A DNA stretch of 64,000 nucleotides. Source: a virus. The notes under the pieces were generated by a model. The model was not told where the DNA came from. It did no database searches and was given only the letters and a program-made list of their open reading frames with translations. The DNA lies in the IMG/VR virus record IMGVR_UViG_3300010151_000009, positions 1 to 64,000 of that record; one strand, written 5' to 3'. Each line of letters opens with the position of its first letter. Positions within the stretch are counted from its first letter, which is position 1. Made by a program: the position numbers and the translations under genes. Below are positions 1 through 64,000 of this stretch, in pieces.

Positions 1-2711
1 TTAGTTGAATCATTTTTTCTAGATCTTTCTATTCTCCCAAATTCTCTTTGCTTAGCTTTTTTGAAATATAAATCATAATATTCTTGATCTACTTCATAAT
101 ATTGTTTTAACCAACTAGTATCTCGCTCTTCATACGCTTTTCTTCTATCTCTTGTAAATGCATCATTAAATCTTGCCCATAGATTCATAGTTTTAGGATT
201 AATTAACTCATCATAGACTTGAGCTCCTTTATATCCTTTAGTACTTCCCCACGCTATTAAATTATCTTCTAGTTCCGCAATATCACTTGCCAAATCCTTT
301 TCTATTCTAACTAAATTACCTTCTATTTGTCTTTTTAATGTATCAATATATCTTAAGGCTGGATTAGTTTGGCTAGATCTGCTTACCCAATTAGCACTAA
401 CTGTTCCAATAACTCTGTTAAATGTATCGATACCTTGAATACCTTCTTTATTAGTAAGAGCCACAAGGCGTTCAACCATTTTTTCTTGTATTTCTCCTAA
501 TAAAATATCTATATCATTACCAATAACTTCCATAGTCTCTTTTAAAGATTTAGCTTTTTCTTTACTTAAGCTTTCTAATAAGCCTTTAATAATAACAAAT
601 TGTCTAAAATGTTTTAAATCTCTATAAGCTATGTTTAAATCATTTTCATCCATATAATATGGATTTATTTCTCCTTTCTCAGTATGAGATTTATCAGTCT
701 TAAGTCCAAGAATAGTTCTTTTCATAACATTCTTAACTTCATTAACTACTTCATCCATTTTTTGATCCATTTGTAACTGCCTCAAAATTCTTCTAGAAGC
801 GTCCACTTGTGCTTTAAGAGTATTACGCTTTTCCCATGGTGAAGCTTTTAATTCAGATAGAAGTAATTTTAACCTATTTTTTTCCTTTTTAATAAGTTTA
901 TCTAAATCAGATATACCTGTTTGTTCTCCCGCTAACGGTAATTGAGATAAATAAGGACTATCGGTTCGTCCTATTTGAAGATTTGCAACAGCATTAGTTG
1001 GCATACCAGATTTATCCTTTTTAAATAAAATCATAATAGGTATTACCCTTGATTGTCTTACCTCTGTTACACCATATTGATCAAGTAAAGCATTCTTATA
1101 ATTACCCATTTGTAAATCATATGTTATTGAATCTTCTAACCAGAGATCTTTTTGTAGTGTTACTTTACCAGTCTTAGAATCTATATAGGCACCTGCATTA
1201 CCAATTCTTGGTATCTTAGATTTGTAATCTAAAATCATAGCAGATCCATCACTAAAGAAAGCTATAAAGTCAATAGTTCCTCCAGAACTTGTTTTTTTAT
1301 TTATAACTGTTAACTCTGTTCGTATTTGAACTTTATGTTTAGTTTTATTTTTTTGATTTATTTTTGTTTGAATTGCTGTGGCTTGTGAAACTAACTTATT
1401 TGCATATTTTTTTAATTTATCCCATTGTTCATCATTATATTCTGGAAATTTTCGTCTTAATGCTAAAATACTTTCAGCTTGTTGATTTCCTGCATAATAA
1501 TTAACTAATAACTCCATAGCTTTATGCACTCGATTACCTGATCTAACTCTTAACTCTGCCATAGCTTTCATATAAGCTTCTCCCTCATCTGATTGAGCAT
1601 AAAACTCATTATTACGTCTCCATTTCTTAGCGGCAGCATCAGACATCCTTTTTTCTAAAATTTCACCTGTTTGAATATTAACATAACGTTCTATCATGTC
1701 AACACCATTTTCTGATATTTTTTTATAATACGGATTATCTTTAACTGGTACGTCTTTTGTAACCCACATCTTTTGGTCTGCTTCAATTTTTTCTAAAGGA
1801 GTCATATCTGAAGTTTTCTCTCCTTCTTGGAAAAATTGTTTATCAGGTAACGTTAAAAGACTAGGATCAGATGCAAAGACATCTTGTAAACGATCTTGTA
1901 GTAAAATATGTGACGCATTTAAAAAAGGATCTGTGGCTACACGCCCCAATACTTTATTCAACCATCTTTTAACTCTTTCCCACCATCTTCTTAATCTCGA
2001 TAATTTTTTAGGGTCTGTCTCTGTACTTTGTACGTTTATATCATTGTTCATGATATGTTTGGCTATTACCTTAGCTATAGCTTCACGTTTTAAGAAGTCA
2101 GAATTGCCCTCATGTAATTTATATTGTGCACTTTCTGGATTCATTACCTCATCAAACTCAGTATAGTTTTCAATTAATTTATACATAGAACTATATAAAG
2201 GATTTTTATCAGCTCTTAATAATTCTACAATAAAGTGAGCTGCTTCTTCTGGTAATGTTGTCTCATCCATTTTATCTAGAGACATTTGAATAGTTCTATT
2301 AAGTAAATCTGCAATAGCTGTAACCTCTGTACCAGTAGCAGTCTGTAACTGATCAACTATTGTTGTAGTAACCCCAATTTTTTGTAAAAAGTTATTTAAA
2401 GTTTCTTGTAATAAATCTTTTTTATATTCATGATTTAGTTGTCTATTCTTTGCTACGTACTCACCTTTATGAGTAGCAGCCTGAACAACATGACTCATTA
2501 TTTCAGGGTTAACAATAGCATCTGGCTCTCCTTGTTCATTTAAAGGCGCTTTATCTTGATACTGTGTTAAAATTTCTAAATAAGCTATATAAGACGCTTC
2601 TTTATTATCTAAAACATTATTAATATATTGAAATAATTCAGAAGGAGATCCTTCATCAGTATATACATTATATATACTTCCATTTTTGTTTCTTACTATA
2701 TTACATGCCAT
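1..2711 (-). CDS. Large virion cargo protein (3'-truncated at the window edge) with a zincin-like domain and a PD-(D/E)xK nuclease-like domain
   Basis: Not in the ORF track; translated manually from the ATG at 2711, 1 nt after the RNAP stop: MACNIVRNKNEVIY..., open to the window edge. Motifs are TLPEEAAHFIVELL (~2225-2260) with downstream REAIAK, and GTIDFIAFFSDGSAMILDYKSK (~1215-1282). Confidence 0.88.
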   Translation of the reverse strand, partial: MACNIVRNKNGSIYNVYTDEGSPSELFQYINNVLDNKEASYIAYLEILTQYQDKAPLNEQGEPDAIVNPEIMSHVVQAATHKGEYVAKNRQLNHEYKKDLLQETLNNFLQKIGVTTTIVDQLQTATGTEVTAIADLLNRTIQMSLDKMDETTLPEEAAHFIVELLRADKNPLYSSMYKLIENYTEFDEVMNPESAQYKLHEGNSDFLKREAIAKVIAKHIMNNDINVQSTETDPKKLSRLRRWWERVKRWLNKVLGRVATDPFLNASHILLQDRLQDVFASDPSLLTLPDKQFFQEGEKTSDMTPLEKIEADQKMWVTKDVPVKDNPYYKKISENGVDMIERYVNIQTGEILEKRMSDAAAKKWRRNNEFYAQSDEGEAYMKAMAELRVRSGNRVHKAMELLVNYYAGNQQAESILALRRKFPEYNDEQWDKLKKYANKLVSQATAIQTKINQKNKTKHKVQIRTELTVINKKTSSGGTIDFIAFFSDGSAMILDYKSKIPRIGNAGAYIDSKTGKVTLQKDLWLEDSITYDLQMGNYKNALLDQYGVTEVRQSRVIPIMILFKKDKSGMPTNAVANLQIGRTDSPYLSQLPLAGEQTGISDLDKLIKKEKNRLKLLLSELKASPWEKRNTLKAQVDASRRILRQLQMDQKMDEVVNEVKNVMKRTILGLKTDKSHTEKGEINPYYMDENDLNIAYRDLKHFRQFVIIKGLLESLSKEKAKSLKETMEVIGNDIDILLGEIQEKMVERLVALTNKEGIQGIDTFNRVIGTVSANWVSRSSQTNPALRYIDTLKRQIEGNLVRIEKDLASDIAELEDNLIAWGSTKGYKGAQVYDELINPKTMNLWARFNDAFTRDRRKAYEERDTSWLKQYYEVDQEYYDLYFKKAKQREFGRIERSRKNDST

Positions 2712-2712
2712 A

Positions 2713-5700
2713 TTAACATTCTTTATCTTTATTTAATGTCTTAAGATCAGTTATATTTGATGGATCATATCCCTTAACAGCTGGCGCATCCTTTCGTGCA
2801 GTCATTATTGCTTTAGCATCAAGTACTTTAATATCAAAAAATGATTTACGTTCTTCTCCTTTAATAAAGTTTTTATTACGTGGGGCTTTAGCAAATTCAC
2901 TCCAATTTTTATATCCTTCTCGTCTAGCTATAAAGCCTTGCATTTGAGTTTTATTTAAGGCTCCAAATTTAAGCATATTTGCTTTCACAAACAAATATTT
3001 ATATGGAGTATCTAAAATTAAGTCTAATTTAATCTGTGTTCCATCTGGTAAAATCTTAACGCCAGAATGAGTTTTTCCATAAGGATAACTAAGTAAACTT
3101 TTCTTACGTGATCGAATTGTATTTACAACTGATTCTGTCATTTTTAATTTTTCTCTTCCAAATGGATGATTATTAGACTCAATAATTGAATCTTCACGCC
3201 CCGGTTCTTGTAAATGTCCCGCAAGACCTTTCTTAGGCCGTGATACATATACAGTATCACGTCGTTGGAAGTGTGCTTTAAAGTAAGTTCTACCAGCTTC
3301 TGTAGCAATTCCTTTTACTTCACCCTCATCTCTAGGAACAATTAATGTAATTCTCTCATCATTTAACCAATTAGGTGCAGCAAATTGCTCTTCTGTAGCG
3401 CTTAACTGTAGAAAAGGATCTGTAGCAAAGATTTGTCTAACAACACGTGGATTATCCCAAGAATGGTCAAAAAAGTCAGCTACAATCTCTTCTACTTTTT
3501 TAGTAGTTAAATATTCTGTAGTTCCTTTTGCTACTCTATGAATAGCATCATGAAAATTTTGAAGCATTGGATTAGTAATTCTTAAAACTTCTGCTCCAGG
3601 TAAAGCATGAAAGAAAGATGATGGATGAAATTGGGTTCCTGATTTAATAATACTATATAAAAGTATATCCTCAGCTAATTGTTGTCCTACTCCTCCACTA
3701 TTATGTAATTCATACCAAGAATCTGCTAAATCATCTATTTCATCTGGATCATATTTTCTAGAAAATAATTGTAATTTATCAACAGTATGATCAAAATCAG
3801 TAATATCTGTTTCTGTATCTAAAGTAGCTATTAAGTCTTGTACTAATAGATTATCTGGAAATATATCCTTAGCTAAGAAAACTCGTGCAGGTAAACTATT
3901 TGGTCCCTGCATTAACATTCTTACAAGATCAAATTCTTTATCATTTAAAGACTTCATATTTTCTCGAGGAATATTTTGCCAAATAAAAGAAGTTAAATGA
4001 TTGTCTAAAGCTCGTAAAATATAAGTTATTTCATCTTTAGATTTTCCTTCTGCAATCAAATCTTTAGCTAGTTGAATCATTTTAGCTTTAAAAGGATTAA
4101 TAACTCCATTTTGCTGTGTTAAAACTATATTCTCTTTTAAATCAGTATTTTTAAAGAATTGAGGGGATTCAGTAAATAATTGTTTTAATGGTTGTAAGAA
4201 AGGAGGAGTCTCTCTAACTGTTTCTGAAACACCCAATGATTCTACACCTCTAGAGAATCCAGTAAGACCATTTAAATTATTAAAAACTAAAGGATTTGAT
4301 TCTGTATCTTCAGTAATGATTTGTTCTAAAGCATTTAAAAATATAAGTTCGTATCCATTTTTTAAACGAGATGTATCAAATGCAGAAATTTGCTGAGCTT
4401 TTCTTAAATATTCTGCATATTCTTTATAACGTAAGAAATCATTAAATATTTGAGCTTGTAACGCTTTTTGTCCCTTACCCATTTTTGCTAAAGGAGTGGT
4501 TAACATGCTAACTTCTGGATTAGGATCATCTAATACAGCTTCATTTAAAGGAACTTCTTCTTTATTTGCTTTCCCTAACATTTTCTGAATAGCTGATACA
4601 ACCTTACCTTCATTTAACATTCCTTCTCCATATGGTGTAGTTGCTCCAGCTACAGATTGTTTATTTTTTAAACTAAAATATTCTTGTAATACAGGTTGAG
4701 ACATAAACTTTAGAACTGTATTCACAGGGACTCCAGCACGGACTAAAAGCATGTGTACGCCAGCTCCCATTCGACCTCCATTAACATACATAATAAAAGG
4801 ATCTTTTTCTCCATCTACATATGCTGTTACATATTGTTGCATTGAACGATTTATATAATTTCCAGCTGTATCCTTAACGCTAGACAATGATACAGGCTGT
4901 CCAGGGGTAAACCCTTCAAAATTTAAATAAGGCCCTACCTGCGTTCCTATAGGTATGCCACTTTGATATAATGGTATTTCACCCTTAAATTCTAAACCTG
5001 CTCTTTGTGATTTACCTAAATGAGTTAAGTTTGTAGCTACAATTCCAGTACCACCAAGAGTTTGATGCATTTGATATGTAGTTCGTATTAAACTACGTAA
5101 ACTAAACTTCTCAAATAAAGTAGATGGTTCAGCTGTTACGCCTTCTATTCCTGCAGCCAATTGTCTGCTATGAATCTCATCTGAAGTTCGTTTTATATTA
5201 AAGGCTCCTACTGGGGCAATTAGTTGAGCAAAACTATCTGGATGTCTTAATATGTCTTTCATTAAACTCTGAAGCATATTCTCAACAACTTCTCTATTCT
5301 CTTTAAAAACTTGAGGAAGTGCTTCAAATCCTAATAAATCTAATTCTGTATCTAATTCCGCTAATTCTTTTAGAGCGTCTTCATGCTGCATATTAGCTTC
5401 TAATTGATCAGCAATTTCTAATCTTCTTATAAAATTATTTAAACCAGCTATATCACTACCAAACAATTTAATAGCAGCTGCTTTATATCCAGGAGCATCT
5501 AATAACCTTAAGGAAGTAGCATTATTATCTGCAGGCCTAGCTATATCTATATTTCCATCTTCACTTTTTACTAAATGTGGTAAATATAAAGTTAATTTAT
5601 CAATATCATAATCCGCCCCAGACTTAGCAACCATTTCTGCAGGTGCAATTACATTAGGTCCTGCAGATTGTGGTAAAAATCCAACTACTTTAATAAATTC

Positions 5701-8700
5701 AACAGAATTTAATCCCTCTGTAGGAATACGGAATCCAATTAATTCTAATGCAGCAGGAGTAAATTGTGATATATCAATCTGACTCGTAGTTAAAAATTTC
5801 TGTTTAAAATAATGTGGTAAATATACTTCCATTGCTGTAACTGTTTTACCATCTTTTTCAAAATCATAAAATTTTAATTGTCTATATTCTGATTCTGGTA
5901 ATTGTTTATCAGCTTGAATTGTTCTAAACCCTGTATCTGATTGTAATACAGACATCTCTCCATTTACTTTTCTATGAATAACTTCACTAGTAACAATAGA
6001 ATAGAATAATTCATCTATTTTTTGTTTATTAGGAAGTTGATTTGTATAATAAATTTCACCATTAAATAACTCTTCAATAGTATCTCTCATTACTTCTGGA
6101 GTATTTCTTCTATGCATCTCATCTAATACAGCTTGCTTTAAATACTGTTTTGTAGTACCAGCTTCTAATTGTGTATATCCTGTACTACCTTTAATAAAGC
6201 CTAATTTAGCAGCTAACTTGGCTGCATCTTTCTCTATTAAAGCTGTATGAATATTATGGAATTCACTAGCAACATCTTCCCATGTTCTATTTTTATCAAA
6301 TTGTTTGTTATAGTCTTTATTTAATAATCCTTTATCAAATACATTCATTAAAGACATCGATGCTGATTGTGTTCCTACTCTAACCAGGCCTTTATATTTT
6401 TTAGCAGGATCTAACTGTATTCCAAAGTATTCTAAATCATAAGTTTGTAAATAATCAGGGTCTGCACTTAAAGGTTGATAGTTACCATTTACATCATAAA
6501 ACGGTTCAAATTCACCTTTAGAGTTGGTTTTAGCTCCTACTTTAGATGAAGATTGAAATACCATATAATCAACTTCATTCTTAACCATGTCATCATAAAC
6601 TTGATCCATAACAGTTACAGCATTAGATTTTAATCCCATAATAGTTTTTGATAATTTAGGATGAATAGGGTATAATGCAAACTTATCAAATATTTTAATA
6701 TTCAACATACCTAATCGAGAGTCTGCAAATACTTGAGGTTTTAAAGGTGGGAAAATAGCTCTACTCCCTAAATCAGCTAAAGTTGGTTGATCCTCATTTA
6801 TCAATTCTAACTCTTGATAAGCCTCTTCCATTTCATTTGTCCAATTATGTGTTAAAAATAAGACACTTCTATAAAAATCTAATGTAATAAATCCTCCTCC
6901 ATCAAAAATTTCCATATTACTATATCTATCAGTAACATCTTTTTTTAATTCTTCGCTAGCATTTAATTCGTTTAATCTTTTTATATATGAATCTAAGTGA
7001 GCAGATTTTTCTTGTATAATTTCTTTCCGTGTAACTTTAGTAACTAAGGATGTATGCTCTTTATTAGTATACTTATTTGGCATATTAGTATTCATCCAAG
7101 ATAATATATGATTATTAACTGTTGGATATTTCTTAGTACCTACCATACCTGATGTACGTTTAAAAATATCTGAATATAATGCAGGATGTCCTAAAAATAA
7201 TCTAGTTTGTTCTACTACTCCTATTAATTGATTATAAGAAATTTTTTCAACTATTCTATTCATAAGAGCTGGGTCCATTTTACCATTCTTTGACCACACT
7301 GGAGTAGCTAGGCTTTTATTAGCATCTTCTACATGTACATTATCTATACCTATATTTATATATGTATTTTTAGGGCCTTTTCCTATAAATCCAAACTCTT
7401 CTAATGCTGCAAGTATATTAGTTTGACGCGTATCTAAGAAATCTGTAATGTTTTTTACTACAGCTGAAGAACCTACAAAGTTTTGTAGTTCCACATCATC
7501 TAAAGAAACATTAGGAGCATTTATAAATGACAATACACGAGAATGATTGTATATATCTGGAAAATTTTCTGGATCATTAAAAAACTGTAAAGATTCTCCA
7601 TGTGTTCTTAATCTAGATATTTGTCTAACTGAAGGATCATTTTTAATATTATTTGCTGTTACTATTTCAGATCTTAATAAATCTTGAAGATAAGATATCA
7701 TTTCTTCTCTATTTCTATATTTATTTTGACCAATCATTACTGCTCTTTCCATCTTCTTATTTCCAGGACGTAAAAGAGGAGTATAACCTTCTAATATAGA
7801 ATTTACATGTAATAAAGCAATATTAGCCTCTGTAGTTCTAGATATATCAAATCCTTGGCCTTTAGTAATATCTTTTCCTCCTTCTATAGTTCTAACCTTG
7901 ATTACTCTTTCCTTATTATATAATGAACCATGCATATAAGGAGATTCCATTAAGCTTTCTATTTCTTCTTCAGATGTATTTAGTTTATCAACTAATAAAT
8001 TAATATAATTTTTTCTAGTTATACCAAATAATTGTTTTCCATCTGGATTAGTATGTTGTAATGTAATAGCTAAATTTGTACTATCTACTTCGTATCGTAC
8101 AAGTTTCTTTAAATTACCTTCTACATCTCCTCCAAATAAATTAGACATATCACCTTCTAAGTCTAAAATCTCTGAAAAGAACCAATTTGCATTCTCTATA
8201 AATTCAGCCATACCTCCTTCAGAAGCATTTAAGTTTTTTATAAGTTTAGGTAAATTAGTAAATTCAAGTCCTATTTCATTTAATAATGGGATAATTTGAT
8301 TTAAATTTTTATTAATCTCTATCCATTTACGTAAAGTCTCAGTTCGTTTTATACCTTTTGTACGTATAGTTACAGGATAATCTAAATTTAAAACCAATCT
8401 ACCTGTTGTAGTTGATTTCCCTTTATTTCTTTTTAGTCTTAGATTACGTTTAAAATTAGCACTCCATCCTCGTTTAACAATATTTTCTACACGTTCTGTA
8501 TTAGAGTTTGTAAAATATCTCCCAGGATGATTCTCAGCTTTAGTTTGATTAGCTAATAACATTACATAAGCATCAGATGCATTATGAAAAGATCCTAAAA
8601 AATCAATTAACATAGAAACTTGATTAAAATTTGGATCATGACTACTTAAACCTTCAAGTCCATGTTGTAGTCCTAATCTATCAATTAATATCTTATATGT

Positions 8701-11700
8701 TCTATTTTCTTCTGCTAAGGTACGTAATTTAGCTACTATATCTTCAACAGTATCTAAATTAGCTAATTGCTTATATAGTGTAGTTACTACTTCTCCAAAT
8801 GGCGCTAAAGTAGGAACTCCTGCTTTATTTGTTTTTAATGTAGTACTACCATCTTTATACACATGAGACTGAGGTAAAGTAGATAATAAAACTCTTAATC
8901 CTGGATCTATAGTACTCTTTAAATTAATTTCTCTCGGATCTCTAATACCTAAAGTATCTCGTGATTTTGTATCTTCCTCTTCTACTTCTTCAAACTCATC
9001 TTCTAAAGTTCTTGAATTTACTTGTAGATGTAATTGCTGTAAGACTTGTAAATTTCGGGATACTAATGCAGGCCAATCTTCATCTAAAACTAATAAATTC
9101 TGCTCTAAAGATTCTATTTCTACTTCTAGTTTATCTAATTTCATATCAAGCCTTTGTATATCTAATTCTGTTGCTTCAGGCATTTCAGACTCATCCATAG
9201 CTTGATTATGCTCGTCAATTAATATGTTAAGTTGAGTATTAATACTATTATGCATCCTAGACCAAGCAGTATTCTTAGTTCCAGGAGCACCATATACAGG
9301 AGTTAAAATCTTTCTTAATGCTGCTTCATTGTGTTTATTACCAATTAGATCTGGTATACTAACACCAGTTTTACTTTGTATAATATCAAATACAGAAACA
9401 GTTACTCCATTATTTAAATCTCGTTGAACTCCAGATTGCATTCTATAAGCACTCATAGAAGCTCCTTCTCTCCCTTCTAAAGCCTCTGCTATATCATAAC
9501 TTAAATATTCTTCGATTCCATTATTATAATAACCAGTATGTATTCTATGAAATAATGCTTTGCTTTGGCTTAAATTTCTAAAAAACTTAAGTAAGAAATC
9601 AAAGACTTTATCCATAAAAGATTTCTTTACTCTTGATCCTACTTTATAAGTTCCGTCTGCAATAACATACTCTCTAAACTCTTCAGCTAACCACTCATCT
9701 GCTTCTAAATTTGTAAAATCTTTAAGACTTTTAACTTCACCTTTATAAGTAGTAGCTTTTCCTCGCTGCGCTCTAACTTCATTATACAGAGTTTCTCTCT
9801 CCTCTTTAGATAATAATTTTAAAGTAATACCATGATAAGCTTCATGATATAGAGTTCCTCTTTCAGCCTCTGAAGATAATAAGATATCCCCTGTTTTAGA
9901 AAAATATCCCCAATCTCTTCCATGTATTAATCCGGCTACTACTTTTACAGAAAAGATAGGTTTTCCGTATCGATCTTTAGGAATCATAGCTTCAAACTTT
10001 TCATTTTCTGCATAAAGATCCATTAATCTATAATCCTCACTCATCAATGCTAATCTAGACTTCCCTCCATAATCTTCATTATCATCAGTCTTTTTCTTAT
10101 TTCGTTTCTGACGTTTTTTCTTTTTAGGACTCTTTTTTATATCATCTAGAGTTTGATGTTTTTGTTCATATACATCTTGTTTAACAGGAGTGATTAAAGC
10201 TTTACCTTCTGTAACATAAGTAAGCATATTAAAACTATCTAGAACCTCTAAAGATAATGTATCTAAAGATAAAATACCTTTATTGTTAGATAGTTGAATA
10301 GGCTCTAACATTACTTTAAAGTTTTCATGATCTATACTAGTAACTTTAAAATGTAACTTTACTCCTTCATTACTTGTATATATATATTGTTTACCAGTTA
10401 TCACCCCAGATGGAGCCATATTAGGATCTAAATTATCCATTGTTGTTTGGTCCTCAAATAACTGATCTTCTTGCTCATCTGTTAATTCTATTACTTCACC
10501 TAATTCTTCAGCGCTCTGTTCAATTTTAGCATTATTAATAGATTGTGTATCCCAATTATCAGGATCACTAGCATTTGGACTATATATTAAATATATATTT
10601 CTATATTGTGAACTTCTCCAGGACTCACTACTTTTCTTACCAGTATCAGTATCTGGACGCATATTAACTGTTAATGGAATCTCTGGTAATTGTCTTTCTT
10701 CTTGTACTGTGTGTTCTTTAGCTTTAGTACCCATTAAGAAATGCGTATAATTATTCCAAGTACTAGTTAAAACATTTAATTTCTCTCCTACTTCATAATA
10801 TTTATATGTATTATATTTAGGACGACTTTCCTTTTTATTATATAATGTTTTTTCTTCTTTGCCTAATCTAGGAGCAAATTTTCCTTTACGTCCTTTTTTA
10901 ATCCATGCTTGTTTTTGCTTATAAACTTTTTCAAAAACAGCTTTTTGTTCTGCGTATAATGCTCTATTACTATTACGATGTGTTAGTCTTATTTCTTGAT
11001 CATCTTTTAAAGCTGCATTATTAACTTGAACTCTCTGATCTTGTAAGAAATTTAATAAATCTTTATGTAAAGGTGCAAACTGTGCTTTATCTGCTAATTG
11101 CTCAAAGGTCATTGACTGGGCACCAAAATATAAAACATTACCTTGTGTATAAATAGCATATTGTTGATTCTCTCGTGTTCTAGCATGCTTACCATAATAA
11201 ATTAATTCACTTATTTGTTTAGTAATTGATTTTTCTGTGCCTGGAATTAAATATGCTGTTTCTGGAGTAAACTTAGAATTCTCTCTATATGAATTTGTTA
11301 CTTGTGTTGCTAATAATCTAATAAGATTATACACGTTACTAACCATCTTAGCTGGTAGTTTTGGCATCTTAAATCTAACTAAATTACCATTATGTACTGC
11401 ATATACATTTCCAGCATGCACAGTATATTCTTGAGGACCAATTGATACTTTTTGAGTTTTAGCATTTACAGCTACACGAAGATCAATATTTTGTACATCT
11501 TCTTCTCGTTTAACTAAAGTCTCTCTAGCCATAGCTCTGCCATCTGGGCCATCAACCCAAATTTGTAATCCAGCAGATTTTCCAGACACTGCTAAATATT
11601 TAACTTCACCTGAAGGTAATGTTAATATTCTTTCTCTAAACTTTTTATTCTGCTCGTTAATTGCTACTGCTTGCTCACTCATATCTCCTTGAAAATATAA

Positions 11701-14700
11701 AGCTCCATTAATTTTTATAGATGGAACAGTTCCATTTTCTAAGTTTAAATCTGCTCTACCATATTTATATACCCTATGTCCTTCACCTGTTTTTTTATCA
11801 TATACTGTTGTATATGCTTCTGAGTCTGGCATAGATGTATATACTACTTCTCCATTATGAATAACCGGATTATTATTTTTATCTACTACAACTAATAAAA
11901 TAGTTTCTTTTAATTCTGGTCTAGCTTTAGCATTAGTAAAGTTCTCATTTGTAGCTTTAGAGTATCTATCTTTATTCTCTGTTTTAGCAGCTCTTACTCT
12001 ATTGTGATCATAAAAATAGACTTTATCTTTTAATCCCGTAGGTATATTATGTCTCGTAATAGTCATCAAGGAGTAATTAGCTAAATTATATTGAGCCTTT
12101 GACCTAACTCCAGCTCTAGCTGTAAAGTCAAAGAATATAGCTTGATGTTTATAAGCAGCTAAAGCCTCTTGTTCCCACGATGTTAAATCTCTATTTAAAG
12201 CCTCATTCTCTAATTCTTCAATTCGACGCTCTGCATATGCATGACTACCAGCTGTTTTCGCTCCACCAATATGAATTAAAGATGGAGAATTATAATAAAC
12301 TCTAGGTTTAGTATTTTGATTATTATTTAAATTTGTTTTAATAAATTCCTCTTCAGACATCTCTGATGAATGCGTCTCTATCTCCCCTGTTGTTACTTCA
12401 TCAAAAGGAGTTTCAGTAACCGAACGTAAAGCATTATTAGTATCTGTTGCATATATAGCAAAGAGGTCTCTAATAGCATTATATCGTTGGCCTAAATCTT
12501 GTTGGTCTGCAATTCCTTGAGCAAGAGGTAATAATTCTATATTTATTTTAGAACGTAAAGCATTAACTGCTGCATCATATTTTACCTTAAGTAGATCTAC
12601 TTCATTCTTTAAGTCTTCATAAGCCGCTATTGCAGCATCTTGATCATACCTTAAATCATATTGATTTTCATTTCCTTTAGTCTTTCTAAATACAATCAGG
12701 CTTCTTAATTTTTTTAATAAAGGCTGAGCTTGCTCATATTTATATTTAAGATGTTCAACTTTTTTGTCTAATAAATTAGCTAGTTCAGCTGGTAACTCAG
12801 CTGCAGGATTAGTAGCAAAAGAAAATATTAATTCTGCAAGATCTTTATTTTTCTCTGTATCTTCAGTCATTATATCAGAAAATAAATCTACTTCTTTAAA
12901 GAACTTTTTATCTACAAACTGATCTATAACTTCTTTATGGTCTAACCATTTAGAATTAAGAAACTCTGCTGCTTTACTTAATATAATAGGATGAAAAGCT
13001 GGGTCTGTAAATCCTGGAATATCTTCAGATTTATTTATTGCAGAGGTTAAATTCGTTACATCTTTTAATTTTTGTTTTACTTCTTCTTTGTCTATTTCAA
13101 GGACTTCAATTGCTCGTTCTGCTTGTTGCCATTTTATATCTAAATTTCTTATAGACTTAGCTAACTGACGCTGAGAGGCCTTATTTGACTTTTCTGTTGA
13201 AGCTTTAATTAATTCTGTAGATAAAAGCTCTGCGTCTTCTACATGTTTAGAGAGTTCTTTTTCTATCTCATCTAATTTAATATGAAGATCTTTTTTAGAC
13301 GCATTTAAGGCTACATCTAAATACTCTTGAATTTGTACTGCTTTATCTACAACCTTAATATTCTTAGCCTGTTTTAAGAAGTCTAAATTACGGTCATTAA
13401 ATCTATTAACATGATCACTAGTTTTTAATAACTCATTAATTTCTTTTAATTCATCTTTAGCTGCTTGATTGTCAGGTAATCTTTCTAAAGTTCTTTTTCT
13501 TGTTAATAATTCTAACGTTTCTTTAGTTGGAAAATCTATTAAAAAATTATCACTATTACTAGACGGTTTTCCTGTTCTTACAAATACTCTATATTTACCT
13601 GTTTTAGGCCCCTCTTGAACACGCAATCCATTAGTTTGCATTGCCATCTTTATAGCAGCTATATCAGTATTAACTTTTGAACTACGTTTTATATCTTCCG
13701 CATCTTTTAAAACTTTTTCTTCTAGTCCTGCTTCTCTTGCAATTTGTAATAATCCTTTTTTTGTAGTTGTATCCTTTCTAGCGTATTCGAATTCTATGAT
13801 CTGCCCAGTATACTTCTTAAATAATCGTTTTAATCCTATATCTGTAATATTCTCTGCATTTTCTTCTTTTTCATCCGGAATCATTTGCATTCTTAAGATT
13901 TTAGGAAGAGGTACTTTTTGTCCGTGTTCTGCGAAAGGATATTGTGGAATACCAAACTTACCTAAAGGAAGCATCTTTGCATCTTCTCTATAATCAAGTA
14001 ACTCATTATACATATTAATAGCTCTATGTCGCCTAGCTCTTAATTTCCTAGCATCTTTTAACATTTGTATAACCTCATCCTTATGTAGTGCATAATCAGC
14101 TGCATCTCGATCTTTCCATGCATCTAATAAAGCTTGTTCATCAGCCCCTATCTCTGCTTCTAAGCCCTCTTCTATAGCCTTCCCTAGTTTCTGTGTCTTA
14201 TCGAATAGTTCAGCATGTTTCTGTTCTAAATTCTGTTCCTTAGCCCATTTAGTTTGTTGTTCCGTCGTTCCTCCCATGAAAGCATTTTTAGCTTCAATTC
14301 CATCTGTTTCAAGAGCTTCAATTTGACTTTCTATACTTTTAAGTTCTTGAGTTAAATTAAGGAATAATTCTTCTATATGAGTTGGATCCGTAAACTCTCT
14401 AATATTTTTCTCAGCTAAAAGAGTTTTAGATTCAGGTAAAGCTAATATTTCACGTTTCTGTTTTTTTGTAAATCTAGACCATAAACGTTTTATTCTTTCT
14501 TTTAACGATATATCCTCTCTTTCATCTCTAACTGTCCTAGATTCAACATCTCCTTGGATATTTAACTTAGCCTTCATTTTTTCTTCTATGCTTTTATACA
14601 TATCCTCTTCTCTCGCATAAGCATTTTTACTCATAGACCATGCATGTATCATAGCTCTCTTTACATCAGTATCATAATTAACAAATGCTTTATTTACTTT

Positions 14701-16590
14701 ATCTGTAGTAGCTTTAATAGTATTTATTTCCTCTTCTAAAGAGTTAGCTAACTCACTTTGTTTATCTTTAAGTTCAGTATTAGTAAGATCATTTAAATCA
14801 TTATGATGAAAAGCATTTCTAAATTGTTGAACAGACATATTTCTAATCATATCAATATCATCTCTTAATGTCTCTTCATACCCAGCATCTAGTCTACTTG
14901 AAATATAATTATGTAGATTATCATACTCAGCATTCTTTTTCATATATGGACTATCCATGATTTGTCCAAAATCACTAGCATCTTGTATAACACCTGCTCT
15001 TACTAATGCATCTGTTTTTGCAGCAATAGCAGATATTACATTTTCATCTTCATTTAAAATACGTTCATAAGAATCAATCATTTTTTTCTCCATCTTAATT
15101 TGATCCAATGTACCTGCTATACCTCCATGATGCTTATATCCTGATTTAGTTTTTCCGGTAGCTCCATCTTTAATAGATCTACTATATCCAGGTAATCCTA
15201 TTGCAGCTAATAAGAATCCTATACCAATTTCCTTTTGTCCTTCAGGACTTCCATATGCCTCTGCAAATACATTATCTGTATGATTCAATAATTCAGTTGT
15301 CATTCCTAAAAATCCTGGATCTCTCTTACTTTGATAATAGTATTCTGCAGCGCTTTGTCCTGCAAGGTCTGCTAATTTTTGTCCCCCTTCTTCTACAAAT
15401 CCTTCATAAAGAGGTGTTTTAAGTACTCTCCATGCGTTATTTGTAAAAGCGCGTTTTTTACTTACATCCTTATATAAAGCCTTATAATTTTGTACTTTGT
15501 TTTTTATATCTTGTTTAAATTTACCTGCTACACTTTTTTGAGTAGCATTAAATCCTTTTCCAAATATCTTTGGAAACATTAAATAATTACCGTATCCAAC
15601 TAAAGCAGTGTTAGCAGCAAATACAGAATTTGCACTCTTTGTAGCTAAATCATATAAATAAGCTGCTTCATTTGAATTAGGATCTCTATGATATTCATCT
15701 TTAAAAGCAGCGTGTAGTTTATCAATTGTTTGATCTCTGTGATGTCTTGCTTCTACTCCCGCTTCATACATTGCACCTGTTCCTATCTGTCGCATTGTTC
15801 TTCCTGCATTCTTCCATTGATTACTTTTTATTGTAGCATCTATACCTTCATCAATAGCAGTCTTACCAGTTCCGGTTTTCATGAACTTTGTTTTCTTAGT
15901 TAAACCAGTTCCTCTACCCATCTTATTCATAAGTTGAGCTGCTTTCGATGCTACCGCTGAAGAAGCCATTCCAGCAGTTAACATCTCAGATAAAACAGCT
16001 CCTGTTACAAAAGATGCTCCTTGAGAAAAATCATTAAACCAAAAGTTAGCAGTTCCCATTCCTTTGAAGAATCCATGCTCTTGTTCTTCTTTAGTATAGA
16101 AATGAGGAAGTTTACCATCCATCCAATCATTAATACCATCTAACCCACGTTGAAAACTATTATCAAAGAAATCAGCACCAGAATCTTGTATTCCCTTTCC
16201 TTGTGCTAACCCTCCTAAAAAGGCTCCACCTCCATATAATAACCCTACCGTAGAACCTAATACATTAGTTCCTACACGCGTTACAAATTTAGGTAAACCA
16301 TGAGCTGCTTTTTCTCCAAAAGATTGATTATAAGCTCTTAAATCATCTGCATCATCAGATATAAAAGAAAATGGTCTATCAATATACTTATCATAAGAAG
16401 TATAATCTACGTTTTTAATAGATTGTCCATAAGGACCTGATAGTCCTCCAGTAAGCTCTGTACCAAATTCTTTAAGAACACTTTCAGCACTTAATGTAGT
16501 ATCTATTAAATTATTTTGATTTAGTATTTGATCTCCTGGTTGAATTAAATTTGGAGAGGTTAATCCACCTAATTGTTTTTTCTTTCCCAT
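2713..16590 (-). CDS. Giant virion-packaged DNA-dependent RNA polymerase polyprotein (4625 aa) with N-terminal cargo region and zincin domain
   Basis: Catalytic KSGADYDIDKL (~5600-5625) is preceded by IGFRIPTEGLNS, as in crAss-like/phi14:2 virion RNAPs. Zincin motif TLYHEAYHG (~9830-9855) is followed by EWLAEEFREY. Hydrophobic Gly-rich segments occur near the N-terminus. Confidence 0.93.
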   Translation of the reverse strand: MGKKKQLGGLTSPNLIQPGDQILNQNNLIDTTLSAESVLKEFGTELTGGLSGPYGQSIKNVDYTSYDKYIDRPFSFISDDADDLRAYNQSFGEKAAHGLPKFVTRVGTNVLGSTVGLLYGGGAFLGGLAQGKGIQDSGADFFDNSFQRGLDGINDWMDGKLPHFYTKEEQEHGFFKGMGTANFWFNDFSQGASFVTGAVLSEMLTAGMASSAVASKAAQLMNKMGRGTGLTKKTKFMKTGTGKTAIDEGIDATIKSNQWKNAGRTMRQIGTGAMYEAGVEARHHRDQTIDKLHAAFKDEYHRDPNSNEAAYLYDLATKSANSVFAANTALVGYGNYLMFPKIFGKGFNATQKSVAGKFKQDIKNKVQNYKALYKDVSKKRAFTNNAWRVLKTPLYEGFVEEGGQKLADLAGQSAAEYYYQSKRDPGFLGMTTELLNHTDNVFAEAYGSPEGQKEIGIGFLLAAIGLPGYSRSIKDGATGKTKSGYKHHGGIAGTLDQIKMEKKMIDSYERILNEDENVISAIAAKTDALVRAGVIQDASDFGQIMDSPYMKKNAEYDNLHNYISSRLDAGYEETLRDDIDMIRNMSVQQFRNAFHHNDLNDLTNTELKDKQSELANSLEEEINTIKATTDKVNKAFVNYDTDVKRAMIHAWSMSKNAYAREEDMYKSIEEKMKAKLNIQGDVESRTVRDEREDISLKERIKRLWSRFTKKQKREILALPESKTLLAEKNIREFTDPTHIEELFLNLTQELKSIESQIEALETDGIEAKNAFMGGTTEQQTKWAKEQNLEQKHAELFDKTQKLGKAIEEGLEAEIGADEQALLDAWKDRDAADYALHKDEVIQMLKDARKLRARRHRAINMYNELLDYREDAKMLPLGKFGIPQYPFAEHGQKVPLPKILRMQMIPDEKEENAENITDIGLKRLFKKYTGQIIEFEYARKDTTTKKGLLQIAREAGLEEKVLKDAEDIKRSSKVNTDIAAIKMAMQTNGLRVQEGPKTGKYRVFVRTGKPSSNSDNFLIDFPTKETLELLTRKRTLERLPDNQAAKDELKEINELLKTSDHVNRFNDRNLDFLKQAKNIKVVDKAVQIQEYLDVALNASKKDLHIKLDEIEKELSKHVEDAELLSTELIKASTEKSNKASQRQLAKSIRNLDIKWQQAERAIEVLEIDKEEVKQKLKDVTNLTSAINKSEDIPGFTDPAFHPIILSKAAEFLNSKWLDHKEVIDQFVDKKFFKEVDLFSDIMTEDTEKNKDLAELIFSFATNPAAELPAELANLLDKKVEHLKYKYEQAQPLLKKLRSLIVFRKTKGNENQYDLRYDQDAAIAAYEDLKNEVDLLKVKYDAAVNALRSKINIELLPLAQGIADQQDLGQRYNAIRDLFAIYATDTNNALRSVTETPFDEVTTGEIETHSSEMSEEEFIKTNLNNNQNTKPRVYYNSPSLIHIGGAKTAGSHAYAERRIEELENEALNRDLTSWEQEALAAYKHQAIFFDFTARAGVRSKAQYNLANYSLMTITRHNIPTGLKDKVYFYDHNRVRAAKTENKDRYSKATNENFTNAKARPELKETILLVVVDKNNNPVIHNGEVVYTSMPDSEAYTTVYDKKTGEGHRVYKYGRADLNLENGTVPSIKINGALYFQGDMSEQAVAINEQNKKFRERILTLPSGEVKYLAVSGKSAGLQIWVDGPDGRAMARETLVKREEDVQNIDLRVAVNAKTQKVSIGPQEYTVHAGNVYAVHNGNLVRFKMPKLPAKMVSNVYNLIRLLATQVTNSYRENSKFTPETAYLIPGTEKSITKQISELIYYGKHARTRENQQYAIYTQGNVLYFGAQSMTFEQLADKAQFAPLHKDLLNFLQDQRVQVNNAALKDDQEIRLTHRNSNRALYAEQKAVFEKVYKQKQAWIKKGRKGKFAPRLGKEEKTLYNKKESRPKYNTYKYYEVGEKLNVLTSTWNNYTHFLMGTKAKEHTVQEERQLPEIPLTVNMRPDTDTGKKSSESWRSSQYRNIYLIYSPNASDPDNWDTQSINNAKIEQSAEELGEVIELTDEQEDQLFEDQTTMDNLDPNMAPSGVITGKQYIYTSNEGVKLHFKVTSIDHENFKVMLEPIQLSNNKGILSLDTLSLEVLDSFNMLTYVTEGKALITPVKQDVYEQKHQTLDDIKKSPKKKKRQKRNKKKTDDNEDYGGKSRLALMSEDYRLMDLYAENEKFEAMIPKDRYGKPIFSVKVVAGLIHGRDWGYFSKTGDILLSSEAERGTLYHEAYHGITLKLLSKEERETLYNEVRAQRGKATTYKGEVKSLKDFTNLEADEWLAEEFREYVIADGTYKVGSRVKKSFMDKVFDFLLKFFRNLSQSKALFHRIHTGYYNNGIEEYLSYDIAEALEGREGASMSAYRMQSGVQRDLNNGVTVSVFDIIQSKTGVSIPDLIGNKHNEAALRKILTPVYGAPGTKNTAWSRMHNSINTQLNILIDEHNQAMDESEMPEATELDIQRLDMKLDKLEVEIESLEQNLLVLDEDWPALVSRNLQVLQQLHLQVNSRTLEDEFEEVEEEDTKSRDTLGIRDPREINLKSTIDPGLRVLLSTLPQSHVYKDGSTTLKTNKAGVPTLAPFGEVVTTLYKQLANLDTVEDIVAKLRTLAEENRTYKILIDRLGLQHGLEGLSSHDPNFNQVSMLIDFLGSFHNASDAYVMLLANQTKAENHPGRYFTNSNTERVENIVKRGWSANFKRNLRLKRNKGKSTTTGRLVLNLDYPVTIRTKGIKRTETLRKWIEINKNLNQIIPLLNEIGLEFTNLPKLIKNLNASEGGMAEFIENANWFFSEILDLEGDMSNLFGGDVEGNLKKLVRYEVDSTNLAITLQHTNPDGKQLFGITRKNYINLLVDKLNTSEEEIESLMESPYMHGSLYNKERVIKVRTIEGGKDITKGQGFDISRTTEANIALLHVNSILEGYTPLLRPGNKKMERAVMIGQNKYRNREEMISYLQDLLRSEIVTANNIKNDPSVRQISRLRTHGESLQFFNDPENFPDIYNHSRVLSFINAPNVSLDDVELQNFVGSSAVVKNITDFLDTRQTNILAALEEFGFIGKGPKNTYINIGIDNVHVEDANKSLATPVWSKNGKMDPALMNRIVEKISYNQLIGVVEQTRLFLGHPALYSDIFKRTSGMVGTKKYPTVNNHILSWMNTNMPNKYTNKEHTSLVTKVTRKEIIQEKSAHLDSYIKRLNELNASEELKKDVTDRYSNMEIFDGGGFITLDFYRSVLFLTHNWTNEMEEAYQELELINEDQPTLADLGSRAIFPPLKPQVFADSRLGMLNIKIFDKFALYPIHPKLSKTIMGLKSNAVTVMDQVYDDMVKNEVDYMVFQSSSKVGAKTNSKGEFEPFYDVNGNYQPLSADPDYLQTYDLEYFGIQLDPAKKYKGLVRVGTQSASMSLMNVFDKGLLNKDYNKQFDKNRTWEDVASEFHNIHTALIEKDAAKLAAKLGFIKGSTGYTQLEAGTTKQYLKQAVLDEMHRRNTPEVMRDTIEELFNGEIYYTNQLPNKQKIDELFYSIVTSEVIHRKVNGEMSVLQSDTGFRTIQADKQLPESEYRQLKFYDFEKDGKTVTAMEVYLPHYFKQKFLTTSQIDISQFTPAALELIGFRIPTEGLNSVEFIKVVGFLPQSAGPNVIAPAEMVAKSGADYDIDKLTLYLPHLVKSEDGNIDIARPADNNATSLRLLDAPGYKAAAIKLFGSDIAGLNNFIRRLEIADQLEANMQHEDALKELAELDTELDLLGFEALPQVFKENREVVENMLQSLMKDILRHPDSFAQLIAPVGAFNIKRTSDEIHSRQLAAGIEGVTAEPSTLFEKFSLRSLIRTTYQMHQTLGGTGIVATNLTHLGKSQRAGLEFKGEIPLYQSGIPIGTQVGPYLNFEGFTPGQPVSLSSVKDTAGNYINRSMQQYVTAYVDGEKDPFIMYVNGGRMGAGVHMLLVRAGVPVNTVLKFMSQPVLQEYFSLKNKQSVAGATTPYGEGMLNEGKVVSAIQKMLGKANKEEVPLNEAVLDDPNPEVSMLTTPLAKMGKGQKALQAQIFNDFLRYKEYAEYLRKAQQISAFDTSRLKNGYELIFLNALEQIITEDTESNPLVFNNLNGLTGFSRGVESLGVSETVRETPPFLQPLKQLFTESPQFFKNTDLKENIVLTQQNGVINPFKAKMIQLAKDLIAEGKSKDEITYILRALDNHLTSFIWQNIPRENMKSLNDKEFDLVRMLMQGPNSLPARVFLAKDIFPDNLLVQDLIATLDTETDITDFDHTVDKLQLFSRKYDPDEIDDLADSWYELHNSGGVGQQLAEDILLYSIIKSGTQFHPSSFFHALPGAEVLRITNPMLQNFHDAIHRVAKGTTEYLTTKKVEEIVADFFDHSWDNPRVVRQIFATDPFLQLSATEEQFAAPNWLNDERITLIVPRDEGEVKGIATEAGRTYFKAHFQRRDTVYVSRPKKGLAGHLQEPGREDSIIESNNHPFGREKLKMTESVVNTIRSRKKSLLSYPYGKTHSGVKILPDGTQIKLDLILDTPYKYLFVKANMLKFGALNKTQMQGFIARREGYKNWSEFAKAPRNKNFIKGEERKSFFDIKVLDAKAIMTARKDAPAVKGYDPSNITDLKTLNKDKEC

Positions 16591-16600
16591 AATCTATTTA

Positions 16601-18781
16601 TTAGTATCCTCGTACTTCTGATTGCATGTACATATTAAACACAGACTTATATTCATTGGTTTCTCTTACAGATTGCATATTATCTGCTCCATATTTTTGA
16701 GCAATTGCATTGATTAGTTTATAGTTTTGTTTTTCAAAAGACTCAACTATATAACCTTCAGCATACATAGCTGCATCTGGCTCAGATAGCCCCATAACTG
16801 CAGAATACATTCTTGTTAAAACTCCATATAATTGATTTATAGAGGCTCCTCCAAATTCTCCCTCTCCTTGTCCTCCATCTTCTATTGCATTAAGCATTTG
16901 TCTAGAACGATCAATTACAATTAAATCAGACTTATCTATCATTTGTGCAATTCTTTCTTCTAATACAAATCCAGAAGAAGTATTATCTTTAGATTCTGCT
17001 AAATATAATTCTCCATTAATATTCCATTTAAACATTAACGGTGTATTATCTTCAATACTTGGAGTTATAACACCTTGAAACTTCATTGTAGCATCTCCTG
17101 GTTTAATTGGATTTCCGGACTTATCTGTAAACATTTTATCCCATGCAGGACTATCTTCAGGAACACCCATTATATTCCAATCTCTTGGATCAAAATTTTC
17201 TTCAAGTGTTTTAATTGCATTTGTAGTTTTAGTATTAGATAGATCAGGAATAAAAGTCTCTGCTTCAAATACATCTCCTTGATAATTATCAATAGCATCA
17301 TTCATTTCATCCCCTCCATGATGTTGATTAAACCTTAGTAAAGAAAGAGCATTCTTTTTCAATTGTTCGTACTCAGGCTCACCATTTTTATAATTAGTGC
17401 CAAGTAACTTATTAATCTCGTCAACAGCTTCTAAATTATCTTCTAACTGTGCTGCTTCAGAATCCCATATTCCTAAGAATGAATCCCATCCTTTATCTGG
17501 ATCATTGGGATCCCATCCTTCTCCTTGAGGCCTCATTATATCTCTTACGTTTCCACTATTATCAAAGGTCATGTCTAATAATTGCATACCTGCATTACCT
17601 ACTCCAGTAGCTAAAGCAGCAATACCAACTGCGCCCCACTCAAGTGGTCCTAGCCAAGCAAATGGTGCACCAACAGCAGCAACAGATCCCGCAGATGTAA
17701 ATACTTCACCCCAATCAAAATCATCCTGCATTAAATAAGAAGGTTGATATGTATTAGTTGTCATATAATTAACTAAAGCTCCAAATTCTTCATGCCCTTT
17801 AAAGTAATCGATATGATGTCGTTTAAAGGCTTTATAATCTTCAGGGGATAATGTATTCTTAGCAGTACTAGCAAAGATTCTATTCATATTTATAACTGAT
17901 TGTTTGTCTCCACCACTTTCTAATATCTCTTGATTCATACTTAACATCTTATTAGTATAATCAGCTACTGTTTCAGAAGGTACTCCAACATTACCTTTAC
18001 TCATATGTCCACCTAATCCAGCAGAACGCCCATTAGAAAAATCAGCTGCAGCTTTAGTCTGATGTATATATTGATTAGTAAAACTTTTCATTCTACTGTG
18101 CAAATTGTTCATTGCCTCATCATGAGACATGCCCTCTATTTGTGTTAATCTTCTATAATCTTGATCTCCTATATATCCTTTTAAATAAGTCCCTATTAAT
18201 CCATATGCAATCTTATCAGCTTTACCTCTAGATATACCACTCCAATCAGCTTTAATACCTTTTAATAAACCAGACATTTCTTTATCATAGTCTTGTTCTA
18301 ATTCCATCATAGGCTCATAAATCGCTTCAACATGTTTATTAGATTCCGGGTCTTTATACCAAGAAGTATGAGTTGCAGCACTTCCTTTACCAAAGTCCCA
18401 CATATTTCTACCTTCTAAGGTAGCCTTTCTCATAGTATCTAATTCACTTTTTCTGTTTGTCATAGATTTTTTAGCTGCTTGTAATCCTTTATCAGATTCT
18501 AAATCAACCATAATCTCTTGGATTAATAACGAAGCATCTTCATAATTACCATTTCTAGTAAATTGCTCTAGCCTATCCCTAACATATTTTTTAGAACTAT
18601 CTACTAAATGTGCATCTCCAGGCATTGTTTCAAATTTACCTAATGTTTTATCAATTAAATCAACTTTTTCCTTATTTTGATCCCATCTATCTGCTAATAC
18701 AGTATTAACTTCTACAGAGTATGGATTTACATATTGTGATACATAAGGTTGTAATTCATATCTACTATATTTATTTGCCAT
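16601..18781 (-). CDS. Virion cargo/ejection protein with putative membrane segment
   Basis: 726 aa, N-terminal YxxQPYVSQYV motif, central hydrophobic Gly/Ala stretch (AGSVAAVGAPFAWLGPLEWGAVGIAALATGVG), located directly upstream of the virion RNAP. Confidence 0.7.
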   Translation of the reverse strand: MANKYSRYELQPYVSQYVNPYSVEVNTVLADRWDQNKEKVDLIDKTLGKFETMPGDAHLVDSSKKYVRDRLEQFTRNGNYEDASLLIQEIMVDLESDKGLQAAKKSMTNRKSELDTMRKATLEGRNMWDFGKGSAATHTSWYKDPESNKHVEAIYEPMMELEQDYDKEMSGLLKGIKADWSGISRGKADKIAYGLIGTYLKGYIGDQDYRRLTQIEGMSHDEAMNNLHSRMKSFTNQYIHQTKAAADFSNGRSAGLGGHMSKGNVGVPSETVADYTNKMLSMNQEILESGGDKQSVINMNRIFASTAKNTLSPEDYKAFKRHHIDYFKGHEEFGALVNYMTTNTYQPSYLMQDDFDWGEVFTSAGSVAAVGAPFAWLGPLEWGAVGIAALATGVGNAGMQLLDMTFDNSGNVRDIMRPQGEGWDPNDPDKGWDSFLGIWDSEAAQLEDNLEAVDEINKLLGTNYKNGEPEYEQLKKNALSLLRFNQHHGGDEMNDAIDNYQGDVFEAETFIPDLSNTKTTNAIKTLEENFDPRDWNIMGVPEDSPAWDKMFTDKSGNPIKPGDATMKFQGVITPSIEDNTPLMFKWNINGELYLAESKDNTSSGFVLEERIAQMIDKSDLIVIDRSRQMLNAIEDGGQGEGEFGGASINQLYGVLTRMYSAVMGLSEPDAAMYAEGYIVESFEKQNYKLINAIAQKYGADNMQSVRETNEYKSVFNMYMQSEVRGY

Positions 18782-18792
18782 GTTATTTTATT

Positions 18793-21396
18793 TTAATAAT
18801 ATTTTCTACTGTATCCTTGAGGGACTTTTGCAAATCCTCCTTTTTTTGCATTAGCTCCTTTTTTAGAATCAATTGTATTATCTTTACTTGTTCCTGTTTT
18901 CTTAGGTGAAGATCCGTATGTACTAGTTGTTTGGTTGGTTGTTAGCATATTTTGAACCCATTCTTCAGATGTATCTCCTTCAGTAATTGGTCTATTTCCT
19001 TTTATAGCCAAAGCTAATCTTTCTTGAGCATTATACTGTAATCTATCACTATTCATACCAGCCAATGTTTTAACCGCACTATCAACAGCCATTAATTTTC
19101 TATCTTTAGTAGCGGCATCTGCACTTCTATTGAACTCATCAACTAAAGCTTCTTGTGAAGCATTAAATTTATTAGTTTGTAGATTTGCAGCTAAATTAGT
19201 TTTACTTGCATCTAAAGCATTTGCGGCATTTGTAGTTTTTCTTTCTTGATTCATAATAGCTTCTTGATTAGCAATTGCAACATTTGCTCTAGATTCTTGT
19301 GCTGAAATCTCTCTATCACCTTGTTGTTTTTTACTATAAGCCATCATTCTATTTGACATACTTGTAGGACCTCCTCCAGATGTATCAATAGCTCTAGTTA
19401 AAGCTCTATAATCCGCAGAATTTCTAGCTCTTTCTGTATTCATGTCTATTCGTTCTAGGTCATGTTTAGAAATTCTTTCTGCTCTAACTACTCCAGGATG
19501 TTCCATAGGATGTTCTTGCATATAATCTGGTCCTTCTTTAAAAGCCATCATTGCAGGTAATAATTGTGCTCCTGCCGTGATCATTGATATATCATCATAT
19601 CCTGTTTTTATCTTATCTTCAGTTTTTGTAGTTGTTGTTGTTGTTGTTGTATCTTCTGTAGTTTCACCGTCTCCAGAATCAGGATCACCCCCATCATCAG
19701 GAGGAGTATTACCTATTGCTGTTCTTAATGTTTGTTCCCCAAATTTACCATCAACTGTAATTTTATTATCCGTATGTAATTCATTCCAAGCTGTTTGATA
19801 TTTTTTTACCGTAGCCGGGTCATTCATCATATCATAACTAGTTATACCTGCTTTTTCTAATACAGCAGGATCAACATTTGACATCCACTCTTCACCAAAG
19901 TTGTCATGACTTGAAATGTAATCTTTAAATTTTTGCTCATCTTTTCCAAGATAATATTGCATATCTCCTTTTTCAGTTTTATATGAAGGTTGATAATCAG
20001 CTACATCCCCATAAACTTCTGAATCATAAAATTCTTCTGAAGCTACTGGATATCTATTTCCTTGTGTATTCTTAGTAGATTGATTCTTATTATTACTTGC
20101 ATTTACTACAGGAGGCTGATTACCATCAACTCCATCAATAGAATTTGGTATTCCATCATTGTCATCATCTTGCTGTGCCCAAGTAACAAAATCTCCAGTT
20201 TGATGCTTACGTACTCCACCGTGTTTAGCTACATTGTCAGGATCTCTACCTGCTTCTCCTTTCTTTTTAGCATCTGCTTCTTGTAATTTAGCTAACCAAT
20301 CTATTTCTTCTTGACTCGCACCTTTCTTTACCATATTTTTATGAATATCTGAATAAGCTAATCCACCTTTTTTCATATAAGATGAAAAGAAATAATCTCT
20401 TTGTCCTCCTCCTTTCATAGTTACTTTATCCATAGTTTCTCCACCTTCTACTTCTGTGCCCTCATCTAACTTAATACCACCTTCTTCATGACTTTGTCCT
20501 AAAAATTGAACAGCTCCTCCTCCTATAGGTTGTGCCACTCCTCCATCTAATTTAGTACCACCAGTATCATATTCAGTATATTGAGGTTTTACTTGTCCTT
20601 GTTCTCCTGTTTGTTGTGGTGCTCCTGCTTGATAATTAGTCATTTTAGGTAATAAACTTCCTTCTCCAGGTATAGTAGGTTTACCTTGAGGAACACTCAT
20701 ATATCCTCCCATTTGTTGTTTCAAAGGAGGTCTTTTAAATCCTTTATATTTATCTGTTACATCATCATCTTGGAATTGATCATAGATATATTTAGATGCC
20801 GCGCCTCCTGCTAACCAAGGCCAAAACTTTTTTAATTTAGTAGTTGTAGGAGCATTAGGTCCAGTTTTAGCTGTACTTCTTTTACCACTTTTTAATTTTT
20901 TACCTTTAGTTACTTTAATCTCTTTATTACCAATATTTTTTACTTTTTCAGGTATTTTTTTAGCTTTATCTTTAGCTGATTTAGCAGTTTCTTTTATAAC
21001 TTTCTTACTCTTATCATATGTTTTTTTAGCTGCTTTACCTTTTGTTGCAAACCATCCTAATTTAGCTAAAGCTATTCCTTGTCCTGTTCCTGCAGGAACC
21101 ATTGTACCGGCATTCATTCCTGTTCTTATAGCATGTTCTTGGGTAGCTTCATCATCTCCTATTAACCAATTATATCCTGTTCTTACAGCAGAAATACCTG
21201 TATTTAGTGCATCAGGAATTATACCTACTACTGGAGTCATTCCTCCTACAGTTAAACCCGTTTGTATATTATCCCAAGTTTCAGTAGTTGATTGCTTTGA
21301 ACCAGGATTTGATGCTTGATGCTCTCTCATTGCTCTATAGTTAGGATCGATTAAAAAATCTTTCCCTCCCATTTGATATTTTTTTATTTTTTTCAT
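18793..21396 (-). CDS. crAss-type cargo protein (C1-like) with pre-toxin-like N-terminus and PG-binding-like motif
   Basis: 867 aa. Contains GQSHEEGGI...EVEGGET (motif typical of crAss cargo proteins), ITVDGKFGEQT (PG-binding-like) and several KxxxGG motifs. Confidence 0.75.
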   Translation of the reverse strand: MKKIKKYQMGGKDFLIDPNYRAMREHQASNPGSKQSTTETWDNIQTGLTVGGMTPVVGIIPDALNTGISAVRTGYNWLIGDDEATQEHAIRTGMNAGTMVPAGTGQGIALAKLGWFATKGKAAKKTYDKSKKVIKETAKSAKDKAKKIPEKVKNIGNKEIKVTKGKKLKSGKRSTAKTGPNAPTTTKLKKFWPWLAGGAASKYIYDQFQDDDVTDKYKGFKRPPLKQQMGGYMSVPQGKPTIPGEGSLLPKMTNYQAGAPQQTGEQGQVKPQYTEYDTGGTKLDGGVAQPIGGGAVQFLGQSHEEGGIKLDEGTEVEGGETMDKVTMKGGGQRDYFFSSYMKKGGLAYSDIHKNMVKKGASQEEIDWLAKLQEADAKKKGEAGRDPDNVAKHGGVRKHQTGDFVTWAQQDDDNDGIPNSIDGVDGNQPPVVNASNNKNQSTKNTQGNRYPVASEEFYDSEVYGDVADYQPSYKTEKGDMQYYLGKDEQKFKDYISSHDNFGEEWMSNVDPAVLEKAGITSYDMMNDPATVKKYQTAWNELHTDNKITVDGKFGEQTLRTAIGNTPPDDGGDPDSGDGETTEDTTTTTTTTKTEDKIKTGYDDISMITAGAQLLPAMMAFKEGPDYMQEHPMEHPGVVRAERISKHDLERIDMNTERARNSADYRALTRAIDTSGGGPTSMSNRMMAYSKKQQGDREISAQESRANVAIANQEAIMNQERKTTNAANALDASKTNLAANLQTNKFNASQEALVDEFNRSADAATKDRKLMAVDSAVKTLAGMNSDRLQYNAQERLALAIKGNRPITEGDTSEEWVQNMLTTNQTTSTYGSSPKKTGTSKDNTIDSKKGANAKKGGFAKVPQGYSRKYY

Positions 21397-21398
21397 AT

Positions 21399-22952
21399 TT
21401 ATATATATCTAGGTAATGCTTTATAACCCCCACGTCTAGCTGTAGTATTCCTTCCTAAATCATAACCAGAGTAAGTTTTTTGTTTTAATTCTCCTGATCT
21501 AACTAAAGCGCTTTGTGTAGTAAAATTCTTTTCAAGATTTTCATTATATTCACCAACTTTCTTTGCATATTCTTGTTCTTGTTGTTTCTTCTCTGCTCTT
21601 GCTTTCTTTCTACCTGTTAATCCTTTTACTACCGCTGCTCCTGCTCCAACAACACCTCCAATAATTGCACCTGCAGCATTTCCTATACCAGGAACAACAG
21701 ATCCAATCATAGCTCCATATCCTGCATACTCTCCTGCAGTTCCTAAAATATCACCTGTAGCTTCACCGGCATTCCATGTAGTAGGGTCATTATCATCAGA
21801 TCCCATACTAATACCTTTCCCTACAATATTAGCTGCCATAGCATATGGACTAGGATTAACAGATGATGCAATTAATCCTTTTGTAGCTTCTTTACCTGCT
21901 TCAGTAGCTCCAGCTTTAACAAGTTCTGTTCCAACTTGTTTTGTTCCTTCTTTTACTACCTCTTTAGTTCCTTCTTTTACTACTTCTTTTCCTGCCTCTT
22001 TAACTAATTCTTTACCACCTTCTTTAACAAGTTCTTTTCCTCCTTCCGTAGCAAGTGTTTTAACTCCTTCTTGTGTTGCCAGTTGTGTACCCTTCTGTAA
22101 AGCTAACTCTTGTGCTTTCTTAGTAGCTAAATCAGTTGCTGCTTTACTAGCTACCTCAGTACCTTTCTGTGTAACTAGTTCTGCACCTTTCTTAGCAGCT
22201 AATTCTGAACCTTCTTCAACAGCTACCTTTGATCCTTCTGTAGCTAAAGTTTGAACTCCTTGTTTACCTATTTCTTGTCCAGCTTGTTGTTGTAGTATTT
22301 GTGCAGTTTGATCGCCTCCAAAAGAAGTTAATGCATCCATTGTGCTACCTTGTCCTGCCTGAACAACTCCTTCACCTATTAATTGGCCTCCTTCTTGTGT
22401 AGCTTGTTGAGTAACCTGATCAGCCAATAATTTAGAAGTCTCGTCTTTTGCTGCCCCAGCTACACTCTCTTTTAAAGCGTCTCCAGTTACTTGTCCAGCT
22501 TTTGGGTCAATCCATTTACCAGATGATTTAATAATTTCTTTACCCTGTCTTTTAGCCATTTCTTCCGCCCCTTCTTTTATGACTTTAGATCCACTTCCTA
22601 CCAGACTAGATATTTGCTGGCTTTTAGCATCACGCTGCTGTTGTGATATTAAGAGTTGTTCTTCATTTTCTTTTTTCTTATCTATAAGTTCTTGTACATT
22701 TTCAGATGCATCAGCTGTTAACTGGTCTTTCTCCGCATCCCATTTTGCTACTCTAGCCGCTTGAATTTCTGGACCTTGTTCTTCATAAACAGTCATAGAA
22801 GTAGAACCTCGTCCTGCATCAGCAATAGTATTCTCATCATACATACCACCACCTTGACCACCTGTTTGATATCTATTACGTACTCCGCCTTTACGTTTCT
22901 TTCTTTTGGGCGCTCCAAAAGGTATCAGTTTTTTATATGTTGTTGTTTTCAT
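21399..22952 (-). CDS. Ejection/cargo protein with C-terminal glycine-zipper membrane segment
   Basis: 517 aa. Glycine zipper AGYGAMIGSVVPGIGNAAGAIIGGVVGAGAAVV followed by a basic coiled coil; lies immediately downstream of the muzzle gene. Confidence 0.7.
   Translation of the reverse strand: MKTTTYKKLIPFGAPKRKKRKGGVRNRYQTGGQGGGMYDENTIADAGRGSTSMTVYEEQGPEIQAARVAKWDAEKDQLTADASENVQELIDKKKENEEQLLISQQQRDAKSQQISSLVGSGSKVIKEGAEEMAKRQGKEIIKSSGKWIDPKAGQVTGDALKESVAGAAKDETSKLLADQVTQQATQEGGQLIGEGVVQAGQGSTMDALTSFGGDQTAQILQQQAGQEIGKQGVQTLATEGSKVAVEEGSELAAKKGAELVTQKGTEVASKAATDLATKKAQELALQKGTQLATQEGVKTLATEGGKELVKEGGKELVKEAGKEVVKEGTKEVVKEGTKQVGTELVKAGATEAGKEATKGLIASSVNPSPYAMAANIVGKGISMGSDDNDPTTWNAGEATGDILGTAGEYAGYGAMIGSVVPGIGNAAGAIIGGVVGAGAAVVKGLTGRKKARAEKKQQEQEYAKKVGEYNENLEKNFTTQSALVRSGELKQKTYSGYDLGRNTTARRGGYKALPRYI
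21930..22070 (-). repeat. Degenerate in-frame 24-bp tandem repeat (8-aa unit KE(G/A)(G/T)KE(L/V)V)
   Basis: Translation reads TEGGKELV KEGGKELV KEAGKEVV KEGTKEVV KEGTKQVG. Confidence 0.8.
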
Positions 22953-22957
22953 GTTTT

Positions 22958-25900
22958 TTATCTATAAAATTTTCTTTGCTCTACCTTTGTAGAATACAAA
23001 TTTAGTAAATTATTTTCAATATTATCATAAATTAAACGAATTCCTATCCATTTATCTATAAATTTTCTTTGTTGGTCCCAAGTTTTATTAAGATTTAGGT
23101 ATCCTGCTGTAACAGTTTTTGTCATACCCGTCTCAGTAAACATAGATTGTGTATTTGAAGTTGTTAAGGTTCCAGTATTAACTTGCCCTATAACATTAAG
23201 ATTTGGTGATGTATAATATGCAGCTGTTTGTGTTGTATCTGCACTTAAGTCTCTAAATCTATTAATCTTCCAATGATTTCCTATACGTCTTATATTAACT
23301 AAATATTCTAATATATCATTTGGCTGTGTACCATCTCCAGAAACCTGGAATGTATTATATAAAAAGAATGATGTCCATCCGTGCTCTAATACTCTTACTC
23401 CAGCTTCATTTTCTACATCACATGTATAGCCTATATTAGCAGTTAATACATCAAAAGTTGAAGTTTCATTATGAATAAATTCAAAAACACAATCATGAAA
23501 TATTCTTTGTAAATCACCTCCATTAAAAGTAGCTATATGTCCATGCGCATCTTCTTGATATAGTACTCCTCTTATAATATCACTATTATGTTTCCATATA
23601 GCAGTATTACCATATGTTGTACCAAATCCATCATTTACAGTTAAAATAACTGGATATTGATCTGTCATAGAATAAAAATCTGTAGAAGTATTAAAATAAA
23701 TATAAGGTATATAAGTATGGAAACTACTCCAAATATTTAATTCTGGATAATAAGATATTGTCCACCCTCCTTTTGTAAAATAAGCTGGATCATCCCAAGA
23801 AATTGGAGTCCAAGGGTTACATGGAGGTGCAGGTGGAGGCATAGCTATACATGGAAAATAAACTTTAAACACGCATTCATCAGCTATCCACGCCACGGCT
23901 CCTGCAGGAGGCGGAGCAGAAGTAATACTTGTACTATCTATCAAAAGCTGTGTAGGGTCTATTTGTCTCTTTGTTAAAATTATTCTTCTATATTTTGGAT
24001 CCCAAATTGTATGTAATCCGGTTCCTGCTATAGGATTATCTAATCCTCCCATACATGCTTCCTGGACTCCAAATTGAGATAAAGTATCAAATGTAGATAA
24101 ATTATCTTGAAACCATTGTTTCATACCTAAATCACTAAGTTCAACAAGTTTATCTCTCATTAAGAATACTTTTCTAGTAGCAGCATTAACAAAGAAGTAT
24201 CCATGTCTTGTTGTAATGGCTGCCCATTGAGATTGAGTTCCACCATATCCTCCATCAGTTGAAATAATCTCTGTTGGTTCTTGTTCAAATAAATCTCCAC
24301 TTCCTAAATATGCATCTGATCCATCTCCCATTTGCATAGTTTGTTTTCCCGTTGCTTTAAATAAAGTTTCTTCCATATGGAAGTATAATAAATTATTAAA
24401 AGCAGATAACTTCCACAAGTCTCCTCTATTCTTAGGAAGATCTTTAAATTGATTAGCTAAGAATACTCTATAATTATCTATAATACTAGATGTATCTGCT
24501 TTAGCACTTCTATGTACTCGAGTAGGAAATTCATCTTGTGTTGTATCTAAAACTGGTAATGGAAAAGCAGGCCTTAAATCATTGTTCTCAGAGTAATTTG
24601 AATTATATTTCATATTATCTACATGAGTAAAATCATGGTCATCTACTCCAGCACTTATTAACATATTTTTAGCTACAGATCCAGGAAAGTACATACTTTT
24701 ACTAGATTCTTCATGTCTAAAATTTATATTATCAGTTCCTTCGGTTATATAATAATGTAAAGCTTTTCTAGGATTTGAAGGACTACTAGCATCACTTGGT
24801 TTTATATGAGAAGCAAACCCGTATCTGCATATATATGTATCTCCGCCATATATATTTTTATCTATTAAAGGCTTATCCCATACACTACTATCTAAAGTTT
24901 TCGTACGATAATCAGCAGTATTTCCACTAGATCCATTAGATCTATAATATACATCAGTACTAGCTGATCCGCTCCAACCATTATCTAGAGTAGGCTCATC
25001 AAAAACAAAATTTTCCATGTCATCTCCTAAGCATTCCCATCCTGTCCAAATTAAATTCTGAGTATCAACTGATTTATACAGATCTGTTTTAAAAGCTACA
25101 AGATTACCTATGTTATAAGCTGATCTAGCTCCAGGGACACCACTAGCATTTATCTCATTAATTGCTAATGAAGGAAATAGTCCAGTATTATGCATATAAT
25201 CTCCCCATTCATTTGGTTGAGGACATCCAGGAGCAGATATTGGTAAGGTTAAATTTTGATTCCATCCTGGTCTGTTATAAGTAGAATCAGCATACATTTC
25301 ATGTTCATCCGCAAAGCCAAGAGCTATACAACTTTCTCCAAATTCATTGAATAATTTACCTCCAAACCCTAAAGCTGTACCATTAAATATAGAATCTCCT
25401 AATAAATATGTTTTTGCTTTTTGCCCTAACATTCTAGGATATCTATAAAATCCATTACTACTTCCACCATTTTGTGATCTATAACCGGACTGATATAGAA
25501 CTCCCGCAAATATAGCTGTATGCATTCGTTGGGGGTAACAATTAAATTGTGCATCCCATCCCCATTCTTCTTTAGGCACTTTCATTTTTGGATCAGTAGA
25601 CTCATCCTCAACTAACTTAGTTTGCATTCTTTTCTCTTGATCTAATCCTGGACCATTAAATGCTATATTCTTAACTCTATAACAATTCTTATAATGTGTT
25701 GCTGGAGTAATACTTTCTTTACTTCTTAATAAATAAAAATCATGAAAAGAAAATATCTCATAAGCATAATCACAAGTATTAGGTGGACCTTCACATCCAA
25801 ATGTATTTGTATACCATGTTCCATCCGAATCATCTATGAATTGCAAAGGAGTTGAATACGCCCAAGGAGAAACTGCAGTTGGATCTTTAATCCAAAACTG

Positions 25901-28732
25901 TTCTGGCAAATCTTGTAAAGTACTATTAATCTGTATTGCATCTGAATTACCTACACCTTCTTGACATATACCTAATTGTTCAAATTTTTGAATCATAGGA
26001 ATTATAGCACTTTGTCCTAAAATAGTTCTATTATTATGAGTTCTATCTGCATGATAAATTCTAAATCCTTGAACTTTATCGGCTATACTTCGTGGTATTT
26101 TAATATCTCTTAAAGAGAATCCCAATCGTCTAACTTTATGTGATAATTTTAAATCAGTAAAACAAGCAGCAGGAACTGTAGCAGCTGAAGATAATACACA
26201 AAATCGTACTCTAGTTTCAGGACAATCATTATCTACATCGGCTTCTCCCCAATTTGCTTGTCTAACATCTGAATCAGTATTACCATCACAATGCGCTTCT
26301 ACCCAAATAGATTCTCCTGGTTGTAAATGAAAAGTTCTTCCTGTACATCCTGTATCTCCATTCCATGAATGGCACCCGCTATTATTTGAACTATCCCAAT
26401 CTAACCAACCACTTCCATTTCCTCCAGTACATGATGGAGGTCCCCATGTTACTGTTCCACCTCCGCAATCAGGCCACCTAAAATCATCAGATCCAATACA
26501 ATCTGTACATTCTGCTCCTAATACACCTGTACTATTAAATCTGGCACAGCATGGAGAACTAGGATCATTAGTTGTTTTTTGTCTAAGTACAAGAAAATAA
26601 TCACAAGTTACATCCATTTCTTGATCTGCAGTAAATCTACTTGTACCTCCACCTACCCATAATGCTGCTTGCATTGCTGGATCATTAGCACCATCTGACT
26701 GTTCAAAACGCATACGCGTCCAATTACCACCATTTGATAATGTATTACAATAGCAACAATTACGATGATAAAATATTAAAACTCCAGTCCAAGCTGGTGT
26801 ATTTGCTGCCCCAATACCTTCACTTAATTCTTGTTCACAATAATGATCTGCTTCAATTGCTTTAAAAGCTGAATTCTCATTTGATGGAAAATGATGATGC
26901 CTTACCTTTTGTCCTTGTATAGTGCCTACTGGTAGCATAGTGGTACCAGTAAATGGATTAGTAAAAGAATTTTCATCCCATATTTCATAGTCAGGAGTAC
27001 TAGGATATCTTTCCGTAGCATTTTCCCAATAATTCATACCGTTACAATTAGGCCATAATCCTGTAAAACTATATTCAAAAAAGTGAAAGTTTCTAGAGTG
27101 TATACTTAAATCTCTAAAAGCTTTTGCTGTATTAAAATTATCCGGTTGATCTAATTCTTTCATAGTTGGAGATGCTCCTCCTAAATTATCAATAATATCT
27201 CTTCCTGGAATATGATATGCATAAGTCATACTACCATCGGTCAAAATAAAAGCTATATAAAAAGCATATATTTCATCTCTCATATATCCTCTATACTTTT
27301 CTGCATTTGGAACATATCTATAAGATAATTGATGATCAACAACTTGATTTACACCATTAAATCTATCAACAGTTCTTGATAAAAATCCAGTTTCTAAATT
27401 ATCAACGGTTAAATATACTTCATCAAACCCTCGTAAATTTCCACCTCCTGGAGGATCACTTTCCATTAAATAAGTTTCTGGTGCTAATTTTATATTATTA
27501 GCATACTTTTGATATCCTACATCTTTAGTACCTGTTGTATTTCCTAGATATAATATTCCATCTAATTGCTGTAGTGTTTTAGCTGTATCATAAGCTGTAG
27601 TATCTACAATTACTTCTTCTACTGCAGCAGACTCAAAAGTTTCATTACCACTAAATATAACTTCCATATAAGGAAGACTATCAGGATATAGAAGACCTCC
27701 AGGTGGAGGTAGAGTTGAAATTTCCATATCTTTTAATTTAAAAGCTTCTACAGCATCTCCCATCTTACGAATAACAACAGGTCTAATATATTTATAATCC
27801 TCATTTAAATTAGTAACTCTCCATACACATGCCTTAGATGTTTGACTTCCCTCTTTCATTCCATCTTTCTTAGTTGTAGGTCTAGTATGATCATACTCAT
27901 CAACAAGTGAAACTGGATTAGAAATGGTTACATAATTTGTAGCATTTAAATCTACATCCACATATGCTAAAGCTAAATGATATACACCTGTTTTAAGGCC
28001 ACCCCCTTCAACAACAGCTGTTTGTCTTCCTGTATATATCCCACTAATAGCATCTTGGTAGTCCCATCTATTAAACGTATGAATATGTGGGATAGGGCCT
28101 GAATTAGGAAATAAATTAAGTAAATCTATATGTTTATTGTGAGTACTCCATGGTAAAATACCATATATATGCTTTACATTTCCACCAAATGAATTATTTG
28201 CTCTTAATTGCCTATCTATATTTAATGTTCTTGGCGCATTAGTATTATCTGTCCAATAAATAATTAAATCTCCTTTAGCATCTATCTTATAAGTTCCTTC
28301 AATTGGGGAGTCTGTAGTAAATAAAAAATCTCTTCCAGGATAATAAGTTCCAGACACAGTATGTTGAGGATTTAAGACTACAGTATAAGCTTCAGTTGAA
28401 CTATCCCATATACCTATTTCTGAATCAGGATGAAAAGGAATAAGTAAATCCGTAGGACGTGTATCTACAACAAATAAAATAACTCGTTCAGACGTAACTT
28501 CTATAGCTCCAATAACTTTATTATTTTGAGATCCAAATATTTGAGCTGGAACAGCAGCTAAATTCGTTGGTGTACCTATATGCCCTGCATAATCAGTTCC
28601 TCCTTCATTACTAATAGAACCTTCTTTTTCATTTATGATTATATTCTTAGCATGTCTCCAAGTTCCTTGAGGCTGATCTATCTCTCCAGTATCTTTGAAG
28701 AGACCTTTTATAAATTTTTTATCATCAGCCAT
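22958..28732 (-). CDS. Tail muzzle / tail stabilisation protein with Cys-rich insertion
   Basis: 1924 aa. N-terminal KGLFKD...RHAKN, IYWTDNTNAPRTLNI, RGYMRDEIYAFYI, YGGDTYI, C-terminal WTISYYPELNIWSSFHTYIP and KFIDKWIGIRLIYDN are blocks typical of crAss-like muzzle proteins; it follows a ring gene. Confidence 0.85.
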   Translation of the reverse strand: MADDKKFIKGLFKDTGEIDQPQGTWRHAKNIIINEKEGSISNEGGTDYAGHIGTPTNLAAVPAQIFGSQNNKVIGAIEVTSERVILFVVDTRPTDLLIPFHPDSEIGIWDSSTEAYTVVLNPQHTVSGTYYPGRDFLFTTDSPIEGTYKIDAKGDLIIYWTDNTNAPRTLNIDRQLRANNSFGGNVKHIYGILPWSTHNKHIDLLNLFPNSGPIPHIHTFNRWDYQDAISGIYTGRQTAVVEGGGLKTGVYHLALAYVDVDLNATNYVTISNPVSLVDEYDHTRPTTKKDGMKEGSQTSKACVWRVTNLNEDYKYIRPVVIRKMGDAVEAFKLKDMEISTLPPPGGLLYPDSLPYMEVIFSGNETFESAAVEEVIVDTTAYDTAKTLQQLDGILYLGNTTGTKDVGYQKYANNIKLAPETYLMESDPPGGGNLRGFDEVYLTVDNLETGFLSRTVDRFNGVNQVVDHQLSYRYVPNAEKYRGYMRDEIYAFYIAFILTDGSMTYAYHIPGRDIIDNLGGASPTMKELDQPDNFNTAKAFRDLSIHSRNFHFFEYSFTGLWPNCNGMNYWENATERYPSTPDYEIWDENSFTNPFTGTTMLPVGTIQGQKVRHHHFPSNENSAFKAIEADHYCEQELSEGIGAANTPAWTGVLIFYHRNCCYCNTLSNGGNWTRMRFEQSDGANDPAMQAALWVGGGTSRFTADQEMDVTCDYFLVLRQKTTNDPSSPCCARFNSTGVLGAECTDCIGSDDFRWPDCGGGTVTWGPPSCTGGNGSGWLDWDSSNNSGCHSWNGDTGCTGRTFHLQPGESIWVEAHCDGNTDSDVRQANWGEADVDNDCPETRVRFCVLSSAATVPAACFTDLKLSHKVRRLGFSLRDIKIPRSIADKVQGFRIYHADRTHNNRTILGQSAIIPMIQKFEQLGICQEGVGNSDAIQINSTLQDLPEQFWIKDPTAVSPWAYSTPLQFIDDSDGTWYTNTFGCEGPPNTCDYAYEIFSFHDFYLLRSKESITPATHYKNCYRVKNIAFNGPGLDQEKRMQTKLVEDESTDPKMKVPKEEWGWDAQFNCYPQRMHTAIFAGVLYQSGYRSQNGGSSNGFYRYPRMLGQKAKTYLLGDSIFNGTALGFGGKLFNEFGESCIALGFADEHEMYADSTYNRPGWNQNLTLPISAPGCPQPNEWGDYMHNTGLFPSLAINEINASGVPGARSAYNIGNLVAFKTDLYKSVDTQNLIWTGWECLGDDMENFVFDEPTLDNGWSGSASTDVYYRSNGSSGNTADYRTKTLDSSVWDKPLIDKNIYGGDTYICRYGFASHIKPSDASSPSNPRKALHYYITEGTDNINFRHEESSKSMYFPGSVAKNMLISAGVDDHDFTHVDNMKYNSNYSENNDLRPAFPLPVLDTTQDEFPTRVHRSAKADTSSIIDNYRVFLANQFKDLPKNRGDLWKLSAFNNLLYFHMEETLFKATGKQTMQMGDGSDAYLGSGDLFEQEPTEIISTDGGYGGTQSQWAAITTRHGYFFVNAATRKVFLMRDKLVELSDLGMKQWFQDNLSTFDTLSQFGVQEACMGGLDNPIAGTGLHTIWDPKYRRIILTKRQIDPTQLLIDSTSITSAPPPAGAVAWIADECVFKVYFPCIAMPPPAPPCNPWTPISWDDPAYFTKGGWTISYYPELNIWSSFHTYIPYIYFNTSTDFYSMTDQYPVILTVNDGFGTTYGNTAIWKHNSDIIRGVLYQEDAHGHIATFNGGDLQRIFHDCVFEFIHNETSTFDVLTANIGYTCDVENEAGVRVLEHGWTSFFLYNTFQVSGDGTQPNDILEYLVNIRRIGNHWKINRFRDLSADTTQTAAYYTSPNLNVIGQVNTGTLTTSNTQSMFTETGMTKTVTAGYLNLNKTWDQQRKFIDKWIGIRLIYDNIENNLLNLYSTKVEQRKFYR

Positions 28733-29616
28733 TATTCTCTATATAAATTTTCTCGTGTATTTAACTGTTCAAAAGCTGTATCATGAGCACTTATATTTGG
28801 TACTAATCTAACCCATTGATTCATGAATGATTCCATACGATCAATATCTGGATAATTAGCTGCATTTCTAGCCTGAGTACAATAATATTTCCATTGAGTT
28901 TCAGCAATCTCATAAGTTATACCATTTTTCTTTATATCTGGTTTAGATAATAAAAGTTTTTTGTATATATACCAAAACATAGCCTCTCTGAAACTTATAT
29001 CATCTGGAACTAATGGATAACATTCCTCATCTGTAGGAAACGCCATATAACTTAAACAAATTTTTCCTGATTTAAAAGATGTTTTAATATAATCACAGTC
29101 TATTATATACGTATCTTCATACATAGTAGTCTCATTTACACATCCTTCACAATGCATACTTTTATGAAAATTGCTTGCTCCGTATTGCAATGGCTGTAAT
29201 ACGTTAGTACTATTAAAATAAATATTTTCTAGTACTACTATTCTCGCATTGATTTCATGTAGTATGGAAGCAGTAGCTGTGTAATCTTGTCCTGCTGCTG
29301 TAGCATCTAAAATAGCCTGTTGAAGTTCTTTTACTTTAGCAGTAAGAGTATCTAACTCCGTTGAAGTTATAGGAGCTACAGAATCATTAATAGCTACCTG
29401 GTTAATATAATATAAATCCTCCGGTAATACCACTTTATGATCTACAACAGTAAGAACACATTGTTTTCTACATAATTGAGTACTAGCCCCAATATGTTCT
29501 AACGCCTCACCTATCCATTCTATTGCATCATAAACCCAGTTATCATCTTCAGGTTTAATATCTCTAAAGACTTTTCTTATTACAGTTTTACACGATGTTG
29601 TTTTATATGTAGCCAT
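28732..29616 (-). CDS. Tail ring (tubular) protein
   Basis: 294 aa. EWIGEALEHIG, IKTSFKSGKICLSY, DEECYPLVPD and WKYYCTQAR match the crAss-like ring protein pattern; adjacent to the muzzle. Confidence 0.8.
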   Translation of the reverse strand: MATYKTTSCKTVIRKVFRDIKPEDDNWVYDAIEWIGEALEHIGASTQLCRKQCVLTVVDHKVVLPEDLYYINQVAINDSVAPITSTELDTLTAKVKELQQAILDATAAGQDYTATASILHEINARIVVLENIYFNSTNVLQPLQYGASNFHKSMHCEGCVNETTMYEDTYIIDCDYIKTSFKSGKICLSYMAFPTDEECYPLVPDDISFREAMFWYIYKKLLLSKPDIKKNGITYEIAETQWKYYCTQARNAANYPDIDRMESFMNQWVRLVPNISAHDTAFEQLNTRENLYRE

Positions 29617-29617
29617 T

Positions 29618-30091
29618 TTAATGTTTTTTAAATTTCAAATATGCTAATTCATCTGTTTTCAAAAGATTAATTAATTTTTCTTTATTACCTTTAATTCCTC
29701 TTGTAGCATCAAATCTATATGCAGATTTATTTGGTATTTTACACTTTCCTTTATTCCAATAATATTTACAATAAAACTCATCAGTATAATAAATATGCCA
29801 TTTAATTCCTGACTTAGTAGTCTTACTATAAAGCTCCTTACCTTGATCTAATAATTCCTGCTTATACCTATTACTCTCTCCCCAATCAATTCTAGGAGAC
29901 CTAGGATCTCTTTCTCTTCTAGAAATAGATAAAGCAGATAAATTATTTCCCATATAAAAGATTTTTCCTTCTAATATCTGATCTATAATCCATAGATTAA
30001 ACTCTTGGCATAAATCCGTAAATAATCGTTTATCTATAGGTTCATGCTCATCTTGATAAGCTAAATATATTTCAGATAAGTTATGAGTCAT
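29618..30091 (-). CDS. crAss-type IHF/HU-like DNA-binding protein
   Basis: 157 aa, basic, with ILEGKIFYMGNNLSALSI, RIDWGES and YYWNK...YRF; syntenic position between ring genes. Confidence 0.65.
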   Translation of the reverse strand: MTHNLSEIYLAYQDEHEPIDKRLFTDLCQEFNLWIIDQILEGKIFYMGNNLSALSISRRERDPRSPRIDWGESNRYKQELLDQGKELYSKTTKSGIKWHIYYTDEFYCKYYWNKGKCKIPNKSAYRFDATRGIKGNKEKLINLLKTDELAYLKFKKH

Positions 30092-30952
30092 CTATTCAAA
30101 TAAAAGAGGTGTACCAGGTTCTATAAATCCTCCAGTTCTATATTTGGGCCCATACTTAACACTGTCTGCCCTTTTCTTCGCCTTTTTCGTTTTATCTGAT
30201 TGCGTTTCTTGATTTTTCTTCTTATTATTTTTATTTTTATTTTTAGTTATACTAGTTGGCTTTTTCTCTTTAGGCCTTTGAATACTATCAGGAATTCCAT
30301 TTTTATCTTTATCCCAATCATCATTCTTAGTGGTGTTATCCTTCTTTGTTAATGTATCAGGATAAGACTTCTTCACATCCCATTTACCAGTTTTCTTATA
30401 GACTTCATTCTGTCTTTTAGCTTCTTTGGTATACTCTGCCTCACTCATATTTTTATACGTCTTACTTCTATTTTTATAAGCTTGACTATAAGACTTCTTC
30501 TTCGTAGTAGTTTTCTTAGTATTGTTATCTGTTTTTACAGTATTGTTTGTTGGAGTAGTATCTGTTTTAACAGTTGTATTTGTTGTAGTAGTAGTACTCT
30601 TATTATCTTTCTTATTCTGTAATTCAGTAGTTTTATCTGATGTATACCCTCTCTTATCTGCTTTTATCTTTTTACGTAGAGTTCTTCTTTCTTGTCTATC
30701 TTCTTTTTTCATTGCTCTCCTACCCTTTCTCCATTCTTTTCTTTTAGTTCGGATAGCCTTTCTACTAGATTTTCTATCTGCCTTTCTTTCATCTTTAGGC
30801 ATTCTAGATTCTTCTCCAGCATCATTTATTTTATCCTTTCTTTTTAATCTCCATTCTTTTCTTTTTGAACGGATTGCAGTTCGAGAAGCTTTTCTATCTG
30901 CTCTTCTTTCTTCTCGTTGTGCTTTTCTTAATGTTCTAACTTGATTTGCCAT
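30092..30952 (-). CDS. Highly basic Lys/Arg-rich low-complexity protein (putative DNA-condensing core protein)
   Basis: 286 aa. Duplicated ERxADRKxSRxAIRxKRKEWR helix, Thr/Lys-rich linker, C-terminal KYRTGG motif. Confidence 0.6.
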   Translation of the reverse strand: MANQVRTLRKAQREERRADRKASRTAIRSKRKEWRLKRKDKINDAGEESRMPKDERKADRKSSRKAIRTKRKEWRKGRRAMKKEDRQERRTLRKKIKADKRGYTSDKTTELQNKKDNKSTTTTTNTTVKTDTTPTNNTVKTDNNTKKTTTKKKSYSQAYKNRSKTYKNMSEAEYTKEAKRQNEVYKKTGKWDVKKSYPDTLTKKDNTTKNDDWDKDKNGIPDSIQRPKEKKPTSITKNKNKNNKKKNQETQSDKTKKAKKRADSVKYGPKYRTGGFIEPGTPLLFE

Positions 30953-30971
30953 TGCTTTTTATTTTAAATTA

Positions 30972-31733
30972 TTATTGTTCAGTTTGTTGTTGTGAAGACT
31001 TAGGTGTTCCTCCCACAGTTCTAAGATCTTGAGTTCTATCAGTTAAGATATCACTAAAAGTTCCCGTTAATAAGGCTAATTCACCGCCTACTAATCCTTG
31101 ATTAATTAAATTTACCATATCCCAAGGAATAGGATAATCCGTTATATCATCATCATAACAGATTGATCCATCAACACAATCTGTAAACTCTGATATCTCT
31201 TGGGGATTTTGAAAGACTCCTCTAACATTAATATACTTAAGTCCTTGTGCTCCCCATATAAACATACGATCTCCTAACATATAAGCTTTCATCATATCAC
31301 TTGTATATTTATCAAACCCTAAGAAAGGAATCATATTTGCATTAATAAAAGGAATCTTACCGGTTCCTGATACATCCCCTACATATGTTATAGCTTCCTC
31401 AAAATTATAACGTACAGTTTTAGGAATTGTTAATTTTGTTCTATAGACACTACATCCAGTTTTAAGAGAGGGCTCATGACAATGCACTGCTACTCCTTTC
31501 TGAATATGTTGTATACAATTATTTGCATCTACTTTCTCTAGTTCTAAACAGCCTAAATTTTGTTCTACATGTCTACTAGTAAATCCATTTCGAGCATGAT
31601 CTCTTCTAATAAACATTGCTCTATAATGCTGTATATTAAACTTAATTTGAGGAATAGATATATGTTCATCATGATTAGATCTACCTCCTCGTAAGAGATT
31701 TAATAAATTATATGCTAGTTCATTTAATGTCAT
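30972..31733 (-). CDS. Tail ring protein
   Basis: 253 aa. MTLNELAYNLLNLLRGG, QNLGCLELEKVD, INVRGVFQNP and YPIP match the crAss-like ring protein pattern. Confidence 0.8.
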   Translation of the reverse strand: MTLNELAYNLLNLLRGGRSNHDEHISIPQIKFNIQHYRAMFIRRDHARNGFTSRHVEQNLGCLELEKVDANNCIQHIQKGVAVHCHEPSLKTGCSVYRTKLTIPKTVRYNFEEAITYVGDVSGTGKIPFINANMIPFLGFDKYTSDMMKAYMLGDRMFIWGAQGLKYINVRGVFQNPQEISEFTDCVDGSICYDDDITDYPIPWDMVNLINQGLVGGELALLTGTFSDILTDRTQDLRTVGGTPKSSQQQTEQ

Positions 31734-32125
31734 TATTTTTTAACCTTTTCGAACGATCTACCTCCAAAATACGCTCCGATTACAGTTATGAGTACTAGTT
31801 GAAGGAGGTCTGTCCATTTTTCTTCAACGTTAAATGCTATTTCTCCAGCATCAATAAAAATCATTAACACTGTAGAAACAACTAAAAATACAAGAACTGC
31901 TGGTCTAACATTCTTAGCTAACCAAGAATCAGAATTCATATCAGATTTCCAACGATCTGTTATTGTTTTCTCCATCTCTACTTCATAGTTAGAGATTAGT
32001 TCTTTTACTTTTTGTTCAGCTGCAAGCTTTTCTTCTTTTGATGTAGTTAAATCATCAATAACACCCCCAACTCCTTTAACTAACTCAGTAGCTCCACCTG
32101 AAAATATTGTACTTAATATACTCAT
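31733..32125 (-). CDS. Holin (3TM-holin/GTA-type)
   Basis: 130 aa. DSWLAKNVRP, two hydrophobic helices, C-terminal AYFGGRSFEK; adjacent to the endolysin candidate. Confidence 0.85.
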   Translation of the reverse strand: MSILSTIFSGGATELVKGVGGVIDDLTTSKEEKLAAEQKVKELISNYEVEMEKTITDRWKSDMNSDSWLAKNVRPAVLVFLVVSTVLMIFIDAGEIAFNVEEKWTDLLQLVLITVIGAYFGGRSFEKVKK

Positions 32126-32129
32126 AATT

Positions 32130-32600
32130 TTATTTTTTATCTAAATCTATATAGGTTATTGTTACTTCTTCTCCATCTTCTAAAGCTTTAGCAATTGGCG
32201 GATATACTCTCGCATACGCTTGAGTAGAACTACCAATGAATCCATCCTTTTTAATAATATTACTCGTTTGACTATCACCCAAGAGTAAACAACCTGCAGT
32301 ATGGTCATCAGTATTACCACAATGAATGAGAATATACTTAAAATTAGGTACATTACGCACATGAAGAGTGCCCCTATGTACACCAGGAAATCTTTTAACG
32401 TATTTTTCATGTAATCTTCCAACTGTTCTTAAAGTTATTTTATAAGTTCCTTGCGGAATTCTTGTTTCTGTTCTAATTTTCTCTTCTCTATACTCATCTT
32501 CTAGAGTATAACAAAGAAATTCTATACCATTCGTTACATCAAATAGCAGTCCGCTCGTAGAGTCTTTTTGACTACTAAATCTTAATACTTGTAACTTCAT
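32130..32600 (-). CDS. Putative endolysin (DUF5675-like)
   Basis: Motifs CYTLED, TRIPQGTY and NVPNFKYILIHCGNTDDHTAGCLLLG. The probable start is the ATG at 32600 (MKLQVLRF), overlapping the upstream TAA as TAATG, rather than 32615. Confidence 0.75.
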   Translation of the reverse strand: MKLQVLRFSSQKDSTSGLLFDVTNGIEFLCYTLEDEYREEKIRTETRIPQGTYKITLRTVGRLHEKYVKRFPGVHRGTLHVRNVPNFKYILIHCGNTDDHTAGCLLLGDSQTSNIIKKDGFIGSSTQAYARVYPPIAKALEDGEEVTITYIDLDKK

Positions 32601-32971
32601 TATCCTGCTGTCCAATAGCCAAACTCAATCTCCGGTGTATTTGCAGATGCTTTAGCAATTAGACTCATTTCCTCTTCATTTAAAGCTGTTTTATAAAAAC
32701 AGATTTCTCCTGGTCCTAATAGAGCCATGCCAACAGCGCCATGAAGAATTGTAATAGTATCTGTAGTATCTTTATTTTGAGCATAAAGCCAAGTTGGTTT
32801 AGTCATTGCTATAGTATGTAAAGTCACTCCTGCAACTGACGTTGCTATTATAGAAGTATTTACTAAAGGACTTTCAACCGTTAAAGTATCTGATACATTA
32901 AGACCATATGATTCTGTAGTCGAAATATTGATGCTAGTAAGTCTTAGGTTTGGTGTTAATGTTCTTGCCAT
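32600..32971 (-). CDS. Hypothetical beta-rich virion protein
   Basis: 123-aa ORF, translationally coupled to the downstream gene. Confidence 0.55.
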   Translation of the reverse strand: MARTLTPNLRLTSINISTTESYGLNVSDTLTVESPLVNTSIIATSVAGVTLHTIAMTKPTWLYAQNKDTTDTITILHGAVGMALLGPGEICFYKTALNEEEMSLIAKASANTPEIEFGYWTAG

Positions 32972-33003
32972 AATTTCTAATTTATTTATTTATTAATTTA
33001 TTT

Positions 33004-33381
33004 TTATAAGTATTCATTTATAACGGCTTGAACTTCTTTTTTCGTTGCCCCCATCTTAAATCTTAGACAGGCTTCAAATCGTTCAACCTCTTTTCCGTTA
33101 AAAACTATTATTGTTGGTACATATCGGATATTATATTTAGCTTTTATTTTTGTCAGCATAGCTTCATTAGTTATAAGTATCCTTGTTACTCCACAATTTT
33201 GTAAAGAGTCCAGCCAATTTACACTATTATCTTCGTTCCATCCAGCATTAAATTCTACAACACAAAGGTCTTGTTTACAAAATTTAGTACTCTGTCCAAA
33301 TGCAGTCCCACAAATAACTATAAAAATTATAACTAAAATATATACACAAAATATTCTCCAAGTATCTGTAATTTTATTCAT
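33004..33381 (-). CDS. Exported/membrane-anchored thioredoxin-fold protein lacking the canonical CxxC
   Basis: N-terminal hydrophobic signal, then VVEFNAGWN (where WCxxC is expected) and YNIRYVPTIIVFNGKEVERF (cis-Pro loop of the Trx fold). Confidence 0.65.
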   Translation of the reverse strand: MNKITDTWRIFCVYILVIIFIVICGTAFGQSTKFCKQDLCVVEFNAGWNEDNSVNWLDSLQNCGVTRILITNEAMLTKIKAKYNIRYVPTIIVFNGKEVERFEACLRFKMGATKKEVQAVINEYL

Positions 33382-33643
33382 AAAGTTTTTGTTTTATAAG
33401 TTTAATATCTTCTTTCATTTCTATAATATCGTCTTGAGTATTCATAATAGTTTGACGCACTAATTCATCTTTCATGTCAAACTCTATCCTAGTTACATCT
33501 TGTACAGGAAGTTCCTTTGCTTCTGTAATTTCTGCTTGTAAAGTAAAGTACATTGCTGTAATTGCTACTAAGGTTGTTCCTATTGTTATTAAAGTTTCAA
33601 CACTCAGTATAAATTTTGTTTTTTTATTAAGTTCTGTTGTCAT
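33374..33643 (-). CDS. Small membrane protein with coiled coil
   Basis: 89 aa, one TM segment followed by heptad repeats. Confidence 0.6.
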   Translation of the reverse strand: MTTELNKKTKFILSVETLITIGTTLVAITAMYFTLQAEITEAKELPVQDVTRIEFDMKDELVRQTIMNTQDDIIEMKEDIKLIKQKLYE

Positions 33644-33648
33644 GTGTT

Positions 33649-33888
33649 TTATTGTTCTTCTTCTTCAGTCCAGTCTTTACTTTGTAAAATACCAATCATT
33701 TCATGATGATTATATTCTCTTTTACCATCTAAAAAATTAGGTGTCTCACCGTCAAATTTTACAAAAGTTTCTGAATCATCAAGTGAATATCTTAACGTAG
33801 ATATTGATGTTTCATTTACCTGTGTAAAATCAATTGTTCCAACTTCTGAGGAATCTATTATTATATATTTTCTATGTTCGTAATTCAT
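33649..33888 (-). CDS. Small hypothetical phage protein (tail-fibre associated)
   Basis: 79 aa, IDFTQVNETS..TLRYSLD, directly after the LamG fibre gene. Confidence 0.6.
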   Translation of the reverse strand: MNYEHRKYIIIDSSEVGTIDFTQVNETSISTLRYSLDDSETFVKFDGETPNFLDGKREYNHHEMIGILQSKDWTEEEEQ

Positions 33889-33890
33889 TT

Positions 33891-35825
33891 TTATGGTCTA
33901 TCTGTTGATTTAAGTATGTCTGGATTATTACTATTTCCAACACTAATGTTATTTTCATTTATAGAATCTGTTAAAATATCACTAGATCCATCAAATGTGT
34001 CATCATTAATTTTGTAATATCCAATTAGTTTATCCGATGATCCTTCTAAGCCTGCTAAATTTACACTACTTCCAGGAGTACCAGAAGGATTAATAGCTTC
34101 CATTTCTTCGTCTGATAAAGTATTATTATAAACACCAATATTAGCAATATGTCCCATATCTCTATAGATATTTACTTTTAATCCTGATTCAGCGTTAAAT
34201 GCAGTTAGAAAGTTTTCATCTGCTATAGTTCCAAGATCAGTTCCATTAGCAAAACAAGTCATTGAGCCATTTGTCTTGTCTACAGAAAATGTAAGATGAT
34301 TCCAAGAAGTCATTGATATTGAAGGATTTCCTGTTGTAAATCCAGCATAAAACCAAGTACCCTCTATCCTTATTCTAAGAAATGGATACGTTGAATTTCC
34401 ATGCATTGTAATTTGATTATTATCATCCCACTTCAAAATAGTCCACCATGTATTTCCTACTGCTTGTGCTTTAAACCAAAAAGTAAAAGCAAAATTATGA
34501 TCGTCTATAGTCCATAATTCATCACTAAATTCCGGACTTAATACATACCCCCATGCAGCATCTGCAAAATAAGAATGTGTTGAGTATCCTGCTGTAGCAA
34601 TATTATAAGGACCAAATGTTTGAGTTTGTATATCTTCTCCATCTACATTTTTTGTATATAATGTAATATCCTCACCTGCTTCCGCAGGAGTCCATGTATA
34701 TGTTTCACCAGTATTTATTAATTCTAACATATCTGCATCTGAATACCAAGTTACTACTGCATTAGCACCTGCTTTAGGTTGAAAGAAAGATGTTTCCTCA
34801 TCTATATAAACAGATGAAGGAATAGTTCCACCTACAAATAAAGGTAATTGACTTGTTGTAATACTTGATACAGAAGTAACTGTAGCATTTATTAAAGTCA
34901 TATTTAAATCGTTATCAGCTATTTTATTAGTAATGGTTGTATTTGAATCTACTTCTGTATCTAAATACCAATAATTTGTTGGTTGTATACCAGCAGTTCT
35001 TGGATCTACAGCCATTATTTTTGATTGATTAAGAGTTCCACCAGTAGGCGGATCCTCACCTGCTCTTGCTCCTCCATCATATATATCATTTACTTCTGCT
35101 AAACTTAATGCTCTATCTTTATAAAAAGATAATGATCCAAAAGTAAAATCATCTCCAGTTTGATGTTGGATATATCTTAGATTATGTTCAAGAGTTGCTG
35201 GATATATTGTATAATCAGATGGTCCTCCTGCATATTGTTGAGAATAGTATGTAACTTCTTTTCCATTTACATATAGTTTAATATCAGTTAAAGTAGTAGA
35301 AGTTGTTTTTACAATTGTAGCTTTATGCCATCCCCCTACATTTTGTACTCCTGTTAAATGATCAGTTTCAGCATTACCATCTCCCTGTATATAAGCCCAT
35401 CCTCCAGGACTATTGTCATCATACCAAGTAGCAGGATAAAACATCCATACACGTAATTTTATTTTTGCAGTACCTGATACATAAGCTTGAAGATTCATAT
35501 ATCCTTCTGATGTATTATTAGATCTTACTTCAAATTGAAAAATTTGATTTCCACTTATTAATCCATTATGTACTCTAAATTCCACATCAAAAGTCCATGC
35601 TTGAGTAGGATCTTCTAACATATTAAGCATTGCCTGTAAATTAGCTGGTGGTTCTCCTGAACTGTCAGATACCTGAAATCTATCATTAGAACCATCAAGA
35701 TACATAGATTTAGTATAAACTTGTCCTCCTGTAGGAGCAGACCATTCCCCTCCTCCTCCTCCTTCTACTATGGGGGCTTTTCTAATCCTCTTAACGGATA
35801 AGCTATTTCCAAATGCTAGTCTCAT
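33891..35825 (-). CDS. Tail fibre/receptor-binding protein with two LamG/concanavalin-A-like domains
   Basis: First domain SMYLDGSND...WHKATIV..LYVNG...ALSLAEVNDIY; second domain FAFTFWFK...WNHLTFS...FANG...YNNTLSDEE...LIGYYK. Confidence 0.75.
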   Translation of the reverse strand: MRLAFGNSLSVKRIRKAPIVEGGGGGEWSAPTGGQVYTKSMYLDGSNDRFQVSDSSGEPPANLQAMLNMLEDPTQAWTFDVEFRVHNGLISGNQIFQFEVRSNNTSEGYMNLQAYVSGTAKIKLRVWMFYPATWYDDNSPGGWAYIQGDGNAETDHLTGVQNVGGWHKATIVKTTSTTLTDIKLYVNGKEVTYYSQQYAGGPSDYTIYPATLEHNLRYIQHQTGDDFTFGSLSFYKDRALSLAEVNDIYDGGARAGEDPPTGGTLNQSKIMAVDPRTAGIQPTNYWYLDTEVDSNTTITNKIADNDLNMTLINATVTSVSSITTSQLPLFVGGTIPSSVYIDEETSFFQPKAGANAVVTWYSDADMLELINTGETYTWTPAEAGEDITLYTKNVDGEDIQTQTFGPYNIATAGYSTHSYFADAAWGYVLSPEFSDELWTIDDHNFAFTFWFKAQAVGNTWWTILKWDDNNQITMHGNSTYPFLRIRIEGTWFYAGFTTGNPSISMTSWNHLTFSVDKTNGSMTCFANGTDLGTIADENFLTAFNAESGLKVNIYRDMGHIANIGVYNNTLSDEEMEAINPSGTPGSSVNLAGLEGSSDKLIGYYKINDDTFDGSSDILTDSINENNISVGNSNNPDILKSTDRP

Positions 35826-35827
35826 TT

Positions 35828-36319
35828 TTATCCTGCTTTATAAAGAATTACCGGTCCTCCTGAAGCTATCTCCATTTGTGTTACATCTGCATATATAACA
35901 GTTCCAGCGGGATAAGTTGTTGCCATTGTTCCAGAACAATTAGTAGCTGCAAATGCTCCAAGTTCTGTTTCATTGATAAACTGTGCAGCATAATATGTTC
36001 CTGCTTCAGGTTCAACAGCTCCTGATGTATGTACTAAAAATCCATGTTTCCCAAAAGATAATTTATCTAAGCTATCTGTTCTAGTTGCCACAGTTGCTAC
36101 AGAACCAGCAGTATTTGTATTCTGAGTTGCAGAAGTTGCAGCTGAAGTAGCTATAGCTGTATTCTGGGTTGCTGATGTTGCTGTTGATGTTGCTATTGCG
36201 GTAGTTTTTGTTGCTGTTAAAGCTATGTTAGTATCATCCAATGTAACATCCCCAGTCATTGCTACTTGTTTATCTACTAGTTGTTTTAAGAGTATCTCTC
36301 TATCTGTTCGTGGTTTCAT
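35828..36319 (-). CDS. Hypothetical virion protein with Ala/Thr-rich repeats
   Basis: 163 aa. Repeated TAIATS(T/A)ATSATQNT and a beta-rich C-terminus (YPAGTVIYAD). Confidence 0.6.
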   Translation of the reverse strand: MKPRTDREILLKQLVDKQVAMTGDVTLDDTNIALTATKTTAIATSTATSATQNTAIATSAATSATQNTNTAGSVATVATRTDSLDKLSFGKHGFLVHTSGAVEPEAGTYYAAQFINETELGAFAATNCSGTMATTYPAGTVIYADVTQMEIASGGPVILYKAG

Positions 36320-36324
36320 ACTAT

Positions 36325-36741
36325 TTATTCATTTATTAATAATTTAATACCTGTTAATTGTTTACCTGAAATGTCTTCAGGGAGCACCTCGTGAGGTATT
36401 TTTTCAAGGTGAATTTCTATTTCTTCTGTTAACATTCCATCTACTTTTTCTAGTTGTACCTTTCTCTCATCTACTAACGCTTTATTTTCTTTTTCAAGTT
36501 CTTTTACCATGTCTTGTCCATTTTCTGGATTAGCTTGAGCAATTTCTTGAACTCTGTTAGCAAGTTTCATAAATTCTTCAGAAGGTTTTCCTATCTCTTC
36601 AACTTCCTTTAAAGCAGTTTTAATAATTTGGATATTTTTACTTACAAGTAAACCAAAAGATTTTCCTGGCATTTCTTGAACGTTAAATAATCCATTAATT
36701 GTTTCTACTAATTCTCTTTTTTGTACATTGATCTTTGTCAT
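36325..36741 (-). CDS. Hypothetical coiled-coil protein, possible fibre assembly chaperone
   Basis: 138-aa helical, charged ORF in the tail-fibre cluster. Confidence 0.5.
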   Translation of the reverse strand: MTKINVQKRELVETINGLFNVQEMPGKSFGLLVSKNIQIIKTALKEVEEIGKPSEEFMKLANRVQEIAQANPENGQDMVKELEKENKALVDERKVQLEKVDGMLTEEIEIHLEKIPHEVLPEDISGKQLTGIKLLINE

Positions 36742-36771
36742 TTTAATTTGATTTTGATTATTAATTATTGT

Positions 36772-37080
36772 CTAAGGTTGGTTTATTGGTAGTGCATTTT
36801 CACAATCGTCACAGTGCTGATTTACAAAATTAACAAAATAATTATAATATTCGTCCTTTTGTAGCATATTTGTCACTAAATCACATGTATATAAGCACTC
36901 TAGGCCATCTTTAAGTATAAGATACTCAATAAAAAGTATTACCCATGTGTGTAAAGTACTACAATGATCAAGCATGCCTAATTGTATTTTATTTTGATAT
37001 CGAGTCCCTCTAACTACTAAACATTGTTTTAGTTTTGCTAGTAAGGCTTGATGTTGTTGTGGTGGTGGTGTCCAAGTCAT
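36772..37080 (-). CDS. Hypothetical protein, possible tail-hub subunit
   Basis: 102 aa, C-terminal HCDDC, lies downstream of the giant fibre gene. Confidence 0.45.
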   Translation of the reverse strand: MTWTPPPQQHQALLAKLKQCLVVRGTRYQNKIQLGMLDHCSTLHTWVILFIEYLILKDGLECLYTCDLVTNMLQKDEYYNYFVNFVNQHCDDCENALPINQP

Positions 37081-37092
37081 AATTTTAAATTT

Positions 37093-40000
37093 TTAAATTG
37101 AATCTGGGTCGCTTTGACAATGGCTTATATTTAAATAATATCCCATTAATGTCTCAACACAGTTACATGGGCCATCACAACATGGTACCCACGCCATTCT
37201 ATTACTATCTATGTTTCCAGGATCTAAAACGTCTGATATATGTATTGTAGCTATATCAGGTGATCCACTCCAAGGTGATATATTAGCACAAAAAGCTAAT
37301 CCAGCACCATAAGTATTCAAAGGATCATCTACATATCCTGCAGTTCCAGATGCTTTTACTAATTTTGCTTTTAAGGCATTTCCTTTAGCAGCACTTAAAC
37401 TATAAGCATGTGTAATAGCACCTACAATATAATCTCCCCATGTTATATATGTACCCGGGAAACACGTATTTGAAATAGCTATTATTCTTCTTTTAATTTG
37501 GCTAGTTCCTGAAATAGCATTGTCCTCACAACACTCGTCTGGCCAATTGGTATTACAAGGGTCACAAGTTAATCCTCCGTATGTAGATAAATCTGCCCAA
37601 ATTCCATGTAATGAAACAATTCCATTACATAAGGTTTCTGCATTAGGCCAGCAATTATATGCAGCAAAATCTATTGCATTTTGCAATCCTAAAGTAACCA
37701 TAGCTCCACAATCTTGCCATAATACTAGTGGATTAACTGCACATGTATCTATTGCTGTAGCCGGTACGGGTATACAATCAAATCTAGGACAGTACTCACA
37801 ACAATCAGGTCTAAGATCTAAATCTAAATCAGGACATGGAATAGTTGCGGTCGAATCATAGTTTAATGCTTCAGGATCAGTACATCCTTCACCAGGATAT
37901 ATACAACAACAGTCACATGTAGCTGCCGCGTCATAATTTATTGCTGTTGCATCCATACACCCATAAACACAGTAATCACAACATGGTGGAACTCCTGTAG
38001 TGTTTGGAATAAGTGCTGGTGTAGATCCATCACAATTTGCAGTAGCTGCTGGATTGTAATTAGTAGCTGCTGGATCCATGCAATCACAAAGTGTAAAGTT
38101 ACTAACTACAATTGGAACACAGTGTTCAGCACAAATTGCTTGAGGGAAATTAGCACAAGCATTCCACACTTCATCATGACAAAATTGATATGTATCATTT
38201 CCTGTAATAGGAGCACTATAAGTTGCGGTATATGACCCTGGATTAGGGGGCACAGTATCAACACCACTAGCAATAATAGCTCCGGAACTATTTTCAAATC
38301 TCCAAGTTATAGTTCCTCCACAAGCTGGATTCACGCCATTAGCCATACAATTAAGTCCAGCAAAAATAGTACCATTTGTAACACATCCTCCTGCAATATT
38401 TGTCCATGTAGTTACTCCACATCCACATCCACTTACCGTTGTACAACAAGGATTACAATTCTGATGTAATGACCAATCAGGCGGGTTAGCTGCATTTGTG
38501 TTAATAGCAGGTTGAACTGTATTACACGGTGCAGAATTATAATAATTAGGAGAACTAGAATTACTACAAACATTCACTAGTACATTTTGTTCTCCAGATT
38601 CAAAACATTGATCTCCTTCAGTATGACCTGTAGAAGGTATTAATTTATAAGCATACCAACCCCAATCTAATCCTGTAAATGTAAATGTTGGAATTGGTAA
38701 TCCTCCTTGAGAAGAAATTAATATAGCTCCACCTGAACTCCAATCGTTACCATTTGCAGTAGTAGCATAAAGTTCAATAGTCCATGTTATTGGTGCAAAA
38801 GGAATATAATAAGACGTTACAGCCATTCCAGGAGCATTTCCAACTACTGATAAAGTTCCATCTGCTGGTGCTCCACAATTAGTAGATACCTGAGTGGAAG
38901 ACGAAGTAGGTCCACTCGGACCAATTATATGTCCTAAATCATCTGCAGCTCCTACTATTTGAGTATAATCTTCAATCCATCCAGTTGTAGCATCACAATA
39001 TCTACAATCTACAACTGAACTTCCAGTAGCAAATGGATCATAATTTAATGCAAGTGGATCAGTACACCCAGCTGTACATTGACTACATGATAAATCATCA
39101 CAAACAGCTGCTGGATCAAAGTTACATACATCATATCCATCTACACAAGGGAATATACATGGATTACCCAAACTATCATTACCATTTATATCTGGATTTG
39201 ATCCAGGGGTAGTATCTGTACATCCCATTGGACAACAAGGTCCAGGACATGTGCAAGTTGGACAATACCATGGATTTAATGAATCTTGACATCCTGCAGT
39301 ACAATTTACACAACATGAAATATCTCCATAAGTTCCTGCGAATACATATGCTGTACTACCAGGAGGATTTCCAACGCAGTCACATGTTGCAGTTGCATCA
39401 TAATTTCCAGGGAAAGAATAATTAACCCAATCCATACACCCATTCGCACAAGGTTGACAACATGAGTCATATCCAAGATTCATTGGTCCTGAAGTAGCAT
39501 CTCCAGGTATTGTTAAAGGATCACCATTACAATCACAGGTTGCTGTTGGATCATAATTTATATATCCAGGAGTTACTGCACATCCTGTATTACAGTACTC
39601 ACAACAACATCCATCTGCATTTGTTAAAATAGTTTGACCGCCTACGCATGGGGCTCCAAACGTTCCATCACAAGGACAATCTGCTGTTACATCATAATTA
39701 GTTGCTACAGGATCCATACATCCATAAGTTGTACAATATAAACAACAATCATTATCATTTACTATATTATAAGGATTAACACTATTACAAGGGCATCCCG
39801 CTGAAGCATCAAAGTTTATAGCAGTTGGGTCAGTACATCCAGGATAAGTACAACATGTAGTTGATGCTCCTCCCATTACTTGATCACAATCCGCGCATGC
39901 AGCTGCATCATAATTACAAGCTCCAACTAAAGTAGCATGATTCGCATTAACGGTTGTAATATCTGGGCATCCATCTATTAAACAACAAGAACCATCATCA

Positions 40001-43000
40001 CAAGTTGCAGTTGGGTCAAAATTAAAAGCTAATGGATCTGTACATCCATAAACACACGGAATACAACAACAATCAGGTCCGGTTTGGCCTAAGACGCATG
40101 GAGGCCCGTATAAAGCAGCTAATGGATCTGAATCATCACAATGACAAGTAGCAGCAGAGTTATAATTAGAAGCTAATGGATCCATACATCCGTATATACA
40201 ACAAGCTGGTGTAGGAGTTCCTACTGTTACTTGCCAAGATGTAGCAAACATTCCTAATGTTCCTGATCCTATAGTTGTAGCTGTATTTACATCTATAAGA
40301 CTCCAAGCTAAATAATTTCCAATAATATCAGGAGGAACTACTAAACAAGTCTCTACAAGATAACAATCATCTTCAGCACAAAATATATCAGCTGAGAATG
40401 TAGTAATAGTAGGATATGCAACACTATTTGAAGTCCAAGTATATGGTCCATATACTGTTCCTGTATTTTGACCTGTAAGAGTAATAGTACAAGTATCCCA
40501 TGCTAGATCCATTCCACTTAAATTATCATCAGATAATACTAATTCAATTTCAGTTTGTCCAGGAGGACACCCACAACAATCATTATCATCTGTCCCATCA
40601 CATAATGTACAACATGGGCAGGTAGCTAGTGGATTATAATTTCCTGCTGTTGGGTCCATACAACCACATACAGGTAAAGTAATAGCTTGTGTATATTCAT
40701 GATTACATACTGTTCCGTCTGCATAAGTTACTGTAGCAATCCATTTATATGTACCATCTCCATTAGCAAAGTATGGTGCTCCAGAGTTAAGTAGTGTATT
40801 ACAATCTTCTATAATTGAATGTGTATATGTTGTATTTACCCCACTATCTGTCTGCACATTAGCATTTATAACAGTAAATACAGCAGGAGCAATTTCATAT
40901 GAAAGTGACCATACAACAGTGGTAATAGGAGATGGACCTGGAGTAGGGCAAGTTAACATAACCCACATATCTACTACACATGGACCATTTGTTGCTCCAG
41001 TTCCAGAAGTTAATCCAGTACATTGAGCACAAGGAGTTGGATAAATACAACATCCATCATCATATCCAGGATTAGTAATTGTAAACCCAGCACAATTATC
41101 TAATAAGTTTGTGGCAGGTGTTCCAGGATATAATGATCCAAATCCTCCCATATTATTAATATATGTCATAGGCATAGACCCATCATCTAAACATGCAATA
41201 CAACTACCATCATCTATAGTAGCTCCAGCATTATAATTTGTAGAATTAACATCTGTACACCCATATGTAGCAACACAAACTGAACAATTAGTCGTAGCAT
41301 GTGTTGCTGCTACTGTTGCAGGAACAAGAGCAGGATTAGGTAGTGGTAATCCAGGTCCTGGTAAGGGAAGCATAGAATAATTATATGTATTAGGTAAAAC
41401 AGGCCATGTATCATGACATACCTGTCCCACATATTCCCAGCATGTAAGTGTAGTACCCCATCCACCACCATTAGTATAATATGGCATCATCACTGTTTCT
41501 CCCGGAAGAATTGAAGCTCCTAATGCAGTTTCGAAAGCATCAAACCAATCTTGATTGTCATCTACAGTTTGAGCTATTGTACTTGCAACAGGAGCAAAGA
41601 ATTCATTGGATCCATTACATGTCTGAAATATATGCCAATAATGACAACAAGAATTCCATCCTACAGCAGTAGTACCTGCAGCTGTACCATCACAGTTATT
41701 AGTCCAAACATTACTATAATCACCAGCACAAACATCTAAACATCCATTTGTACCATATGTACAAGTTCCATCATCACAATCAGCTGCTGCATTATAGTTA
41801 GATGCTAAAGGGTCTGTACATCCACATACTTCTAAAACTACAGCAGTTATTGGACTACTATAATTACATTTTGTACCGCTAGCACCTCCATAATATAATG
41901 AAATATTTACTTGATAATTTCCGGCTCCATGAATAAACTCATCTATTGAATTAATACAATCATAAGAATATGTTGCACTAATAGGGTCTGTAATAGGGAG
42001 TCCTGCAAAACTTGTTCCTGCAACTAAAGTATTAGCCCCACCTGGATCAAATCTTAATTCAATATCATAAGTAGCAATTACTCCATTTGTAATTAAATCA
42101 CATGTAAATAAAAAGTCATAATCAGTTGGACATGGATTTGATGCATTTGCAGTAAAGGTATTTGTTATAGAAGGAGGATCACAACAAGGATATATACAAC
42201 AACTTGTATCAGGACCTCCTAACGTACATAAACAATCAGCATTATAAGATGCACTATAATTAGCTGCAGTTGGATCCATACAGCCTTCATAAAGACAACA
42301 AGTATCAACTCCCCATGTTCCTCCAAGTATATAAGCTGCACTTCCTGGCAGATTATTATTACAATCTGTTGTACAGCCTACACAGGTATTACACGCAGCT
42401 GGATCCATACATCCTGGTATACACATAAAACAAGAGCCATCATCTATACAAGCCATTGGATCGTAATTACACATCATTGGATCAGTACATCCTAGTGTAG
42501 TACAACAAGCAATAGTACTATTAAATGAAGATTGATGTAGTACAATTTCAATTAAACTATTTGTACAATTTCCCCAATCAGCAGATCCTATAGTATTACT
42601 TATTTGTGCTCCAGTCGCAGCTCCAGTTATTAATTGATGACAGGTATTTATAAGAGCATCAGTGATAGGTCCAGGTGTAGTAACTGTATGATATACAAAC
42701 CCTAATGCATTCGTAGTTCCTATAAGTACATTTCCTCCTCCATTTAGCTCTAGATGTATATCATAACCAGTAACTGGTACACCAAATTGATCTACTACAC
42801 TTATAGCTAAACAATGACAATCTGCACACCCACAAACTCCACTTCCTCCTAATGTATATAAAAAAGGAGTTATAGTATTAACAAAACTAGTTGTTGTTAC
42901 TCCCACATCAAAATGTTGTTGAGCTAAATCCCATCCATAATTATCTAAACCACCATATCCTGCATCATGTAGAAGAGCACTTCCACTTCCTCCAGGAACA

Positions 43001-45609
43001 TTATTAACTCCTACACAACAAGAGTCAGCATTGTTTTCATCCCAATATGTATTTCTTCTTTGAGGACTTTGAAATGCAGATACTCCACTATATCCTACAT
43101 TTAAAGCTGTTCCAAAATTAGTAGGAGAAAACGGTAATTGTGAATAAAAAGCTTGCCATCCCGGATCAACACTTCCTTCAAACCATGTATCTTCAAATAT
43201 TCTAAATCCAGGCCCATGCCAAGAACTAAGGTTGGTAGGAAAAGTTAAAAAATCAAAAGGATATAATGCTGAAGCTGTTCCAGGTAGAAAATGACCATCT
43301 TTGACAGGTTTATTACCACTTCTAATTGCAGCAAATCCATGCATAACTAATGCAGAAAGTAACCATCCATTTCCCATTGGATAGAAAAAACAATTATTTG
43401 ATTTCCCAGCTGCATCCCAAGTATTCCAAGCATTTTTATATTTTCTATACATCCCTTGAAATGGTGAATTTGTTGTAAAGTTATTTCTCCATGATGAGAA
43501 ATTCTCATCTGAATTATCTTGATTTTTAGGAGTAAGTACAACTGGAGATGCACCTGGATTATTAGTATTAAGCATAAGAGTATCCCAAGCCGGAGCAGTT
43601 TTAAAAGCAGCCGGTCCTACAAACCAAAAAGCACTAAGAATTGTAAAATACCCAAATGCATTATGGACTGCCGCTGGATCCCACACTCTATGCTCATCCA
43701 TCCAATTAGAAAGCCATACTGAACTCTCAGCTTCATCAAGAAACATAATAGATACTGGATCATTTACTGCACACATAGTAGTCCAATGTGGCATATTTGC
43801 TTCTCCAGCTGGAGTATTATACCAGCCACGAACAGCAACAGGATATGAAGGAAGAAATCCTCCGGGAGGTGTCCAAGTAGCTGAAATCCAAGAATTAATT
43901 TGTTCATAGGGAACAGTTATAGCTGGTATAACATTATTATACTCATCTCTATCTATACTATGAGTTAATCCATGAGTCCAATTACCACCTGGTGCAGGTG
44001 TAGTATCTACCTCTCTAGACATCTTCATGTACCAATTTTCAATATTATTAGCTACGATCCAAGCTGCTATTTTTATTTCATTATATAAATAACTATTAGT
44101 AACATTAGTATTTGCTATTCCTGGTAATCCGCTTTGCCAAATAATGCCGGAAGCACCTGCCGATGGACTAGGATCTTCCATTGGATAATTACCTTGTTCT
44201 AACCATCTTTCTCTATTAGTCATTATATGATATTGTTCACCAGCCCATCCAGCAGCTTGTTCAGCGTCTAACCAAGTTTTAACAGTAGAATATGTTTTTA
44301 TTACTTGAGTTGTTCCCCAAGATGAAGTATCATACCATATATAAATATCATTACTAGGACCTAATTGTCCTCCCCCACAATTAGGGTTTGCCCAAGGAGG
44401 AAATGGAGCACCAAATGGATGGTGTGTTCCAGTCACAGTACAGACACCTCTTGTTATAATTTGTACAGATCCAGATTGATTAACATTTGGTACTTGATAA
44501 AGAGATACTCCATTTGCAGTTATCCAATCATTTACTGAATTACACCACGTCATACCAGGTAAGAATTGCCACCCCTGCCATCCAGCACTATTTAGATTAT
44601 ATTCATAATTTAATAATGCTGTACCATTACCTAAATGTAATATAATTTCTGGCCATCCGTTCGAAGCATTAGGTTCACAAATTTCATCATAAATGATATC
44701 ACATTTACCTGTTTGTGTACACGTATGTTTATACTTATGCTGAACATGCATATGCCATGAAAAGTATCCTTCTCCTACACCATCATTAGCAGGTATCCAA
44801 TTAAATATTCCTAATTCATCTTCTAGAACCCTATTATAATCTAACATAGGAGTACTTCCTGCAATAGTTGGAGGTGGTACAGTACTCCACCACATATTAC
44901 TACCCTGCCCATTTACAACTATAGCTTGAAAAGCCTCATGAGTTCCACCGTTTGCAAAAGGATAACCTTTGATAAAAGTATCTAGGTCATCAGTAGTATT
45001 TGTAGCAATATCAATTAAATTTGTATTTAATGTGCCATTAGGATCCAACATAATATTAAACCATACCATTTTATGTGGTCCTCCATTATCAGCACTATTC
45101 CAAAAATGTCCACTTTCATAAAAAGAAGATGTTCCATTATTATCACAAGTTTCTTGGCCAGCCCATGCAATAGTTTTTGGATTTGCGCTCCATAAAGCTC
45201 CTCCTGCTCCTATTTTAGTGTCCCAACTCTCTAGATCATGATAACATCCCCCAATAACCATTTCAACTGGGTAGACAGCAACATGTCCATTTAAAAGATC
45301 ATCAAACGTTAATTCCATGTGCATGATGAATCCAACATCATCTGTGCAATTCAAGCTTTCCATCTTCATTATATAATAACGCTGGTCAGCTAAATTCTGT
45401 GCGGAATTTTGTCTAATATGAGGGCCGTCAAAAGTTACTACTATTGTTGGTTGACTGGCGGGAGCACTCCATGCAATATTAGCATCTGTAGTAAGTATAG
45501 ACCACGGATCTAATAATGTAGATGTATCATTAGGTTGGGCTATTATAGCATAAGCAGTGTGATGATCTTGCCTCCATGCGTGTATACTAAATTTAAAAAT
45601 ACCATCCAT
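37093..45609 (-). CDS. Giant Cys-rich repeat virion fibre/adhesin (2838 aa)
   Basis: About 20 GC(T/M)DPxAxNYxxxAxxDDGSC-type repeats interspersed with beta-sandwich-like segments; located in the tail module; no signal peptide evident. Confidence 0.75.
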   Translation of the reverse strand: MDGIFKFSIHAWRQDHHTAYAIIAQPNDTSTLLDPWSILTTDANIAWSAPASQPTIVVTFDGPHIRQNSAQNLADQRYYIMKMESLNCTDDVGFIMHMELTFDDLLNGHVAVYPVEMVIGGCYHDLESWDTKIGAGGALWSANPKTIAWAGQETCDNNGTSSFYESGHFWNSADNGGPHKMVWFNIMLDPNGTLNTNLIDIATNTTDDLDTFIKGYPFANGGTHEAFQAIVVNGQGSNMWWSTVPPPTIAGSTPMLDYNRVLEDELGIFNWIPANDGVGEGYFSWHMHVQHKYKHTCTQTGKCDIIYDEICEPNASNGWPEIILHLGNGTALLNYEYNLNSAGWQGWQFLPGMTWCNSVNDWITANGVSLYQVPNVNQSGSVQIITRGVCTVTGTHHPFGAPFPPWANPNCGGGQLGPSNDIYIWYDTSSWGTTQVIKTYSTVKTWLDAEQAAGWAGEQYHIMTNRERWLEQGNYPMEDPSPSAGASGIIWQSGLPGIANTNVTNSYLYNEIKIAAWIVANNIENWYMKMSREVDTTPAPGGNWTHGLTHSIDRDEYNNVIPAITVPYEQINSWISATWTPPGGFLPSYPVAVRGWYNTPAGEANMPHWTTMCAVNDPVSIMFLDEAESSVWLSNWMDEHRVWDPAAVHNAFGYFTILSAFWFVGPAAFKTAPAWDTLMLNTNNPGASPVVLTPKNQDNSDENFSSWRNNFTTNSPFQGMYRKYKNAWNTWDAAGKSNNCFFYPMGNGWLLSALVMHGFAAIRSGNKPVKDGHFLPGTASALYPFDFLTFPTNLSSWHGPGFRIFEDTWFEGSVDPGWQAFYSQLPFSPTNFGTALNVGYSGVSAFQSPQRRNTYWDENNADSCCVGVNNVPGGSGSALLHDAGYGGLDNYGWDLAQQHFDVGVTTTSFVNTITPFLYTLGGSGVCGCADCHCLAISVVDQFGVPVTGYDIHLELNGGGNVLIGTTNALGFVYHTVTTPGPITDALINTCHQLITGAATGAQISNTIGSADWGNCTNSLIEIVLHQSSFNSTIACCTTLGCTDPMMCNYDPMACIDDGSCFMCIPGCMDPAACNTCVGCTTDCNNNLPGSAAYILGGTWGVDTCCLYEGCMDPTAANYSASYNADCLCTLGGPDTSCCIYPCCDPPSITNTFTANASNPCPTDYDFLFTCDLITNGVIATYDIELRFDPGGANTLVAGTSFAGLPITDPISATYSYDCINSIDEFIHGAGNYQVNISLYYGGASGTKCNYSSPITAVVLEVCGCTDPLASNYNAAADCDDGTCTYGTNGCLDVCAGDYSNVWTNNCDGTAAGTTAVGWNSCCHYWHIFQTCNGSNEFFAPVASTIAQTVDDNQDWFDAFETALGASILPGETVMMPYYTNGGGWGTTLTCWEYVGQVCHDTWPVLPNTYNYSMLPLPGPGLPLPNPALVPATVAATHATTNCSVCVATYGCTDVNSTNYNAGATIDDGSCIACLDDGSMPMTYINNMGGFGSLYPGTPATNLLDNCAGFTITNPGYDDGCCIYPTPCAQCTGLTSGTGATNGPCVVDMWVMLTCPTPGPSPITTVVWSLSYEIAPAVFTVINANVQTDSGVNTTYTHSIIEDCNTLLNSGAPYFANGDGTYKWIATVTYADGTVCNHEYTQAITLPVCGCMDPTAGNYNPLATCPCCTLCDGTDDNDCCGCPPGQTEIELVLSDDNLSGMDLAWDTCTITLTGQNTGTVYGPYTWTSNSVAYPTITTFSADIFCAEDDCYLVETCLVVPPDIIGNYLAWSLIDVNTATTIGSGTLGMFATSWQVTVGTPTPACCIYGCMDPLASNYNSAATCHCDDSDPLAALYGPPCVLGQTGPDCCCIPCVYGCTDPLAFNFDPTATCDDGSCCLIDGCPDITTVNANHATLVGACNYDAAACADCDQVMGGASTTCCTYPGCTDPTAINFDASAGCPCNSVNPYNIVNDNDCCLYCTTYGCMDPVATNYDVTADCPCDGTFGAPCVGGQTILTNADGCCCEYCNTGCAVTPGYINYDPTATCDCNGDPLTIPGDATSGPMNLGYDSCCQPCANGCMDWVNYSFPGNYDATATCDCVGNPPGSTAYVFAGTYGDISCCVNCTAGCQDSLNPWYCPTCTCPGPCCPMGCTDTTPGSNPDINGNDSLGNPCIFPCVDGYDVCNFDPAAVCDDLSCSQCTAGCTDPLALNYDPFATGSSVVDCRYCDATTGWIEDYTQIVGAADDLGHIIGPSGPTSSSTQVSTNCGAPADGTLSVVGNAPGMAVTSYYIPFAPITWTIELYATTANGNDWSSGGAILISSQGGLPIPTFTFTGLDWGWYAYKLIPSTGHTEGDQCFESGEQNVLVNVCSNSSSPNYYNSAPCNTVQPAINTNAANPPDWSLHQNCNPCCTTVSGCGCGVTTWTNIAGGCVTNGTIFAGLNCMANGVNPACGGTITWRFENSSGAIIASGVDTVPPNPGSYTATYSAPITGNDTYQFCHDEVWNACANFPQAICAEHCVPIVVSNFTLCDCMDPAATNYNPAATANCDGSTPALIPNTTGVPPCCDYCVYGCMDATAINYDAAATCDCCCIYPGEGCTDPEALNYDSTATIPCPDLDLDLRPDCCEYCPRFDCIPVPATAIDTCAVNPLVLWQDCGAMVTLGLQNAIDFAAYNCWPNAETLCNGIVSLHGIWADLSTYGGLTCDPCNTNWPDECCEDNAISGTSQIKRRIIAISNTCFPGTYITWGDYIVGAITHAYSLSAAKGNALKAKLVKASGTAGYVDDPLNTYGAGLAFCANISPWSGSPDIATIHISDVLDPGNIDSNRMAWVPCCDGPCNCVETLMGYYLNISHCQSDPDSI
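37790..42500 (-). repeat. Protein-level GCxDPxAxNY repeat array
   Basis: Examples: GCTDPMMCNYDPMACIDDGSC, GCTDPLASNYNAAADCDDGTC, GCTDPLAFNFDPTATCDDGSC, GCTDPEALNYDSTATIPC. Confidence 0.9.
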
Positions 45610-45621
45610 AGTAGTTAAATT

Positions 45622-46122
45622 TTAACAATCACATCCGCATGATAAGTCACATATATCTTTTGCTGTATTATATTTATCATAAGCATCTTGTAAATATCCT
45701 GTATTATAAGACGTTATATCTAATAAACTAGCTGCTCTTTGAGCAGAATTTAAAAGAAGAAAAATTTTCTGAGCTTTTGCTAATGCTTTAGAACATTTAG
45801 CACAATTACAATCGCATTCAACTAGCTCACGAGTTAATGCGGCTAAACAACAATCTATATCACAATGAACAACAAGACCATTAGCATCTGTTAAAACAGC
45901 AGCTACATCCCACTGTACTTCAAATACTCCATTACCTCCTAAAGTTACAGTACCAGTTGTAGTATCTCCAGGAGCAGCAAATGTTACAGCTGTAGTTATA
46001 GTTGGTATTACTCCTGCAAAGTCTTTTATTACAAGGTTGCCAGTTGTACCAGCACCACTACCATCTATTATTGCATAATCTAGGTCTTTACAGTCACCAC
46101 TGACTACTAATGAATCAATCAT
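45622..46122 (-). CDS. Putative tail-hub protein with Cys-rich helical C-terminus
   Basis: 166 aa with CDIDCC, ECDCNCAKC and terminal CDLSCGCDC; lies between the auxiliary capsid and fibre genes. Confidence 0.55.
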   Translation of the reverse strand: MIDSLVVSGDCKDLDYAIIDGSGAGTTGNLVIKDFAGVIPTITTAVTFAAPGDTTTGTVTLGGNGVFEVQWDVAAVLTDANGLVVHCDIDCCLAALTRELVECDCNCAKCSKALAKAQKIFLLLNSAQRAASLLDITSYNTGYLQDAYDKYNTAKDICDLSCGCDC

Positions 46123-46136
46123 AATGTATAGAATTT

Positions 46137-46178
46137 AAAAAAAAGATTAGTGGGGGTATTTCACCCCCAGTAATCTTT
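46137..46178 (-). terminator. Rho-independent terminator after the auxiliary capsid gene
   Basis: Minus strand reads AAAGATTA-C-TGGGGGT-GAAAT-ACCCCCA-C-TAATCTTTTTTTT, a long stem followed by a U-tract. Confidence 0.85.
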
Positions 46179-46189
46179 ATAAGGTTAAT

Positions 46190-47191
46190 TTATATAGTTA
46201 AACAAGCAAAGTTAAGTGAAGTTGCACCTGAACATGCGTTACAAGTTCCATCTCCAAAATAACAATTAAGAATAGTTGCTAAACATCCCATAGCTGTACC
46301 ATTAGGTGTTCCTGCAACAATTTCTCTTTCTGCTACTACTATTTCAATTAAATTATCTACACCATTAATACCAGAAGAAGTACTTCCATCTTTTGTAGCT
46401 ACAATTACAATAGTATCCCATCCGTCTTCAGCTGTTATAGCTGTTGCTCCAGTTGAAATTTCTGCTGCAGGAGTTTTAGGTAAAGTACCTGCTCTACTGT
46501 AGTCACCATAAGTTGTACCTCTGATATCTTCTTCAAATTGTCTGATATGGAAACCAGAACCGTATCCTGCATAAGGTTGAGTTGTATATGCACACGTAAC
46601 TAATCCTCCATTAGACCCATCCAAACCTTCAGATGCAGCTGTCCAATTAGAAAGCTCTTCAGCTACACTACCATCAGCTTTAACAGCACCTTTTCCATGT
46701 CCTGTAAAAGTTAATAATCCAGCACCATTATCTGCTACAGTACTAATCCAATGAGGAAGATCCACACTGATCATGTTAAATAATCCTGTTGCTTGTAATG
46801 TTGGTGTTAAACCAGCTGCTCCACTAAGAGTATATGATTTAAATTCTGGTTCTCCATTAGTTACATTAACTAACTTTAATGTTATATCTGCTGCTACTGT
46901 TAAGTTAGCCCCACCAGTTGCAAAGTCAGCTGTTGCTACCCCTGCTACTTGTAGTACTGCACTTTGTCCAGTATAGTTGATTACATTTCTACCCCAAATC
47001 CATGGAGTTACGATTTTACCGTTTGCTGCTGAATACATTGCGAAACGTATTTCAGGTGCTTCAACGATCGTATCGTTTGCTGCTAAAGCTGTTGAGCCAC
47101 TTGCAGATCTTTTTTCGATGTAGATATTACCAGCTGTAGACGTGTAATGGTCTCCAGCTTGACAATCTCCGTAAATTAAATGTCTTGCCAT
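46190..47191 (-). CDS. Auxiliary capsid (decoration) protein, putative
   Basis: 333 aa, Ala/Gly/Thr-rich, with GYGSGFHIRQFEEDIRG; downstream of the MCP and followed by a terminator, consistent with a high-copy structural protein. Confidence 0.6.
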   Translation of the reverse strand: MARHLIYGDCQAGDHYTSTAGNIYIEKRSASGSTALAANDTIVEAPEIRFAMYSAANGKIVTPWIWGRNVINYTGQSAVLQVAGVATADFATGGANLTVAADITLKLVNVTNGEPEFKSYTLSGAAGLTPTLQATGLFNMISVDLPHWISTVADNGAGLLTFTGHGKGAVKADGSVAEELSNWTAASEGLDGSNGGLVTCAYTTQPYAGYGSGFHIRQFEEDIRGTTYGDYSRAGTLPKTPAAEISTGATAITAEDGWDTIVIVATKDGSTSSGINGVDNLIEIVVAEREIVAGTPNGTAMGCLATILNCYFGDGTCNACSGATSLNFACLTI

Positions 47192-47216
47192 TTTCTTTTG
47201 TTTTTAAAATTAATAA

Positions 47217-48398
47217 TTATTCATTCTTACCCACTTCTAATTCATGGGATTTATATCTAGGGTCACTAAACCCTTCTAACAAACTACTAATTGTCATATC
47301 CACAAGTGTTTGATGCATATGGTTAGGCAATTCGCAGCTTTGCTGCAAAGGTAGTGAAATCTCTGCAGGTTCCTTAATATAAAGTATTTTTACTTCATCT
47401 ATTAAAAATATATCACTCGTATATATATCTAAATACTCGTCTCTAATAGTGTATATAGGTTTTTTGTGTGTTGTTGTATTAAAAGGATCAGATAATGATG
47501 CATATATATCATCTTGTTGATTAAATGCATTTGGTGCATCTGTCATTAATATATTAGAAGTAGCTGTTCGTTTTTCATTATATGGAACCTCAACTTCTAA
47601 TGGTAAAGCTCTAGAATATACAGATGTAGGAGGGGTAGTTGTATCGGTCCCTAAAATCTCAGTTACTGGTAAAATAGCGTTAGGATCTAGATTAAATGTC
47701 CATCCTCCAGCAAATGTTGCTAAATCTATTACTACTATAAATTCACCTGGAAAATTTAATGATTGTCCTGGTACACCTGTCTCCCAAAATATAGATACAC
47801 CTGCTGCTCCAGTTCCATTAGCTAAGATATCAGCTTGAATAGTTGCAGCATCATCTACTCCAAATACTAAACTATTAGGATTCAGCCAAATATCTACTAC
47901 TCCACTAGTAGTTAAATCAGACGTATTTTCATACAGACTAATTTCATCTACTAATAGATTTCCTGTATTTGTAATAAATTCAAAATAAGGTAATCTATAA
48001 TAAATTAATGTTTGTGGAAAGCCCATAGTCCATACTAAATCATTAGTACATGTTGCACTATACGAGATTGAAGATATAGAATTTATTAAAAACATATATT
48101 CATCTGGTAATTTTGCTGTATCTACATAAAATTGTTTTCCTTTAAGATTTATAGCTTCTTTATATGTACAAGTAACTATTGTTTCCCTAAGTAAACTTCT
48201 AATATCATCAATTCGTTTTTGACTCTCTTCAAATCCTTTTTGATATACATTATTTTTACCGTAAGATTTATTAATAAGTTTTCCTTGAACTTTATTAAGT
48301 TCTAACTCAATTTCTTCAGGTAATAACAAATCGGCTTGGAGTGAATTGATTTTATCCACTCCTTGCCGGATTGCTAAATGCATTTCATTTACATTCAT
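47217..48398 (-). CDS. Head-tail ring protein with central insertion
   Basis: N-terminal EMH...DKINS..LLPEEI..GFEESQKRIDDIRSL and C-terminal DPFN...YIKEP...CELPNHMHQTLVD match the crAss-like ring pattern, with about 150 extra central residues. Confidence 0.8.
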   Translation of the reverse strand: MNVNEMHLAIRQGVDKINSLQADLLLPEEIELELNKVQGKLINKSYGKNNVYQKGFEESQKRIDDIRSLLRETIVTCTYKEAINLKGKQFYVDTAKLPDEYMFLINSISSISYSATCTNDLVWTMGFPQTLIYYRLPYFEFITNTGNLLVDEISLYENTSDLTTSGVVDIWLNPNSLVFGVDDAATIQADILANGTGAAGVSIFWETGVPGQSLNFPGEFIVVIDLATFAGGWTFNLDPNAILPVTEILGTDTTTPPTSVYSRALPLEVEVPYNEKRTATSNILMTDAPNAFNQQDDIYASLSDPFNTTTHKKPIYTIRDEYLDIYTSDIFLIDEVKILYIKEPAEISLPLQQSCELPNHMHQTLVDMTISSLLEGFSDPRYKSHELEVGKNE

Positions 48399-48399
48399 G

Positions 48400-49206
48400 T
48401 TATAGTGCTAATTCTTTAAGTTTAGCTCTTAAAATTGTTAAAGTTCCAGAATTCTTTTTATTTTTTAAATAAACTACAGTATCTTCCATTGTTTCACCTA
48501 ATACTTCATCAATAAAAATTACTTGATTACCAATTTTTCTTAAAACTCCAGCAGTAACCATTTCTTCAACTTCTGCTTTTACTTCTAAATTTTTATCTAT
48601 AGCTACTCTAATAAACTTTTTAGGTTCTTTATCTTTAAGATCATATAAAGCTGTTTCAACCTGATCATCTGTTAAACGATCTGGATTACTCGCAGACATA
48701 AGTCTATAAACTCGCCTCATATTTTTTATATTTGACGATACTTTAATAAATTCTTTATCTGCATCTTTTTTCAATTTAACTTGATTGTTTTTAACTTTAT
48801 CTTCTCTTGTATTATCCTGAATGTAAAATCTTTTATTAAAATTTTGATCCATTTCCTCCTTTGTAAGTGATACATGAGGATGTTTTAGAGCAAATCGATA
48901 TTTAATATAATCCATTACATTATTAGGATTGCCATCAGCATCTAAACTGATGTCTAACTCTACTCCTGTAAATCCTACAGGAATTGTAAGTTCTGCCCAG
49001 AAATTTTTAGAATGTTTTGGCCAATCAACATGATCGGGTGAAACATCTAATATTCCCTGCATAAACTTTTTTTCTTCTTCAGGATTAAATCCTTTTAAAG
49101 GTTGTCTATTTACATAAACACTACTAAGCTTTGATATTGCTTCAGCTCTTACTGCTTTAGGTAGATGATTTAATACATCTTTCCTTCTGATAAATACTTT
49201 TTTCAT
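48400..49206 (-). CDS. Conserved crAss-like protein encoded downstream of the MCP
   Basis: 268 aa with KNFWAELTI, DYIKYRFALKHPHV and LGETMEDTVVYLKNKKNS; syntenic position. Confidence 0.65.
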   Translation of the reverse strand: MKKVFIRRKDVLNHLPKAVRAEAISKLSSVYVNRQPLKGFNPEEEKKFMQGILDVSPDHVDWPKHSKNFWAELTIPVGFTGVELDISLDADGNPNNVMDYIKYRFALKHPHVSLTKEEMDQNFNKRFYIQDNTREDKVKNNQVKLKKDADKEFIKVSSNIKNMRRVYRLMSASNPDRLTDDQVETALYDLKDKEPKKFIRVAIDKNLEVKAEVEEMVTAGVLRKIGNQVIFIDEVLGETMEDTVVYLKNKKNSGTLTILRAKLKELAL

Positions 49207-49273
49207 AATAATAGTTCTTTTAAAGTTTTAATTAAGTGGATGTAAAGAATAACTCTCCGTATAATTATTAATT

Positions 49274-49303
49274 AAAGAAGCGGGGGGATTGCTCCCCCAG
49301 CAA
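49274..49303 (-). terminator. Hairpin terminator/attenuator downstream of the MCP
   Basis: Minus strand GC-T-GGGGGA-GCAA-TCCCCC-C-GC followed by TTCTTT: GNRA tetraloop with an imperfect U-tract. Confidence 0.75.
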
Positions 49304-49345
49304 CTCTAATCAAAAACCAATATATAGACGCAAATTAATGCCAAC

Positions 49346-50794
49346 TTAAGATGCTGTACAAGTGATGTCTAAAGAGGTATCAAAACGTCTTAACGCGATA
49401 CCTGCAGTTTTCAACATATGTACAGACGCACCGTCTACATCAGACGCTCTAGTGGAATTACCATCAAAGCCTCTAGGGATCACCGATCCAGCTACACACC
49501 ATCTCATAGACTCACGACCTTTCTTAGAGATCATTTGAAGGTTATTTTGACCATCATAATTTGATTGATCAACAAATACCATTCTATAAGATTCAAGTGA
49601 ATAACCTGTAGTAGGGTGTTTTGCACGAGCTTGTGCAACTGCACCATGATCAAACATAGGAATTTTTACTACATTCACACTATGTCCATCAATATGCTCG
49701 TACGAAGTGAAGTATCCAGACATTCCTAAAGATCTTCCTGATCCCGTGATAAATCTGTTTTCTCCACCTACTTTCCAGCCACCAGCAGCTCCACCGAAGT
49801 GGTTTTTAAGAGCTTCGTCAAATTCACGAGCTCCGCCAGTTCCTGTATACAATGTAACTTGTTTTGCAGAAGCGTCAGTCATACTATAAAATAAATCACC
49901 AATAATATTTTTCAACTTAGTTTCTGTCATAACAGAATAAGTATCTTTATTAACGATTTGTGATAATAGTCCAGGACCTATAATTACAGGCTGGCCATTC
50001 TCATCTTTCATAGAAGTTAAACCATTAGTATCGTAAGTTTTCTCACCATACCAGTAGTAATTTTCACACTCTTCTTTAAAATCAAGCATATGTAAATATT
50101 CTTCATAATCCATCCAAAGTTTAGTAGTTTTTCCTCCTTTCGTTGGAAGAGAGAATTCTGCTACATAATCTTTAGCGTTTCCAGACATATGGTAAGATTT
50201 TCTAACCGTAGTTAGTTTGTTTCTTACTTTACCTGGAGTTTCCCAGTTTGAAGCGTTACCTCTTGAGAAGTCCGTTCCAACTGGTGCATACATTTGTGCC
50301 CATAGTGCACCTGAGTCACAATCAACTGTTGGTACAGTTGCTGTAAGTGAAGGATTTACTATTTGACATGTGTATGTCCATTCATTTCCGCCCGCTGCCA
50401 TTTCTGGTTCTTTCATAATACGTACTTGTACTCCTGATTGGGAGATTAGTACATATGGAAAGATAAACCATTTGTCAGGGAAGGTTAACTCAAAGGATGC
50501 TCCTCCAAGTCCTATGTTTGCTGCTGCATTTGGCGTAGATACAGGTCTAGTCCTCAATCTGTGTGTTGCCACACGATACTCATATTCCAACCTGTCAATA
50601 GACTTAGTGTTACCAACGCCTTCAGTTAAGAAAGACAATGGAAAACGTTTGTCGTCTTTTCCAGCTAAATGAGTAATTATTGGTGATAGTTCCGTAGGTT
50701 TAGCCAAAAGCGCATTTGCTAGACTGTTCATATCAGTCATTTGCGTATCGTTGTAAAACGATTTTTGTACGCTGATGTTTGTTCCGTTCGGCAT
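49346..50794 (-). CDS. Major capsid protein
   Basis: 482 aa with FPLSFLTEG, RNKLTTVRKS, GPGLLSQI, LYTGTGGAREF and HPTTGYSLESYRM, matching the crAss-like MCP pattern; GC-richer, biased codon usage. Confidence 0.93.
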   Translation of the reverse strand: MPNGTNISVQKSFYNDTQMTDMNSLANALLAKPTELSPIITHLAGKDDKRFPLSFLTEGVGNTKSIDRLEYEYRVATHRLRTRPVSTPNAAANIGLGGASFELTFPDKWFIFPYVLISQSGVQVRIMKEPEMAAGGNEWTYTCQIVNPSLTATVPTVDCDSGALWAQMYAPVGTDFSRGNASNWETPGKVRNKLTTVRKSYHMSGNAKDYVAEFSLPTKGGKTTKLWMDYEEYLHMLDFKEECENYYWYGEKTYDTNGLTSMKDENGQPVIIGPGLLSQIVNKDTYSVMTETKLKNIIGDLFYSMTDASAKQVTLYTGTGGAREFDEALKNHFGGAAGGWKVGGENRFITGSGRSLGMSGYFTSYEHIDGHSVNVVKIPMFDHGAVAQARAKHPTTGYSLESYRMVFVDQSNYDGQNNLQMISKKGRESMRWCVAGSVIPRGFDGNSTRASDVDGASVHMLKTAGIALRRFDTSLDITCTAS

Positions 50795-50841
50795 TTTCTT
50801 AATTATTTATAGGGTACCTATTTCCCTGTTAAGGTATATTT

Positions 50842-51966
50842 TTAAATACTTAAATCTAGATCATCTATATCAAATTTAGTGCTTCGTCGTTGTCCTGCTT
50901 TTGAACTTTTAGTTCTTGATTCATTCCTAGAAATTCTATCTTTTAACGATCGTACACTTTGTGTTTTAGCTTTCGTATTAATAATGGTATCCAGATCAAA
51001 TCCTTTAAACATTAAATAATCTATAGCTAATTTCACATCCATATCTGCTTCTAAATGATCTACATCTCTTTGCGTATATCCTTCCTTATTTATAGGAGTA
51101 GATAAATACGCATAGAAATCATTTTTATCTTTTTCTGATACTTTTAATCCTGCAAACTCTCTTGAAGTTTCTATAGTATCTGAGATTCCACTCCAAAATG
51201 TTTCTTGTTGTTGAGCGGTTTCTTGTTGTTTTACTTTTTGTTTTTCTATTAATTGTGCTTTTTCTTCATCTTGATACTTAGCTAAAGCTTTACGTGCAGC
51301 TTCTGATCTATCACGTAATTTACCAGTATCCTCATAATCTTCAAGCATCTCTTTAATAAATTCAGTTTCATGTCCTTTCATTGCTAAATAATCTCCTAAA
51401 ATAGCTTTCTGACTTCTTGAGTCATTATCTGCTATACTTAAGTTATTATAATCCACATTAGGATCATTCGCATTCATAAATTCCTGAGATTGTCCTCCAT
51501 TTAATACATATTCTAAATGTTGTTTTACCAATGGAAATTTATTTAAAACTGTGTCTATTCTTTCATCTGCCATTTGAGAAGCAATATCTTTAGTCATCTC
51601 AATTAGTCCTTCTGAAGTATCATCATAGTTTGCACCATCTACTTCATAACCTAGATTATCTAAAACTTCATTGATTATACTTTCAGAATCTTCTTCTTCA
51701 TCTTCTTCAAGTTCATCTATATGATCATCTTTAGTATCCTCTTCTTTTTCTTCCTCCTCTTCTTGTTCCGGAATTTCAGGATCAATTTCGTCAAGTGTAG
51801 GAGAATCTGTATCTTGTTCGATGTCATCTAAAACCGGAGTCTCCTCAGTTTTTGTGACTTCTGGTTCTACAGCAATTTCTTCTGTAGATTCCATTGCAAC
51901 ACCTTCTCCTGATAATACGTCATCAAAAGTGATATCGTCTAGTTGAATTTTTTCATTTGGGTCCAT
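50842..51966 (-). CDS. Putative capsid scaffolding protein
   Basis: 374 aa with a very acidic disordered N-terminus and a helical C-terminus; directly upstream of the MCP. Confidence 0.7.
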   Translation of the reverse strand: MDPNEKIQLDDITFDDVLSGEGVAMESTEEIAVEPEVTKTEETPVLDDIEQDTDSPTLDEIDPEIPEQEEEEEKEEDTKDDHIDELEEDEEEDSESIINEVLDNLGYEVDGANYDDTSEGLIEMTKDIASQMADERIDTVLNKFPLVKQHLEYVLNGGQSQEFMNANDPNVDYNNLSIADNDSRSQKAILGDYLAMKGHETEFIKEMLEDYEDTGKLRDRSEAARKALAKYQDEEKAQLIEKQKVKQQETAQQQETFWSGISDTIETSREFAGLKVSEKDKNDFYAYLSTPINKEGYTQRDVDHLEADMDVKLAIDYLMFKGFDLDTIINTKAKTQSVRSLKDRISRNESRTKSSKAGQRRSTKFDIDDLDLSI

Positions 51967-51987
51967 TATATATATTGTTTTAAGTTA

Positions 51988-52058
51988 CAAAATTAGTTAA
52001 TTATAGCGTTTAATTTTTGGTTTTTATTTTTTCTATATGTCTATTATTATATAACACT
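51988..52058 (-). promoter_or_regulatory. Putative late promoter: upstream box AGTGTTATATAATAATA plus Bacteroidota -7 element TAATTTTG
   Basis: TAnnTTTG at 51988-51995 and a 17-bp box at 52042-52058; the same arrangement recurs upstream of the portal gene. Confidence 0.65.
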
Positions 52059-55000
52059 TACCATGCTAATCTTTGCTTGTATCCACCCGTCTTTTGTATT
52101 GATGCAGTTAATACAGCATCTTCCTCAGCAGTATAAGGTTGTAGTCGTCTATTAATATAACGATTAATTTGACTAATATATGCTTCTGGATTTTCATCAT
52201 TACTCAGTTTATCACGCGCATGAAGTGCAAACTCTTTACCAAATAATGACTCTAGTCTTCCCCAGTTAGTACCACTAAGATCTGAAGTCTCTCCAAAATA
52301 ACCTTCACGAAGTAATTCAAGTTGTGCATCAATACTCATTCCCTCATTCTGTCCAAATTTAAATAATTTACCAGAACCTTGGTTATGAGTTAAAATTGTC
52401 ATATTACGTACATCTTGTTCTGTTAATCCTAAACTTGGATTATCTGTAGCATATTTACTAAGCACAGCATATCGACGTGCAAATCTATCTATAGTATAAG
52501 CTAATGATCTCGAATCTTGATCATCTATATTAGCATCATTTAAATTATAATAATCAGCTGTACCTTGTGCAGTTCCATCTAATTTTATTTTTAAAATTCC
52601 TCTGGATACAGCTCCTCGGTCACTCTCTTCACCTATAATATTTCTTAGTATTCTTGATTTTGCTATCTTAGTATCAGTTGGTTTATTTAATCCTAAATGT
52701 GATTCATGCATTGCTGTAGCTAAGACAGCTTCACTTAACCAATTATGATCTATTTCGATTCCTAAATCACTTGTAATTGGAGCAACATTATTTTTTACAA
52801 AATTAATATTATCATTTAAAATTTCTTTTTCCTTATCTGTATAACCTATTAAAATTTTATTATCTACTTTATTGTTTTTATCACCAATTTCTATAGTATC
52901 TACTTTTTCTCTTTTCTCTGCAAGAAACTCAATGTAAGCATCATTATCATGTTGGATTTCTTCTGACTCATATTGATATTTCCATTGAGGTTTATTTGTT
53001 TTTGGAGAGGTTACCCAAGCAATTCCACCCCCAGTAATATCATTATACGCATCTTCATGCACTATTCCTCCCGCTCCTGTAGCATTAATTTGATGACTAA
53101 TATAGGGAACTCCATCTCTAATTTCAGTTACCCATCCTACGTGTGTATTATATGAATCTCCAGTATGTCCATCATAAGCTGCCTCCCATTCTCTTGAATT
53201 GTCATATACAAGGCCAACTACATCTCCAACTTGAAATATTTCTGCTGAAGGTTGATTAGTTTTTCTATGTACTATAGATTTTGTTCTTGCATCATTTGCA
53301 TTTAAAACATTATCAAAATCTGAATGATTATAAATACTAAATTTTTGTACTCCTCCATGATCTATTATATTTTGTTCCATTGTCCAGGCATGTCCACCAA
53401 CTCCCATTCCCCAAGCATCGTATCCTTCTCTTTCATATTCATTATTTACATATTCTGCACACCCATCTTCATAACAGAAACTATCTCTGTTTGCAGGATC
53501 AAAATATAAGGATTGTGTAGTTTGTAATTTATCCATCAATACTTGTTCATAAGCTAATTTTGTCATAGGTCCAAATTTTCCATCTACTCCATCTTTATTT
53601 GGTCCATATGATCCAAGCATGTCCCCTCGACCAGATGCAATAATTTCTCGTTGTATCTCTTCTACATCTTCTTGATTCATCCTAGTGTATTGTCCAAAAT
53701 AAGTTTTAACAACTTCTGCAGCAGATTCTTTGACTTCTTTTTCTGCACGTATCTGATTGTTCTGTTCGATATTCCTATCATAAGACTCGTACATGTCTTT
53801 TACGTTTACATCAGTTAAGTTATGATCATAAACTTCAGGTTCTTTTTCATCTTCCACTACTTCTGGTGCATCTTCAGGTTCCTCAACTGTTACTGTAGGT
53901 ATTATAGGGACTTGGGATTGAATTTGATCAGTTGGTAAAGGTTCTATTTGATATAAATCATTATCATAAAATCCTCCATCTTGTTTTTTAGTAGATTTTC
54001 TATTATTCCATTTCTTCCTTTCTTCATCTTTATATTTTTTAGGTAATTTATCCCAAGAATATTTTACTTTACTCTTATCTTTTAAAGTATAACTAAAAGA
54101 TTTCTTATGATATTTTCCCCAAAATTCAAATATTTGCTCGTCAGTAGGAGGTTTCTTTCCTTTAACTAATTTATCAAAAGCATCTCGTTGTTGTGTACCA
54201 TGATAAATTTTCTCAATTAAAAAGATAGCATCTTGATCTTCTTTATCAAATGTTGAAAAATCTGAAGATGAATTTTGATAATTATCCTTTAATTTATTTA
54301 CAGAACTATGATTTGCTTCTCTAAAATCTATATTACCTTTATTTTCTAAAAACTGTTTAGTAACATTTACTGCAGTATTACCACTTCCGTCTTCAGTATT
54401 CTCAAATTGATATGTTCCTCTACCAGGTCCATCAAATGGAACTCTTTTACCATCTACTGTTTTATAAGACACCTGCTTTTGTTCAGGATTATTATATGAC
54501 TCATGATTACCAATTGCACTCATAACTGTTCTAACGTAATCCATATTTCGCCCTGTCTTAATTAAGTAATTTTTTGTAATTGTATATAAAGATTCGTGTC
54601 CAGCATCGTGAGTTGCTCTAACTTGAGAAATATATTGATCTGTTTGTGAAGTTGCAGGTTTAATCCCATCTATAACTCCTTGTGGAACTTTAGAATCTCT
54701 ACCTCCTCCATTTTGATACTTTCTTAATCCTCCTTTTTTAAAAGTAGTAAATGGATTTTTACCATCATTTGTAAGTTGTCTTATCTCATCTCCACTTAAG
54801 ATTCCTTTAGATTGTCTTATAGGAATATTTTGTTTCCCTACAATTTGAGTTGTTGTACTAATTCCTGGAGGATGTATAGTATTAGTATTTATCACTCCTC
54901 CATGAGGTATCTTATCAAGACTTTTAATATCCGTGCTTGTATTAAATATCCCCATACTAGGATCATTATGTCCATAATTATCTAACCCACTTATTCTGTC

Positions 55001-56281
55001 ATATATCTGATCATTACTAAGTTTTGAAACATCATCCTCAAATATATTTATTTTTGAAGTATATGCACTTCTGTCAGGGGCTCTACCATATCTAGAATGT
55101 GTTTGTCCTGGAAAATCTCCATAATATACAACATCACTGTTACCACGTACACCACTAAAACCCGCTCGATTTCCTACTCCTCCAGTAGGAGTTGTACCCA
55201 TAAACTCAGCTAATTGTTTTGGGTCGCTAGGATCAAATCCATATTTCTCTGCTGCTTTTAGTAATTCCTCATTTCTCATAACGTTACCATTTATATTAAC
55301 AGTACGATATGCATTATTTCTTGAAGAATACTCCTTAAGTAAATCTTCTCTAGTAGTTATTTGTTTATATCCAGCATCACTATTTTTAACTATACCTGGT
55401 TGGTGTAAATCAGATAATTGTTTATTTAATTGTGCTTTTTTTCCTCTATCTAGAACATTATAAACTTTTTTACCAACGTTTTTACCCTGTTTAAGAACAG
55501 CTCCTCCAGCAAATGGTACGGCTATACCTGCCATTGAAAGACTTGCGTCACCATAATTACCTCTGTATGTAGATGCCGCAGCACTTAAAAGATCTCCTAC
55601 TTCTGAAACAATTGGAATACCTGTCATACCTATAGCATCTCCCGCTTTAACAGGATCTGTTAAAAACTCTGTTATATCTTCCTTAGCTTGTATCACATGT
55701 TTTTTTGTTGCCTCTTTATCATCAGCTACTTTTACATTTTTTTCCTCGAAAGTCATTGGAGTCCCATCTTTATTATAGTACTTAGAACCTTGAGTTGTAC
55801 TTACAGTATTAGAAAGAATTCCTTTATTTTTTGCTGTCTTTGTCGTACCAGTCTTTTCTTCTTCTAAGAATTGGTTAATAAACGCATCCTTATCAAATCC
55901 AGCATCTTGATATTTTCTTACACCACCTTTTTGATAGGTACCAGGAGATTCAATAACAGTTCCTTCATCTTCTCCCATAGAAAGATTTTGTATTCCTGGA
56001 GGAACAGATTTATATGATCTAACTAAATTACCTTGATTGTCAACTTTTTTAATGTCTATAGGTTCAGACATTCCTACAGTATTCATAGGACCTGAAACAT
56101 TTGGAAATACCATACTAGATCCAGGAGGCGCTCCTCTTAAACCTTGCTCTTGCTCTGCTTTAGTTCGAGCAACTTTAGCATTTGCAATCTGCTCTTTTTT
56201 AATTAGATCTCCTATAGATCCTTTATAATCATTAGCAAGAGCTGACTTTAATATCTCAAATTGTTTTTCTAATGCATTCAT
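52058..56281 (-). CDS. Multi-domain virion cargo protein: pre-toxin-like plus putative ART-like domain, lysozyme-like, PG-binding, CHAP/NlpC-like and SLT-like domains
   Basis: 1407 aa. Motifs: AIGNHES...GPGRGTYQF; VEEIQ..GVDGKFGPMT; DGCAEYV..GHAW..GDVVGL..THVG; AMHES..SRGILKIK..THNQG. Domains are separated by KxxxGG motifs. Confidence 0.7.
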   Translation of the reverse strand: MNALEKQFEILKSALANDYKGSIGDLIKKEQIANAKVARTKAEQEQGLRGAPPGSSMVFPNVSGPMNTVGMSEPIDIKKVDNQGNLVRSYKSVPPGIQNLSMGEDEGTVIESPGTYQKGGVRKYQDAGFDKDAFINQFLEEEKTGTTKTAKNKGILSNTVSTTQGSKYYNKDGTPMTFEEKNVKVADDKEATKKHVIQAKEDITEFLTDPVKAGDAIGMTGIPIVSEVGDLLSAAASTYRGNYGDASLSMAGIAVPFAGGAVLKQGKNVGKKVYNVLDRGKKAQLNKQLSDLHQPGIVKNSDAGYKQITTREDLLKEYSSRNNAYRTVNINGNVMRNEELLKAAEKYGFDPSDPKQLAEFMGTTPTGGVGNRAGFSGVRGNSDVVYYGDFPGQTHSRYGRAPDRSAYTSKINIFEDDVSKLSNDQIYDRISGLDNYGHNDPSMGIFNTSTDIKSLDKIPHGGVINTNTIHPPGISTTTQIVGKQNIPIRQSKGILSGDEIRQLTNDGKNPFTTFKKGGLRKYQNGGGRDSKVPQGVIDGIKPATSQTDQYISQVRATHDAGHESLYTITKNYLIKTGRNMDYVRTVMSAIGNHESYNNPEQKQVSYKTVDGKRVPFDGPGRGTYQFENTEDGSGNTAVNVTKQFLENKGNIDFREANHSSVNKLKDNYQNSSSDFSTFDKEDQDAIFLIEKIYHGTQQRDAFDKLVKGKKPPTDEQIFEFWGKYHKKSFSYTLKDKSKVKYSWDKLPKKYKDEERKKWNNRKSTKKQDGGFYDNDLYQIEPLPTDQIQSQVPIIPTVTVEEPEDAPEVVEDEKEPEVYDHNLTDVNVKDMYESYDRNIEQNNQIRAEKEVKESAAEVVKTYFGQYTRMNQEDVEEIQREIIASGRGDMLGSYGPNKDGVDGKFGPMTKLAYEQVLMDKLQTTQSLYFDPANRDSFCYEDGCAEYVNNEYEREGYDAWGMGVGGHAWTMEQNIIDHGGVQKFSIYNHSDFDNVLNANDARTKSIVHRKTNQPSAEIFQVGDVVGLVYDNSREWEAAYDGHTGDSYNTHVGWVTEIRDGVPYISHQINATGAGGIVHEDAYNDITGGGIAWVTSPKTNKPQWKYQYESEEIQHDNDAYIEFLAEKREKVDTIEIGDKNNKVDNKILIGYTDKEKEILNDNINFVKNNVAPITSDLGIEIDHNWLSEAVLATAMHESHLGLNKPTDTKIAKSRILRNIIGEESDRGAVSRGILKIKLDGTAQGTADYYNLNDANIDDQDSRSLAYTIDRFARRYAVLSKYATDNPSLGLTEQDVRNMTILTHNQGSGKLFKFGQNEGMSIDAQLELLREGYFGETSDLSGTNWGRLESLFGKEFALHARDKLSNDENPEAYISQINRYINRRLQPYTAEEDAVLTASIQKTGGYKQRLAW

Positions 56282-58590
56282 TTCTTAGTAGTTCCTGAAC
56301 TTGGCTTAGGTTTTGCTTTTGCAATTTTCTCTTTAGACTTAATTTCTTTACCTTTAAGTTTAAGTTCATCCCTTCTAATACTTTCATCTGCTTTATTAGC
56401 TCTTTCTTTTTCATCTGCTTCTTTTACTTTAGTATCAGAATCTTGCAATTTAACTCCTATCTCTTGATCGCCTTGTACAGAATCTAAACTAATTCTAGCA
56501 TTATTGTCATCCGCATGAATCATAGCAACTTTAATTTGAGTTTCTCTATCTTTTTGCTTATTCATGTTATCATTCTCTAGAACATCTTTAGCTTGTTCAA
56601 GTTTTTGTTGCTCAATTTCATTTTTAGATTGTTGTTGTTCTTGTTCTAATTGTTGTAACTGTTTCTCTGCAGCAGCTACTTTTGCTTTAATAGATGAGAA
56701 GTTTTCAGATTCTAACATATGAACTATAGTTGAAGACGGAACTCCATTTTGAATCATTGATTGCGATAATTGTTTTATTAGATCTAACTTTTCTTGCTCT
56801 TTACCAGAATCTTTAACAAAAATACCATAATTTGATTCCATATGAGACATGCTATCAATATCTAGAAATTCTTGAGTTCCATCAGGCATCATAAAAGCAG
56901 CTTTCTTTCCGTCAATCCAAGCTTCTTTAGAATAATCTAACATTGCTTGTAAATCTCTTTGTTCCATTCTATTAAACTTTTTAAATAAATCTTCTGTAAT
57001 ATGGGATGATTGTACAATTGCTTGTTGAGCAACTGCTTTACCTTCATATGGACCTACTGTACCTTGTCTTTGTCTATTAACTCCAGATAATTTTTCCCAT
57101 TCAACCATAATTGACTCTAATAATGCAATATATTGATCAATAGTTTTAATTGACATATCCATTACAGATTGATGTTGAGGATTTAATTGTATTCCTTCTT
57201 TATTATAATCTACCCAAGCTATTCCTGTACCTTCAACATAATACATAAACTTATCCATATCCCATTTTTTAGGGATCATATTAATATCAAATTGAGCGAT
57301 AATGTCTTTACTTCTTGCAATAGCAAGTTCTAATCTATATTTATAGATATTATATGTTAATTGAAATGGGATCCCGAGAGCTACTAAAGAAATATTTTGA
57401 GCGTTTGTATCTGAATAATGTCTTCCATTTATAGGAAGTTTACATGTAGATTCATTATCTAAAGATTCTCTTTGATTAGCTATAGGATTAATATTAATAT
57501 ACATTCGTCCATCAATTCGTGTACCTTCCCAAACTTCATTTACCCACATCCAAGAAATTTTAGCTCCTTGAGCTTTCATTTCTGCAGGCATTCTGAATCC
57601 ATCTTCTACCTCTTGTTCTTCCATAGCTCCAGTCAAAGGATCTAAGTAAGATAAAAACCCTACTCTTTTCCTAGATTTCCAATATACATTTATAACCTCT
57701 AATAATCTATTTCTATAAGCATTAGGATCTTTACCTGATGAACTCGCATACATTAAATAAGAGTCTGCTTCTGAATGAGTAGGATTTTCTAAATTTAAAA
57801 CTTGTTCTTCAGTTAACCATTCATAATATTGATCAACAACTGTAGACGCATGCATGTATTTTCTAATTAATGCCCAATCTCCATCTTCAACAAACTCTAA
57901 ATCTGGGTCTAAATCATAATCTACATCAATTGGATTTAATACGTCTAAGAATGGTTCTCCATTTCTAACTCCTCTATGAGTATAAGTTTCTCCAGCAACT
58001 AAAAAATGAAACCATGCCTGACTAAATTTATCTTCAGCTTCTTGCTGAGCCATAACATATGTTAAAGCATGTTGTCCTTTAATAGCTCTGTTATCTACAT
58101 ACGAATTCTCAAATTGATCTGCTATATGTTGAGGTAACTCTATATCATAATTATCAATGCCTGTATCTACTCCTCGAGCATTCATTTGATTAACAAACAT
58201 TTCTTGCATACCTCTCATAATAGCGTCTTGTTTTGACTCTTCTTTAATTGAGATTGCATCTGCATTTTTAACTACAACGGTGAAATTGAGAGGTCTTTTA
58301 GACTTTTCTCCGAGAAGGAGATCAATTATAGGCTTTATAATAGGATAGTTACGCATTCTAGATGGGAAATTACTTCGACTTTTACCATACGGTTTAAGTA
58401 CGTGCGTATAGTCTCCCTCATCAATTACACCATTATAGTAATCATATAATCTTTTCAGATTATCTTTATTAGTGGCATATCCAGTACCTTGATTTGAGAG
58501 GTCAATATATGCCTCTACACAAGCTTCTCTCCACTGTTTAGTTTTTTTATTGACAGCTAACCTCTGCCGTGGTATTTTATCATAGCCCAT
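56278..58590 (-). CDS. Portal protein
   Basis: 770 aa with NYPIIKPIIDLLLGE, YWKS, WVNEVWEGTRI, CKLPING and SGVNRQRQG plus a C-terminal coiled coil, matching the crAss-like portal pattern. Confidence 0.93.
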   Translation of the reverse strand: MGYDKIPRQRLAVNKKTKQWREACVEAYIDLSNQGTGYATNKDNLKRLYDYYNGVIDEGDYTHVLKPYGKSRSNFPSRMRNYPIIKPIIDLLLGEKSKRPLNFTVVVKNADAISIKEESKQDAIMRGMQEMFVNQMNARGVDTGIDNYDIELPQHIADQFENSYVDNRAIKGQHALTYVMAQQEAEDKFSQAWFHFLVAGETYTHRGVRNGEPFLDVLNPIDVDYDLDPDLEFVEDGDWALIRKYMHASTVVDQYYEWLTEEQVLNLENPTHSEADSYLMYASSSGKDPNAYRNRLLEVINVYWKSRKRVGFLSYLDPLTGAMEEQEVEDGFRMPAEMKAQGAKISWMWVNEVWEGTRIDGRMYININPIANQRESLDNESTCKLPINGRHYSDTNAQNISLVALGIPFQLTYNIYKYRLELAIARSKDIIAQFDINMIPKKWDMDKFMYYVEGTGIAWVDYNKEGIQLNPQHQSVMDMSIKTIDQYIALLESIMVEWEKLSGVNRQRQGTVGPYEGKAVAQQAIVQSSHITEDLFKKFNRMEQRDLQAMLDYSKEAWIDGKKAAFMMPDGTQEFLDIDSMSHMESNYGIFVKDSGKEQEKLDLIKQLSQSMIQNGVPSSTIVHMLESENFSSIKAKVAAAEKQLQQLEQEQQQSKNEIEQQKLEQAKDVLENDNMNKQKDRETQIKVAMIHADDNNARISLDSVQGDQEIGVKLQDSDTKVKEADEKERANKADESIRRDELKLKGKEIKSKEKIAKAKPKPSSGTTKK

Positions 58591-58596
58591 AATCTA

Positions 58597-58668
58597 CAAA
58601 AGTACTTAAATTTTTAGTTATTTTTACTTATTAGTCTTATTTATTATTTTATATTATAATATATCACT
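58597..58668 (-). promoter_or_regulatory. Putative late promoter: upstream box AGTGATATATTATAATA plus Bacteroidota -7 element TACTTTTG
   Basis: TAnnTTTG at 58597-58604 and a 17-bp box at 58652-58668 that is 15/17 identical to the copy at 52042-52058. Confidence 0.65.
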
Positions 58669-58998
58669 TTAAAGATAATCACATATACTATATAAACTAT
58701 ATTGTAAAGTCAATTCTTCTCCTTGTTCTATTTTTCTTAATGTTTTTAATTTTTTGTAATCATCATTTTCATCATCTTCTATAAGTTCACAATTAGGAGT
58801 TTCAGAATGATTAATAAATCCTCCTAATGGCGTACGTATATAATCATGTTGAAAATTTGGATCATATACATGACTTATACCTATAACTACCTCCCCCGGA
58901 ATATCTTCTGTAGCGAGAATCCCAGCTCCATGAATTTGTGACGGACCTATTGCTAAGTACTCCGGTAGAGGGTTATAAGGTAATTTCTTTTTTTTCAT
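58669..58998 (-). CDS. Stand-alone SET-domain lysine methyltransferase
   Basis: 109 aa with the SET signature motifs SQIHGAGILATEDI, GFINHSETPNC and IEQGEELTLQY. Confidence 0.9.
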   Translation of the reverse strand: MKKKKLPYNPLPEYLAIGPSQIHGAGILATEDIPGEVVIGISHVYDPNFQHDYIRTPLGGFINHSETPNCELIEDDENDDYKKLKTLRKIEQGEELTLQYSLYSICDYL

Positions 58999-60962
58999 TA
59001 ATAATAATTTTTATTAAACCATTCATTAGAAGCATTATCTTCTAATATATCTTTAACTTCTGCATTATATAATTCTTTAGTATGATACATACCAATCATA
59101 AATGCCATTACACGGTCAAAATTGCCTTTATGATTGAATTTAATTAATTCTGTTAAAAATGCAGGATCATAAATCTTATGCAAATTTAGTAATTGTTTTC
59201 CATTTTCGTCTGTTCTTCTTACAGTATTTAACCAGTCTCTAATATAAATCTCTCCTTGACGTTTCCTAGGTTCTGTCATGTGCATACCATATTGACGTTT
59301 TACTGTTCTACTTCTAAGTTCTTTTTTATCTAACATCTCAAACTCTTCTTGTAATTTATGTAACTTTCTATGTCTTTTAGCGTATGATATAACCTCCCCA
59401 CGATCATTCTCAAATCCTATTTTACATCCATAATAATCTGCTAATGTAAATAAATTTCTATTATAATCATCTTGCGTATTAGGTCGTCCTACATAAGATG
59501 CTACTATAATATCATCAGGCTGAGATAAATTATTAGGTCTTTTTAATACATATGCAGCGCCTAATGATGTGCTATCTGCAGATTGGTTTTGTCCATACGG
59601 GTCATGACAAATTACATACATATTTAGAGGTACTTGTTGCGCAGAGTTTTTATAAGGAGATTCATATATTACTACAGCTCCTGTAGTATCATCATCTTTC
59701 CTATGAGGAAATTTTAATACTTGTTTTAAATCTCCATCTGGTTTAAATTTAACATCTCCTTTAGAATTATAATATAAACGTCCAACTGTACCTATAGCCT
59801 GTAAATTATTAGCTTTTATATTATTATATTGTTCTTGTAAAGATGCAACATCAAATAAATTAGCAGTTACTTGTAAAGTAGCCTCTTGAGGTGAAAAAGG
59901 GTGCTCCGCTATATATTGGTCTAATGATTTTGCATCAGCTGCACCCTTCTTCTTTTCCCTCATTCCTTTCTCATACTCTATAGCTTGTTCTCTTATTGAA
60001 TTTCCATTCTCGTCTATAAAGCCATCTAGATTTGTTTGTATAGGAATAAAATATCCACATGTACTCCCCATAGCACCTTCATCCCATATATTCTCATAAT
60101 TCATACAATCATATGCTTCTGGATTATAAAAGATTTCTTCCATTGCCTCAAAATCTGCTCCTTCTGTACCACCTGTTCCAAAAGCTACCATTAATCCTAG
60201 TGTTTTAGAACCTTGTCTCATTGTTGGCATTGTTACTTCCCATGCTTTTAATAGTCCTGGGAATGAACCCGCTTCTTCAAAGAATACTAACTCCCCTGCT
60301 TTACCCCTTACTTTATCTGGTGCATCTTTTAATGATACTCCCATTATTTGAGATTTCATCCCCATTTCTATTTCAATTCCATTAACTTTTTTCTTATATC
60401 CAGACATCTTATTCATTTCCCTATCACGTAATCTTGGTTGAGCCCATGCCGTATGATCATCTATAAAAGATAAAAACTCCCAAGCTTTTGAGAGTAATCC
60501 ATCACCAATTAAATATTCTTTTTGGGAGGCAAATACAAAGTTTTTTGAATTCTTTACAAAGAAATAGTTTCTAGCAAGCATGGCTCCAGCTTTATAAGAA
60601 TATCCTTTACGCCTTGCTTTAAGAACAATCATATGTTTATTCTCTGCCCTAGCTTTGTCTATCTCATTAAAATATTCCCAATCTCCATCATAAAATCTAG
60701 GAAATGTACGTTCCCGTTTAGATTGAATTGTACCATCTGGAAGTTCTTCATCTACAGCCCTATCAATAGGACAGTAGTTTAAATAAAAATAATGAAAGCC
60801 TGTAACATGTAATTCATCTACTTTATATCCATACATGCACCGTTCCTTTTCTTCATCCCAATACTCATAATAATCACGAGTTCCAGGAAGAGCATCTGTA
60901 TAACGACCGGTCTCTAAAAATCTGACTGCGGCTGGTCTGAGTCTGTCTGTGTCTCTGAGCAT
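58998..60962 (-). CDS. terL: Terminase large subunit
   Basis: 654 aa. Walker A KARRKGYS, Walker B VFFEEAG, coupling motif GTGG, nuclease motifs CHDPY and NFDRVMA. Confidence 0.96.
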   Translation of the reverse strand: MLRDTDRLRPAAVRFLETGRYTDALPGTRDYYEYWDEEKERCMYGYKVDELHVTGFHYFYLNYCPIDRAVDEELPDGTIQSKRERTFPRFYDGDWEYFNEIDKARAENKHMIVLKARRKGYSYKAGAMLARNYFFVKNSKNFVFASQKEYLIGDGLLSKAWEFLSFIDDHTAWAQPRLRDREMNKMSGYKKKVNGIEIEMGMKSQIMGVSLKDAPDKVRGKAGELVFFEEAGSFPGLLKAWEVTMPTMRQGSKTLGLMVAFGTGGTEGADFEAMEEIFYNPEAYDCMNYENIWDEGAMGSTCGYFIPIQTNLDGFIDENGNSIREQAIEYEKGMREKKKGAADAKSLDQYIAEHPFSPQEATLQVTANLFDVASLQEQYNNIKANNLQAIGTVGRLYYNSKGDVKFKPDGDLKQVLKFPHRKDDDTTGAVVIYESPYKNSAQQVPLNMYVICHDPYGQNQSADSTSLGAAYVLKRPNNLSQPDDIIVASYVGRPNTQDDYNRNLFTLADYYGCKIGFENDRGEVISYAKRHRKLHKLQEEFEMLDKKELRSRTVKRQYGMHMTEPRKRQGEIYIRDWLNTVRRTDENGKQLLNLHKIYDPAFLTELIKFNHKGNFDRVMAFMIGMYHTKELYNAEVKDILEDNASNEWFNKNYY

Positions 60963-61213
60963 TTCTTTTTTATTTTAACCAATTCTGCACATTTTTCATA
61001 TTCTTCGGTACTAGTATAATATTCTATTACCATATCTATTATATCTGGAGTTCTCCCATCTTCATGAACAGGATCAAATGGTAAATAAAATTCATCATAT
61101 TCTTCATCCTCAAGATCAAAATAGATATCATCTACCGTTTTCTTTCTGGTTATAATATCATAAGCATTGCCCATAGCTTGTTCATATATTTCTAAGTCTT
61201 CTAAAAAATCCAT
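60914..61213 (-). CDS. Small acidic protein with UVR-like motif
   Basis: 99 aa with YYTSTEEYEKCAELVK; overlaps the terL start by 49 nt. Confidence 0.55.
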   Translation of the reverse strand: MDFLEDLEIYEQAMGNAYDIITRKKTVDDIYFDLEDEEYDEFYLPFDPVHEDGRTPDIIDMVIEYYTSTEEYEKCAELVKIKKKCSETQTDSDQPQSDF

Positions 61214-61728
61214 TACATACTATATTTATTTACTTCTATTCCCCCTCTATTTGTATTAGCGGCTTGTTCTTCTTTTTTAACTATTTCTTCTAATCTACTT
61301 AATCCATCAACTACTTTCCCCATATTAGATAGATTTGCTATTAAGTCTTTTGCATTAAATATAGGTTTACCATTATCATCCATTAGTGTTAAATCTATAT
61401 CTCTAAAATATTTTTCTAACTTTACTATTGATTCTCTAGCAGCTTTTAACAATCTTACCGCTGAGGTTTCAATAAGTTCATCATATTTATCACATGCACC
61501 TAATATTTTTGATGATGGAGACCATTTTTTTTCTTCTCCAAAGATACTATTTTTTACTTCAATTACACGTTGATCCCATTCATAAACTGCAAACGGACTA
61601 TTATTATCAACCATAAAATATACAAATGCTAATTCTTTTGTATTGAGTTTTTTAAATTCTTTTATTGTTAATGCATATGCACTTGGCACGGCATTATTAT
61701 CTTTTAAATATATTAAACTATCAGCCAT
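61213..61728 (-). CDS. Conserved crAss-like protein, candidate terminase small subunit
   Basis: 171 aa with KELAFVYFMVDNNSPF, a helical C-terminus ending NRGG, and a position upstream of terL. Confidence 0.55.
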   Translation of the reverse strand: MADSLIYLKDNNAVPSAYALTIKEFKKLNTKELAFVYFMVDNNSPFAVYEWDQRVIEVKNSIFGEEKKWSPSSKILGACDKYDELIETSAVRLLKAARESIVKLEKYFRDIDLTLMDDNGKPIFNAKDLIANLSNMGKVVDGLSRLEEIVKKEEQAANTNRGGIEVNKYSM

Positions 61729-61733
61729 TTTTT

Positions 61734-62282
61734 CTAAGATTCTTTTTTAGTTAATCCTCCAGTATAGATATTTTTTAATCTACTATAGTTTTCTTTAAAT
61801 TCTGTAGTTATTATTTTTGCTTTAATTTTATAAGATGGAGCATATAAATATTTTAAAACTGCTAATCTGTGATTTCCATCTTGACATCTCCAAGGGAATT
61901 CATCTAGTGAAGGCGAGCCTTGAGTTACCTTATGTCTTTTTGCAATAAGAAGACTATTAACAATCCCGTCTGTTTCAATACTTTTTTTCATTTTAGTCCA
62001 ATTATAATTAGTTACTTTACCCCATTGGTTCCAATCTGTATAGTCTACGACATCATCAAAAGTACCTTTAACGTCTCCAATAGTTACATAGATATAAGGT
62101 AATTTAGCATATTCTATTTTCACAAAGATATATAATATAGTCTTTAAAATTCCAGAAGGAATAAAAAATTCATGCCAAAATTTTATATAAGCAAACATTC
62201 CATATCGTACTACATAATTTCGTTGTTCTTTATTATAATGTGTAAAAACAATTCTAAATTTATTTAGGAATTTTCTTATCAT
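61734..62282 (-). CDS. ParB/Srx-like N-terminal-fold protein (paralog 1)
   Basis: KMKKSIETDGIVNSL...QDGNHRLAVL matches the ParB DGxHR motif. Confidence 0.7.
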   Translation of the reverse strand: MIRKFLNKFRIVFTHYNKEQRNYVVRYGMFAYIKFWHEFFIPSGILKTILYIFVKIEYAKLPYIYVTIGDVKGTFDDVVDYTDWNQWGKVTNYNWTKMKKSIETDGIVNSLLIAKRHKVTQGSPSLDEFPWRCQDGNHRLAVLKYLYAPSYKIKAKIITTEFKENYSRLKNIYTGGLTKKES

Positions 62283-62487
62283 TTTTCTTTTTTAAATGTT
62301 TTAATCTACCTGTTTTAACTGAAAACTTACCAAAATATGGAAGTCTAATACCATCAAAATTTCCTTGTTTCATAATATCTGTTATAAATTTAAATTGATA
62401 ATTTACAACCTTAGATACTGTTTGTAAAGGTAAATTATACTTATTAGCTAATTTATATATTATAAATTGCTTATCAATCATCGACAC
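62260..62487 (-). CDS. HU/IHF-like DNA-binding protein
   Basis: 75 aa, basic, with the HU signature IRLPYFGKFSVK. Confidence 0.8.
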   Translation of the reverse strand: MSMIDKQFIIYKLANKYNLPLQTVSKVVNYQFKFITDIMKQGNFDGIRLPYFGKFSVKTGRLKHLKKKNDKKIPK

Positions 62488-62968
62488 AGATACAATCTTT
62501 TCTTACCCACCATTGTGTATCTTTTCCATCCACAGAAGGTTTCAATTCTATCTTTGGAAATACAAAACATAATACTTTATAATCAGAGGGTAAAACTTTT
62601 TTAGCTGCTGCTATTCTATGTAATCCATCTATTATTCTTAATCCATCATCACAATAACCTGTAATTGTATGTTTGATATTAGATGATTTACATAAATGAA
62701 TAGGCATTACTACTCCTTGTTTTTTAATATCTTGTTCTAATTTATCCCAATTATAATTACTATGTCTTCTTGTTACTTTAAATGCACTTAATGGTAATTT
62801 TTTAATCTTCATTGTTTTCCATTTAAGATTAAAATCTAACCATAATATTCTATACCATTTAAACCAAAAGAATCTTTCATCTTGCTCTATATTATAATAA
62901 TTTTGAGCTTTTGTTCTATATGGTTTTCTAAATAGCTCTCTAATTATCCTCAGTATTCGCATCATCAA
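62474..62968 (-). CDS. ParB/Srx-like N-terminal-fold protein (paralog 2)
   Basis: KLEQDIKKQGVVMPI...IIDGLHRIAAA. Confidence 0.72.
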   Translation of the reverse strand: MMMRILRIIRELFRKPYRTKAQNYYNIEQDERFFWFKWYRILWLDFNLKWKTMKIKKLPLSAFKVTRRHSNYNWDKLEQDIKKQGVVMPIHLCKSSNIKHTITGYCDDGLRIIDGLHRIAAAKKVLPSDYKVLCFVFPKIELKPSVDGKDTQWWVRKDCICVDD

Positions 62969-63725
62969 TTCTTTTCCAGTCCTTTGTACTTATATGTTTT
63001 GGGAAATTACCATACCCATCTGCTCTTCGAGGATCTTTTTCAACCCACTCTTTATACTCTTGACTCTGTTTGTGTATCTCTTTAGCTTTATTTTCTTGGG
63101 CTGTCTTTTGTTGCGCTGCTAACCATTTTTCCCCATCAGGTGTTTTTAACCATTCCGCTCTTTTTACTCTAGCTTCTTCATGCTTTGCTTTTTCTTGTTC
63201 TGTTTTTGGGGTTGGATCTTGTTTTGCCCATCGGGTAGGATCATCTGGACAAGTAGTTGTTCTCCATCTAGCTTTAGTTTCTAACATACACCCACAAAGG
63301 CCACATCTCATTTTTTCTCTCATTAAATGAGGACAAGCATCACATGCTGCTAAACGAGCTTCATAATCTTCTTGTGATACATTTGGAGCTCCTTCTGCAA
63401 CATATTTAGCTACTTCTTTACTAAAGTTTTTAGCCATTTGCCACACACTTGGGGGTTTAATAACTCCTTTTTCTTCAGGATATTCTCCGTCTTTATAATA
63501 TTCTTCTCCTACTTCTCCATCTGTTGCATATGTTGCACCCCCTATATTAACTCTTGTTATACCATCCTCACCTTTTTGTACATCGGCTAATTTGGATTTA
63601 TCCATACTTTCCTTAGTAATAGGTTCAAAATTATGAATAACTTTATTTGTTAAATCATATTTTTTTCCTTTTAATAGTTGATCCATAAAATCATCTCCAG
63701 GGTTTTTATCTTTTTTCTTACTCAT
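62940..63725 (-). CDS. Protein with a Cys-cluster metal-binding domain (DUF6171-like)
   Basis: YEARLAACDACPHL..RCGLCGC..KAR..TCP...W. Confidence 0.65.
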   Translation of the reverse strand: MSKKKDKNPGDDFMDQLLKGKKYDLTNKVIHNFEPITKESMDKSKLADVQKGEDGITRVNIGGATYATDGEVGEEYYKDGEYPEEKGVIKPPSVWQMAKNFSKEVAKYVAEGAPNVSQEDYEARLAACDACPHLMREKMRCGLCGCMLETKARWRTTTCPDDPTRWAKQDPTPKTEQEKAKHEEARVKRAEWLKTPDGEKWLAAQQKTAQENKAKEIHKQSQEYKEWVEKDPRRADGYGNFPKHISTKDWKRIDDANTEDN

Positions 63726-63858
63726 AATAATTTGTTTTTATATTTATTAAATTTCCATTTGGATCTTGTATTATTATTATTTCATATTCTTCAACATCAA
63801 AAATGGAAATAACTAAATGATCAAATATACTACTTTTTATCGATCGTGACTTCGACAT
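63718..63858 (-). CDS. Small hypothetical protein (46 aa)
   Basis: Manual translation MSKSRSIKSSIFDHLVISIFDVEEYEIIIIQDPNGNLINIKTNYYE; fills the gap and overlaps both neighbours. Confidence 0.35.
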   Translation of the reverse strand: MSKSRSIKSSIFDHLVISIFDVEEYEIIIIQDPNGNLINIKTNYYE

Positions 63859-64000
63859 AATCTGTTTCTGGATCTAAAAAAGGATTAAGAATATAATAAT
63901 TATTTCGTTTTAATATTACACCTTTATCTTTTAATCTTTTCACATAGTTATTAAGGGTATTATAATCCTTAAGTCCTACTACTGCAGCTACATCTTTTTT
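63830..64000 (-). CDS. 3' end of a winged-HTH (RepL-like) protein, truncated at the window edge
   Basis: Manual translation ...KDVAAVVGLKDYNTLNNYVKRLKDKGVILKRNNYYILNPFLDPETDYVEVTIDKK*, an HTH plus wing with YxLNP. Confidence 0.6.
   Translation of the reverse strand, partial: KKDVAAVVGLKDYNTLNNYVKRLKDKGVILKRNNYYILNPFLDPETDYVEVTIDKK

What the first reader, a model, noticed from the sequence alone, without database searches (positions are those of the whole stretch)
16560..56281. A shared basic K-x-x-x-GG tag marks predicted cargo proteins: candidate packaging or processing code
Seen: the motif occurs at the N-terminus of the RNAP (MGKKKQLGG); in the 867-aa protein (KKYQMGG, KQQMGG, EYDTGG, MKKGG, KHGGVRKHQTG, AKKGGF); in the 517-aa protein (RKGGVRNRYQTGG, ARRGGY); at the end of the 286-aa basic protein (KYRTGGF); and in the 1407-aa protein (YQKGGVRKYQDAG, FKKGGLRKYQNGG, KKQDGGF, QKTGGY). 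A doubled form (K/H)GG(V/L)R(K/N)x0-1(Y/H)Q appears four times in three otherwise unrelated proteins. I did not notice it in the portal, ring or fibre proteins. Inference: it is a portable peptide that either docks cargo inside the procapsid or is a Gly-Gly protease site, analogous to GG-directed processing by adenovirus and ASFV proteases. It would let the phage load arbitrary domains for injection. It may already be noted for other crAss-like phages; I cannot check.
Basis: partly seen in the sequence, partly recalled or inferred. Interest (0 to 1): 0.85.

Follow-up and report, generated by a model that had tools for sequence, protein, structure and literature searches.

The report
Gly-Gly junction tag on crAss-phage cargo
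Several proteins that this marine crAss-like phage probably carries in its particle and injects share a short conserved peptide ending in Gly-Gly at their ends and between their modules, but it is not known whether the peptide is a docking handle or a cutting site.

Summary
The loose K-x-x-x-GG form is not above chance: 13 seen against 9.2 expected. The sharper core (K/R)(K/R)-[YF]-Q-x-G-G-hydrophobic-(K/R) is well above chance. In the phage's own 69 ORFs it occurs only in the 867-, 517-, 286- and 1407-aa proteins, with a KKQxGG variant at the RNAP N-terminus.

In 125 related IMG/VR loci, [YF]QxGG occurs 57, 20 and 4 times in the homologues of three of these proteins. About 1 or fewer is expected for each. 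It never occurs in muzzle, portal, terminase, fibre, scaffold, ring or capsid proteins.

The motif sits at termini, in disordered linkers and at the edges of exchangeable modules. The 867-aa protein is the structural homologue of crAss001 cargo protein C1 (Z 8.7).

The function is unresolved. I lean to an uncut docking or anchoring peptide, because the homologous joint is intact in the solved crAss001 virion. A protease site is a close rival, and a conserved HExxH...E module lies in the co-packaged RNAP polyprotein.

I found no description of the motif in the paper library. This scan has met the same motif in at least 66 other genomes.

The parts
16561..16584 (-). N-terminal variant tag KKKQLGGL (residues 3-10) of the 4625-aa virion RNAP polyprotein
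   Evidence: The same M-x-x-KKQxGG start is found in 3 of 20 related RNAPs: L132, L136 and L137.
2713..16590 (-). 4625-aa virion RNA polymerase polyprotein
   Evidence: phmmer to PDB 6vr4 (phi14:2 gp66 RNAP), E 6.3e-22, residues 3108-4108. No Pfam hit.
9391..10053 (-). Zincin-like module of the RNAP polyprotein (residues 2180-2400). HEAYH is at 2249-2253 and an invariant Glu is at about 2299. It is a candidate reader or protease.
   Evidence: HExxH is kept in 14 of 15 related segments. G66, H70, E71, H74, E120 and F126 are invariant in alignment A2. The fold search was inconclusive, best Z 5.0. Pfam gave only Tox-MPTase4 at E 0.11.
16601..18781 (-). 726-aa protein in the C2 position, without the tag
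   Evidence: It has five GG, none in motif context. 1 of 13 relatives has one [YF]QxGG, an N-terminal copy. BLASTP to crAss001 gp46 was not significant.
18793..21396 (-). 867-aa C1-type cargo protein
   Evidence: VIA-align top hit is 7qog_M (crAss001 cargo protein 1 gp45): Z 8.7, rmsd 2.5 A over 87 residues, 25% identity, model 279-382 against chain 425-549. The chain's identity was confirmed.
21361..21384 (-). N-terminal tag KKYQMGGK (867 aa, residues 5-12)
   Evidence: It lies in a disordered stretch, pLDDT below 50 for residues 1-126. Relatives start M-basic-YQxGG.
20698..20721 (-). Internal tag KQQMGGYM (867 aa, residues 226-233)
   Evidence: Weight-matrix score 16.0 bits. It lies in a disordered linker, 147-278.
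20554..20574 (-). Flank motif EYDTGGT (867 aa, residues 275-281) at the N-edge of the portal-binding domain
   Evidence: 17 of 43 BLAST HSPs start at 270-289. Relatives read [YF]QxGG-x-x-LPGG here. It is structurally equivalent to AFGG 425-428 of crAss001 gp45.
20230..20562 (-). [quoted passage not shown]
   Evidence: pLDDT 83-93. Z 8.7 to 7qog_M. G285, G286, G300, H303, G307, Y335 and S338 are invariant.
20191..20226 (-). Doubled tag KHGGVRKHQTGD (867 aa, residues 391-402) at the C-edge of the C1 domain
   Evidence: 14 of 43 HSPs end at 390-409. Disorder begins at residue 390. FpV4 gp30 has GVRKYGGG after its C1 domain.
18829..18846 (-). C-terminal tag KKGGFA (867 aa, residues 851-856)
   Evidence: 6 of 20 full-length relatives have basic-GG-hydrophobic in the last 20 residues.
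21399..22952 (-). 517-aa protein between muzzle and C1, with a Gly-rich hydrophobic segment
   Evidence: Sequence. It is fused to the C1-type protein in relative L009.
22854..22895 (-). N-terminal doubled tag RKGGVRNRYQTGGQ (517 aa, residues 20-33)
   Evidence: 16.7 and 11.4 bits. 9 of 12 relatives have a basic-aromatic-x-x-GG start.
21420..21437 (-). C-terminal tag RRGGYK (517 aa, residues 506-511)
   Evidence: 11 of 12 relatives have GG in the last 20 residues, inside the conserved tail SGYDLGRN..GG..MPRY. 11 of 20 HSPs end at about 510.
30092..30952 (-). 286-aa very basic protein (K 21.7%, R 10.5%) between Ring 2 and Ring 1
   Evidence: Composition. No Pfam or PHROG hit.
30122..30145 (-). 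C-terminal tag KYRTGGFI (286 aa, residues 270-277)
   Evidence: 12.4 bits. Small basic ORFs at the same place in relatives end in (K/R)YQxGGF(L/I)EP.
52058..56281 (-). 1407-aa portal-adjacent modular protein, lying between portal and scaffold
   Evidence: Gene order. In 42 of 45 related loci one ORF of 293-1553 aa sits here, usually with a conserved N-domain and a GG-containing basic C-tail. ESM-Atlas leads point to SLT/lysozyme (535-765) and CHAP/NlpC-P60 (930-1100). Pfam did not confirm these.
55898..55936 (-). Doubled tag YQKGGVRKYQDAG (1407 aa, residues 116-128), the border of the conserved N-domain
   Evidence: 25 of 60 HSPs end at 120-129. 23.0 bits. Relatives read GT(V/I)IE(S/T)P..YQKGG and then diverge completely.
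54701..54742 (-). Doubled tag FKKGGLRKYQNGGG (1407 aa, residues 514-527)
   Evidence: 20.7 and 15.1 bits. HSP ends and starts fall at 510-529.
53969..53989 (-). Tag KKQDGGF (1407 aa, residues 765-771)
   Evidence: 9.9 bits. 5 HSPs end at 760-779.
52079..52096 (-). C-terminal tag QKTGGY (1407 aa, residues 1396-1401)
   Evidence: 28 of 36 full-length relatives have GG in the last 20 residues. Typical tails are (K/R)(K/R)GG(Y/L/M/I)(K/R)x(K/R)CKYGCW or GGYRSKYGW.

Best explanation
The peptide (K/R)(K/R)-[YF]-Q-x-G-G-hydrophobic-(K/R) is a short linear recognition motif. It is specific to a subset of the phage's internal, ejected proteins: the C1-type protein, the 517-aa protein, the small basic protein and the portal-adjacent enzyme string. 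A weak variant sits on the RNAP.

It brackets exchangeable modules and caps protein ends. Selection acts on the peptide, not on the DNA.

My preferred mechanism is that it is an uncut docking or anchoring handle. A common partner inside the particle would read the exposed basic-aromatic-Gly-Gly stretch. Candidate partners are the portal wing, the inner face of the tail rings, or the acidic scaffold. This reading would hold these proteins at the portal and tail axis, so that they are loaded and leave first.

Shown: the motif exists, is specific to these proteins, lies at module borders and in disorder, is conserved at peptide level, and the 867-aa protein is a C1 homologue.

Inferred: that a partner reads the motif, which partner it is, and that the chain stays uncut.
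For: Specificity:
- Own genome: the motif is found only in four proteins.
- Relatives: [YF]QxGG counts are 57 (1.18 expected), 20 (0.73), 4 (0.28) and 18 (1.96, unassigned ORFs that mostly lie in cargo positions).
- It occurs 0 times in 71 k residues of muzzle, 51 k of portal, 39 k of terminase, and in fibre, scaffold, Ring 1, Ring 2 and capsid proteins.

Border position:
- BLAST HSP ends pile up on the motifs.
- AlphaFold puts the copies in disorder or exactly at domain edges.

Portability:
- There are 53 flank-dissimilar sites. K/R is 47% at -1, hydrophobic residues are 55% after GG, and K/R is 42% next, against backgrounds of 11.5% and 31%.

Peptide-level selection:
- Synonymous codons vary as in the background.

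Docking rather than cutting:
- The joint at the N-edge of the C1 portal-bound domain corresponds to A425-F426-G427-G428 of crAss001 gp45.
- There the solved chain is aligned from residue 425, across the Gly-Gly (Bayfield 2023, PMC10172136, sections 7 and 10 read).
- Tails after the last GG can be as short as 2-3 residues (GGKR, GGYKH), so cutting there would remove almost nothing.
- No prohead-type or clan CE protease was found.
- Scaffold, capsid and portal proteins carry no site.
- The basic tags face a scaffold with a long acidic N-terminal region.
Against: - A docking handle repeated at nearly every module seam, up to 7 per protein, has no precedent that I know. Identical short peptides at every seam are the hallmark of polyprotein cleavage.
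- Gly-Gly followed by a hydrophobic residue fits many protease sites.
- A conserved HExxH...E module travels in the RNAP polyprotein.
- The crAss001 joint is a degenerate version (AFGG, no Gln, no basic residues), so it may not report on the canonical motif.
- The C2-position protein and most RNAPs lack the tag, so it cannot be the general loading signal.
- No partner was identified. AlphaFold did not place the motif residues confidently.
Confidence: 0.4

Rival explanations
1. The motif is a protease site. The cargo proteins would be polyproteins and pro-proteins cut after Gly-Gly, before the hydrophobic residue. The cut would happen in the particle or after ejection. This would release the enzyme modules and remove short terminal peptides that may first serve as targeting signals, as with the T4 capsid targeting sequence. 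The cutter could be the zincin-like module of the co-packaged RNAP polyprotein, or an unrecognised or host enzyme.
For: - The motif stands at the seams of exchangeable modules and near both termini.
- There are doubled sites.
- The residue after GG is hydrophobic in 55% of 53 sites.
- Natural fusion and fission happen at motif-bounded edges. In L009 the 517-type C-tail is internal. This would be neutral if the products are cut apart.
- HExxH plus an invariant Glu is kept in 14 of 15 relatives.
- The Drobysheva preprint (10.1101/2020.03.07.982082, passages read) says that fused RNAP polyproteins are 'likely cleaved' and that gp65 orthologues carry a zincin-like protease domain.
- In T4, N-terminal 10-residue targeting peptides are removed, and Alt is cut at both ends (PMC9026906, passages read).
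- Adenovirus and ASFV core-protein processing at GG sites is recalled, not checked here.
Against: - The homologous joint is continuous in the crAss001 virion model.
- No motif lies at internal junctions of the RNAP polyprotein.
- No site occurs in scaffold, capsid or portal proteins.
- No recognisable maturation protease was found.
- The zincin fold is unconfirmed, Z at most 5.0.
- C-terminal remnants of 2-3 residues make cutting there pointless.
- Conserved family-specific tails after the last GG (..KCKYGCW) suggest that the tail itself is used.
Confidence: 0.32
2. The motif is a passive structural element, not read by any partner. It would be a flexible Gly-Gly hinge with an aromatic and basic cap. 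Such a hinge could let modules unfold and thread through the portal and tail. Alternatively it could bind packaged DNA or the membrane interface through Lys/Arg and Tyr.
For: - It is always in disordered linkers or at domain edges.
- It has basic flanks.
- The carrier proteins are thought to pass a channel narrower than 50 A partly unfolded (PMC10172136).
- The 286-aa carrier is a very basic, DNA-binding-like protein.
Against: - A mere hinge would not need an almost fixed Tyr/Phe-Gln-x-Gly-Gly core kept across 53 unrelated contexts.
- A hinge would not be needed at the extreme termini, for example residues 5-11 of the 867-aa protein.
- Other large virion proteins with linkers, such as muzzle and fibre, never use it.
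Confidence: 0.18
3. The motif is a recombination scar. It would be kept because a conserved DNA stretch at module borders promotes cassette exchange, as proposed for junction motifs of polymorphic toxins.
For: Module borders and swapped downstream sequences coincide with the motif.
Against: - The four doubled copies in the window use different codons for the same residues.
- Across relatives the Gly, Tyr and Gln codons at the motif vary much as elsewhere in these genes.
- A motif of 15-24 nt with variable third positions offers little homology.
Confidence: 0.05

Closest known systems
Cargo protein 1 (C1, gp45) of Bacteroides phage crAss001 (Bayfield et al. 2023, PMC10172136; PDB 7QOG chain M)
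   Same: - The 867-aa protein lies one gene beyond the muzzle gene, after the 517-aa gene. In crAss001 gp45 directly follows the muzzle gene.
- Its domain 279-382 superposes on the portal-bound domain 425-549: Z 8.7, rmsd 2.5 A, 25% identity.
- gp45 also has 20 GG dipeptides with aromatic-GG contexts: AYGG, AFGG, FAYGG, an N-terminal FDTGG, and C-terminal EYTGG and KAKGGKV.
- The domain is bracketed by such motifs in both phages.
   Different: - BLASTP finds no similarity. hhalign matches only a short KGxFTxYCGGKVT segment, 81% probability.
- The crAss001 motif lacks the Gln and the basic flank.
- In the crAss001 proteins I checked (portal to gp47, first 50 kb), the motif patterns I scanned for were not found in gp46 or the gp47 part, and gp46 has only 1 GG.
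- The paper does not mention the motif or cleavage: 0 hits for 'cleav', 'proteoly' and 'protease'.
Capsid targeting sequence of phage T4 internal proteins (Mullaney and Black 1996, as described in PMC9026906)
   Same: - It is a short portable peptide at the N-terminus of otherwise unrelated internal, ejected, often basic proteins.
- It allows diverse cargo to be loaded.
- Terminal peptides occur at both ends of some cargo, such as Alt.
   Different: - The T4 signal is read by the scaffold core and is removed by the prohead protease gp21 at L/I-x-x-E.
- Here no such protease is found.
- The motif is also internal and C-terminal, and ends in Gly-Gly.
- Neither targeting nor removal has been shown.
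   Same: - There are sites ending in Gly-Gly in internal, basic, DNA-associated proteins and polyproteins.
- The sites lie near termini and between modules.
- The basic Cys-containing C-terminal tails of the portal-adjacent family (..GG-x-K-R-K-C-K-Y-G-C-W) recall the pVIc cofactor peptide.
   Different: - No clan CE protease was detected, either by Pfam or by a His...Asp/Glu...Gln...Cys pattern.
- Cleavage has not been shown.
- The one solved homologous joint is uncut.
Prohead-protease motifs of giant phages (SPN3US, phiKZ group; PMC7411985 and PMC10052503, abstracts seen in the listing)
   Same: Many ejection proteins carry a shared short motif and are processed during head maturation.
   Different: - Those phages encode an essential, recognisable prohead protease.
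- They also cut capsid and scaffold components.
- Their motif ends in Glu (recalled, not checked).
Junction motifs of bacterial polymorphic toxins (VENN and similar); recalled
   Same: A constant N-terminal part, a short conserved junction peptide, then freely exchanged C-terminal modules. The 1407-aa family shows this layout.
   Different: - Here the motif recurs several times per protein and on several proteins.
- There is no DNA-level conservation.

Membership tests
crAss C1 cargo protein (gp45-like), for the 867-aa protein | Gene lies after the muzzle gene and before the C2 and RNAP genes | tested here: met
   The order is muzzle (Pfam crAss_MUZ, E 4.7e-44), 517 aa, 867 aa, 726 aa, RNAP. 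crAss001 has the order gp44, gp45, gp46, gp47.
crAss C1 cargo protein (gp45-like), for the 867-aa protein | Compact portal-bound domain with the fold of gp45 residues 425-552 | tested here: met
   7qog_M ranks first of 48,161 chains: Z 8.7, rmsd 2.5 A, 87 residues aligned, 25% identity. The next rows are generic helices at Z 8.0.
crAss C1 cargo protein (gp45-like), for the 867-aa protein | Detectable sequence homology to gp45 | tested here: inconclusive
   BLASTP best E 0.98. hhalign 81% probability, E 1.2e-5, over 34 columns elsewhere in the protein. Local alignment of the two domains scored 44, against shuffles of 31.7 +/- 5.8.
crAss C1 cargo protein (gp45-like), for the 867-aa protein | Physically present in the virion, bound to the portal | not testable with these tools
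   The phage is uncultured (IMG/VR record).
T4-type capsid targeting sequence | Short N-terminal peptide shared by unrelated internal proteins | tested here: met
   N-terminal copies occur in the 867- and 517-aa proteins and the RNAP, and in their relatives.
T4-type capsid targeting sequence | Removed by a phage prohead protease after assembly | tested here: inconclusive
   No protease family was found in the 84.5-kb genome. Whether the peptide is removed cannot be observed here.
T4-type capsid targeting sequence | Necessary and sufficient to load a protein into the head | not testable with these tools
   This needs a reporter fusion in a cultured phage. Against necessity: the C2-position protein and 17 of 20 related RNAPs lack the tag.
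Clan CE (adenain / pS273R type) Gly-Gly processing system | Substrate sites ending in Gly-Gly in core proteins | tested here: met
   (sequence level only).
Clan CE (adenain / pS273R type) Gly-Gly processing system | A His-Asp/Glu-(Gln)-Cys cysteine protease encoded by the virus | tested here: not met
   There is no Pfam peptidase hit in any ORF scanned. A pattern scan gave only implausible matches in the fibre, a sulfotransferase-like protein and a phosphoesterase. A very divergent enzyme could be missed.
Clan CE (adenain / pS273R type) Gly-Gly processing system | Chains are cut at the sites in mature particles | tested here: inconclusive
   The only structural datum is that the homologous crAss001 joint (AFGG-W) is continuous in 7qog_M. 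There are no data for this phage.
Gluzincin metallopeptidase (module in the RNAP polyprotein) | HExxH motif plus a downstream Glu as third metal ligand | tested here: met
   HEAYH is at residue 2249. H70, E71, H74 and E120 are invariant in 14 aligned sequences. HExxH is present in 14 of 15 related segments.
Gluzincin metallopeptidase (module in the RNAP polyprotein) | Zincin fold, or a profile match above threshold | tested here: inconclusive
   The model has mean pLDDT 54.8. The best VIA Z is 5.0, to an HD domain. Zincins (2l0r, 3dl1, 9g0j) score Z 3.5-4.0 among unrelated rows. Pfam Tox-MPTase4 scores E 0.11, 12.9 bits, below the cut-off of 25.

The most novel reading that the evidence does not exclude
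The tag is a two-step code. It first docks a defined set of ejected proteins at the portal and scaffold axis. It is then cut after Gly-Gly by the zincin module that travels in the RNAP polyprotein, during maturation or just after ejection. This would free lysozyme-like, peptidase-like and membrane modules. It would be adenovirus- or ASFV-style core-protein processing in a tailed phage that has no prohead protease, and the tag would be a portable handle for loading and releasing foreign cargo.
Probability: 0.2. Interest if true: 0.85.

Novelty: new variant of a known kind. Interest (0 to 1): 0.6.

Why it matters
Crassviruses are among the most abundant phages in the gut and are common in the sea. 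How they choose, store and eject their large protein cargo is unknown.

A short peptide that marks a defined subset of cargo proteins and every seam of their exchangeable modules gives a concrete, mutable handle on that question. It predicts which uncharacterised ORFs are internal proteins. It explains how enzyme cassettes can be swapped without losing incorporation. It could also become a tag for loading foreign proteins into such particles.

The motif also links environmental crAss-like phages to the solved crAss001 virion, because the C1 portal-bound domain is bracketed by aromatic-Gly-Gly in both. I found no description of the motif in the searchable paper library. Supplements could not be opened and may hold proteomic detail that bears on cleavage.

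Tried and rejected
Homologue searches that found nothing:
- tblastn of the 867- and 1407-aa proteins against GenBank phages gave no match.
- A direct IMG/VR scan with the 867-aa protein matched 13 stretches by pattern, but none was a relative.
- Relatives were reached instead through Ring 1 and the portal.

Unbiased motif tests that were too weak:
- 5-mers shared by at least 3 proteins: 2 seen, 1.92 in shuffles.
- The best inter-protein 10-mer score was 43, against 39-46 in 8 shuffles. The motif pair scored only 37.
- The within-protein run was dominated by the Cys repeats of the fibre.

Homology to crAss001 by sequence:
- BLASTP to gp45 and gp46 was not significant.
- hhalign hit only a short segment.
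- Foldseek of the whole 867-aa model against PDB gave nothing at E <= 0.001. VIA-align then found 7qog_M.

Protease hunt:
- Pfam on 66 ORFs or segments and PHROGs on 20 gave no peptidase family.
- The clan CE residue pattern gave nothing credible.
- The zincin fold was not confirmed.

Domain names for the 1407-aa protein (lysozyme/SLT, PG-binding, CHAP/NlpC-P60) rest on my reading of motifs and on ESM-Atlas leads at 0.85-0.93. Pfam gave nothing better than PG_binding_1 at E 0.095.

An alternative tag, (D/N)P(L/F)TG at the RNAP N-termini of distant relatives, is not shared by their other cargo proteins: 15 scattered hits.

DNA-level conservation as the cause was rejected.

A loose C-terminal regex also picks up the 171-aa family, NRGGIEVNKYSM in 45 of 45. 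That is an unrelated conserved C-terminus, so I do not count it.

Papers:
- The crAss001 isolation paper has no 'gp45', 'cleav' or 'proteoly'.
- The Crassvirales review has no 'protease', 'zincin' or 'polyprotein'.
- Rows dropped before counts: identical ORFs were collapsed, 1643 to 1487. Only families with at least 3000 residues were tabulated there. ORFs under 60 aa were never called.

Full report
**What the window is.**
- All large ORFs from 3 to 63,725 lie on the minus strand.
- The window is the first 64 kb of an 84,511-bp IMG/VR virus record rated 98% complete.
- Pfam and PHROGs identify a crassvirus virion block:
  - muzzle, 22958-28732, crAss_MUZ, E 4.7e-44;
  - Ring 1, 28732-29616, E 1e-57;
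  - Ring 2, 30972-31733;
  - capsid protein, 49346-50794, E 8.6e-83;
  - portal, 56278-58590, phrog_6547, E 2.7e-122;
  - large terminase, 58998-60962.
- The 4625-aa protein matches the solved virion RNA polymerase of Cellulophaga phage phi14:2 (6vr4, E 6.3e-22, residues 3108-4108).
- The portal is only about 30% identical to those of gut crassviruses. The phage is therefore a distant, environmental member of the group.

**Check of the observation.**
- In the 69 non-overlapping ORFs of the whole genome, the doubled form GG[VL]R[KN]x0-1[YH]Q occurs four times, in the 867-, 517- and 1407-aa proteins only.
- [KR][YHQ][QR]xGG occurs five times, in those proteins and the 286-aa protein.
- Within-protein shuffles expect 0.00 and 0.11 of these two forms. 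None of 2000 shuffles reached the observed counts.
- The pattern in the title, K-x-x-x-GG, is not enriched: 13 seen, 9.18 expected, reached in 274 of 2000 shuffles.
- Because these patterns were chosen after the fact, I built a weight matrix from relatives only (44 flank-dissimilar sites).
  - It finds 9 sites above 8 bits in the own proteome, against 1.01 expected.
  - It finds 6 above 12 bits, against 0.21 expected.
  - All lie in the same four proteins.
- Pairwise and exact-word tests were too weak to see a motif this short.

**Relatives.**
- Ring 1 and the portal brought in 125 related loci.
- Among 1487 distinct ORFs, [YF]QxGG occurs as follows:
  - 57 times in homologues of the 1407-aa protein (1.18 expected);
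  - 20 times in homologues of the 867-aa protein (0.73 expected);
  - 4 times in homologues of the 517-aa protein (0.28 expected);
  - 18 times in ORFs without a window homologue (1.96 expected), which mostly lie in cargo positions;
  - once in the 726-aa family;
  - never in muzzle, portal, terminase, fibre, scaffold, ring or capsid proteins.
- The 104 instances (own genome included) fall into 53 sites with dissimilar flanks.
- Their logo is basic residues upstream (47% K/R at -1), Tyr/Phe, Gln, x, Gly, Gly, then a hydrophobic residue (55%) and a basic one (42%).
- Codons at the motif vary as elsewhere, so the peptide is what is selected.

**Where the motif sits.**
- BLAST HSPs between the window proteins and their relatives end or start on the motifs:
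  - 25 of 60 end at 120-129 of the 1407-aa protein;
  - 17 of 43 start at 270-289 of the 867-aa protein, and 14 of 43 end at 390-409;
  - 11 of 20 end at about 510 of the 517-aa protein.
- An AlphaFold model of the 867-aa protein (mean pLDDT 57.5) has folded parts at 279-389, 470-562 and 602-800.
- Its motifs lie in the disordered stretches or exactly at the edges of the first domain. KKGGL at 342-346 is the exception and belongs to the fold.
- In 42 of 45 loci the gene between portal and scaffold encodes one protein of 293-1553 aa.
  - Most have an N-domain of about 115-136 residues ending in YQKGG, variable modules, and a basic tail after a last GG.
  - Typical tails are ..KKGG-Y-R-S-K-Y-G-W or ..GG-x-K-R-K-C-K-Y-G-C-W.
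  - 28 of 36 distinct full-length proteins have GG in the last 20 residues.
  - In 3 loci the gene is absent.
- Terminal and internal copies interconvert. In L009 a 517-type and an 867-type protein are fused, and the 517-type C-tail is internal.

**Are the carriers cargo?**
- The 867-aa protein is cargo by homology. Its domain 279-382 superposes on chain M of 7QOG, cargo protein 1 (gp45) of crAss001: Z 8.7, rmsd 2.5 A, 87 residues, 25% identity, first of 48,161 chains (chain identity).
- The RNAP is cargo by homology.
- The 517-, 286- and 1407-aa proteins are cargo only by position and composition.
  - ESM-Atlas gives leads to SLT/lysozyme and CHAP/NlpC-P60 modules in the 1407-aa protein.
  - Pfam does not confirm these.
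- The tag is not on all cargo.
  - The C2-position protein lacks it in the window, and 1 of its 13 relatives has one [YF]QxGG, an N-terminal copy.
  - Only 3 of 20 related RNAPs start with KKQxGG.

**Link to solved crassvirus structure.**
- crAss001 gp45 has 20 GG dipeptides, many preceded by an aromatic residue: AYGG 207-210, AFGG 330-333 and 425-428, and FAYGG 559-563.
- It also has FDTGG near the N-terminus, and EYTGG and KAKGGKV near the C-terminus.
- Bayfield et al. resolved residues 214-245 on Rings 1 and 2, and 425-552 on the portal wing.
- The second segment begins with A425-F-G-G, and the chain in 7qog_M is aligned from residue 425. That Gly-Gly is therefore followed by an intact bond in the mature particle.
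- In relatives of the window phage the equivalent position reads [YF]QxGG-x-x-LPGG. It is a canonical copy of the motif.
- Flavobacterium phage FpV4 keeps GVRKYGGG after its C1 domain. phi14:2 shows little of the motif.

**Mechanism.**
- Two readings remain close.
- For an uncut docking or anchoring handle:
  - the intact crAss001 joint;
  - remnants of only 2-3 residues after some C-terminal copies;
  - conserved family-specific tails;
  - no site in scaffold, capsid or portal proteins;
  - no recognisable maturation protease in the genome.
- For a cleavage site:
  - the motif stands at nearly every seam of polyprotein-like chains, up to seven per protein;
  - Gly-Gly is followed by a hydrophobic residue;
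  - fusion and fission at motif-bounded edges look neutral;
  - an HExxH...E module is conserved in the RNAP polyprotein, in 14 of 15 relatives.
- The literature already proposes the zincin as a possible processing enzyme (preprint 10.1101/2020.03.07.982082).
- The zincin's fold could not be confirmed.
- I put docking at about 0.40, cleavage at about 0.32, a passive hinge or DNA/membrane contact at about 0.18, and a recombination scar at about 0.05.

**Comparison and novelty.**
- The nearest concepts are the T4 capsid targeting sequence, the protease motifs of giant phages (abstracts only), and Gly-Gly processing of adenovirus and ASFV core proteins (recalled).
- None of these shares the sequence, and the defining reader is missing here.
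- My searches of the paper library found no description of the motif.
- Earlier notes of this scan report the same Gly-Gly junction motif in at least 66 other genomes, with the same open question. My results agree with them.
- New for this genome are the portal-adjacent family with its conserved ends, the weight-matrix cross-check, the codon test, the conserved zincin motif, and the finding that C2-type and most RNAP proteins are untagged.

Noticed in passing
window 37093-45609 (-): The 2838-aa protein is built of about 20 cysteine-rich repeats of the type GC(T/M)DPxAxNY(D/N)...C. These dominate all within-protein repeat scores. The protein has no Pfam hit.
   Followed up: partly
window 58669-58998 (-): A 109-aa SET-domain protein (Pfam SET, E 5e-10) lies between the large terminase and the portal. 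It may be a lysine methyltransferase expressed with the virion genes.
   Followed up: no
window 9391-10053 (-), RNAP polyprotein residues 2180-2400: A conserved HExxH motif plus an invariant Glu about 50 residues on (zincin-like) is kept in 14 of 15 related phages. The fold search was inconclusive.
   Followed up: partly
L144-L151 (RNAP N-termini of distant relatives): These RNAPs begin with two or three (D/N)P(L/F)TG(L) repeats instead of KKQxGG. The repeat is not shared with their other cargo proteins.
   Followed up: partly
window 61213-61728 (-): A 171-aa protein upstream of the terminase has an invariant C-terminus, NRGG(I/V)EVNKYS(M/I), in 45 of 45 relatives. This is not the cargo motif. 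It may be a small-terminase-like protein.
   Followed up: partly
window 55892-56281 (-), residues 1-130 of the 1407-aa protein: The conserved N-domain of the portal-adjacent family gives a weak DUF192 match: E 5.5e-4, 20.5 bits, below the cut-off of 27.
   Followed up: no
window 20230-20562 (-); L131 gp45; L152 g070; L153 gp30: The C1 portal-bound domain carries a signature G-x-S-H-E-x-G-G-(I/V) with an invariant His (H303 here). The signature is shared with crAss001, phi14:2 and FpV4. It looks like a metal or catalytic site, but no function is known.
   Followed up: no
L009 16392-19643: A 1083-aa ORF is a natural fusion of a 517-type and an 867-type protein. The N-terminal ~220 residues of the 867 type are missing.
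   Followed up: yes
L121, L122, L127: In 3 of 45 related loci the portal gene is followed directly by the scaffold gene. The portal-adjacent modular protein is therefore dispensable.
   Followed up: no
window 50842-51966 (-): A 374-aa protein between the 1407-aa gene and the capsid gene has an extremely acidic N-terminal region (runs of Glu/Asp) and a basic C-terminus, as scaffolding proteins do. It has no family hit.
   Followed up: no
window 21050-21290 (-) and 55500-55680 (-): Gly- and Pro-rich segments in the 867-aa protein (about residues 43-105) and the 1407-aa protein (about 205-260) resemble each other. I did not test this.
   Followed up: no

Follow-up and report, generated by a model that had tools for sequence, protein, structure and literature searches.

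Phage T7 gp16 is a large internal virion protein which is ejected and carries a lytic-transglycosylase domain for crossing the peptidoglycan at entry. In adenovirus and ASFV, core-protein precursors are processed at GG-X sites, which are cut by the adenovirus protease and the ASFV pS273R protease, and ASFV uses true polyproteins. In temperate phages, the genes of MuF polymorphic toxins come immediately after portal genes, and the toxins are described as a conserved N-terminal domain, proposed to serve head incorporation via the portal, followed by variable C-terminal effector domains (Jamet et al. 2017; PMC5576092). Iyer, Burroughs, Anand, de Souza and Aravind (2017; PMC5512222) describe the polyvalent proteins of phages and conjugative elements as very large multi-domain proteins, encoded with portal/terminase-type head genes, extensively mosaic and predicted to be packaged and injected, in which lysozyme-type and peptidase domains are mixed with other effector domains. 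In crAss001, which belongs to the same virus order as the phage analyzed here, gp45 (C1) was proven to be a cargo protein by mass spectrometry and cryo-EM, and the cargo, kept close to the portal, is extruded in a partly unfolded state (Bayfield et al. 2023; PMC10172136). The idea of a phage analogue of polymorphic toxin systems, put forward in the initial annotation of the present locus, is thus not new, as both MuF toxins and polyvalent proteins embody it.

The window, that is, the whole stretch of 64,000 nucleotides analyzed, contains a crAss-type structural block with a capsid gene (Crass_capsid, E 8.6e-83), portal, TerL, muzzle, ring 1 and ring 2, and the genome is that of a marine crAss-like phage, which is probably lytic. 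The 1407-aa ORF was recovered as first annotated, beside the portal gene, whose end its start overlaps by lying 4 nt inside it (Table 1). The gene order portal, family gene, acidic protein, MCP was constant across informative loci: the portal was upstream in 63 of the 64 loci with at least 1500 nt upstream, and the acidic protein and MCP were downstream in 41/41 loci with at least 2500 nt downstream. The acidic 374-aa protein (56 D+E against 8 K+R in its first 150 aa) gave no match in family searches and is scaffold-like by position only. The 1407-aa protein has no TM segment or signal peptide (best 19-residue Kyte-Doolittle mean 1.38). In IMG/VR, 169 relatives of its N-terminal domain were found, of which 80 were analyzed, and the family set comprised 83 distinct relatives. 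Every relative is metagenomic, neither the protein nor its N-terminal domain occurs in any cultured phage of INPHARED, and the family is confined to a clade of marine crAss-like phages.

Table 1. Features of the 1407-aa gene and of other genes in the window.
Feature	Residues	Position	Strand	Basis or remark
Whole ORF P0001, 1407 aa	1-1407	52058..56281	-	open throughout, stop codon included
N-terminal domain (head), two helices then DUF192-fold beta domain (predicted)	1-115	55937..56281	-	Pfam and fold search
Tag 1, YQKGGVRKYQDAG	116-128	55898..55936	-	sequence, exact position
Module 2, cluster M2	129-513	54743..55897	-	
Tag 2, FKKGGLRKYQNGG	514-526	54704..54742	-	sequence, exact position
Module 3, candidate lysozyme-like or SLT-like domain	527-764	53990..54703	-	HES...GxGxYQFE
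Tag 3, KKQDGG, degenerate	765-770	53972..53989	-	sequence
Acidic disordered linker (predicted)	771-841	53759..53971	-	pLDDT <50; 20 D+E vs 3 K+R
PG-binding-type helical domain	~870-921	53519..53674	-	profile against PDB
NlpC/P60-fold cysteine peptidase domain (predicted)	923-1096	52994..53515	-	fold search
Lytic-transglycosylase/goose-lysozyme-fold domain (predicted)	1115-1379	52145..52939	-	fold search
C-terminal tag QKTGG with seven-residue basic-aromatic tail YKQRLAW	1396-1407	52061..52096	-	sequence
Portal gene, directly upstream		56278..58590	-	phrog_6547, E 2.7e-122
374-aa protein, directly downstream		50842..51966	-	acidic N-terminal half
Muzzle gene		22958-28732		PF25731, E 4.7e-44
517-aa protein, right after muzzle gene		21399..22952	-	tagged at both ends
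867-aa protein, second after muzzle gene		18793..21396	-	tagged at both ends
286-aa very basic protein between ring-2 and ring-1 genes		30092..30952	-	weaker case

The head was modelled with pLDDT 73-93 over residues 1-117, and the fold search (VIA) returned 3pjy (Z 10.1, rmsd 2.5 A over 91 residues) and 3m7a (Z 9.3), the next match being at 6.4; by Foldseek, 3m7a was found at E 1.6e-4. PF02643 matched 9/9 family N-domains (best E 1.7e-7), the N-domain of the 1407-aa protein itself scoring 20.2 bits, under the cut-off of 27. Combined together, these matches support a DUF192 fold for the modelled domain. Its core cannot be indispensable, since P0004 and P0163 have a Q-rich stretch in its place. 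As in MuF toxins, the gene lies directly downstream of the portal and a conserved N-terminal domain precedes variable modules, but no MuF domain was found in the protein by Pfam scan, and the constant head, with its DUF192 fold, is neither MuF, portal nor another carrier described for polyvalent proteins in PMC5512222.

All four GG tags noticed earlier were found and their exact coordinates fixed. The full form of the tag is [FY][QK]xGG-hydrophobic-[RK][KR]YQxGG. In the predicted structure, pLDDT was <50 at residues 118-128 (tag 1), 514-540 (tag 2 onward), 771-841 and 1400-1407, so that the C-terminal tail, like tags 1 and 2, sits in a stretch predicted to be disordered; another such stretch starts right after tag 3, which itself lies outside both models. 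With disordered segments at the tags and modules between them, the placing of tags at domain borders is supported. In the 83 family proteins the core pattern [FYMLW][QKRE]xGG, a regular expression written after seeing the data, occurred 170 times, as 75 first, 79 internal and 16 C-terminal tags; shuffling each protein 200 times gave an expectation of 19.3. A tag follows the N-domain in 75/83 proteins, and many relatives end in GG and a short basic tail. Where the 1407-aa protein has only KKQDGG, at least 13 of the 33 homologues of module 3 have a canonical tag after its KKWNxRTK end. The tags have a basic pI of 9.5-10.5, and the 374-aa neighbour is acidic.

The modules between the tags differ widely among relatives. 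The 66 complete family ORFs are between 147 and 2257 aa long, the shortest (L026, L036, L041) being head, tag and tail only; 75 module clusters were distinguished, and the same modules, M1, M2 and M6 among them, occupy differing positions. Even phages with TerL 87-90% identical to that of the present phage have different module sets. Internal similarity endpoints, which derive from related sequences and are hence not independent, fell within 15 aa of a tag in 39% of cases against 8.9% at random positions (500 trials, maximum 13.2%). The HSP with L009 spans exactly residues 116-526, and the block shared with P0004 (83-100% identity) ends at tag 2, its left edge lying ~25 aa past tag 1 and not at a tag. 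The modular architecture and the exchangeable cassettes of the initial annotation are thus borne out, and the architecture is not invariant.

As to the modules themselves, module 2 matched nothing in Pfam and PDB searches. Its cluster holds nine segments, the second module in eight proteins and the third in L009. The helical part (~129-300) is kept across relatives and the rest (~300-513) is replaced in some: P0009-11 share only residues 116-298/320 with P0001, and P0012 only 1-266. AF2 confidence over the module is patchy, where low pLDDT may reflect a shallow alignment, and ESM Atlas matches at 0.82-0.83, one cluster being 22% ART-PolyVal, are leads only. The toxin-like effector and pre-toxin-like helices suggested earlier found no counterpart here, no fold being identified by Pfam or PDB search and no pre-toxin family matching in Pfam at E<=1. 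Module 3 has ~33 homologues in many architectures, contains HES...GPGRGTYQF within residues 593-626, and has E594, Q603, Q625 and E627 near-invariant. The lysozyme-like domain proposed initially stays a candidate: Pfam was significant in 0/35 members (one Phage_lysozyme2 match at 0.064) and profile search of residues 527-764 against PDB gave no significant match, while ESM Atlas clusters named SLT, Destabilase and Phage_lysozyme2 at 0.87-0.90 are a lead only.

The C-terminal block was better defined. Profile A3 matched 4nso (E 2.7e-8), 7rum (1.6e-4) and 6tci (1.2e-3) in PDB, all over PG_binding-type repeats, in agreement with the PG-binding domain annotated earlier, which corresponds to helices 100-119 and 135-151 of the predicted model. 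For the next domain the fold search (VIA) gave 6bim (Z 10.1, rmsd 2.9 A over 115 residues), 7cfl and MepS (9.7 each) and many more NlpC/P60 chains, and its Cys-His-His is kept (C941 in 80/80 rows, H1047 in 84/87, H1063 in 83/87); the earlier CHAP-NlpC-like reading is thus narrowed to an NlpC/P60 fold, CHAP chains scoring lower. The SLT-like domain was likewise recovered, as a predicted lytic-transglycosylase fold, with MltF 5aa1 (Z 11.4, 159 residues, 3.9 A), MltC (11.4), phiKZ gp144 (10.7) and MltE (10.2) matched (VIA), Z values which alone are not decisive for a helical domain; E1193, with S/T directly after it, is kept in 88/88 rows, N1300 in 88/91 and Y1368 in 89/89. Modelled folds and conserved catalytic residues thus support two wall hydrolases with a PG-binding domain, and of the three hydrolases claimed before, the third, module 3, has leads only.

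We also found similar tags at the ends of other putative cargo proteins, a point absent from the initial annotation. The 517-aa protein opens with a basic leader, followed at residues 22-35 by a full bipartite tag, and closes in GG with a basic tail; the 867-aa protein, with homologues in 4/5 related records, several with similar ends, has a basic leader with YQMGG at residues 7-11 and KKGG with a basic-aromatic tail; the 286-aa protein ends in YRTGG and 11 residues. In this genome the C-tail pattern occurs in 3/55 ORFs against 0.11 expected and the N-leader pattern in 2/55 against 0.04, counts reached by none of 1000 shuffles for patterns defined post hoc. Post-muzzle counterparts in relatives carry similar GG-delimited basic ends, that of L092 having a basic tail but no GG. 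In crAss001, the proven cargo protein gp45 also has a basic leader with FDTGG at residues 17-21 and AKGG with a basic tail, although the 1407-aa and 867-aa proteins have no sequence homology to it and the 517-aa protein resembles it only weakly and locally, in its leader and its Gly-rich hydrophobic segment. Such GG-delimited ends are missing from gp46, also proven cargo, and from the 4625-aa protein of the present genome. On these sequence likenesses, the tags have the look of a cargo signal common to several proteins.

Gene position and shared end motifs would place the 1407-aa protein in the virion, and we give about even chances to its being a cargo or ejection protein of the polyvalent kind, internal to the virion, with a DUF192 head and with tags as handles. 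The conserved head would be the constant part bringing the protein into the procapsid, a role suggested by its position right after the portal gene, like that of the unrelated MuF/gp7 domain in other phages. Behind it would hang a string of independently folding modules, one without an assigned activity, in which relatives exchange the C-terminal half, one that is a lysozyme-like candidate, and the PG-binding, NlpC/P60 and lytic-transglycosylase block, which would open the peptidoglycan at entry. In each internal tag, a C-terminal cargo tail (xKGG and basic peptide) could then be seen running into an N-terminal cargo leader (basic peptide and YQxGG). As flexible, positively charged handles, the tags may tether cargo inside the procapsid to the very acidic 374-aa neighbour or to DNA, and may let modules thread out one after another. 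Since every module would carry the same handles, any module would work in any order, and recombination between phages would reshuffle them at the tags.

It is possible, though we consider it rather doubtful, that the protein is a true polyprotein cut after GG by a protease of the phage or its host, which would trim cargo proteins of their basic leaders and tails and free the modules as enzymes in the head or after ejection. Conservation is strongest in the five residues ending GG (aromatic in 72/79 internal tags, Q or K in 76/79), and this strict aromatic-Q/K-x-G-G before the break fits no worse with a protease site than with a handle. The tags lie in accessible, disordered stretches, the order of modules is irrelevant, and GG delimits short peptides at both ends of other putative cargo proteins, as with the short basic terminal peptides of several internal particle proteins in the adenovirus and ASFV precursors; Iyer et al. 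propose autoproteolytic domain release in polyvalent proteins (PMC5512222). However, those viruses are unrelated and cleavage is putative here: no clan-CE protease or other peptidase family was found by Pfam among 33 window proteins, a scan outside which fall several small ORFs and the genome beyond 64 kb. NlpC/P60, the only papain-like domain, is missing from most family members that keep tags, and in the minimal 147-149-aa proteins cleavage would release just a 10-20-residue peptide. The words protease, cleav* and proteoly* are also absent from the main text of the crAss001 paper (PMC10172136).

We regard it as improbable that the tags are mere flexible linkers and recombination joints without a binding or processing role, alike because the joints share an ancestry or because exchangeability is selected for, which is the recombination idea of the initial annotation. 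Breakpoints do cluster at the tags, the tags are disordered, and module content differs between closely related phages. But some breakpoints lie off the tags, as in P0004, and the two full tags of the gene are only 33/45 nt identical, with differing Gly codons; the tags are therefore conserved as peptide and not as DNA recombination sites. The motif is moreover retained across relatives with heads only 43-58% identical, and stands at free termini of other, non-mosaic proteins which need no joint. That the protein is a late multi-domain endolysin or other lysis-phase enzyme within the head-gene block, to which its PG-binding, NlpC/P60 and transglycosylase domains and its missing signal peptide (typical for holin-dependent endolysins) would point, is very unlikely, as most family members lack these domains, some being head and tail only, the position between portal and MCP is fixed, size and mosaicism match the ejected polyvalent proteins of PMC5512222, and a holin-family gene (31733-32125), with an adjoining small gene, sits elsewhere in the window, so that the hydrolases need not be lysis enzymes.

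Taken as a tagged internal virion protein, the 1407-aa protein shares with polyvalent proteins its size, its head-gene neighbourhood, its predicted injection, its mixture of domains, its mosaicism and, in one family member, ART-PolyVal (E 1.8e-6). It differs in that most family modules match no Pfam family and in its tags, for no conserved inter-domain tag was found in the main text of PMC5512222, where the word 'linker' is absent. Unlike the MuF toxins, it has several effector modules in series with GG tags between, no immunity gene was noticed, and the phage is crAss-like and probably lytic. Compared with T7 gp16-type proteins, the present one has two or three hydrolase domains with unrelated modules, hypervariable content, a tag system and an adjacent portal gene. 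In crAss001 the head fibre gp21 and not a cargo gene follows the portal, and no description of a wall hydrolase among its cargo was found in PMC10172136, where 'peptidoglycan' occurs 0 times. Thus, the general concept is already published with polyvalent proteins and MuF toxins, while the GG tag system and the DUF192 head of a portal-adjacent putative cargo protein appear to be new, in a family where related phages exchange modules at these short, conserved tags.

The virus record is 84.5 kb long and belongs to a crAss-like phage whose late genes all lie on the minus strand; phages of this clade probably infect a marine Bacteroidota. The target gene, encoding a 1407-aa protein, lies immediately downstream of the portal gene, which is also the position of MuF polymorphic toxin genes. 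Together, the TerL, portal, target and major capsid protein (MCP) genes form the portal-terminase head-gene context that characterizes polyvalent proteins, by analogy implying that the target protein would be packaged. The 374-aa product encoded directly downstream of the target carries 56 acidic versus 8 basic residues in its first 150 and is called the acidic protein here. The holin-family and DUF5675 ORFs are possibly the lysis pair of this phage, apart from the hydrolases of the target. The 4625-aa ORF follows the post-muzzle genes, and on this ground it probably encodes the RNA-polymerase-type virion protein known from crassviruses. Separately, the gap between the TerL and portal genes was ~415 nt only in the closest relatives (loci L001-L004, L009 and L017) and 30-90 nt in others; judged from these gap sizes, which come from coordinates only and not from translation, the SET-domain gene seems confined to a sub-clade.

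Features of the window that bear on the target gene and on tag-bearing proteins (tag, GG-containing peptide)
Feature	Position	Strand	Basis or remark
TerL	58998-60962	-	phrog_6681, E 3.5e-140
SET-domain ORF, 109 aa	58669-58998	-	between TerL and portal; PF00856, E 5e-10
Portal	56278-58590	-	phrog_6547, E 2.7e-122
Target ORF, 1407 aa	52058-56281	-	next after portal in downward gene order
Tag 1 of target, residues 116-128	55898-55936	-	sequence
Tag 2 of target, residues 514-526	54704-54742	-	sequence
Tag 3 of target (KKQDGG), residues 765-770	53972-53989	-	sequence
C-terminal QKTGG + seven residues of target	52061-52096	-	sequence
374-aa acidic protein	between target ORF and MCP	-	no family match
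MCP	49346-50794	-	Pfam Crass_capsid, E 8.6e-83
Ring protein 2, ring protein 1, muzzle protein	farther down than MCP	-	PF25702, PF24228, PF25731
Giant ORF, 2838 aa	37093-45609	-	no Pfam match at E<=0.01
DUF5675 ORF	32130-32615	-	E 4.6e-26; phrog_1501
Holin-family ORF	31733-32125	-	GTA_holin_3TM, E 2.2e-5; adjoins DUF5675 ORF
286-aa basic protein	30092-30952	-	ends YRTGG + 11 residues
517-aa protein	21399-22952	-	basic leader, then full bipartite tag at 22-35; C-terminal GG + basic tail
867-aa protein	18793-21396	-	basic leader + YQMGG at 7-11; KKGG + tail
Giant ORF, 4625 aa	2713-16590	-	no Pfam match at E<=0.01; without GG leader or tail

The initial annotation had described an open 1407-aa frame with four GG-containing tags, and the frame and all four tags were located where it had placed them. 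The whole protein matched nothing significantly in Pfam, PHROGs or PDB sequences, neither it nor its head (the N-terminal domain) gave any tblastn match among cultured phages, and it lacks a signal peptide and a TM segment. We predicted the fold of residues 771-1407 (96-row alignment, mean pLDDT 81.2) and of residues 1-540 (43-row alignment, mean pLDDT 59.0). Foldseek with the 637-residue model returned no match at E<=0.001, and VIA-align over all representatives was used instead. At least six structural units were distinguished (DUF192 head, module 2, module 3, PG-binding, NlpC/P60 and lytic transglycosylase, LT), within the 2-15 domains of polyvalent proteins. The same annotation had claimed that the tags fall at domain borders, and this holds at both full tags and at the C-terminal tail, where pLDDT dropped below 50 (118-128, 514-540 and 1400-1407); tag 3 lies outside the models, one of which starts right after it with a stretch (771-841) that is also below 50.

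Head residues 1-117 were confidently predicted (pLDDT 73-93). Structure comparison ranked the two solved DUF192 proteins first, with Z 10.1 for 3pjy (91 residues at 2.5 A) and 9.3 for 3m7a, ahead of a next match at 6.4; Foldseek also found 3m7a (E 1.6e-4). The DUF192 HMM (PF02643) matched 9/9 family heads (best E 1.7e-7), scoring above the curated cut-off of 27 bits in the relatives L028 (28.2) and L014 (27.5) and below it in the query (20.2 bits, E 6.4e-4). The head is thus predicted, from model and profile, to have the DUF192 fold. No MuF family (PF04233/PF06152 or MuF3/4) was detected in the query at E<=1, and a limited literature search found no paper on DUF192 function. In two relatives, P0004 and P0163, the DUF192 beta core (residues ~34-80) is swapped for a Q-/P-rich stretch, while the first ~33 residues, forming two helices, and the tag after the stretch are retained; what is really constant in the head may be this helical hairpin. 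The 1-540 model also gave a BFVD match (E 3.7e-4, rmsd 18.6 A) to S0A572, a proteomically annotated 'structural protein' of the cultured marine Cellulophaga phage phi4:1 (KC821632), which was not used as evidence because PF02643 and the profile A6 of residues 1-540 found nothing in that record.

In the C-terminal half, residues ~870-921 matched solved PG-binding repeats by profile (PDB 4nso E 2.7e-8, 7rum 1.6e-4, 6tci 1.2e-3, 1lbu 6.6e-3). Residues 923-1096 resembled many NlpC/P60 chains (Z 10.1-8.2; 6bim Z 10.1, 2.9 A over 115 residues), and C941 (80/80 rows), H1047 (84/87) and H1063 (83/87) were conserved; the NlpC/P60 Pfam HMM left the query unmatched at E<=1. On the strength of the model we regard this region as a putative NlpC/P60 peptidase with a papain-like fold and a Cys-His-polar triad. 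Residues 1115-1379 resembled MltF and MltC (Z 11.4) and phiKZ gp144 (Z 10.7), which share the lytic-transglycosylase/goose-lysozyme fold. The fold being helical, these Z values lie under the caution level and do not suffice alone; E1193, followed by S/T, was conserved in 88/88 rows, N1300 in 88/91 and Y1368 in 89/89, and Pfam SLT did not match the query. Enzymes of this family are marked by a catalytic Glu with Ser/Thr next to it and by a YNxG-type motif, and fold and motifs together point to a predicted family-1 LT (SLT) domain of goose-type lysozyme fold.

The middle of the protein is more obscure. Module 3 (527-764) has ~33 homologues in which E594, Q603, Q625 and E627 are near-invariant; none of 35 members matched Pfam significantly, PDB profiles gave no match, hhalign against the LT block returned a probability of 0.07 and against the relative P0011 a match limited to the shared head, and ESM Atlas clusters (SLT, Destabilase and Phage_lysozyme2 at 0.87-0.90) serve as leads only. 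Module 2 (129-513) was modelled poorly and with patchy confidence; it had no PDB-profile match, no fold match and weak ESM Atlas leads only. Its residues ~215-265, which may resemble the pre-toxin TG domain (PT-TG), lie in a half that is constant among relatives, and the half behind is exchanged; the PT-TG Pfam model did not match the query at E<=1. ART-PolyVal was found in 1/35 related proteins (E 1.8e-6) and not in the query, and no MPTase was found.

The relatives, all metagenomic and with ORF starts called at the first ATG, were gathered by a word-based search, which gave 12 homologues of 828-1400 aa sharing the head and otherwise mosaic, and with a head profile, which found 169 relatives in IMG/VR, of which 80 loci were analysed. 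Head-starting ORFs were complete in 66/80 loci and ran from 147 to 2257 aa, the shortest comprising nothing beyond the head, a tag and a tail of 10-20 residues. Directly upstream, 63 of the 64 loci with enough upstream sequence had a portal homologue, and all 41 with enough downstream sequence had the acidic protein and MCP downstream. The gene that follows the target is this conserved acidic one, in place of a small gene that varies. TerL identity to that of the window was 68-90% among relatives, and even phages with 87-90% identical TerL (L001, L002, L004, L007 and L009) carried quite different module sets. Cassette exchange had been proposed in the initial annotation, and an invariant architecture, its counter-case, is refuted by these module sets and lengths.

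Cutting at the tags yielded 211 segments of >=40 aa in 75 clusters (>=50% mutual coverage), which recur in varied positions: cluster M1 third or last, M2 second or third and M6 second to fourth. Of the internal BLAST endpoints, which are not independent since the sequences are related, 48% lay 15 aa or less from a tag, versus 10% for random positions; without the tag of the head the figures were 39% versus 8.9% (maximum 13.2% in 500 trials; 402 endpoints, 41 proteins). With L009 the shared block spans precisely residues 116-526, from one tag to the next, and that shared with P0004 is 83-100% identical from ~150, i.e. ~25 residues past tag 1, to 513, where it collapses at tag 2. Tag 3 is degenerate, and a canonical tag occupies the same place in at least 13 of 33 module-3 homologues. 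A second level of exchange lies inside module 2, off the tags: relatives P0009-11 share only 116-298/320 and P0012 only 1-266, each then carrying a different domain. In P0012, residues ~379-446, which replace the C-terminal half of module 2, weakly matched the catalytic core of protein kinases (CSK, E 0.019), which hints that different enzymes may occupy the exchanged halves. Other modules, in L049 (2163 aa), L039 (1612 aa) and P0011, include Peptidase_M15_3 (E 7.4e-7), a weak PG_binding_1 (E 0.0099) and Pfam SLT (E 1.4e-14); wall-active modules of several kinds thus circulate in the family.

The tag core [FYMLW][QKRE]xGG, a pattern defined post hoc, occurred 170 times in 83 distinct proteins versus 19.3 expected by shuffling, 75 times directly after the head, 79 times internally and 16 times no more than 18 residues from the C-terminus. 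At the DNA level the pair of full tags agree at only 33/45 nt and use different glycine codons; it is the peptide, not the DNA, that the tags conserve. The GG-V-[RK]-K context of the tags resembles a histone-tail lysine site, and that the tags might be a substrate of the SET-domain protein is pure speculation.

Furthermore, tag-like ends were noticed on other proteins of the same genome: 3/55 ORFs had such a C-terminal tail (0.11 expected) and 2/55 such an N-terminal leader (0.04), and 0/1000 shuffles reached either count, the patterns again being post hoc. Next after the muzzle gene come those for the 517-aa and 867-aa proteins; in crAss001 this place belongs to the genes of the cargo proteins gp45 and gp46 (PMC10172136). 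In 4/5 related records the 867-aa protein has homologues; a locus search with the 517-aa protein found no relative. The post-muzzle proteins of these four records vary: L089 and both proteins of L090 show a very basic tail behind GG, L091 shows a basic leader with KYQPGG or KQTGG, and L092 has one basic tail that lacks GG. In crAss001, gp45 shows both kinds of end, a basic leader that closes with FDTGG (17-21) and a basic tail behind AKGG; neither is seen in gp46, gp47, gp49 and gp50. BLASTP of the 867-aa and 517-aa proteins against gp45 gave a local leader and Gly-rich match and no overall homology, and it is therefore on gene order that we call them positional equivalents of cargo. In the 517-aa protein the Gly-rich hydrophobic residues 428-441 are 10/14 identical to the predicted TM helix region of gp45 (two-sequence BLAST, E 0.007), and its leader also aligns with that of gp45; it may be a distant gp45 counterpart.

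An internal tag resembles a C-terminal tail fused to an N-terminal leader, and hence the target looks like concatenated cargo modules behind a constant head. We interpret it as a polyvalent protein carried inside the virion, with a block of hydrolases that would breach the wall during entry. As polyvalent proteins are portrayed in PMC5512222, they share the multi-domain build and the head-gene context of the target, and ART-PolyVal, MPTase and lysozyme-type effectors are characteristic of the collection; the query shows a predicted lysozyme-superfamily fold. MuF toxins (PMC5576092) are the closest functional parallel, both being encoded immediately downstream of the portal. The DUF192 carrier fold is unrelated to MuF. 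In MuF toxins the C-terminal toxin varies and has a cognate immunity gene; the target has variable domains, and its downstream neighbour is the acidic protein. A limited search of the literature on marine crAss-like LT/portal proteins found no paper describing this family or its tags.

We favour the reading that the tags are uncleaved, basic, flexible handles. A serious alternative is that they are cleavage sites, cut after GG, which would make the target a true polyprotein, because conservation among tags is strongest in the five residues that end in GG. Virion polyproteins processed at Gly-Gly have, however, a cognate protease, and no peptidase family was found in the 33 proteins scanned, all from the first 64 kb of the 84.5-kb record; also, cleavage would be hard to make sense of in the smallest family members. 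These two points and the acidic neighbour argue for handles. Beyond this, a basic peptide with an aromatic-Q/K-x-Gly-Gly hinge at either protein end might constitute a short, portable cargo code in Crassvirales, marking proteins for storage in the particle and ordered release, through docking or a cut after GG. The gene next to the portal would then be a plug-and-play rack for any code-flanked module, by which marine crAss-like phages would swap entry enzymes and host-directed effectors as cassettes, and the DUF192 head would be a capsid-loading or periplasm-acting carrier, a first role for the fold, which to our knowledge has so far had no function. As a whole this cargo-code reading, with its rack, swapped cassettes and carrier, is tentative, and we would sooner bet against it than for it.

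The crAss001 structure (PMC10172136) has raised the question of how ~5 MDa of internal crassvirus proteins are selected, stored and ejected. A signal common to gp45, the marine post-muzzle proteins and every module would make this question testable by simple fusions and terminomics, and would offer a way to load phage heads with foreign proteins. The polymorphic-effector logic of MuF toxins and polyvalent proteins would also extend, on a DUF192 carrier, to abundant uncultured crAss-like phages of the ocean, and the dozens of module families without known homologues would be candidates for new host-takeover or wall-breaching activities.

What the first reader, a model, noticed from the sequence alone, without database searches (positions are those of the whole stretch)
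58669..58998. SET-domain lysine methyltransferase wedged between terminase and portal
Seen: a minimal 109-aa SET protein with intact GxG, NHS and ELxxxY motifs and no post-SET Cys cluster, translationally coupled to terL by a TAATG overlap at 58998. Known: SET enzymes methylate lysines, mostly on histones, and the chlorovirus vSET is a similarly minimal enzyme. Inference: late co-expression with packaging genes suggests methylation of phage Lys-rich proteins (286-aa basic protein, two HU/IHF-like proteins, K-rich GG tags) or of host nucleoid/defence proteins, i.e. a phage chromatin-like modification system.
Basis: partly seen in the sequence, partly recalled or inferred. Interest (0 to 1): 0.78.

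Follow-up and report, generated by a model that had tools for sequence, protein, structure and literature searches.

The report
Accessory mini-SET methyltransferase in marine crAss-like phage
A marine crAss-like phage carries a tiny, well-conserved but dispensable gene for a SET-type methyltransferase slotted in right after its DNA-packaging motor gene; it belongs to a large, unstudied family shared by ocean phages and ocean bacteria, and nothing ties it to a phage "chromatin" system.

Summary
ORF 58669-58998 (-) encodes a 109-aa SET protein. It passes Pfam SET, models at pLDDT 91, and its best structural match is chlorovirus vSET (Z 11.8). GxG, NHS and ELxxxY are intact, there is no Cys cluster, and its ATG overlaps the terL stop (TAATG).

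- The gene is an accessory cassette. Of the 80 closest terL relatives, 48 carry it, 29 lack it cleanly (one is a 100%-complete genome with no SET at all) and 3 cannot be scored.
- At least 8 gains or losses are needed on the TerL tree.
- All marine crAss-like SETs form one clade, yet the gene sits in at least four different genome positions.
- Relatives at 42-48% identity lie in cyanomyoviruses and a pelagiphage, in unrelated contexts.
- Cellular relatives sit in operons of streamlined marine bacteria: SET-metK-ahcY, an arg operon, and a SAR11 methyl-group cluster.
- The proposed substrates do not co-vary with SET.

Best reading (0.55): an active minimal SAM-dependent lysine methyltransferase, riding on the terL transcript and acting on a broadly conserved target, probably of the host. 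The substrate is unknown.

The scan's index lists this same stretch once more from an overlapping window (e1-6123494), and no other DNA. I found no paper on phage SET proteins.

The parts
58669..58998 (-). Mini-SET gene, 109 aa: a stand-alone SET domain with G24xG26, N63-H64-S65 and E95LTLQY100.
   Evidence: Purifying selection.
58996..59000 (-). TAATG junction: the terL TAA stop shares one base with the SET ATG.
   Evidence: Read. In most relatives the two genes are instead separated by a few bases: TerL ends about 10-17 nt before the first aligned SET codon.
58998..60962 (-). Large terminase subunit (crAss type). The SET gene rides at its 3' end.
   Evidence: phrog_6681, E=3.5e-140. About 40% identity to gut crAss-like TerL proteins.
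58591..58668 (-). 78-nt AT-rich leader of the portal gene. SET-less siblings keep an equivalent leader of about 80 nt, so the cassette sits upstream of it.
   Evidence: DNA alignment A2. TerL-portal gaps of 79-86 nt in most SET-less loci. No terminator-like site in 58300-59300.
56278..58590 (-). Portal protein, the downstream neighbour.
   Evidence: phrog_6547, E=2.7e-122.

Best explanation
The ORF encodes a catalytically competent, minimal SET-fold, SAM-dependent N-methyltransferase, most likely acting on protein lysine. It belongs to a large family of stand-alone SET proteins of roughly 91-146 aa, shared by marine phages and streamlined marine bacteria.

In this crAss-like phage it is an accessory, moron-like cassette. 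It is inserted exactly at the terL stop codon, has no terminator-like site on either side, and is therefore probably made from the terL (late) message.

It is kept under purifying selection where present. It is nevertheless repeatedly gained or lost and is dispensable for the basic phage cycle.

The same clade works from different genome modules, and relatives occur in unrelated phages and in cells. Its target is therefore more likely a broadly conserved component of the infected cell, such as a basic abundant protein, than a lineage-specific virion or 'phage chromatin' protein.

Shown here: gene, fold, motifs, selection, cassette polymorphism, mobility, cellular relatives. Inferred: SAM binding, methyl transfer, timing of expression, a dimeric state by analogy with vSET, and the nature of the target.
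For: - SET identity, fold and motifs.
- Family size: 1096 50%-identity clusters at E<=1e-3 and 431 at E<=1e-10. Of the best 150 representatives, 92 are 90-119 aa.
- Conservation: Y8, P10, L11, P12, S20, G24, G26, H43, T56-F61, N63-S65, P68, N69 and Y100 are conserved in at least 90% of 70 diverse members; G40, R55 and E95 are invariant. The SAM and catalytic motifs are maintained family-wide.
- Purifying selection: dN/dS 0.08-0.27; median dN 0.10 against 0.083 for TerL and 0.24 for portal.
- Synteny: 70 of 80 viral loci found with the SET protein have terL-SET-portal, 64 of them with both flanks visible.
- Cassette polymorphism: 48 with SET, 29 without and 3 undetermined among the 80 closest terL relatives. 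Insertion boundaries are clean. At least 8 state changes are needed on a TerL tree of 77 rows, and at least 4 are forced by well-supported branches. A complete sibling has no SET.
- One crAss SET clade (SH-aLRT 99) despite four genomic positions.
- No terminator-like site around the gene.
- Cellular relatives are operonic with metK-ahcY in 15 loci. This fits a real SAM-consuming enzyme.
- The protein is acidic (pI 4.8), which fits a basic substrate. This is a weak inference.
- Dimer hint: tandem fusions P0146 and P0147 pair a motif-bearing copy (NYS in place of NHS) with a degenerate copy. vSET is a side-by-side homodimer, from passages of bioRxiv 10.1101/264291.
Against: - No activity, SAM-binding, substrate or expression data exist.
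- The stretch between GxG and NHS is a median of 37 residues in the family. vSET has about 15 more residues over the span matched by the profile. The usual peptide-binding SET-I element is therefore much reduced, and peptide binding is not assured.
- Pfam aligns only the C-terminal 41 residues.
- In two crAss-like lineages the gene does lie next to terL, and in P-RSM6 it lies next to baseplate genes. A virion-protein target is therefore not excluded.
- Cellular contexts include amino-acid and methyl-amine metabolism, so the substrate may not be a protein.
- The homodimer could not be tested: the complex-prediction job was never accepted, and the tandem-fusion model was too poor to read (pLDDT 56).
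Confidence: 0.55

Rival explanations
1. A late-expressed SET methylates the phage's own Lys-rich DNA-associated proteins (HU/IHF-like proteins, the 286-aa basic protein), giving a phage chromatin-like modification system tied to packaging.
For: - The gene is coupled to terL and lies before portal.
- An HU-like gene exists at 62260-62487 (Bac_DNA_binding, E=2.3e-6).
- SET is acidic (pI 4.8), which would suit basic substrates.
- By recall, archaeal and chlamydial SETs methylate nucleoid proteins. The table of the review PMC3980110, seen as passages, lists only histone targets for the bacterial SETs.
Against: - The 286-aa protein was found in 0 of 5 SET+ siblings and 0 of 5 SET-less ones. Caveat: that search had no positive control other than the window itself.
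- The HU-like gene is present in 34 of 34 SET+ and 21 of 21 SET-less loci.
- 29 of 80 close relatives lack SET.
- The gene relocates to replication modules in other crAss-like phages.
- Homologues occur in myoviruses, a pelagiphage and bacteria.
Confidence: 0.1
2. SET methylates a virion or packaging protein (portal, TerL, capsid or ejected cargo proteins) during assembly. This might tune DNA contacts, or block lysines from host proteolysis or lysine-directed tagging.
For: - Adjacent to terL in two crAss-like lineages: terL-SET-portal, and SET two small genes upstream of a 748-aa crAss TerL.
- Next to a gp25-like baseplate gene in P-RSM6.
- In Rhodoferax phage P26218, a SET-like C-terminal domain with intact motifs sits in a 291-aa protein that its depositors annotated as tail-fibre-like. 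The Pfam score there is below the cut-off.
- Crassviruses pack many cargo proteins, from passages of PMC10172136.
Against: - SET-less siblings have TerL at up to 91% identity and portal at up to 75% identity, and need no SET.
- The same SET clade lies about 60 kb from terL in G002 and G005.
- Structural proteins of crAss-like phages, T4-like phages and siphoviruses are unrelated, while their SETs share 42-48% identity.
Confidence: 0.12
3. The family methylates a free amine (L-lysine, L-ornithine or a polyamine) rather than a protein. The phage copy would then be a metabolic auxiliary gene that makes methylated cations or osmolytes, or draws on the SAM pool.
For: Cellular relatives are embedded in metabolic operons:
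- SET-metK-ahcY in 15 loci.
- argG-argC-SET-proC-argD-argF in 3 Flavobacteriaceae or Bacteroidetes loci.
- 18 SAR11 loci between DMGDH-like, class-I methyltransferase, Rieske oxygenase, M24 peptidase and HalD-like genes.
- 9 SAR11 loci between a class-III aminotransferase, an AlaDH/PNT-type dehydrogenase and a DMGDH-like gene.

By recall, Pfam HalD comes from enzymes that act on free Lys or Orn.

Fusions exist with Amidoligase_2 (P0210) and Cupin_2 (P0274, 14 member sequences).

The SET-I peptide groove is much reduced. In P-SSM7 the gene lies among metabolic genes (nrdAB, talC).
Against: - I know of no SET enzyme with a non-protein substrate (recalled, not searched).
- Other cellular contexts are unrelated to amine metabolism: fabA-fabB-SET in 5 loci, RecO-aaRS-SET in 3, and thioesterase-DUF2490-PHP-SET in 4-5.
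- The gene is sparse in cellular groups: 3 of 61 genomes in the order of G018 and 3 of 101 in the family of G020.
- A metK-ahcY neighbourhood fits any SAM-dependent methyltransferase.
Confidence: 0.12
4. A non-catalytic SET-fold protein, acting as a binding module or SAM sponge, or simply a selfish passenger gene with no role in infection.
For: - It is dispensable in close relatives.
- It is very small, with a reduced substrate-binding region.
- Degenerate SET copies exist in tandem fusions.
Against: - The catalytic and SAM motifs are conserved in at least 90% of 70 diverse members.
- dN/dS is 0.08-0.27.
- Three SET-less siblings carry a different SET gene elsewhere. This suggests the activity itself is what is selected.
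Confidence: 0.05

Closest known systems
vSET (A612L) of Paramecium bursaria chlorella virus 1; PDB 1n3j, 3kma
   Same: A viral, stand-alone SET domain with no pre- or post-SET modules. It is the best structural match: Z 11.8, rmsd 2.5 A, 90 residues aligned. The family profile matches it at E=3.1e-9, colinear over almost the whole chain.
   Different: - vSET is 119 aa against 109 aa here; the 70 aligned family members are 94-113 aa. vSET has about 15 more residues over the matched span.
- Only 19% identity in the structural alignment.
- vSET belongs to a giant virus of a eukaryote and methylates host histone H3K27, from a passage of 10.1101/264291. This phage's presumed host is a bacterium without histones.
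- The N-terminal YxPLP and the GISH / IRTPLGG motifs are family-specific.
- vSET is a homodimer. Dimerisation here is untested.
Bacterial and archaeal SET proteins (Chlamydia NUE/cpnSET, Legionella RomA/LegAS4; Methanosarcina Go1-SET by recall)
   Same: Prokaryote-encoded SET methyltransferases. The LegAS4 structure 5czy appears among the profile hits at E=4.8e-7. The review PMC3980110 (passages) lists their histone targets.
   Different: Those proteins are larger. Most are secreted effectors aimed at eukaryotic histones. The family here is about 100 aa, occurs in free-living marine bacteria and their phages, and has no known target. The review contains the word 'phage' 0 times.
KMT2/MLL-type SET catalytic core and S. 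pombe Set7 (5h6z)
   Same: Best sequence-level matches: KMT2D 7.8e-11 with the profile, and S. pombe Set7 2.4e-4 with the single sequence. The FINHSxxPN and GEELTxxY blocks align.
   Different: Those are eukaryotic chromatin enzymes with a SET-I insert, a post-SET region and partner subunits. None of these is present here.
Phage morons and auxiliary genes (accessory cassettes riding on late operons)
   Same: Presence/absence polymorphism among near-identical neighbours, clean insertion in an intergenic spot, variable location between lineages, and relatives in cellular genomes.
   Different: No promoter or terminator of its own was found. The tree does not identify a cellular donor, because the deep nodes are unresolved.

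Membership tests
SET-domain methyltransferase superfamily (Pfam PF00856) | Match to the family model above its curated cut-off | tested here: met
   40.2 bits against a cut-off of 22.4, E=5e-10, residues 60-100 only. The same match was found again in the whole genome.
SET-domain methyltransferase superfamily (Pfam PF00856) | SET beta-fold | tested here: met
   Predicted only. AF2 pLDDT 91.3. All 50 best VIA-align rows are SET or PR domains, Z 10.3-11.8. Foldseek gives 207 PDB matches at E<=1e-3.
SET-domain methyltransferase superfamily (Pfam PF00856) | SAM-binding GxG and (F)xNHSxxPN motifs | tested here: met
   G24, G26, F61, N63, H64, S65, P68 and N69 are each conserved in at least 90% of 70 relatives. 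They align to FINHSCEPN of MLL1. That these motifs bind SAM is recalled.
SET-domain methyltransferase superfamily (Pfam PF00856) | C-terminal ELxF/YxY motif with the catalytic tyrosine | tested here: met
   E95 is invariant and Y100 is conserved in at least 90%. GEELTLQY aligns to GEELTYDY of MLL1. The catalytic role of this Tyr is recalled.
SET-domain methyltransferase superfamily (Pfam PF00856) | SET-I insert forming the peptide-binding groove | tested here: inconclusive
   GxG-to-NHS spacing is a median of 37 residues. vSET has about 15 more residues over the matched span. I had no model coordinates with which to inspect a groove.
SET-domain methyltransferase superfamily (Pfam PF00856) | SAM-dependent methyl transfer to a lysine epsilon-amine | not testable with these tools
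   Needs enzyme assays.
vSET-like minimal viral SET | Stand-alone SET of about 120 aa without pre- or post-SET Cys clusters | tested here: met
   109 aa; Cys only at positions 70 and 106.
vSET-like minimal viral SET | Close sequence kinship with vSET (orthology) | tested here: not met
   19% identity in the structural alignment. vSET is absent from the 84 single-sequence PDB hits at E<=1 of which 60 were shown and appears only with the family profile. KMT2 SETs score better than vSET.
vSET-like minimal viral SET | Side-by-side homodimer | not tested
   The complex-prediction job was never accepted. The model of tandem fusion P0147 reached only pLDDT 56. The only hints are the tandem SET fusions.
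vSET-like minimal viral SET | Histone H3K27 as substrate | not testable with these tools
   The genome is crAss-like (CrAss_Ring_1 and CrAss_Ring_2, crAss-type TerL and portal). A bacterial host is therefore inferred, and such a host would have no histone H3.
PHROG 28741 (phage protein family, unknown function) | Full-length match to the family profile | tested here: met
   E=3.1e-24; residues 8-107 against profile positions 3-100 of 100.
Accessory (moron / auxiliary) phage gene | Present or absent among close relatives with otherwise identical gene order | tested here: met
   48 with SET, 29 without, 3 undetermined of 80. Clean boundaries. At least 8 changes on the TerL tree.
Accessory (moron / auxiliary) phage gene | Own promoter and terminator | tested here: not met
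   0 terminator-like sites in 58300-59300. Promoter-like sites: 5 found against 6.7 expected. The scan covers sigma-70-type consensus only.
Known anti-phage defence components (PADLOC) | Match to any defence-system model | tested here: not met
   0 families for the window SET, SET-B, three cellular relatives and three fusions.

The most novel reading that the evidence does not exclude
The mini-SET family is not a protein methyltransferase. Instead it is a free-amine (lysine, ornithine or polyamine) N-methyltransferase of streamlined marine bacteria, wired to the SAM cycle and to arginine and methyl-amine metabolism. Marine phages would have borrowed it as a metabolic auxiliary gene, for example to make permanently charged methylated amines during DNA packaging or to redirect host methyl flux. 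It would be the first SET enzyme with a small-molecule substrate.
Probability: 0.1. Interest if true: 0.8.

Novelty: new member of a known kind. Interest (0 to 1): 0.45.

Why it matters
SET enzymes are textbook chromatin writers of eukaryotes. This work shows a very large, uncharacterised family of SET proteins of about 100 aa, among the smallest seen, circulating between abundant ocean phages (crAss-like phages, cyanomyoviruses, pelagiphages) and streamlined ocean bacteria (Marinimicrobia, SAR11, Flavobacteriaceae).

If the enzymes are active, they would be phage-encoded SET-type lysine methyltransferases, none of which I found described in print. That would be a so-far unexamined kind of post-translational host take-over, or of metabolic rewiring, in the sea.

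Cultured systems with homologues exist (pelagiphage Kolga, cyanophages P-SSM7 and P-RSM6), so the question is directly testable.

For this particular locus the lesson is sobering. The position between terminase and portal is an accident of cassette insertion, not evidence of a packaging-linked function.

Tried and rejected
There is no result.
- AlphaFold2 of the tandem-SET fusion P0147 with a 2-row alignment: mean pLDDT 56.2, unreadable.
- Sequencing runs: marine metagenomes hold the stretch, but no RNA holder is listed. No reads were laid.
- Gene-content comparison of the window's genome with the complete SET-less sibling G006: 26 and 32 unshared ORFs and a median identity of 56%. This is too divergent to point to a partner gene.
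- Co-variation of the 286-aa basic protein and of the HU-like gene with SET: none.
- TAnnTTTG as a promoter-like element before genes of the window: 3 of 36 starts, against 1.2 expected and a maximum of 5 under random placement. Not convincing.
- NCBIfam: no family for the window protein. Two cellular relatives gave only sub-threshold hits to the LegAS4 model.
- PADLOC: nothing.
- Donor of the phage gene: deep nodes of the 95-row tree are unresolved.
- Literature: searches found no paper on SET-domain proteins of bacteriophages.
  - The single 'SET domain' + 'crAss-like' paper (PMC10172136) refers to C2-set immunoglobulin domains.
  - PMC8195603 mentions SET only for NCOA6 complexes.
  - The library holds open-access papers and preprints only, so subscription-journal work could be missed.
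Full report
**1. What is at the coordinates**

The minus strand carries an ATG-initiated ORF at 58669..58998 encoding 109 aa. The preceding ORF, 58998..60962 (-), is a crAss-type large terminase (phrog_6681, E=3.5e-140). The following ORF, 56278..58590 (-), is a crAss-type portal (phrog_6547, E=2.7e-122). The terminase stop and the SET start share one base (TAATG on the minus strand). A 78-nt AT-rich spacer separates SET from portal. No terminator-like site lies in 58300-59300, and sigma-70-like sites are no more frequent than in shuffles (5 against 6.7).

The window is bases 1-64000 of an 84,511-bp IMG/VR virus record estimated at 98% complete. Its TerL is about 40% identical to gut crAss-like phages. 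The window also encodes CrAss_Ring_1 and CrAss_Ring_2 tail proteins. It is therefore a crAss-like phage. The stretch is held by marine metagenome runs, and its closest protein relatives carry Tara labels.

**2. It is a SET domain**

- Pfam SET scores 40.2 bits against a cut-off of 22.4, but aligns only residues 60-100.
- PHROGs places the whole protein in phrog_28741, function unknown (E=3.1e-24).
- A search of 1.84 billion cluster representatives gave 1096 clusters at E<=1e-3 and 431 at E<=1e-10. Of the best 150, 92 are 90-119 aa long and the median is 111.
- I aligned the window protein with 69 of those 150, choosing full-length members of 94-113 aa (alignment A1).
- Invariant positions are G40, R55 and E95. 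Conserved in at least 90% are Y8, P10, L11, P12, S20, G24, G26, H43, T56, P57, L58, G59, G60, F61, N63, H64, S65, P68, N69 and Y100.
It also reveals family-specific blocks: an N-terminal YxPLP, G-I-S-H, and IRTPLGG.
- The A1 profile matches PDB SET domains: KMT2D 7.8e-11, MLL1 1.2e-10, and vSET 3.1e-9 over profile positions 9-95 against chain residues 4-105.
- AlphaFold2 with A1 gives mean pLDDT 91.3 and pTM 0.80.
- Foldseek finds 207 PDB chains at E<=1e-3, led by S. pombe Set7, MLL1, SUV420H1 and vSET.
- In the VIA-align second look, vSET 3kma_A ranks first (Z 11.8, rmsd 2.5 A, 90 residues). All 50 rows shown are SET or PR domains.
- In the viral structure library the best matches include 'SET domain containing protein' entries of uncultured Caudovirales and a 100-aa Marseillevirus SET.
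- The ESM Atlas puts the protein next to clusters auto-named 'SET domain-containing protein' of 107-110 aa that are 93-100% viral.
- The protein has only two cysteines (70, 106) and is acidic, pI 4.8.

The roles I assign to the motifs (SAM binding, catalytic tyrosine) are recalled textbook knowledge, not tested here.

**3. The gene is functional where present**

The SET protein retrieved 232 relatives in IMG/VR, of which the best 80 were kept. In 70 of those 80 loci the order is terL-SET-portal. In 64 both flanks are visible; in 6 the contig ends on one side.

Pairwise Nei-Gojobori estimates against the window give SET dN/dS of 0.08-0.27. Median dN is 0.100 for SET, 0.083 for TerL, 0.242 for portal and 0.145 for the upstream 171-aa gene (n = 70, 70, 63, 52; the 70 include three loci with only a distant TerL). 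SET is thus as constrained as the terminase.

Its synonymous divergence is lower than that of its flanks (median pS 0.43 against 0.54 and 0.59). In a sub-lineage whose TerL is only 75% identical, SET is 82-88% identical. This hints at exchange of the cassette between lineages.

**4. But it is an accessory cassette**

Searching IMG/VR with TerL gave 133 relatives. The best 80 are 80-91% identical to the window's TerL.

- 48 have SET between terL and portal.
- 29 have terL followed by portal after only 30-86 nt. The script flagged 28; L229 was labelled 'noroom' although its portal starts 81 nt after terL.
- 3 contigs end too early to tell.
- SET-less loci include TerL at 90-91% identity (L184, L187).

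A DNA alignment shows the cassette inserted directly behind the terL stop. SET-less siblings retain a portal leader of about 80 nt.

I built a FastTree of 77 TerL rows: 76 loci plus the window. I left out the three undetermined loci and L187, whose TerL piece is under 500 aa. On this tree SET presence needs at least 8 changes, and at least 4 are forced by well-supported branches.

G006 is a 100%-complete 84,947-bp sibling with TerL at 83% identity. It has no SET, either with the A1 profile or with Pfam SET.

Three SET-less loci (L226, L229, L234, in records G008 and G009) instead carry a different 117-aa SET. It matches Pfam SET full length (E=4.5e-10) and has GHG, FNHS and ELFINY motifs. It lies next to a GroES-like gene about 2.7 kb upstream of terL. 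The window's genome has only the one SET.

**5. Position is not conserved beyond this lineage**

The other 10 of the 80 SET-bearing viral loci show three further arrangements.

- L070, L074 and L078: ATPase, exonuclease and phrog_1485 genes, then SET.
- L076 and L077: a protein of about 1300 aa, then SET, with a ribonucleotide reductase on the opposite strand. L075 carries the same 619-aa reverse-strand ORF next to SET; I did not annotate it.
- L080 to L083: a GroES-like gene, a minor-coat-like gene, SET, two small ORFs, a 748-aa crAss TerL, then portal.

The records holding L074, L078, L076 and L077 are 100%-complete crAss-like genomes, and each has a phrog_6681 TerL tens of kb away from SET.

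In a quick maximum-likelihood tree (95 rows, 137 columns, LG+G4) all 15 crAss-like SETs form one clade (SH-aLRT 99), whatever their position. Deep nodes are unresolved, so no donor can be named.

Among isolated phages, tblastn found 11 records.
- P-SSM7: SET follows nrdA-nrdB and precedes talC.
- P-RSM6: it precedes a gp25-like baseplate gene.
- Pelagiphage Kolga: it follows an AAA protein.
- Rhodoferax phage P26218: a SET-like C-terminal domain with intact motifs ends a 291-aa protein annotated as tail-fibre-like. Pfam scores it at only 16.2 bits, below the cut-off.

No gut crAss-like phage is among the 11 records.

**6. The family is also cellular**

A scan of one genome per prokaryotic species with the pattern RTPLGGFxNH found 256 relatives. 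The best 80 were kept. I clustered their neighbours and annotated representatives with Pfam. The recurrent arrangements are:

| Loci | Lineage | Gene order |
|---|---|---|
| 15 | 11 titled Marinimicrobia or Neomarinimicrobiota | SET-metK-ahcY |
| 3 | Flavobacteriaceae or Bacteroidetes | argG-argC-SET-proC-argD-argF |
| 4-5 | Flavobacteriaceae | thioesterase-DUF2490-PHP-SET |
| 18 | Pelagibacteraceae | SET among DMGDH-like, class-I methyltransferase, Rieske oxygenase, M24 peptidase, HalD-like and 3-hydroxyacyl-CoA dehydrogenase or enoyl-CoA hydratase genes; some also have a homocysteine S-methyltransferase |
| 9 | Pelagibacteraceae | class-III aminotransferase, AlaDH/PNT-type dehydrogenase, SET, DMGDH-like |
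| 5 | Porticoccaceae, SAR92 | fabA-fabB-SET |
| 3 | Saccharibacteria | RecO, class-II aaRS, SET |

These cellular clades are each coherent in the tree. The gene is nevertheless sparse. It occurs in 3 of 61 sampled genomes of the order of G018, all about 0.9-1.0 Mb, and in 3 of 101 of the family of G020.

Several 'MAG' loci are evidently phage contigs. L137 is nearly identical to the Kolga SET, and L123 groups with P-SSM7.

Fused forms are rare. Only 4 were found among longer proteins, plus a few among the representatives:
- Amidoligase_2+SET (P0210);
- Cupin_2+SET (P0274, 14 member sequences);
- unknown N-terminal domains (P0271 to P0273);
- tandem SETs whose second copy has lost GxG, NHS and the tyrosine (P0146, P0147).

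**7. How it most likely works**

The conserved SAM and catalytic motifs, the confident SET fold, the selection pattern and the metK-ahcY linkage of cellular relatives all point to an active SAM-dependent methyltransferase. The gene overlaps the terL stop and has no terminator before or after it. It is therefore most simply expressed from the terL message. Timing is inferred, not shown.

By analogy with vSET, a side-by-side homodimer (passages of bioRxiv 10.1101/264291), and with the natural active-plus-degenerate tandem fusions, a dimer is plausible but untested.

One crAss-wide SET clade functions from late, replication and nucleotide-metabolism modules. Close homologues also serve myoviruses, a siphovirus-type pelagiphage and bacteria of several phyla. 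The target is therefore more likely something common to these systems, such as a conserved and probably basic cellular protein, than a protein specific to this phage. I put 0.55 on 'active lysine methyltransferase with a broadly conserved, probably host, target'.

Rivals:
- a virion or packaging-protein target (0.12);
- a free-amine substrate (0.12);
- a non-catalytic or purely selfish gene (0.05).

The remainder is left unassigned.

**8.

One HU-like gene is confirmed (62260-62487; Bac_DNA_binding, E=2.3e-6). It is present in 34 of 34 SET+ and 21 of 21 SET-less loci that have enough upstream DNA. The SET-less group there includes the few contigs that end before the SET position.

The 286-aa protein (30092-30952) has no Pfam or PHROG family. 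It was not found in any of 5 SET+ siblings (completeness 95, 97, 100, 79 and 69%) or in any of 5 SET-less ones. That search had no positive control beyond the window itself.

I did not examine the 'K-rich GG tags' or a second HU/IHF-like gene.

None of this excludes HU as a substrate. It does remove any co-variation support.

**9. Comparison with what is known, and novelty**

The closest known protein in architecture and structure is vSET. In sequence, the KMT2-type SET core scores better. Membership of the SET superfamily is met on every sequence and fold criterion I could test. Orthology with vSET is not met (19% identity).

Data banks already label such phage proteins 'SET domain-containing'. 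PHROGs lists the family as of unknown function.

Six literature searches found no study of SET proteins of bacteriophages. The 2014 review of bacterial SET proteins (PMC3980110; abstract and passages seen) does not contain the word 'phage'.

I therefore class the finding as a new member of a known kind: real and conserved, but an accessory gene whose location carries no functional message. The wider family, with its size, minimal length and cellular operons, is the more interesting result and deserves an experiment.

**10. Earlier notes of this scan**

Its follow-up was withheld, and it did not influence this work.

Noticed in passing
L243:1498-1851 (-) (record G009); also in L226 and L229: Three siblings that lack the terL-portal mini-SET carry a different 117-aa SET gene. 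It matches Pfam SET full length (E=4.5e-10) and lies directly beside a GroES-like 91-aa gene about 2.7 kb upstream of terL. This may be a functional replacement. In L080-L083 the mini-SET also lies near a GroES-like gene.
   Followed up: partly
L095, L107 and 13 further loci (mostly Marinimicrobia); L090, L092, L116 (Flavobacteriaceae or Bacteroidetes); L128, L163, L151 and other Pelagibacteraceae loci: Cellular mini-SET genes sit in conserved operons. These are SET-metK-ahcY; argG-argC-SET-proC-argD-argF; and two SAR11 clusters with DMGDH-like, class-I methyltransferase, Rieske oxygenase, M24 peptidase, HalD-like, aminotransferase and AlaDH-type genes. I found no published function for any of them.
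   Followed up: partly
P0146, P0147, P0210, P0274; L254:2422-3297: Rare fusions of the mini-SET: tandem SETs with a degenerate second copy, Amidoligase_2+SET, Cupin_2+SET, and a 291-aa Rhodoferax phage P26218 protein (annotated tail-fibre-like) that ends in a motif-complete SET-like domain.
   Followed up: partly
window 58591-58625 (-); alignment A2 columns 441-470: A conserved AT-rich element of the form AATTT..TA..TTTGT ends about 6-7 nt before the portal ATG in both SET+ and SET-less siblings. By recall it resembles the Bacteroidetes -7 promoter box TAnnTTTG. In the window the motif precedes only 3 of 36 gene starts.
   Followed up: partly
window 61734-62282 (-) and 62474-62968 (-): Two small genes upstream of terL each contain a DGxHR motif (read from the translations; no family hit). 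They are also variable among siblings. The 182-aa gene is present in 9 of 37 SET+ and 4 of 23 SET-less loci. The 164-aa gene is present in 3 of 32 and 2 of 20.
   Followed up: no
L123, L137 (genome contigs): Contigs binned into a 'Methanobacteriota archaeon' MAG and a 'Candidatus Pelagibacter' MAG carry SETs that group tightly with cyanophage P-SSM7 and pelagiphage Kolga. They are probably phage contigs (or a prophage) inside MAG bins.
   Followed up: no
window 58669-58998 against its flanks; L028-L030, L044, L062-L065: Synonymous divergence of SET is lower than that of terL and portal (median pS 0.43 against 0.54 and 0.59). SET is 82-88% identical where TerL is only about 75% identical. On the TerL tree the window groups with SET-less relatives. 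This pattern fits cassette exchange by recombination.
   Followed up: partly
window 52058-56281 (-), 37093-45609 (-), 2713-16590 (-): Very large ORFs of 1407, 2838 and 4625 aa in the structural region. The 1407-aa one matched no Pfam or PHROG family, and I did not search the other two. They are presumably crAss-type cargo, virion RNA polymerase or tail proteins.
   Followed up: no
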